This document shows, piece after piece, positions 1 through 20,000 of a stretch of 20,000 nucleotides of DNA. Under the pieces are notes generated by a model that did no database searches, was not told the origin of the DNA, and saw only the letters and a list, made by a program, of their open reading frames with translations. This DNA is from an uncultured virus (IMG/VR IMGVR_UViG_3300027227_000004) (Duplodnaviria; Heunggongvirae; Uroviricota; Caudoviricetes): the IMG/VR virus record IMGVR_UViG_3300027227_000004. One strand, 5' to 3'. Made by a program: the position numbers and the translations under genes. Each line of letters starts with the position of its first letter. Positions within the stretch are counted from its first letter, which is position 1.

Positions 1-43
1 ACTAACTATGTACAATGCCTATAGAAAGTAAAGAAAGTTAAAA

Positions 44-2206
44 ATGACAGTACTAGACAAGCTAGTAGAAGACTTGACATACCGTATAAATACTCTTGAT
101 AATCGCAATCGGGCAAGTTATATTAAGGCTATGCCAGCCAAAGATATTATTGAGTTTTCGTACACTCATGTACTAAAAGGATTAGAAAGGAAAGCATCAC
201 TAGTAGAGGTATCAACAAGTATTGGTCGTCGGTTACGACAGAAAATGAGACTTGAACAAGACAGTATTCTTGAGGCTCAGGGTGGATGGTTCGTTTTAAT
301 CTCTTATATCGAAGTAGGTATACTCGGCTATAAGAAGAAACACATGTATAAGAACGGTAAGAAAGACAAACACAGATCTTACAGTTTGTTTGCATCAGAC
401 TGGAAAGCTATTAAGGAGCTAATGGATCTTGTTGACAATGAAAAGTGTGACATGTTTCCAGTCAACACTCCACCAAAATCGTGGGACGGATCTGCTTATC
501 ATCAAACCACAGGTATTAGTGTAATTAAGAAAGGCCACTCATTAGCCTTAAATTACTTTGAAGCTAATGATATGAGTTATATTCTCAAAGTTCTAAACAA
601 GCTAACTTCAACAGCTTGGCGTATTAACGAGCCTGTGTTTAATGTGTTCAAACAATGTTTACGGTCAAAAGAGAACCCTTTCAAGTTTACGAAGGAAATT
701 GATCCAATTAAACGGGCTTCGTTGATTATTGAAGTTGAAGCAATTGAAAGACTAGCGGAGAAGAATCTCGGGCTACCGTTCTATCACCTCTACAACTTGG
801 ATTTCCGTGGTCGAATCTACCCTAACACAGCCTTTTTGCACGAGCAGTCAAGCGACAATGCTAAGGGATTGCTCTTACTCGATGAGCCTGTTAGGCTTGG
901 AGAAACTGGCCTCTACTGGTTATCCGTTCATACTGCAAACTCGTGGGGTAATGACAAGGTTTCTCTTGACGACCGTGCTCAATGGGTTCAAGATAACTTA
1001 GACGACATCCTGATTTATGCAAGCGATCCTATGCGTTATACAGGCTGGATGAGTGCGGATAAACCGTTTACTTTCCTTGCCTGTTGTATGGAATTTTCTA
1101 TGCTCTCTCACTGGCATGGTCAGGGTATGGAAACAGAAGACTTCCCTAGTTGTTTGCCAGTTTACATCGACGGTTCTAACAATGGTGTTCAGCACCTAGT
1201 TGCTATGTCTCAAGATGAAGAGGTAGCTCCTCTTGTTAACCTAGTTCCACAAGAACTTCCCGGTGATGTTTACATGTTCATTGCTAACAAAGTCTGGAGA
1301 AGACTTCGAAGTATGCAAGACAAGTTACCTAACGGGCTTGTTGAAAGCTTTGACACGGTATTTGACGAGGCTAGACGGCTTCAACGAGAGTATGATGCAG
1401 CTTCTGACAAGTCAGAACGCAAGACAATTGCCTTTCGAGAGGCTCAATCTTGGCGTAATGAGAATCGCAATCTTAGAGAGAAACTCTTTCCTGTATACTG
1501 GAATCGAATCACTGACAAGAAAATTCGACGAAAGACAGTTAAGCGTAACGTTATGACTCTTGGTTACGGTGGCACGGCTTATGGTATGGGTCAACAAGTT
1601 ATTGAGGATACACGAGAACTCTCTGAATATCTTCGAGATAAAGAACACTTGTGGGGAGCTATGCTGGGCACTTTAGTATACAAGACTTGTTACGAAGAAC
1701 TTAAAGGACCAGCTACTTTACTGAGCATGTTCCAAAAGTTAGCTGAACGGGCTAATGACGACAAGCTTCATTTAAAATGGCAATCCCCAATCACTAACTT
1801 CCCCGTAGTACAAGCTTACCTAAAGCCAATTACAAAGCGAACAGAGCTTAAATACGGCGATGACATTTTAAAAGTCAATATCCAAGTGTGGGAAGAAGCT
1901 GTAATTAATGAGTCTAAACAGCGAACTGGTGCAGCACCTAACATTGTTCATAGCTTAGATGCTGTTCATTTGACAAGTGTTGTTCACGATTCTAATTATC
2001 TTGTTACTGTTGTTCACGACTCTTTTGGTTGTCATGCAGGTAACATGGAAGATATGTTTATGCTTGTTCGTGAGAAGTTTGTTGAGCTTTATGAGGCTCA
2101 ACCGCTTGAGAACATTTTAACACAACTTAACTCAAAAGATCTTATCCTAGAGAAAGGTACACTAGATGTCCGACAAGTCTTATACTCCGATTTTGCATTC
2201 GCTTAA
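44..2206 (+). CDS. Single-subunit (T7/SP6-like) DNA-dependent RNA polymerase, 720 aa
   Basis: DFRGRIY, motif A DGSNNGVQH, motif B RKTVKRNVMTLGYG, PNIVHSLDA, motif C HDSF and a C-terminal FAFA as in T7 RNAP. An in-frame TAA at 29-31 shows the gene is not cut by the window edge. Confidence 0.97.
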   Translation: MTVLDKLVEDLTYRINTLDNRNRASYIKAMPAKDIIEFSYTHVLKGLERKASLVEVSTSIGRRLRQKMRLEQDSILEAQGGWFVLISYIEVGILGYKKKHMYKNGKKDKHRSYSLFASDWKAIKELMDLVDNEKCDMFPVNTPPKSWDGSAYHQTTGISVIKKGHSLALNYFEANDMSYILKVLNKLTSTAWRINEPVFNVFKQCLRSKENPFKFTKEIDPIKRASLIIEVEAIERLAEKNLGLPFYHLYNLDFRGRIYPNTAFLHEQSSDNAKGLLLLDEPVRLGETGLYWLSVHTANSWGNDKVSLDDRAQWVQDNLDDILIYASDPMRYTGWMSADKPFTFLACCMEFSMLSHWHGQGMETEDFPSCLPVYIDGSNNGVQHLVAMSQDEEVAPLVNLVPQELPGDVYMFIANKVWRRLRSMQDKLPNGLVESFDTVFDEARRLQREYDAASDKSERKTIAFREAQSWRNENRNLREKLFPVYWNRITDKKIRRKTVKRNVMTLGYGGTAYGMGQQVIEDTRELSEYLRDKEHLWGAMLGTLVYKTCYEELKGPATLLSMFQKLAERANDDKLHLKWQSPITNFPVVQAYLKPITKRTELKYGDDILKVNIQVWEEAVINESKQRTGAAPNIVHSLDAVHLTSVVHDSNYLVTVVHDSFGCHAGNMEDMFMLVREKFVELYEAQPLENILTQLNSKDLILEKGTLDVRQVLYSDFAFA

Positions 2207-2543
2207 AAAGAACGATATTGTAGAAGTTACGGGTGGTTACTTTCCAGATTTCACAGGAGAAGTCGTAGAGGTAGATACAGAAGCCGAACGAGTAGTAGTT
2301 TGGTTTGAGCATGTCACTACTACAGAATTCTCAGACTTTCATGTGGAATATTACGGCGAGGGTATCAATTATCTTCATTGTCCTATGTCAACCGTCCGGC
2401 CAAAACTGGAAGAAGTATTTAGACTTCTTAACGACGCCGCAGCCATTATGGAAGATACTGGTGGGGTAGAAAGCAACATGTTAGACGAGGTTGCAGATTT
2501 AATTATGCAAGCTGCTATAAAACTAAAGGCCTTTGGCAACTAA
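2166..2543 (+). CDS. KOW/NusG-CTD-like domain protein
   Basis: KNDIVEVTGGYFPDFTGEVVEVDTEAERVVV resembles the NusG KOW motif. GAAAGG RBS upstream; overlaps the RNAP 3' end by 41 nt. Confidence 0.65.
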   Translation: MSDKSYTPILHSLKKNDIVEVTGGYFPDFTGEVVEVDTEAERVVVWFEHVTTTEFSDFHVEYYGEGINYLHCPMSTVRPKLEEVFRLLNDAAAIMEDTGGVESNMLDEVADLIMQAAIKLKAFGN

Positions 2544-2546
2544 AAT

Positions 2547-2566
2547 TACCCGACCTTAAAGAACAA
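2547..2566 (+). promoter_or_regulatory. Putative phage RNAP promoter, copy 1 (TACCCGACCTTAAAGAACAA; predicted +1 = 2561)
   Basis: Intergenic member of a 20-bp repeat family, followed by a GGAG RBS and ATG 2585. Confidence 0.85.
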
Positions 2567-2584
2567 TACATATACGGAGACAAC

Positions 2585-2839
2585 ATGTCAGACCTACGTA
2601 CAGAGAATTTTCTTGCAATTCTACCCTCACTCCAAACGGGGGATATTCTTATTATTGCAGAAACAGAAGATCTACCTTCATCCGTCTTTCGGATTGATGA
2701 AGTAGGTGATGGCTTCATTACGGGTTATGCATCTTTTGATGATAACGAAGATGAAGAAGAGTATGGTGAACTTTATGAAGAAGATTACCATCTTGTTCAG
2801 CAGGTTATTATTGACCTGACCGAAGTAAAAGAAGAATAA
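2585..2839 (+). CDS. Small highly acidic hypothetical protein
   Basis: GGAG RBS; 24 D/E versus 3 K/R in 84 aa. Confidence 0.8.
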   Translation: MSDLRTENFLAILPSLQTGDILIIAETEDLPSSVFRIDEVGDGFITGYASFDDNEDEEEYGELYEEDYHLVQQVIIDLTEVKEE

Positions 2840-2891
2840 AACAACCTAACGTAAACAACCTTAATTATATTAATCCAAAAGGAAAACAGCA

Positions 2892-3539
2892 ATGGCTATC
2901 GTAAAAAACGTCGAACTATGGTGGGTAAAGTGTGATGCAAAGCGTCCAATCAAGAATCAGGATGCTGGTAAACCAGATTACTGGGAAATTCAGCTTCGCA
3001 CTACTGACAAAAAGCTCGCTCTAGAATGGGCTAAAGAGAATGTTAAGTTCAAACCACTAAAGCGGACTCTTCGTGACGAAGAAGGTAATCCTATTCTAGA
3101 TGATATGGGTGAAGAGCAATCAGAACTTGTTCTATCAGATGAAGGTAAACCCTACTTTGCAGTAAAAGTTCGGCGTAAGGTTCGTAAGAACGAAGAAGAT
3201 AATATTGAACTAGACAACAACGGTGAGCCAAAGATCGTTAAGTTTGTTGGGGGTAATCTTCAGAAGATTGATCCTAATACCGTTGGTAACAAGTCAGTAG
3301 GCAATGTTAACCTTTATCAATACCCCTATTCTTTCAAGCAAAACGGTAAGACTGTAGAAGGTATTGCTAACACACTAATGAGCGTACAAGTCACTAAACT
3401 TCACAAGTATGAAAGCAAGTCCTCAGAAGGATTTGAAATGACAGACATGGAGGTTATTGACGGTTCTGGTAATGTGTCTCGTGCAACCGAGAGTGCAGAC
3501 CACGATGACAACGATATCGACGATGATATCCCGTTTTGA
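2892..3539 (+). CDS. ssb: Single-stranded DNA-binding protein (gp2.5-like)
   Basis: Size, position in the replication module, VGNKSVGNV...SVQVTKL pattern, acidic tail ending DDDIPF. Confidence 0.75.
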   Translation: MAIVKNVELWWVKCDAKRPIKNQDAGKPDYWEIQLRTTDKKLALEWAKENVKFKPLKRTLRDEEGNPILDDMGEEQSELVLSDEGKPYFAVKVRRKVRKNEEDNIELDNNGEPKIVKFVGGNLQKIDPNTVGNKSVGNVNLYQYPYSFKQNGKTVEGIANTLMSVQVTKLHKYESKSSEGFEMTDMEVIDGSGNVSRATESADHDDNDIDDDIPF

Positions 3540-3550
3540 TTAAAACAAGG

Positions 3551-3577
3551 AGGGGGAGCTTAACGGCTCTCCCTTTT
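3551..3577 (+). terminator. Rho-independent terminator
   Basis: Stem AGGGGGAGCT / GGCTCTCCCT with loop TAAC, then a T-tract, just after the SSB stop. Confidence 0.8.
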
Positions 3578-3601
3578 AATTCTAATTAGTCAGGAAATAC
3601 T

Positions 3602-4165
3602 ATGTATAATCGTGATGTAAAGCTAATTCAAGATCATGTTCTAAAGACTGGTCCAGAAGGAATTGTAGACGTATTCACCGCAGTTATTGCGACGATTAGG
3701 ACACCTTTTTACCGCATTGTCCATATAACTAATGACATTAAGAAGAATAAACAAAGCTCGAAACAACTCTGGGGTCATAAAAAAGACAGTTATACTGATG
3801 TAGTAAAACGTAAAGAGGAACTATACGAGTTGTTTGAAAGCTCTGCACCAGAAAAACTCTTATATAAAGAAGTGCTAAAGATAAAAGGTCTTGGTCTAGC
3901 AAAGGCAGGCTTCGCTTTACAGATGCTAGGTTACAATGTTGCCTGTCTTGACACACACAATCTCAAACGACTGGGATATGGCTCATCTCACTTCAATCGT
4001 AAAGATCGCTTAGAAGAATACCTAGAAGTTGTTAAGAAAGAAGGGGCGGAGTACTGGTGGGATACATGGTGTAACTTAATACCACAAACTTCCGGTAAAA
4101 ATCGTGATTTTAAGGATGCTGATGAGGTATCCTATACCCATACTATCGCAGTAAGAGGATACTGA
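3602..4165 (+). CDS. HhH-superfamily DNA glycosylase/AP lyase (Ogg2-like)
   Basis: LKIKGLGLAKAGFALQMLGYNVACLDTHNLK: an HhH hairpin with Lys, then the catalytic Asp-x-His pattern of archaeal/Thermotoga 8-oxoG glycosylases. Confidence 0.7.
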   Translation: MYNRDVKLIQDHVLKTGPEGIVDVFTAVIATIRTPFYRIVHITNDIKKNKQSSKQLWGHKKDSYTDVVKRKEELYELFESSAPEKLLYKEVLKIKGLGLAKAGFALQMLGYNVACLDTHNLKRLGYGSSHFNRKDRLEEYLEVVKKEGAEYWWDTWCNLIPQTSGKNRDFKDADEVSYTHTIAVRGY

Positions 4166-4169
4166 TAAA

Positions 4170-4610
4170 ATGACACATTTTAATATCTATCTTGCAGGCC
4201 CAATTGAGAACGCTACTATCGAAGAAATGAGCTGGTGGCGTAAAGGAATTATTGATGAAATGCAGCTATACCCTGTCAACTTTCTAGATCCTACCCGAAG
4301 AGAACCTGTTCATCTACAGTCTCGTTATGCTCTTACAGGCAATCAACGGCGTAATCTCTACAATCAAATTATGACACAGGATCTTATGGATATCGATCGA
4401 TCAGATCTTATCTTTGCTAATATCCGTTCGGTAGATGGACGAGGTATTGGTACCGCTATGGAGATTATGTATGCAAGTCTTCAGAGGAAACCAATTATTG
4501 CATGGTCAGGGAAAGATGACCAACATCACCCTTTCTATGAGTCGCTTGTAACAGAAAAGCATCACAATCTTGATGAAGCAATCGAAGCAATGCGGAGCTA
4601 TGTAAAATGA
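4170..4610 (+). CDS. Nucleoside 2-deoxyribosyltransferase-like / nucleotide N-hydrolase (NDT/DNPH1 family)
   Basis: IYLAGPI, DLMDIDRSDLIFAN, GIGTAMEIMYA and KPII motifs. Confidence 0.85.
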   Translation: MTHFNIYLAGPIENATIEEMSWWRKGIIDEMQLYPVNFLDPTRREPVHLQSRYALTGNQRRNLYNQIMTQDLMDIDRSDLIFANIRSVDGRGIGTAMEIMYASLQRKPIIAWSGKDDQHHPFYESLVTEKHHNLDEAIEAMRSYVK

Positions 4611-4792
4611 GACTTTACACTGTAGAGCTACTTGATGCAGACGGTTATTGGGAAGCCACTCCAACTGGTTATACTAGTAAAGAGACTGCGATTAATAAGG
4701 CTATGACTATTAAGGAAAAAGAAGAGATGGTCAGAGTAGTAGTTCAAGAAGTTATTTATGAATTTGCAGATGGAGAGGAGTGGTTTGCATGA
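4607..4792 (+). CDS. Hypothetical protein
   Basis: GGAG RBS, ATGA-type coupling to neighbours. Confidence 0.7.
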   Translation: MRLYTVELLDADGYWEATPTGYTSKETAINKAMTIKEKEEMVRVVVQEVIYEFADGEEWFA

Positions 4793-4995
4793 CTATGGAT
4801 GAAGCATTTGTTAGCCCAGAAGATAAATGGACTGACTGGGAACTTCTGGAAGATATGTATGAAGAACGAGCAGCTATCTTACAATTTGAAGCTAATTACT
4901 CTCAATTTGAAGCCGAGAATTTAGCTGCTCAGATGTATGGATTCTATAATAAAGCACATCTAAAATACCATATTCAAGAGCTTAAGGCAAAATGA
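4789..4995 (+). CDS. Hypothetical phage protein (EERAAI motif)
   Basis: GAGGAG RBS favours ATG 4789; the EERAAILQFEA...EAE pattern is common in phage proteins. Confidence 0.7.
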   Translation: MTMDEAFVSPEDKWTDWELLEDMYEERAAILQFEANYSQFEAENLAAQMYGFYNKAHLKYHIQELKAK

Positions 4996-5426
4996 CTAAA
5001 GACTACAACCGAGTAGAAATGCGTATTTTAAAAGAAATACATAAGGAAAAGCAGATGAAAGATAAAGCAGAAGATAGACCGTTTCGAGAGGAGATCCCTG
5101 AACTTATGGGAAAAATCTTTGATGACACACCGGACTTTCATGGTGACTTTAAAAGTATGAGTGAGGAACAGCAAGATGCAATCATTAACCCTCAACACTA
5201 TAAACTGATTTCTCGAGAAGCTTATGAAAAGTTCCCGAATGGTCTTGAATATATGAACTTGATGGAATATATTCTTGCTCATCATAAAGGTGTCGAGGCA
5301 CATTTACTAGGCCAGATTTTTAAGTATGCAATGCGTCTTGGTAAGAAAGATGATGATCTTCAAGATGCCAAGAAAATTCAGTGGTATGCAAACTATCTCG
5401 TTAACGTAATCAAGGAACGTTCCTAA
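4992..5426 (+). CDS. DUF3310 / T7 gp1.7-like protein (putative nucleotide kinase)
   Basis: INPQHY, GQIFKYAMRLGKKD, QDAKKIQWY. Confidence 0.8.
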   Translation: MTKDYNRVEMRILKEIHKEKQMKDKAEDRPFREEIPELMGKIFDDTPDFHGDFKSMSEEQQDAIINPQHYKLISREAYEKFPNGLEYMNLMEYILAHHKGVEAHLLGQIFKYAMRLGKKDDDLQDAKKIQWYANYLVNVIKERS

Positions 5427-5674
5427 TGTCTTATGAAGAAGTCATTGCTCGTGTTATGAGAGTAGCAAGCATTGTCGAGCTTGATGCTAAAAACCAAGAT
5501 AACAAAGAACGTATGAAAGAGATCATTAATCTTGCAAGAATCTTGAAATTTCAAACAAATGAGGTTCAACAAGAACTGAATGATCTAAAAGAATGGGTTG
5601 CTCAATACATTGAAATGTCTCAAGATGACTTTGACAAGTACTGGCGACAACAAAGAGTGAATTTTTACAAGTAA
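5426..5674 (+). CDS. Hypothetical helical protein
   Basis: AAGGA RBS, TAATG overlap. Confidence 0.7.
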   Translation: MSYEEVIARVMRVASIVELDAKNQDNKERMKEIINLARILKFQTNEVQQELNDLKEWVAQYIEMSQDDFDKYWRQQRVNFYK

Positions 5675-5680
5675 TTACGA

Positions 5681-5700
5681 TATCTGACCTTAAAGAACAA
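5681..5700 (+). promoter_or_regulatory. Putative phage RNAP promoter, copy 2 (TATCTGACCTTAAAGAACAA; predicted +1 = 5695)
   Basis: Intergenic, heads the DNA polymerase gene run, followed by an AGGAG RBS. Confidence 0.85.
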
Positions 5701-5713
5701 CTAGGAGAAAACT

Positions 5714-5878
5714 ATGACTGATTATCGGTTTGTTCGTAAGATTGCTAAGATGTATCGTGACATGCATCCTGATTACTCAATCCGGAAAGCTGTGTTTAGG
5801 GCCTACGAAGCTTATGAGTTCTATCGTGAAACTGAAATCAAAATCATGGATGAACACTATGAAAAGGGGTATCAATGA
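5714..5878 (+). CDS. Hypothetical protein, 54 aa (not in ORF track): MTDYRFVRKIAKMY...EKGYQ
   Basis: AGGAG RBS; ATGA overlap with the DNA polymerase start. Confidence 0.75.
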   Translation: MTDYRFVRKIAKMYRDMHPDYSIRKAVFRAYEAYEFYRETEIKIMDEHYEKGYQ

Positions 5879-7860
5879 AACGTTATGTATTCGATATTGA
5901 AACAGATAACTTACTGAGGAAACTGACTACATTTCACTGTGCTGGTGTTAAAGACCATGATACAGGTGAAGAGTGGTTCTACAATTCCAATAATCAAGGC
6001 GACTTTCAGGCATTTCTTGATAAGCTCGATGAAGCCGATGTCATTGTAGCGCATAATGCGTGGGGATTTGACGTCCCTGCGCTTATGAAACTAGCACCTT
6101 ACTGGACACCTAAAGCCAAAGTTACTTGTACAAAAGTGCTATCACAAGTTTTAAACTTCGCAAGATTTTCAACTGAGAGTAAGGACTATCGTAGGTATTT
6201 AGCTGTCAGACAGAAAAGACTAGAAAAGGGCGACACTTCTGTAAAAAAAGTTATTCAAGGTTCAGGACATAGTCTTGCTCGCTGGGGTATTTATCTTAGT
6301 GATTATAAGGGTGAATTTAATGATTTCTCTCAATTCTCTGAAGAGATGTATGAATACTTAAAGCAAGATGTTAGACTAGGTGCTAAGGTGTATGCAACAC
6401 TCTTAGACGAGCTTAAAGTGCATATCACTAAGAGTAAGAGCCGTAAGATTCTAGATGCTATTGAAGTTGAGCATCAAATGGAAAGGATTATGACTGAGGA
6501 AACTCAGAACGGTTGGAAAATGAATTTAAACGGGCTTTCTGATATTAAGCAGAAGCTTGAAGACAAAATTAAAGAATATTCCGATGAGATTAATCCAAAG
6601 CTTCTTGTTTATGTTACTAGCCCTGATATGTCAGGCAAAGCTCTAAATGAACTTAGAGAGCAGATTAAAGAATTAAAAAAGAAAGGCGAGCTAGAGGAAA
6701 ACTGGCCCGAAGCAAAATATGTCAAGACGGTCTTCACCAAGAAAGGTAAACTTACAGCCCACGTATCCAATTATTTTGAGCTTGATCCTGACACCTCAAT
6801 TGATTCTAGCCCCGTTCTCGGCCCTTACACTCGTGTCTCTCTTACTCGTGGTGATATCGGTAATACAGATCAGGTCAAGGATTACTTATCTACAATCGGG
6901 TGGGAGCCAGATGAATGGAACTGGAAGAGAGACGAAAATGGAAAATTCAACAAGACTTCCTCAAAGCTCACAGAGTCTTCACTTGAGCCACTTGGAAGAG
7001 TAGGCGAAGTAATTAATGAGTTTTATACGCTACGTTCACGTCTTAGTATTATTAATGGTTGGGATGAACATATTGACGTTAATAACCGTTTACACGGTGA
7101 CGTCTTTAATATCGGAACACCTACCTTCAGACAGACCCACAATATCATCGCAAACCTTCCCTCCGGAAGCGCCACACTAGGCCCAGAAATCCGTAGTGCA
7201 TTTATTGCAGATGAGGGAAAAGTTCTAGTATCTGCTGACTCCGCTGCTTGTCAGTTGAGGCTTCTTGCTCACTTTATGGATGATCCAAAGTTTACTAGAG
7301 AGTTGCTTGAAGGTGATGTTCATCAACTAAATGCTGATATTATTGAATGCACACGACCACAAGCTAAAAGATTTATCTTTGCTTACCTTTATGGTGCGGG
7401 TGCTCCTAAACTTAGTGGGTATATCGATAAATCAGTAGAAGAAACTAAGAAGTCAATTTCTCGTTATAAGAAGAAGCTACCTAAGTTAGCTAAACTTATC
7501 GACAATGTTTCTTCTCAAGTTAGACAGAATGGGTACGTTGTTGGTCTCGATACAAGAAAACTATGCCTAGATGCTTCTGAACAGCACAAAGCTCTTAACT
7601 ACCTTATTCAAGGTGCAGAGGCTGTAATTATGAAAGCTACTGTTGTAATGATTGATCAGAAACTAAAAGAAGCAAATATTGACTTTAAACATCTGCTATT
7701 CTATCACGATGAACATACTGTTGAAGTTCGTGAAGATCAGGCTGAAGAAGCTCGTGGTATTATTATGAAATGCTTTGCAGAAGCACCGAAGGCCTATGGT
7801 ATCAACATTATGACCTGCGGCGATTGCAAAATTGGTAAAGATTATTACGAAGTACACTAA
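5875..7860 (+). CDS. polA: Family A DNA polymerase with 3'-5' exonuclease
   Basis: ExoI FDIET, ExoII HNAWGFD, ExoIII YLKQDV; motif A DSAACQLR, motif B RPQAKRFIFAYLYG (Phe at the 762-equivalent), motif C HDE. Confidence 0.97.
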   Translation: MKRYVFDIETDNLLRKLTTFHCAGVKDHDTGEEWFYNSNNQGDFQAFLDKLDEADVIVAHNAWGFDVPALMKLAPYWTPKAKVTCTKVLSQVLNFARFSTESKDYRRYLAVRQKRLEKGDTSVKKVIQGSGHSLARWGIYLSDYKGEFNDFSQFSEEMYEYLKQDVRLGAKVYATLLDELKVHITKSKSRKILDAIEVEHQMERIMTEETQNGWKMNLNGLSDIKQKLEDKIKEYSDEINPKLLVYVTSPDMSGKALNELREQIKELKKKGELEENWPEAKYVKTVFTKKGKLTAHVSNYFELDPDTSIDSSPVLGPYTRVSLTRGDIGNTDQVKDYLSTIGWEPDEWNWKRDENGKFNKTSSKLTESSLEPLGRVGEVINEFYTLRSRLSIINGWDEHIDVNNRLHGDVFNIGTPTFRQTHNIIANLPSGSATLGPEIRSAFIADEGKVLVSADSAACQLRLLAHFMDDPKFTRELLEGDVHQLNADIIECTRPQAKRFIFAYLYGAGAPKLSGYIDKSVEETKKSISRYKKKLPKLAKLIDNVSSQVRQNGYVVGLDTRKLCLDASEQHKALNYLIQGAEAVIMKATVVMIDQKLKEANIDFKHLLFYHDEHTVEVREDQAEEARGIIMKCFAEAPKAYGINIMTCGDCKIGKDYYEVH

Positions 7861-8252
7861 TGGGTGAGTATAATAAAGAAATACGTAACAGAATTAAGCT
7901 TTCTGTTGCAGCTTATGCTTATGCGTACAAGAATGAATCTATTATGTCTGACGCAAAGTTTGATGAGCCTTCTAGGGTTCTATCACAAGGAAGTATGATT
8001 ATGGAAACTAATAAACAGCTACTGGCAATTCTTGACAGCGCAGAAAATCTTCGTCTGCGTACTACGATGTCTCGAAATAACAATATTAAGAGGAAATTGA
8101 TGGATGCAGCAAATGAAGGACTTAATTACACAAGTTTTCCAGAAGAAACTCTCACTAAAGAAGATATTTTCAGCCTTAAAGAATTGGGCTACACAATTTA
8201 TCACGTTGTTGCTCCGTTCAGTAAAAAGACCACATATGAAGTTTGTTGGTAA
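7860..8252 (+). CDS. NAD-ligase domain Ia-like N-terminal fragment in frame with a hypothetical protein (probable second start at 8001)
   Basis: AAYAYAYKNESIMSDAKFD resembles the ligase Ia Y-Y...D-x-x-Y/F-D motif; internal AAGGA RBS before ATG 8001. Confidence 0.5.
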   Translation: MGEYNKEIRNRIKLSVAAYAYAYKNESIMSDAKFDEPSRVLSQGSMIMETNKQLLAILDSAENLRLRTTMSRNNNIKRKLMDAANEGLNYTSFPEETLTKEDIFSLKELGYTIYHVVAPFSKKTTYEVCW

Positions 8253-8460
8253 ATACTTCTTTAGAGTGTTTACTGCCCTGTCTGTATTAGTTAACGTAAT
8301 GTTAGGTGGGCAACTAGGACAAACTTTTTCAGCTAGAAACTGGCAGTGGAAGAAAGATGGTAAGCTAAATCTAGTATGGTTAATTGATTTCTTATGTCTG
8401 CCGTTAGAAACAAATCACTGCTCCCACGCTTGGGTGTGGTGGAAAACAAGGAGGTGGTAA
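8236..8460 (+). CDS. Hypothetical phage protein, hydrophobic N-terminus
   Basis: N-x-x-LGG...TFSAR...W-x-ID...HC pattern; start moved to 8236 to avoid a long overlap. Confidence 0.65.
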   Translation: MKFVGKYFFRVFTALSVLVNVMLGGQLGQTFSARNWQWKKDGKLNLVWLIDFLCLPLETNHCSHAWVWWKTRRW

Positions 8461-8684
8461 TGTTCACTGTAGAGTTTGAATCAGATGCTGCTGTCATTCG
8501 TTCTCTCGCAGAAGATGATATGCATGAGGATATTGAAATTATTATTGGTGATGATGGAACCGTATTTATACGGCAATGGCAAGACTGGAAGGATGAATAC
8601 GACGTTTTACACATCAGCTGGCAGCAGCTAATTGATGTTGTTTCAGCTATTAATTCCCCTGAAGGCGCATTCTATAGGAGATAA
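8460..8684 (+). CDS. Hypothetical acidic protein
   Basis: AGGAGG RBS, TAATG coupling at 8460. Confidence 0.75.
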   Translation: MFTVEFESDAAVIRSLAEDDMHEDIEIIIGDDGTVFIRQWQDWKDEYDVLHISWQQLIDVVSAINSPEGAFYRR

Positions 8685-8686
8685 CT

Positions 8687-8971
8687 ATGCGTACTGAAAT
8701 CTATAACGAACTTGCTCTTCACTTTGTTGAAAATGAAACTACTGATGAGACTCTTTTCACAGGCTTTTCAAGCGAATCTGGTGAAGTTATGAAAGAACGA
8801 ATGAAAGAAGTTCGCAAAAAGATGGATCGAACAGATGAAATTATTGACGAATGTTCTGATGTTCTATGGTATATTACCGTTATTGCTCATAAACGAGGTA
8901 AGACTTTAAAAGATCTGATGGATCATAACATTTCTAAACTTGAGCTTCGTCTTCTTGGAAACAAGGTGTAA
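8687..8971 (+). CDS. mazG: MazG-like NTP pyrophosphohydrolase
   Basis: ESGEV...DECSDVLWY...NISKL-x-x-R. Confidence 0.8.
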   Translation: MRTEIYNELALHFVENETTDETLFTGFSSESGEVMKERMKEVRKKMDRTDEIIDECSDVLWYITVIAHKRGKTLKDLMDHNISKLELRLLGNKV

Positions 8972-8972
8972 C

Positions 8973-9170
8973 ATGAAACCTAAATTTAAACACGACTGCG
9001 AGGATCGTTCTTGCTGTCGTTTTATTACACACCGCAAGGGTAAAGACATTTATACCTATAATATTGGTCAAGGAATTCTTGTAAGATTTGGAGACGAACC
9101 ACAAGATAATTTAACTTATGACCTAGAAGTATTAACAAAAATTGGAGTACTTGATGATTGGATTAGTTGA
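8973..9170 (+). CDS. Hypothetical protein (HDC...CC)
   Basis: AAGGT RBS before ATG 8973. Confidence 0.65.
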   Translation: MKPKFKHDCEDRSCCRFITHRKGKDIYTYNIGQGILVRFGDEPQDNLTYDLEVLTKIGVLDDWIS

Positions 9171-9879
9171 CGGTGATGGATTTATTTATTTTGCTTATTG
9201 GAAGAAAGATAATCTCACCGCTGCTGTTGCTCACCTTCACGAGCTAATTGATAACGCAAAAAATGAAAACTTTTGTGATTATTTAGCTATTGCGGTGGGA
9301 GGCTCTGATAACTGGCGAAATGATTTTTATTGGGGTTACAAGAAGTCAGTAGGTCGTGAGAATTCTCGTAAAACAATGCCTGAATGGTTGCCTGACCTTA
9401 AAGCAGAGCTTGCTAATCGTTCAGATGCAATCCTGACAGACAACATTGAGGCAGACGATGTGATTCGAATGTGGGCTGAACAATGTAAGGCGCATAATAA
9501 GGATTACATTGTAATTAGTCATGACAAAGATCTTGACTGTATTGAAGGCTTGCACTTTGATCCTCGTAAATGGAGAAACTATCACGTTTCTGAAGAACAA
9601 TCAGATGTTTCTTATTGGAAACAATTACTTATGGGGGATGGAATTGATAACATTCCAGGAATTAAGGGAATTGGTCCTAAGAAAGCGGATAAGCTGCTTG
9701 AAGGGCTTCAAACGCATGAAGAGAGAAGGAGACTTGTTTGCCAAGAGTATTATAAAGTATACGGTAATGAAGGATATGCTAACCTTCTTGCTAATGGCCG
9801 TCTTCTTCATATTATGCGGCATGTTAATGATTACTTTAGCTTAAGTAAGGAAGAATATGAAAAAGCCATTAGCTGTTAA
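9154..9879 (+). CDS. 5'-3' exonuclease / RNase H (T7 gp6-like)
   Basis: VDGD, EADD, DKDL, GDGIDNIPGIKGIGPKKA (H3TH); GGAG RBS before ATG 9154. Confidence 0.93.
   Translation: MIGLVDGDGFIYFAYWKKDNLTAAVAHLHELIDNAKNENFCDYLAIAVGGSDNWRNDFYWGYKKSVGRENSRKTMPEWLPDLKAELANRSDAILTDNIEADDVIRMWAEQCKAHNKDYIVISHDKDLDCIEGLHFDPRKWRNYHVSEEQSDVSYWKQLLMGDGIDNIPGIKGIGPKKADKLLEGLQTHEERRRLVCQEYYKVYGNEGYANLLANGRLLHIMRHVNDYFSLSKEEYEKAISC
9389..9408 (+). promoter_or_regulatory. Degenerate promoter copy (TGCCTGACCTTAAAGCAGAG)
   Basis: 16/20 match to consensus with the core intact; inside the exonuclease gene, upstream of the primase-helicase. Confidence 0.5.
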
Positions 9880-10333
9880 CGAGTTAGGGCATTGGCAATT
9901 TAAAGGAAAACTAGACCATAGTGACTACTTTGGATTTCTCTATGCTATTGAGAATAAAGAAACTGGTCAGTGGTATATCGGTAAAAAGAACTTTTTTATC
10001 CGTGGCAAGAAATCATCAAAACAGTATGGTAAAGAACATAGTTGGAGAACATACACTGGATCGTCAGCAGCACTAAATAAAGACATCTCAAAGTACGGTA
10101 AAGACAAATTTAACTTCATAATTATTGATCTTTACAAAACTAAAGGTGGTCTTTATTACGCCGAAGCATATACACAAATGTTGCTTGAAGTAATGACTAC
10201 TTACTTGACTGACGGTAAAACTCCACGGTTTTACAATAGACAAATTGCTGCCATTCGCTTCGTTCCAAAAGAGGAGGTAAGCCTCAAAACAAAACGATTC
10301 ATAACAAAATTAAAAGGAAAACTTTATGCCTAG
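9857..10333 (+). CDS. GIY-YIG family endonuclease
   Basis: GFLYAIENKETGQWYIGKK, YTGSS, conserved E and RFYN. Confidence 0.8.
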   Translation: MKKPLAVNELGHWQFKGKLDHSDYFGFLYAIENKETGQWYIGKKNFFIRGKKSSKQYGKEHSWRTYTGSSAALNKDISKYGKDKFNFIIIDLYKTKGGLYYAEAYTQMLLEVMTTYLTDGKTPRFYNRQIAAIRFVPKEEVSLKTKRFITKLKGKLYA

Positions 10334-10514
10334 TTTAGCAGTTGCTCTTTACATTTCAAGTCTTATCACGATAGGTGCTCAAATACTATCTATGATGTTA
10401 GGTTTTCCTCTTATGAATCCTCTAAGTGCTATAATGATTTTTATGTTCTTTCAAGAACTTTCTAAACTCGTAATCCAATTCTCAGGAAGTGAAGATGGGG
10501 AAGATAGTAAGTAA
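10326..10514 (+). CDS. Small membrane protein
   Basis: Two hydrophobic stretches, AAGGA RBS. Confidence 0.65.
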   Translation: MPSLAVALYISSLITIGAQILSMMLGFPLMNPLSAIMIFMFFQELSKLVIQFSGSEDGEDSK

Positions 10515-12201
10515 AAACCAACCTTGTATTTATTGCGGAAGTAAGGACAATAGACAGGTATATAATGACGGGTGGTCACATTGTTTTACCCCCGGATGCC
10601 CAAAGCCACATGTAAACGAGGACACAATGGAAATTGATGATTTAGAAGCGGAGTTTGCTGCTGTAAACGGTAGCAATCAGAAAGCTTCTGGAAATAAGCT
10701 AACTGTTGAAGAGATTTATAACGAGTACCCTTTTGCAGCCGATACAGAACGGCTTATCTCAATCGATGTTATGAAGTATTATGGCTGCAAAGTTGGTTAT
10801 GATGGTTCTGGCAAGATTAACGAAAAGTTTTATGCCTACAACTTCGATGAAAATAAAGTACCTCAAGCATACAAGTCACGAGTTCTACCCAAGGACTTCG
10901 GCAAGCGAGGCTCTATTGGTAAAGTAAAAGGTTTATATGGCTCTCATCTTAATTCTGGGGGTAAGCGCCTTGTTATCACTGAAGGAGAAGAAGATGCTCA
11001 TGCGATTCAAGCCGCATGGTTCAAGAAGTACAAAACGTTTTATCCTGTAGAGTCTCTTCGTGGTGCTAGTGTAACTAAAGATCTCATCGAAGATCGGGCT
11101 CGTATTCGTAACTTTGAAGAAGTTATCCTCTGGCTTGATGGTGATGAAGCGGGTGCAGTAGCCACTAAGGAGGCTGCTCGCATCATTGGTTATGATAAGG
11201 TAAAAATTGTAAAGGCTAATGAGAAAGATGCCTCCGATGTATGGGTTAAGTCCAAAGGAGATCCTAATCAGCTATTAAAGTTTATTTACAATGCTCAACC
11301 TTACACTCCTGCAGGGATTCTTACAAAAGACCAACTATGGTCTCAGCTAGAAGCCTACAATGAAATCGAATCAGTACCTTATCCTTCTTTTATGACAGGG
11401 CTTAACGACAAACTAAAGGGGATGCGTTTCGGTGAGATTACTTTGTGGACTTCTGGTACAGGTTCTGGTAAATCTACCTTGCTTCGAGAGATTGCACTAC
11501 ATCTTGTTGAAACAACAGAAGATAAAATCGGTATCATTTCTCTAGAAGAAAGCCCTGCAGAAACTGCTCGTAAGATGTCGGGAATGAAGATTAATAAGAA
11601 TCCCGCCAAGGCTGAAATCCCTATTGAAGAACTTAAAATCGGTTTTGATGGGACTTTCGGCACGGATCGTATTATGGTTCTAGATCATCAGGGCAGTATT
11701 TCTGATGGCTCGATTATGGACTTTCTTGAGTATATGTGTCTAAGCGGTTGTAAATATTTGTTTATTGACCACATTACAATTCTTGCCTCTGAGGGCACTG
11801 AGGGGCTAACAGGTAACGAAGCCGTTGATAAGATTATGAATGATCTTCTTCGTCTTGTAAAGAAGCATAGTGTGTGGATTGGGCTTATCTCCCACCTTCG
11901 TAAAGCAGATAACAAGAAGAAGTCGTTTGAAGAGGGCCGACTGCCTTCTATGGATGATATTCGTGGTTCTGGCTCAATTAAACAGATCTCAATGGATATT
12001 ATTGCGTTCTCCCGCAATGTAAGTTCTGCTATTGAGTCCGAGAGAAATACAATTCTAACTAAGGTTCTTAAGTGCCGATATACAGGTCTAACTGGTCCTT
12101 CTGGGGCACTTACTTATGACTTTGATACAGGCAGACTTAAACGAGGTGAAGGTTTTGATAGTATCGATGACGAGTTTGATCTAGAAGGAATTGAGTTGTG
12201 A
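10495..12201 (+). CDS. Primase-helicase (T7 gp4-like)
   Basis: Zn ribbon CIYC...CFTPGC, TOPRIM EGEED and DGDEAG, Walker A GTGSGKST, IDH, SHLRK, DIRGSGSIKQ, KCRYTG. Confidence 0.96.
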   Translation: MGKIVSKNQPCIYCGSKDNRQVYNDGWSHCFTPGCPKPHVNEDTMEIDDLEAEFAAVNGSNQKASGNKLTVEEIYNEYPFAADTERLISIDVMKYYGCKVGYDGSGKINEKFYAYNFDENKVPQAYKSRVLPKDFGKRGSIGKVKGLYGSHLNSGGKRLVITEGEEDAHAIQAAWFKKYKTFYPVESLRGASVTKDLIEDRARIRNFEEVILWLDGDEAGAVATKEAARIIGYDKVKIVKANEKDASDVWVKSKGDPNQLLKFIYNAQPYTPAGILTKDQLWSQLEAYNEIESVPYPSFMTGLNDKLKGMRFGEITLWTSGTGSGKSTLLREIALHLVETTEDKIGIISLEESPAETARKMSGMKINKNPAKAEIPIEELKIGFDGTFGTDRIMVLDHQGSISDGSIMDFLEYMCLSGCKYLFIDHITILASEGTEGLTGNEAVDKIMNDLLRLVKKHSVWIGLISHLRKADNKKKSFEEGRLPSMDDIRGSGSIKQISMDIIAFSRNVSSAIESERNTILTKVLKCRYTGLTGPSGALTYDFDTGRLKRGEGFDSIDDEFDLEGIEL

Positions 12202-12467
12202 ACAAAGAGATAAATATGGCAGCACACGAGTATTTAGTGTTTTACTCCATTATTGCTAATCTATTAAGAGTAATTGAAGAGTACGAAGCAATGCTTCCCA
12301 TTGAGCAGTCAAAGTTAGAAGCACTACCTGATCGTTTTTATGATTGGGTAGTTGGCTTTATGGAAGAAGCTAACGATATGCCAGATGAAAATTTTAAAAT
12401 GTTAGTTGACTATTTCGAGAATAGTTTAAATAAGAATACTGATTTCCACAAAAAAGGATTACAATAA
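12198..12467 (+). CDS. Hypothetical protein
   Basis: AGGA RBS, GTGA overlap. Confidence 0.7.
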   Translation: MNKEINMAAHEYLVFYSIIANLLRVIEEYEAMLPIEQSKLEALPDRFYDWVVGFMEEANDMPDENFKMLVDYFENSLNKNTDFHKKGLQ

Positions 12468-12718
12468 TGAGTGATGAACTAAACGAACATCTATGGGATT
12501 ATGCCAACAAGGTAATGTACCCTACAATTAAAACTGAAGATGAATGTGATAAGTTTTTAACAGGTCTTAAGAAGTTTAATGCATCTGAGAAGGAGCTTCT
12601 TAAAGACTATTGGACACTAATTACTTTCGGCTCAATTCCATACTACGAAGATGATGTATTTAAAGAAGAAGAATTAGCTGACGTTAAAGAACAAGAAGAA
12701 ACTGAAGAAGAAGAATAA
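12467..12718 (+). CDS. Hypothetical protein with acidic tail
   Basis: AAGGA RBS, TAATG overlap. Confidence 0.7.
   Translation: MSDELNEHLWDYANKVMYPTIKTEDECDKFLTGLKKFNASEKELLKDYWTLITFGSIPYYEDDVFKEEELADVKEQEETEEEE
12675..12694 (+). promoter_or_regulatory. Putative phage RNAP promoter, copy 3 (TAGCTGACGTTAAAGAACAA; predicted +1 = 12689)
   Basis: 18/20 match; lies in the 3' end of the previous ORF, 35 nt before the RNR ATG. Confidence 0.8.
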
Positions 12719-12729
12719 GGAGAAATAAA

Positions 12730-14595
12730 ATGGACGCCTATAGAAGCTTTATCCACTTGTCTCGCTACTCACGTTTTCTAGATGACAAAGGTCGTCGTGA
12801 ATCATGGGAAGAGACTGTAGATCGTGTTATTAACTTCTGGAAGAAGCAAGTTGGAAATAAACTTTCTGACACTGATTTTAAAGAAATCGAGCAAGCTATT
12901 CTCAACCATGATGTTATGCCTTCTATGCGGTCAATGTGGTCGGCAGGTGAAGCACTAGAGAAGAATCACTTCCGTGGCTATAACTGTGCTTTTACCGCTG
13001 TAGATCATCAACGTGTATTCGATGAAATCCTGTATGTACTTATGGCAGGTACAGGTGTTGGCTTCTCAGCAGAAGCTAAATACGTCAATAAACTACCTAT
13101 TATCAATGACACCTTCACTAAGACTGAGCGTGTTATTCAAGTAGAAGATTCAGCCGAAGGTTGGGCCAAGGCCCTCCGTAAACTTATTGCAGACCTCTAT
13201 CTAGGAAACGAACATGAATGGGATTATAGCAAGATTAGGCCCGAAGGCGCTCGACTTAAGACTATGGGCGGAAGAGCTTCTGGTCCGAAACCACTTATGG
13301 ATCTTTTTGACTTTGTAACCAAAACATTTAAAAATGCCGCTGGTCGTAAACTTCGACCCATTGAAGTTCATGACATGGTATGTAAAATCGCAGAAATTGT
13401 TGTTGTAGGTGGTGTACGCCGTTCTGCACTACTTTCACTCTCTGACCTTGGTGATCCTGAGATTCGTGATTGCAAATCAGGACAGTGGTGGGTAAATACC
13501 CCACATCGTGCTCTTGCTAATAACTCCGGTGCGTATGAACAGAAGCCCTCCATGGCAGTTTTCATGGAAGAGTGGATGTCTCTCATGAAGTCAGGCTCCG
13601 GTGAGCGAGGTATTGTGTCTCGTTACGGTCTTCAGGAAATGGCTCCAGAACGCCGTGATGGCGAACAGCTAGTAGGGCTTAACCCTTGTGCGGAGATTGC
13701 TCTTCGTTCTGCTCAACTCTGCAACTTATCAGAGGTTGTTGCTCGTGAAAACGATACTAAAGAAGATCTGCTTCGTAAAGTTCGTATTGCAACAATTCTT
13801 GGTACTCTTCAAGCTACACTTACTGACTTCAAATATGTTCGTTCAGTATGGCGTAAGAACTGTGAGGAAGAACGACTTCTTGGTGTTTCACTGACTGGTA
13901 TTCAGGACTGTAAACTACTTCGTAATCCTGATCCACAACTACTAGAGGATATGAAAGCGCATGCAGTGGATATTAATCGTGAGTATGCTGGAATTCTTGG
14001 TATTAATTCTGCTGCCGCTATTACTACCGTCAAGCCTTCCGGCACGGTATCTCAACTTGTTGACAGCTCTTCAGGTATTCACGGGCGCTTTGCACCTTAT
14101 TATATCCGTCGTGTACGCCAAGCGAACCATGACCCACTAACACAAATGCTAAAAGATCAGGGCGTTCCTAATGAACCTGATGCGATGAACCCACTTAAAA
14201 CAACTATCTTTAGCTTCCCAATCAAGTCTCCAAAAGGTGCTACACTTGCTAACAATCAAACAGCTATTGAACAGCTAGAAAATTGGCTTGTGTTTAAGAA
14301 GTATTGGGCAGAGCACTCTGTATCCGTTACTGTTTATGTAAAAGAACACGAGTGGCTTGAAGTTGGTGATTGGGTTTACAAGCATTTCGATATGGTAACT
14401 GGCATCAGTTTCCTACCTTACTCTGAACACACTTATCAACAAGCGCCTTACGAGGATATTAACGTGCTAGAGTTTGATAAGCTTGTTGCAGCTATGCCTG
14501 TAGTTGACTTCTCTAAGCTCCCAGAGTATGAACTTGAAGACAACACTGAAGGTGCCCAAACTCTAGCTTGCGCCGCTGGTGGTTGCGAAATCTAA
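12730..14595 (+). CDS. nrdJ: Class II (adenosylcobalamin-dependent) ribonucleotide reductase
   Basis: GGVRRSA, NPCAEI (thiyl Cys), TVKPSGTVSQL, C-terminal CAAGGCEI; no small subunit in the window. Confidence 0.95.
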   Translation: MDAYRSFIHLSRYSRFLDDKGRRESWEETVDRVINFWKKQVGNKLSDTDFKEIEQAILNHDVMPSMRSMWSAGEALEKNHFRGYNCAFTAVDHQRVFDEILYVLMAGTGVGFSAEAKYVNKLPIINDTFTKTERVIQVEDSAEGWAKALRKLIADLYLGNEHEWDYSKIRPEGARLKTMGGRASGPKPLMDLFDFVTKTFKNAAGRKLRPIEVHDMVCKIAEIVVVGGVRRSALLSLSDLGDPEIRDCKSGQWWVNTPHRALANNSGAYEQKPSMAVFMEEWMSLMKSGSGERGIVSRYGLQEMAPERRDGEQLVGLNPCAEIALRSAQLCNLSEVVARENDTKEDLLRKVRIATILGTLQATLTDFKYVRSVWRKNCEEERLLGVSLTGIQDCKLLRNPDPQLLEDMKAHAVDINREYAGILGINSAAAITTVKPSGTVSQLVDSSSGIHGRFAPYYIRRVRQANHDPLTQMLKDQGVPNEPDAMNPLKTTIFSFPIKSPKGATLANNQTAIEQLENWLVFKKYWAEHSVSVTVYVKEHEWLEVGDWVYKHFDMVTGISFLPYSEHTYQQAPYEDINVLEFDKLVAAMPVVDFSKLPEYELEDNTEGAQTLACAAGGCEI

Positions 14596-14615
14596 TACCT
14601 GACATTAAAGAACAA
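14596..14615 (+). promoter_or_regulatory. Putative phage RNAP promoter, copy 4 (TACCTGACATTAAAGAACAA; predicted +1 = 14610)
   Basis: Starts immediately after the RNR stop, intergenic, 19/20 match. Confidence 0.85.
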
Positions 14616-14642
14616 CACCTAGGCAAGTGTATAAAAGGCTTA
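14615..14642 (+). ncRNA. Putative compact H-type pseudoknot, copy A
   Basis: Stem 1 ACAC/GTGT, 8-nt loop CTAGGCAA; loop TAGGC pairs with GCTTA (one G-U); homologous to 17450-17476. Confidence 0.55.
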
Positions 14643-14662
14643 TTATCACATAGGAGAGTAAT

Positions 14663-14842
14663 ATGAAGTATTTAAAAAAAGTGTCAGAGTTCAATGTAGA
14701 GTTTATCTCTAATGGTTTTATTGTTTCTTATAATGGTTATAATGAGAACGACGAATGGGAGTCTGAAAAGTTTTATGCTTCAACAATGTTAAAACTTAAA
14801 CAAATGATCAATATCATTGACACTATGAACAAGGATAAGTAA
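14663..14842 (+). CDS. Hypothetical protein, 59 aa (not in ORF track): MKYLKKVSEFNVEFISNGF...
   Basis: AGGAG RBS, open frame to TAA 14840-14842. Confidence 0.75.
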   Translation: MKYLKKVSEFNVEFISNGFIVSYNGYNENDEWESEKFYASTMLKLKQMINIIDTMNKDK

Positions 14843-14843
14843 T

Positions 14844-15044
14844 ATGAAAATCGGATTTCTACCTGCACTAGCCCTGATTTTTATCACCCTTAAACTTACA
14901 AACTACATTGCATGGTCTTGGTTTTGGGTTGTTAGCCCAATTGTGATTCCTCTAATTATTTCGCTACTTATCATTTTTATTGCTGCAATTATTTCACCTG
15001 CTTCAACAAAAGAAGCACTATCACGTTACAAGGGTAAACGCTAA
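14844..15044 (+). CDS. Small membrane protein (LKL...I-x-WSW-x-WV-x-x-P family)
   Basis: Hydrophobic, with a characteristic WSWFWV motif. Confidence 0.75.
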   Translation: MKIGFLPALALIFITLKLTNYIAWSWFWVVSPIVIPLIISLLIIFIAAIISPASTKEALSRYKGKR

Positions 15045-15178
15045 TGGCTAAAGTTAATACATCTAAGTCTGTTCATACTCCAATTGTAAAACGTACTTCG
15101 ATTGGTAAAGGTAAGTTAAAGACCTCTTCAATGAACAAACACAAGCGCCGTAATAAGGGCATGTCTCATAATGGCTGA
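15044..15178 (+). CDS. Basic 44-aa peptide (not in ORF track): MAKVNTSKSVHTPIVKRTSIGKGKLKTSSMNKHKRR...
   Basis: TAATG coupling, fills the gap exactly, very K/R-rich. Confidence 0.65.
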   Translation: MAKVNTSKSVHTPIVKRTSIGKGKLKTSSMNKHKRRNKGMSHNG

Positions 15179-15428
15179 TAAGGTTATCAACTTTTTAGAA
15201 ATTTCTCAAAAAAAACGTGAAGAGGAAGACTACAACATCAACATCAATAAACATGATAACATCTTAGATGTTCTTGAAGAAGAGTATCCGATGGGTGGTA
15301 TTATCATTACTATTGATGAAGAAGGTATCGGGGTAGCCGCTACCGTAGAAGATTATGAAACAATGCGTAATGCAATGGTTTCTGCAATGATTAAATTATT
15401 AGAGAGTGGGCAAGATGAACTTGAATGA
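15171..15428 (+). CDS. Hypothetical protein
   Basis: ORF in a tightly packed gene run. Confidence 0.7.
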   Translation: MADKVINFLEISQKKREEEDYNININKHDNILDVLEEEYPMGGIIITIDEEGIGVAATVEDYETMRNAMVSAMIKLLESGQDELE

Positions 15429-15699
15429 TGCTTTTTATTATCTAGAGAATGCTAAAATCGATATCGACAATGCTATTAGTCCTTACGGACGAACGCTTCG
15501 TGGGCTTCTTACTGAGATTTATGATCTTGGTTATAGCGATGGCTCAGAACAATCAGTAGAAGAATGCGACTGTGATAACGTATTTGAAGAAGGCTATGAT
15601 GAAGGTTATAACTCAGGTTATGATACAGGAAGCGATGAAGGCTACGAGCAGGGTTATGATGACGGTTACAATGCCTGCATTGACGAGTATGCCCTATGA
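15415..15699 (+). CDS. Acidic protein with GYxx repeats (FliH/Yae1-like GxxxG pattern)
   Basis: EEGYDEGYNSGYDTGSDEGYEQGYDDGY. Confidence 0.7.
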   Translation: MNLNDAFYYLENAKIDIDNAISPYGRTLRGLLTEIYDLGYSDGSEQSVEECDCDNVFEEGYDEGYNSGYDTGSDEGYEQGYDDGYNACIDEYAL

Positions 15700-16058
15700 A
15701 TAATGTAATTCTCCAAAGGCTTAAAGAAGTTGCGGAGGACTCTGAACCTGTATCGAAGGTGCGGCTAGCCGCCGCTATATTATACAAGAACAAGATCGTA
15801 AGCATTGGTAGGAATCAGTATAAAACTCATCCTATCATGCTTAGATTTTGTAAAAATCCGGAGGCTATTTATCTCCATGCTGAAGTTGATGCCATTAACC
15901 GAGCAAAAAAGATTTTAACTGTCTCTGAGCTTTCTAAAGCAACTCTTGTTGTTATTCGTATTAAAAGAGACGGTTCTTACGCTATGGCTAAGCCTTGTGA
16001 AGGCTGTCAAGATTGTATCAATCACCACAACATCAAAAAGGTGTTCTACACACAATGA
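15696..16058 (+). CDS. Zn-dependent cytidine/deoxycytidylate deaminase-fold protein
   Basis: HAE and PCEGC motifs. Confidence 0.85.
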   Translation: MNNVILQRLKEVAEDSEPVSKVRLAAAILYKNKIVSIGRNQYKTHPIMLRFCKNPEAIYLHAEVDAINRAKKILTVSELSKATLVVIRIKRDGSYAMAKPCEGCQDCINHHNIKKVFYTQ

Positions 16059-16294
16059 TTATTGAGATTCACACAAGTAAAAACCCGCAATCAGATCAAC
16101 ATTTAATGCGAGAACTCTCTATGAATCTAAGCGTTCTATTTAATCTTCAGAACGCTCAAGAGGTTACTATCTCAACTGGCTATGGGGTCATTAAATCTAA
16201 GAAGGTAAATCTTCGTTATATAACAAAATTTTACCCTTATGATGATATTGAGGGCGTATTGGAGAAAGAAAATGTACCTGATCATCGGTCGTGA
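16055..16294 (+). CDS. Hypothetical protein
   Basis: AAGGT RBS, ATGA overlap at 16055. Confidence 0.6.
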   Translation: MIIEIHTSKNPQSDQHLMRELSMNLSVLFNLQNAQEVTISTGYGVIKSKKVNLRYITKFYPYDDIEGVLEKENVPDHRS

Positions 16295-16502
16295 TAATTG
16301 TACTTTTTGCGATAAAGCAAAAGCCCATATGGAGCGAAATTCCTTAAAGTACATTTATAAAAACATCAGTAAGATGGATGATATTGAATATAAATTTTAC
16401 GTTGATCTAGTTAAAGAGGATATCGGTATGCGAACGCTCCCTGTTATTTTTAATTTAATCGGCGGATATGATCAATTAATTAATGGAAAAAATAATGAGT
16501 GA
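16272..16502 (+). CDS. Glutaredoxin / NrdH-like redoxin
   Basis: CTFC, RTLPVIF, IGGYDQL; GGAG RBS before ATG 16272. Confidence 0.9.
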   Translation: MYLIIGRDNCTFCDKAKAHMERNSLKYIYKNISKMDDIEYKFYVDLVKEDIGMRTLPVIFNLIGGYDQLINGKNNE

Positions 16503-16587
16503 AAAAATTAGTATTGACGGTAGAACATACTTCGTGGACGAAATGAATGAAGATCAAAAATTAAAGAATTCACCAGAAAATGACTGA
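16495..16587 (+). CDS. 30-aa ORF, possibly a truncated gene (MSEKISIDGRTYFVDEMNEDQK...)
   Basis: Bridges glutaredoxin and the next gene with short overlaps at both ends. Confidence 0.4.
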   Translation: MSEKISIDGRTYFVDEMNEDQKLKNSPEND

Positions 16588-17041
16588 ACAAAAACCTAAA
16601 CGAAAAGTAGGTAGGCCACGAGCCGAACCTATTAATAAAGTACCTGACCTTAAAGAACAACGGCAAAACAAGCAAGAGAAGCTAGGTCCGAAACGATCAG
16701 CAGAGTTACTCTATAAAGAACTTACTTATGTGACTAGTATTGGTGTTTACGGTATCGATGATTATACTAAAGCTTTAATTGATGAACTTTGGAAAGACCC
16801 AGAAAAGACAATCGTTGCTACGGATACAAATCAGTCTAGACTGGATAATATCAACCGAGTGATTTCTCAACGGAGCTTCTCTATGTATCGCTGGGAGGCT
16901 GTCCCTTCTTCTGGATTCATTGAAGAACCCGTATGTGATGTGATTATTGCATCTAAAGATTGTTCTAAAGAATTAAAATCTCGACCAAACCCGTACGATA
17001 CTCCTATTATTGTTATGGAAGATGTAAATTATGCAGATTGA
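16580..17041 (+). CDS. Hypothetical protein: AT-hook-like N-terminus plus a possible degenerate Rossmann-like domain
   Basis: KRKVGRPR; SIGVYG...IVATD...DVIIAS strand pattern. Confidence 0.6.
   Translation: MTEQKPKRKVGRPRAEPINKVPDLKEQRQNKQEKLGPKRSAELLYKELTYVTSIGVYGIDDYTKALIDELWKDPEKTIVATDTNQSRLDNINRVISQRSFSMYRWEAVPSSGFIEEPVCDVIIASKDCSKELKSRPNPYDTPIIVMEDVNYAD
16641..16660 (+). promoter_or_regulatory. Putative phage RNAP promoter, copy 5 (TACCTGACCTTAAAGAACAA; predicted +1 = 16655)
   Basis: Perfect consensus; intragenic, upstream of the tRNA/AdoMetDC block. Confidence 0.8.
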
Positions 17042-17246
17042 GACCTTTATTTCCTATAATCAAAACTTAGGGTTTATTGATGTAGAATATGTTGGTATGG
17101 AGAAATCTCAGACAGAAGGTTTTTCAGATATTCTTGTAGTAAGGCATTCTGGTGTGGAAAGCAAATTACTCTGGGATGACTACAATAATTACTATTCAGG
17201 TTATATCGTTAAAAATGGCAAACAAATTGAAGGGTATGTAGTATAA
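17031..17246 (+). CDS. Hypothetical protein
   Basis: ORF coupled to neighbours. Confidence 0.65.
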   Translation: MQIETFISYNQNLGFIDVEYVGMEKSQTEGFSDILVVRHSGVESKLLWDDYNNYYSGYIVKNGKQIEGYVV

Positions 17247-17443
17247 TGTCAAACTATCGTGATGTAGAATACTTTGGGATTCTTGCAGATGATTCTAACT
17301 TCGAGGTTGTGTGTATGGATGAACGAGATGACTTTATTTGGAAAAGCCGAGACCCAAAGAAAGACAAAACTTGGGAAGATGTAATTGATCGTCTTCTCGA
17401 TATGTACGGGGAAATTCAAATTATAGAAGTCTCTGCTGTATAA
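17246..17443 (+). CDS. Hypothetical protein
   Basis: TAATG coupling. Confidence 0.65.
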   Translation: MSNYRDVEYFGILADDSNFEVVCMDERDDFIWKSRDPKKDKTWEDVIDRLLDMYGEIQIIEVSAV

Positions 17444-17449
17444 GATAAA

Positions 17450-17476
17450 GTCCTTAGCACGACAATAAACTGCTTA
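17450..17476 (+). ncRNA. Putative compact H-type pseudoknot, copy B
   Basis: Stem 1 GTC/GAC, 8-nt loop CTTAGCAC; loop AGCA pairs with TGCT; ends 2 nt before the tRNA. Confidence 0.55.
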
Positions 17477-17478
17477 AT

Positions 17479-17555
17479 GGTTCCTTAGCTCAATTGGATA
17501 GAGCAACTGCCTTCTAAGCAGTAGGTTACAGGTTCGAGTCCTGTAGGGACCACCA
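17479..17555 (+). tRNA. tRNA-Arg (anticodon TCT), CCA encoded
   Basis: Acceptor GGTTCCT/AGGGACC, D arm GCTC/GAGC, anticodon arm ACTGC-CTTCTAA-GCAGT, T arm ACAGG-TTCGAGT-CCTGT, ACCA end. Confidence 0.97.
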
Positions 17556-17582
17556 ATCATATTTTAATATTAGGAGTAATAA

Positions 17583-17945
17583 ATGGCGTATTGGGGTTAT
17601 CATGCAATGTTCGATTGTGCAAATTGTGACATTGAGAAAATTACGAGTAAAGAAAACGTATATAATTTTATTAAGGAACTTGTTCCTGCAATTGACATGA
17701 TTTCGTTTGGAGAGCCTATGATTGAGCACTTTGCTACTCATGCCCCAGATAAAGCAGGTATTAGTTTTATACAAATGATCGAGACATCAAATATTTCAGG
17801 TCATCTTGTAGATTCTAATGGTGATGGCTACTTTGATATTTTCTCATGCAAACCGGTAGATATTGGAATTGCTCAGGAAATGATACAAAAGTATTTTAAT
17901 CCGAAGAAAGTCCGTGTGAACTTTATTACACGTTCTGCTGGTTAA
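17583..17945 (+). CDS. speD: Pyruvoyl-dependent S-adenosylmethionine decarboxylase-like proenzyme
   Basis: GYHAMFD, GISFIQMIETSNISGH (self-cleavage Ser), FDIFSC; size fits the class 1b proenzyme. Confidence 0.85.
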   Translation: MAYWGYHAMFDCANCDIEKITSKENVYNFIKELVPAIDMISFGEPMIEHFATHAPDKAGISFIQMIETSNISGHLVDSNGDGYFDIFSCKPVDIGIAQEMIQKYFNPKKVRVNFITRSAG

Positions 17946-17947
17946 AC

Positions 17948-17978
17948 AAGCTCCCCCATGTAAAAGTGGGGGCTGCTT
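17948..17978 (+). terminator. GC-rich hairpin, probable terminator or processing site
   Basis: CCCCCAT/GTGGGGG stem with AAGC/GCTT extension after the speD stop; weak T-tract. Confidence 0.55.
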
Positions 17979-18014
17979 AAAATTTGAAATAGGTCAGCTA
18001 TAGGAAAGATTAAC

Positions 18015-18203
18015 ATGAATTGGGTTACTCGTTATTGGAATTACTTGAAGACTTGGCGAGCACATCGTGAAGCTATTAAGCAACTTAATAGCCTTACAGA
18101 TAATGAGCTAAAAGATATTGGTATTAGCCGATCTGATATCGATCGCCTTATATGGCTAGAAGAAGATAAAACAATGCGTGGGCGTGGTAAAGGAATGAAC
18201 TAA
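18015..18203 (+). CDS. DUF1127 (YjiS-like) small protein
   Basis: WRAHREAIKQLNSLTDNELKDIGISRSDI. Confidence 0.9.
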   Translation: MNWVTRYWNYLKTWRAHREAIKQLNSLTDNELKDIGISRSDIDRLIWLEEDKTMRGRGKGMN

Positions 18204-18538
18204 TGACATTTGACCCAACACAAAACCGTAGTCCGGTAAAGCTCCTATCGTCAGAGGAATTTCAAACCCTTAAGGATTGGCCTCACGGGCATCAACTATG
18301 GTCTTTCGAAGAGGTATGGGTAGACGTGCCTCTACCAAAGTGGATTACTTCATGTATCTACCGTGGCAAGCCTGCTTCAGCCGTGGTGAGCAAGTGGTTC
18401 AATCTTTACCCGTGTGGACCGGGAGATGCCCACAATAGCAGAGAAACGGTTGACGAATACGCACTCGACAACCGAATTGGCGTCCTCCGCATTGACACAA
18501 TTAACGATGTATCGACATGCCACTGGGAGGATTTGTGA
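18203..18538 (+). CDS. Hypothetical protein
   Basis: AAGGA RBS, TAATG coupling. Confidence 0.65.
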   Translation: MTFDPTQNRSPVKLLSSEEFQTLKDWPHGHQLWSFEEVWVDVPLPKWITSCIYRGKPASAVVSKWFNLYPCGPGDAHNSRETVDEYALDNRIGVLRIDTINDVSTCHWEDL

Positions 18539-18583
18539 TGAGTTCAATGGTTGGGTAGCGGAAAGGACAGAAGGAGAGAAGGA

Positions 18584-18670
18584 ATGACTGACATGATGAT
18601 CACCCTGCTTGGTGATATGATCCACAAGATGGTTGAGGATAACAAAGCAAATCAAACAGGAGATGTATGA
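18584..18670 (+). CDS. 28-aa ORF (MTDMMITLLGDMIHKMVEDNKANQTGDV)
   Basis: Strong AAGGAG RBS. Confidence 0.45.
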   Translation: MTDMMITLLGDMIHKMVEDNKANQTGDV

Positions 18671-18671
18671 T

Positions 18672-18842
18672 ATGCAAGGTAAAGAACATTTCGAGGACTG
18701 GTTCTATCAGACACGGAACGAGGAAAGGCCAGTAATTCACTTCGATAAGTTGGTGAGTGAGTATCATTCATCCATTGAACGGTGGCTAAGTTGGGCCTAT
18801 GTAGCAGGCTACAAAAAGGGATTGGAGAGTAAAGATGAGTGA
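18672..18842 (+). CDS. Hypothetical protein
   Basis: AGGAG RBS favours ATG 18672 over the track start at 18633. Confidence 0.6.
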   Translation: MQGKEHFEDWFYQTRNEERPVIHFDKLVSEYHSSIERWLSWAYVAGYKKGLESKDE

Positions 18843-19128
18843 CTACAAACAAACTCGAGACGCAGCAGGTATCATCACCTCTCGCTTCTCTAACATGCTG
18901 AAGAACCTACAGGACGACTACGAGGAAGAGATTGTTGTCGTATCTCTGATGGGATATTACGAGATGTGCGCTAAGCCAGACAAGATCGATAATACCGTAG
19001 GTGAATACATTGACCCTGATGAAGACCTGCTCTGGGCTATTGAACGAGTACTTCAAGACTACATGTCCTCTAGAGATTTCAACGATTGGTTGATGACAAG
19101 ATACGGGGGGAAGCGTGATGGAAAGTGA
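18835..19128 (+). CDS. Hypothetical protein
   Basis: GGAG RBS. Confidence 0.7.
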   Translation: MSDYKQTRDAAGIITSRFSNMLKNLQDDYEEEIVVVSLMGYYEMCAKPDKIDNTVGEYIDPDEDLLWAIERVLQDYMSSRDFNDWLMTRYGGKRDGK

Positions 19129-19399
19129 TGATCTAATAAAACATTCTCTTCGCAAGCTACAAGAAGCACGCCCTGATGATATGCGACTTTTGTGTGAATC
19201 AGTTACGGAAAAGGCGGAATTGACTTTGGAAGATATTAAGCTAGAGACAGATGATATTGGTATCTGGTTACTAGTAGGAGACAAACAAGCTGGGCATGTG
19301 AGTTGGTACGAGATTACTAGACGTATCGAACAGAAGCTACTCCAAGAGAAGTTTCTACTAGCCCTTGCTAAATTTGATGAGGAGGATGGATTGCTATGA
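19115..19399 (+). CDS. Hypothetical protein
   Basis: ORF coupled to neighbours. Confidence 0.7.
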   Translation: MMESDDLIKHSLRKLQEARPDDMRLLCESVTEKAELTLEDIKLETDDIGIWLLVGDKQAGHVSWYEITRRIEQKLLQEKFLLALAKFDEEDGLL

Positions 19400-19635
19400 A
19401 CGTACAAGAAACACTTATGGATGTACTACAAACTAATGCTGCGGTAGAGATTATGAATGAGCTGGTCTTGGCTACACTAATTAGTTCTCGTGATACTTGT
19501 ATTGAGGCACGGGATAAGCTACAAAGAATCCAAAATACTCGTAAATTAAAACCACATGAAGAAGAAGACTGGAAATGTCTGATCTTTGACATTCATGCGT
19601 TGAATCGTGTAATTGACTATTACGGAGGTTCTTAA
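19396..19635 (+). CDS. Hypothetical protein
   Basis: GGAGG RBS, ATGA overlap. Confidence 0.7.
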   Translation: MNVQETLMDVLQTNAAVEIMNELVLATLISSRDTCIEARDKLQRIQNTRKLKPHEEEDWKCLIFDIHALNRVIDYYGGS

Positions 19636-19959
19636 ATGTATACGCCCTACAATTGGGTAATTATTAAAATTAAAGGTGACGACCCACACTATCGTGTTCT
19701 TGCTGGCTGGTCTGGCGGGTACACTACCGGAGACTCTTGGCGGTTAAATAGTGGCATTACTCGACATGAGTTTGATGGTGACTATTGGTATTTTTATGGA
19801 TCCACTGGTAGTTGCTATAAGTGCTATGTTGATAGTTATTGCTTGCGAATGAATAATGCTCAAGTCTGGGCAAAACTACAAGAGCTACATGGTGATAAAG
19901 TTGAACTACTTGAAGACCAAGCGTGGGTCAAAGAAGATTGGGATTGGATCATAAAATGA
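19636..19959 (+). CDS. Conserved hypothetical phage protein (WSGGY...DSWRLNSGI)
   Basis: GGAGG RBS; Trp/Gly-rich motif typical of a phage family of unknown function. Confidence 0.8.
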   Translation: MYTPYNWVIIKIKGDDPHYRVLAGWSGGYTTGDSWRLNSGITRHEFDGDYWYFYGSTGSCYKCYVDSYCLRMNNAQVWAKLQELHGDKVELLEDQAWVKEDWDWIIK

Positions 19960-20000
19960 GTCACTGGCATTACCAACTAATGTATCACAAATGCGATCAA
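19956..20000 (+). CDS. 5' end of a hypothetical protein (MSHWHYQLMYHKCDQ...), runs off the window
   Basis: ATGA overlap with the previous stop; open to the window end. Confidence 0.5.
   Translation, partial: MSHWHYQLMYHKCDQ

Follow-up and report, generated by a model that had tools for sequence, protein, structure and literature searches.

A dispersed motif in a marine phage genome is very probably the promoter read by the compact T7-type RNA polymerase that the phage itself encodes

Introduction

The window analysed here, a 20,000-nt stretch of uncultured-virus DNA belonging to a 43-kb contig, encodes a single-subunit RNA polymerase (RNAP) and carries dispersed copies of a 20-bp motif on the same strand. 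Which enzyme, if any, reads this motif is the question raised by the locus. A preliminary description had proposed that it is the promoter of the adjacent RNAP. Relatives of the phage, including the related record G001, whose 720-aa RNAP is identical, encode a second RNAP of T7 fold that is fused to a MuF head protein, and the assignment to the 720-aa enzyme therefore needed testing; it held. We conclude with high confidence that the 720-aa T7-type RNAP of the phage uses the motif as its promoter, from which the middle and late genes would be driven.

A phage RNAP promoter is in itself familiar, and what this family adds is a residue-to-base code that can be read from a T7-type scaffold of just 720 aa. 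The promoter assignment was not found in print in the literature on Naomiviridae, the DSS3_VP1 RNAP and recent single-subunit RNAP mining (mainly non-subscription), and the main text of one such mining study (PMC13029058) leaves these phages unmentioned. A 2025 genome-mining study, in its accessible part, places DSS3_VP1 (hereafter VP1) and PM1 among genomes without identified promoters and lists the VP1 repeat as an unassigned group.

Results

The compact single-subunit T7-type RNAP is encoded at 44..2206 (+ strand, as are all features below) and is recognised by PHROG 414 (E 2e-132), PF00940 and alignments to T7. Its catalytic residues D376, R496, K500, Y508 and D659 correspond to T7 D537, R627, K631, Y639 and D812 and are invariant in 100 homologues; full-length homologues measure 717-755 aa. 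The AlphaFold model (pLDDT 90) superposes on 1CEZ with a VIA Z of 34.8 and an rmsd of 4.8 over 656 aligned residues (T7 75-883). The enzyme is shorter than its T7, T3 and SP6 counterparts (720 aa versus 883/874, at ~30% identity): alignment of the model starts at T7 residue 75, and much of T7 150-225 is without a counterpart. With ~160 fewer residues than T7 RNAP, it may need a cofactor. A tandem-HTH gene lies just 5' of the RNAP gene in G000, VP1, G004 and G005; it was considered as the source of the missing N-terminal part and rejected, as it matches HTH families only.

Two elements of the polymerase are central to what follows. The specificity loop (residues 593-621; 1820..1906) forms two strands in the model and was located by alignments and by covariation with bases -7, -11, -10 and -8; within it R599, E601, I608 and K610 align with T7 R746, N748, R756 and Q758. 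DSSP analysis of the model also gives a beta-hairpin (residues 94-117; 323..394) in which residue 111 covaries with base -5, and its position suggests that it is the equivalent of the T7 intercalating hairpin.

All five 20-mers in the window match TANCYGACNTTAAAGAACAA exactly, at the coordinates and on the strand that the preliminary description gave, with 17 of 20 positions invariant (3, 5 and 9 vary). None of 200 shuffles contained a match, even with two mismatches allowed. Three copies are intergenic and stand before genes with a ribosome-binding site, again as described. The copy at 2547..2566 (predicted +1 at 2561, 24 nt from the ATG) would feed an 84-aa gene and a gp2.5-like SSB gene, 3' of which lies an intrinsic-terminator-like hairpin (3548..3577; 13 pairs, a consensus match only). 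That at 5681..5700 (predicted +1 at 5695, 19 nt from the ATG) precedes a 54-aa gene and the DNA polymerase gene, and that at 14596..14615 (predicted +1 at 14610, 53 nt from the ATG) directly follows the nrdJ stop codon; nrdJ is likewise followed by a copy in G005 and, directly, in G003. The other two of the five lie within coding sequence, which the preliminary description left unsaid. The copy at 12675..12694 (predicted +1 at 12689) falls within the final codons of ORF 12467-12718 and stops 35 nt short of nrdJ, a distance that had been given correctly, and VP1 has its own copy before nrdB. The copy at 16641..16660 (predicted +1 at 16655) lies inside ORF 16580-17041, 5' of small genes and a tRNA-Arg. 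The weak sixth copy pointed out earlier, at 9389..9408, is real and on the same strand, but it lies inside the exonuclease gene and has lost -13 and +2..+4; it is either a weak promoter or a relic. In the relatives G003 and G005 an intergenic copy is found just 5' of the exonuclease gene.

Outside the window the contig holds four further copies, all on the + strand, at window positions -211, 21324, 27687 and 34368. The first lies ahead of the gene for the 720-aa RNAP, and also ahead of a hairpin resembling a terminator. Additional copies sit 5' of terminase, tail and portal genes, in keeping with the expectation that more would be found before structural operons. Over the contig copies and four from G001, which is 99.84% identical to the contig over an 8.75-kb overlap, the core extends from -14 to +3 (TAsCYGACnTTWAAGAA), and +4 to +6 (CAA) are variable. 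Positions -17..-13 are A/T-rich and the TA at -14/-13 is invariant in 13 copies; the matching RNAP loop (~residues 17-24) is shorter than that of T7.

The orientation and placement of the motif are conserved across relatives. When each of 21 records was searched with its own 15-mer (at most two mismatches), 105 copies fell on the coding strand and 2 on the other. In relatives most copies occupy intergenic sites immediately behind a stop codon, and the early regions are nearly devoid of them (G011 has one early-region copy); low-scoring look-alikes are present inside genes. Of 257 related loci, 243 have a promoter-shaped site in the slot between the RNAP and SSB genes, versus 12 of 972 coding control stretches. 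Neither this site calling nor the covariation test below was blind, the flank score and candidate residues having been picked after an earlier look at these data. Slot sites were called from the flanks alone, with -12..-5 ignored, and the 2547 copy, shifted out of the SSB slot by an inserted gene, was given its place by hand.

The register of the motif is indicated by putative 5' stems. Among 66 relatives, 45 have a stem of at least 4 pairs that begins at +1, no other single offset accounts for more than 12, and sequence changes occur on both arms (GAAC/GTTC, GACC/GGTC, GACT/AGTC). This agrees with the earlier placing of +1 at the G of GAACAA, which is exactly where the stems begin, although the 2547 copy has no 5' stem.

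Evidence that the 720-aa enzyme reads the motif comes from covariation. Permutation-corrected mutual information was computed for all 720 columns of 66 RNAPs dereplicated at 95%, and again at 80% (33 rows). At 95% the pairs 599/-7, 610/-8, 610/-9, 608/-10, 601/-11, 601/-12 and 111/-5 each ranked first among the 720 columns; 599/-7, 610/-8, 608/-10, 601/-11 and 111/-5 did so at 80% as well, and 601/-12 dropped to rank 25. No loop residue ranked first for base -6 among the 720 columns. The associations are close to a code: R599 occurs with C-7 in 45 of 45 cases, and C-7 with no other residue; K610 goes with A-8 (31/32), R610 with C-8 (18/19), D/E610 with G-8 (11/11) and D/E601 with C-11 (25/27). 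A clade of 11 RNAPs contains two promoter types, which are told apart by only 6 columns, 5 of them in the loop. Independent contrasts, counted on a FastTree tree, offer few independent pairs, and R610/C-8 is the sole significant one (7.5 same and 0 opposite of 8, p 0.016); not significant alone are R599/C-7 (3/3), K610/A-8 (5/6, p 0.06), D/E610 (3/3), D/E601 (2.9/4), K/R601 (5.5 same and 0.6 opposite of 8) and S/T111 (3/4). Recombination linkage between the loop and the SSB-slot promoter was considered and rejected: C-terminal columns closer to the promoter are not rank 1, and distant copies in the same records agree with the slot motif.

For T7-like enzymes the published pairs are 746/-7, 748/-11 and -10, 756/-10 and -9, and 758/-8, with D going with C and K with G at base -11 (PMC11880802). 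Judged from sequence, the covarying pairs found here are the same as those reported in that source; bases -11 to -7 would be specified by the loop residues equivalent to T7 746, 748, 756 and 758.

Discussion

The assignment made in the preliminary description is upheld by loop covariation at T7-equivalent positions, by strand bias and by synteny. According to the mechanism we propose, the 720-aa RNAP would bind duplex DNA at the motif, its specificity loop reading -11 to -7 through putative contacts of E601 with C-11, K610 with A-8 and R599 with C-7. The 94-117 hairpin, predicted to lie near -5, could aid opening of the A/T-rich -5..-1 region, and RNA would begin at G+1, often forming a 5'-terminal stem. 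The predicted middle genes under the motif are those for replication and nucleotide metabolism, and the predicted late genes those for packaging, head and tail.

The system resembles those of T7, T3 and SP6 in fold, catalytic residues and register, in setting specificity at the same loop positions, in pairing C-7 with R746/R599, in the A/T-rich -4..-1 and in the G at +1. Promoters taken from the SP6 genome (ATTTAGGTGACACTATA followed by GAA) share TA at -14/-13, TGAC at -10..-7 and GAA with the motif, and the SP6 alignment proposed earlier is correct. The copies match the SP6 promoter at 11-15 of 20 positions and the T7 promoter at 8-12 of 20. Orthogonality to SP6 is doubtful because the -10..-7 TGAC is common to both and because of these 11-15 matches. 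The R/C pair is reported to be retained in 91% of T7-like pairs (PMC11880802), whereas in the present family position 599 varies (R, D, E, Q, T, V, K) along with base -7. The carrier also differs from T7-type phages in that it is long-tailed and encodes a tape measure: G001 combines head genes of Noahvirus type with a gene for a 1,622-aa tape measure rather than the short-tail T7-type morphogenesis module of Autographiviridae.

The alternative reader is the second polymerase. In relatives its gene sits after the portal gene and encodes a protein of 1,450-1,600 aa (1,498 aa in one example), the model of which aligns to the T7 fold with intact motifs (VIA Z 26.8, rmsd 3.8, 525 aligned). The fold is complete, and one motif copy stands 5' of the 720-aa RNAP gene, as might be expected if the MuF-RNAP read the motif. 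However, the variable bases follow the loop of the 720-aa enzyme; in G033, G012 and VP1 the late motifs differ, yet the MuF-RNAP loops are similar and the early motif is the same; and the motif is nearly missing from early regions. We consider it highly improbable that the MuF-RNAP is the reader.

Asymmetric repeats on one strand can be stoperators, and a phage regulator acting on host RNA polymerase, for instance the tandem-HTH protein whose gene precedes that of the RNAP in several relatives, could also bind such a site. This reading has an equally slight chance of being correct. Against it, the motif bases covary with the RNAP loop at the T7-equivalent positions, the start of the 5' stem coincides with +1 in the T7 register, the motif is non-palindromic, and sigma-70-like sites in the window are no commoner than in shuffles (45 versus 52 expected). 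Least probable of all is that the repeats mark RNA-processing sites or arose by coincidence within the coding sequence of an A-rich genome: the copies at 9389, 12675 and 16641 are in frame with xxDLKE/ADVKE-type peptides and relatives carry the in-gene look-alikes, but the shuffles gave no matches, relatives' copies are mostly intergenic after stop codons, and conservation lies upstream of the stem and tracks the polymerase loop.

With the motif taken as the promoter of the 720-aa enzyme, a separate role may fall to the MuF-RNAP. A different motif, TGRG followed after ~9 nt by GCATCTATA and then A, is confined to the early region of relatives. MuF is a head component (PMC5512222), and the MuF domain and the gene position after portal suggest that the MuF-RNAP is packaged in the head and injected for early transcription. 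Early genes, including that for the 720-aa RNAP, are probably transcribed by this head-carried enzyme from the different motif. The arrangement is suggestive of a relay of two polymerases like that of N4, but in a siphovirus. A profile comparison of the two RNAP families gave a weak match (probability 11%, E 0.003), and recent duplication is therefore not claimed. Titles and abstracts on MuF with virion or single-subunit RNAP contained no MuF-RNAP fusion among the matches listed (mainly non-subscription literature), and none was found that pairs a minor head protein with RNAP.

Coliphage N4 (Schitoviridae) likewise has a pair of enzymes of the T7 family; one is carried in the virion, and the other is small, its N-terminal domain being shortened (PMC4496689). 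The N4 virion RNAP is, however, ~3,500 aa and reads hairpin promoters, compared with the MuF fusion here, and N4 RNAPII is a gp15/gp16 heterodimer that needs gp1 and gp2 and has a minimal -7..+2 promoter. Here the small enzyme consists of one chain, its promoter has an upstream element of 14 bp, and structural genes are also preceded by such promoters, whereas N4 late genes depend on host sigma-70. Both RNAP models are nearer to T7 than to the N4 enzymes, and neither a ~3,500-aa virion RNAP nor a heterodimeric RNAPII was found. The Thermus phage P23-45 is also long-tailed; it has two RNAPs, of which one is joined to a structural protein and starts infection, and it uses two distinct motifs. 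Those RNAPs are homologues of the cellular two-barrel type, and the fusion partner is the tape measure, not MuF (PMC10770324).

Shared core genes and synteny with VP1 and PM1 place the phage, at sequence level, as a marine relative of Noahvirus DSS3_VP1 (Naomiviridae). Identity to VP1 is 57% for RNAP, 48% for DNA polymerase, 50% for primase and 71% for terminase; G001 has the same gene order as VP1, with portal and capsid 49% and 63% identical. On the coding strand of VP1 there are 14 copies of TAGG(T/G)(G/T)(A/G)CG(T/C)TAAA followed by G. Its several motif forms were considered as serving two polymerases; this was rejected, as all of them share a register and vary at -10..-8 and -5 alone, and the VP1 RNAP has W at 610. 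The MuF-RNAP of VP1 is gene 28, listed as 'minor head protein-like' in the VP1/PM1 isolation paper, which does not discuss RNAP or promoters, and the early motif is also present. GTDB genomes contain nine loci, each from a metagenome-assembled bin and one of them at 58% identity, and they give no usable host signal.

VP1 is a siphovirus, and dU DNA has been shown for VP1 and PM1 only. VP1 has NrdAB and an HD-domain gene 50, compared with NrdJ in the window; gene 50 has no match in G000 or G001 at E 1e-4. The pathway proposed for dU combines a cytidine deaminase and an HD phosphatase that removes dTTP with the absence of thymidylate synthase. The window has a deaminase gene at 15696-16058, and neither ThyX nor ThyA was found in six records, four of them at least 90% complete. 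On balance we favour a model in which Naomiviridae-like siphoviruses would run their whole transcription on two T7-family RNAPs. A head MuF-RNAP would read a bipartite early promoter and so give rise to the 720-aa RNAP, which would read the middle and late motif; the compact enzyme would have diversified at four loop residues into ~30 promoters, including at -7, and both enzymes would work on uracil DNA in at least the cultured members.

The phage group is reported to be abundant and under-sequenced (PMC12669031), and the result supplies a candidate transcription plan for these widespread marine phages. Some 30 distinct promoter 14-mers occur among the 66 enzymes, and these ~30 matched polymerase-promoter variants are a source of candidate orthogonal pairs. 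Cultured uracil-DNA relatives make it feasible to test directly both MuF-RNAP injection and whether the RNAPs tolerate or need dU in the promoter.

Loop residues of the compact RNA polymerase covary with the variable bases of the motif

The preliminary description proposed that a repeated 20-mer is the promoter of the T7-type RNA polymerase (RNAP) of 720 residues encoded at window 44..2206 (+), and residue-base covariation supports this assignment: the variable bases of the motif change together with loop residues 599, 601, 608 and 610 of the enzyme. The polymerase belongs to a family of RNAPs of about 720 residues (295 proteins at E 1e-50 among 8,000 scored), and its catalytic residues are invariant across 100 homologues. 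Its AlphaFold model (pLDDT 90) superimposes on residues 75-883 of the T7 promoter complex (Z 34.8, rmsd 4.8, 656 residues aligned), whereas N4 enzymes match less well (Z about 20); the enzyme has nothing equivalent to T7 residues 1-70 or to much of 150-225. Three alignments agree in equating R599, E601, I608 and K610 with T7 R746, N748, R756 and Q758. In some relatives the RNAP gene is stretched to about 2.7-2.9 kb, as from introns or inteins (loci L047-L051 and L059-L061).

Of 296 loci we kept 257, those covering the SSB gene as well as the RNAP C-terminus. Using a site score based on promoter flanks only, a promoter-shaped site was found 5' of SSB in 243 of these loci versus 12 of 972 coding stretches; the 14 loci without a site in this slot form four groups, two of them being the window's clade, which carries an inserted gene there, and the window's 2547 copy was entered by hand. 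Removal of proteins shorter than 650 aa and dereplication left 66 rows at 95% or 33 at 80%. Among all 720 columns the top partners were 599/-7, 610/-8, 608/-10, 601/-11 and 111/-5, the same at both levels, in a test that was not blind, the flank score and candidate residues having been picked after an early look at the sites. C-7 accompanies R599 in 45 of 45 cases, while D, E, T or K at 599 goes with G, Q with A and V with T; at -8, A accompanies K610 (31/32), C accompanies R (18/19), G accompanies D or E (11/11) and T accompanies Q (3/3). Because these residue and base positions are the pairs reported for T7-like enzymes (excerpts of PMC11880802), the G of GAACAA is placed at +1, as the preliminary description had it. 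Independently of this, 45 of the 66 rows (20 of the 33) have a stem of four or more pairs whose first base is exactly +1, other offsets reaching at most 12.

Mutual information is prone to false positives (excerpts of PMC11880802), and the top partners of bases -6, -3 and -1 look like products of shared ancestry. Otherwise the top ranks land on structurally expected residues. In a FastTree phylogeny computed with the specificity loop and hairpin left out, base -7 changed seven times, -8 13 times and -11 14 times; independent contrasts all leaned in the expected direction, R610/C-8 alone being significant (p 0.016). Within one clade of 11 RNAPs, six columns split two promoter types, and five of these lie in the loop. 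The loop of phage DSS3_VP1 (VP1; L053) has W at 610, and its promoter varies at -10..-8 (GTG, TTA, TGA, GTA), as if the contact were relaxed.

Motif copies are almost confined to the coding strand

The five window copies (2547, 5681, 12675, 14596 and 16641) are exact and all on the + strand, with none in 200 shuffles. Three are intergenic, as described; those at 12675 and 16641 lie inside ORFs. Positions 2372-22371 of a 43-kb phage contig make up the window, and the contig holds four more + strand copies, at window -211 (ahead of the RNAP gene), 21324 (ahead of the terminase region), 27687 (tail region) and 34368 (3' of phoH), in keeping with the expectation of further copies before structural genes. 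The core, -14 to +3, derives from 13 copies in this contig and in G001, a related record 99.84% identical over 8,752 bp. VP1 and DSS3_PM1 (PM1) each carry 14 copies of their own version and none on the opposite strand. A scan of 21 records, each with its own 15-mer, found 105 copies on the coding strand and 2 on the other, these records being partly non-independent (the window's contig G000 with G001, G004 with G020, and G006-G008). One perfect opposite-strand copy lies within a tail fibre gene (G003 16048, reading orientation).

In related records copies precede SSB, ribonucleotide reductase, terminase, portal and tail genes, and the interval from tape measure to RNAP gene is almost free of them, the exceptions being the window's -211 copy and one in G011. 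Two or three tandem copies precede the portal gene in VP1 (19203-19341), G001, G002, G003 and G004.

Against promoters taken from genomes, nine motif copies match SP6 at 11-15 of 20 positions and T7 phi10 at 8-12. The motif has G-9 and A-8 where T7 promoters have C and T, and cross-reading with the T7 system would therefore be unlikely; with SP6 it appears plausible on sequence grounds. The VP1 repeat is the top unassigned group in a sheet of genomes without identified promoters (Zhu et al.). The promoter itself is of a familiar type, and the novelty lies in a compact enzyme whose code at -7 varies and in its MuF-fused partner.

A MuF-fused second polymerase and an early-region motif

The product of VP1 gene 28 (21242-25633; 1,463 aa) joins a MuF minor head domain to a complete T7-fold RNAP; it has a weak RNA_pol match with polymerase motifs intact and is annotated only as a head protein, as is its counterpart in G001 (G001:C1:19767-24263, - strand; L074). 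This MuF-RNAP was found in 5/5, 8/27, 1/5 and 5/9 related records, and none of the 5 records with completeness of 90% or more lacks it. G001 encodes it together with a 720-aa RNAP identical to the window's; the window's contig stops before the head genes. The C-terminal part has 422 homologues, head morphogenesis proteins wherever named, and the model of residues 330-1498 (pLDDT 83) matches T7 RNAP (Z 26.8, rmsd 3.8, 525 aligned). The protein is interrupted in some relatives, as from introns or inteins (G002:C1:25454-25854; G039). In EBPR siphovirus 1 (JF412302.1), matches to 91% of it are spread over four annotated genes, one of them an HNH gene. In Pelagibacter phage Kolga (MT375529.1) a related MuF lacks the RNAP part, and the phage has an RNAP at 30%.

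A separate motif, TGRG-N8-10-(GCA/GTA/CCC/GAA)TCTATA, has 72 copies in 66 loci: all are on the coding strand within the 242 kb 5' of the RNAP gene, and the 478 kb downstream have none. Written TGRG..GCATCTATA|ATG and often trailed by a small stem, it is a candidate virion-RNAP promoter, with one copy on the window's contig at window -847 (G000:C1:1524). Its three forms pair with three loop forms of MuF-RNAP, through only two independent changes, and in 47 of the 86 sites a stem opens on one of the two bases that follow TCTATA (with 20 at offset -6 as well). We lean towards its being read by virion-borne MuF-RNAP. Alternatively it could be a host sigma-70 promoter, since TATAAT lies inside 62 of the 72 sites, but TTGACA at 16-18 nt never exceeds 3/6 matches across 86 sites.

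In most relatives a strong hairpin and T run shortly precede the RNAP gene. On the window's contig (G000:C1:2180-2414; window -191 to 43) a GC hairpin with a long T run comes before a short hydrophobic reading frame, about 20 codons long, and a further hairpin lies immediately 5' of the RNAP ribosome site, an arrangement recurring in many relatives. Just 5' of this terminator and the RNAP gene lies a tandem helix-turn-helix gene (G000:C1:1767-2159; window -604 to -212), with homologues in VP1, G004 and G005, whose product is a possible regulator or cofactor. A third repeat, ACACC..AACA.G.TGTA.AACTGTTCA, lies ahead of early genes in G004, G018 and G020.

Phage relatives and gene content

By the 720-aa RNAP, VP1 and PM1 are the nearest isolates (57% identity; all others about 30%), and they have core genes and gene order in common with the window's phage. 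Both are siphoviruses with dU DNA, and together they are the cultured members of Naomiviridae (excerpts of PMC8323127); the main text of that paper never uses 'RNA polymerase' and uses 'promoter' once, in an unrelated context, and its tables give gene 56 as RNA polymerase and gene 28 as minor head protein-like. The multisubunit AR9 enzyme is reported to recognise its promoters in a dU-dependent way.

The window encodes a nucleoside deoxyribosyltransferase-like protein (4170-4610), a MazG-like protein (8687-8971), NrdJ (12730-14595) and a cytidine deaminase (15696-16058); the dTTPase proposed for VP1 was not detected in the window's phage, and neither ThyA nor ThyX in the 6 records examined. 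This gene set, with no thymidylate synthase found, points to remodelling of the nucleotide pool, which would fit modified DNA without proving it. A 187-aa protein (3602-4165) without Pfam, PHROG or NCBIfam match has Atlas neighbours of Ogg/HhH-type DNA glycosylase fold, a lead to its own fold. A GIY-YIG (SegE-like) endonuclease gene (9857-10333) lies between the exonuclease and primase-helicase genes, and tRNA-Arg(TCT) (17479-17555) is adjoined on its 3' side by an S-adenosylmethionine decarboxylase gene (17583-17945). DUF1127 is typical of Alphaproteobacteria, and a DUF1127 protein encoded at 18015-18203 hints at a host in that class.
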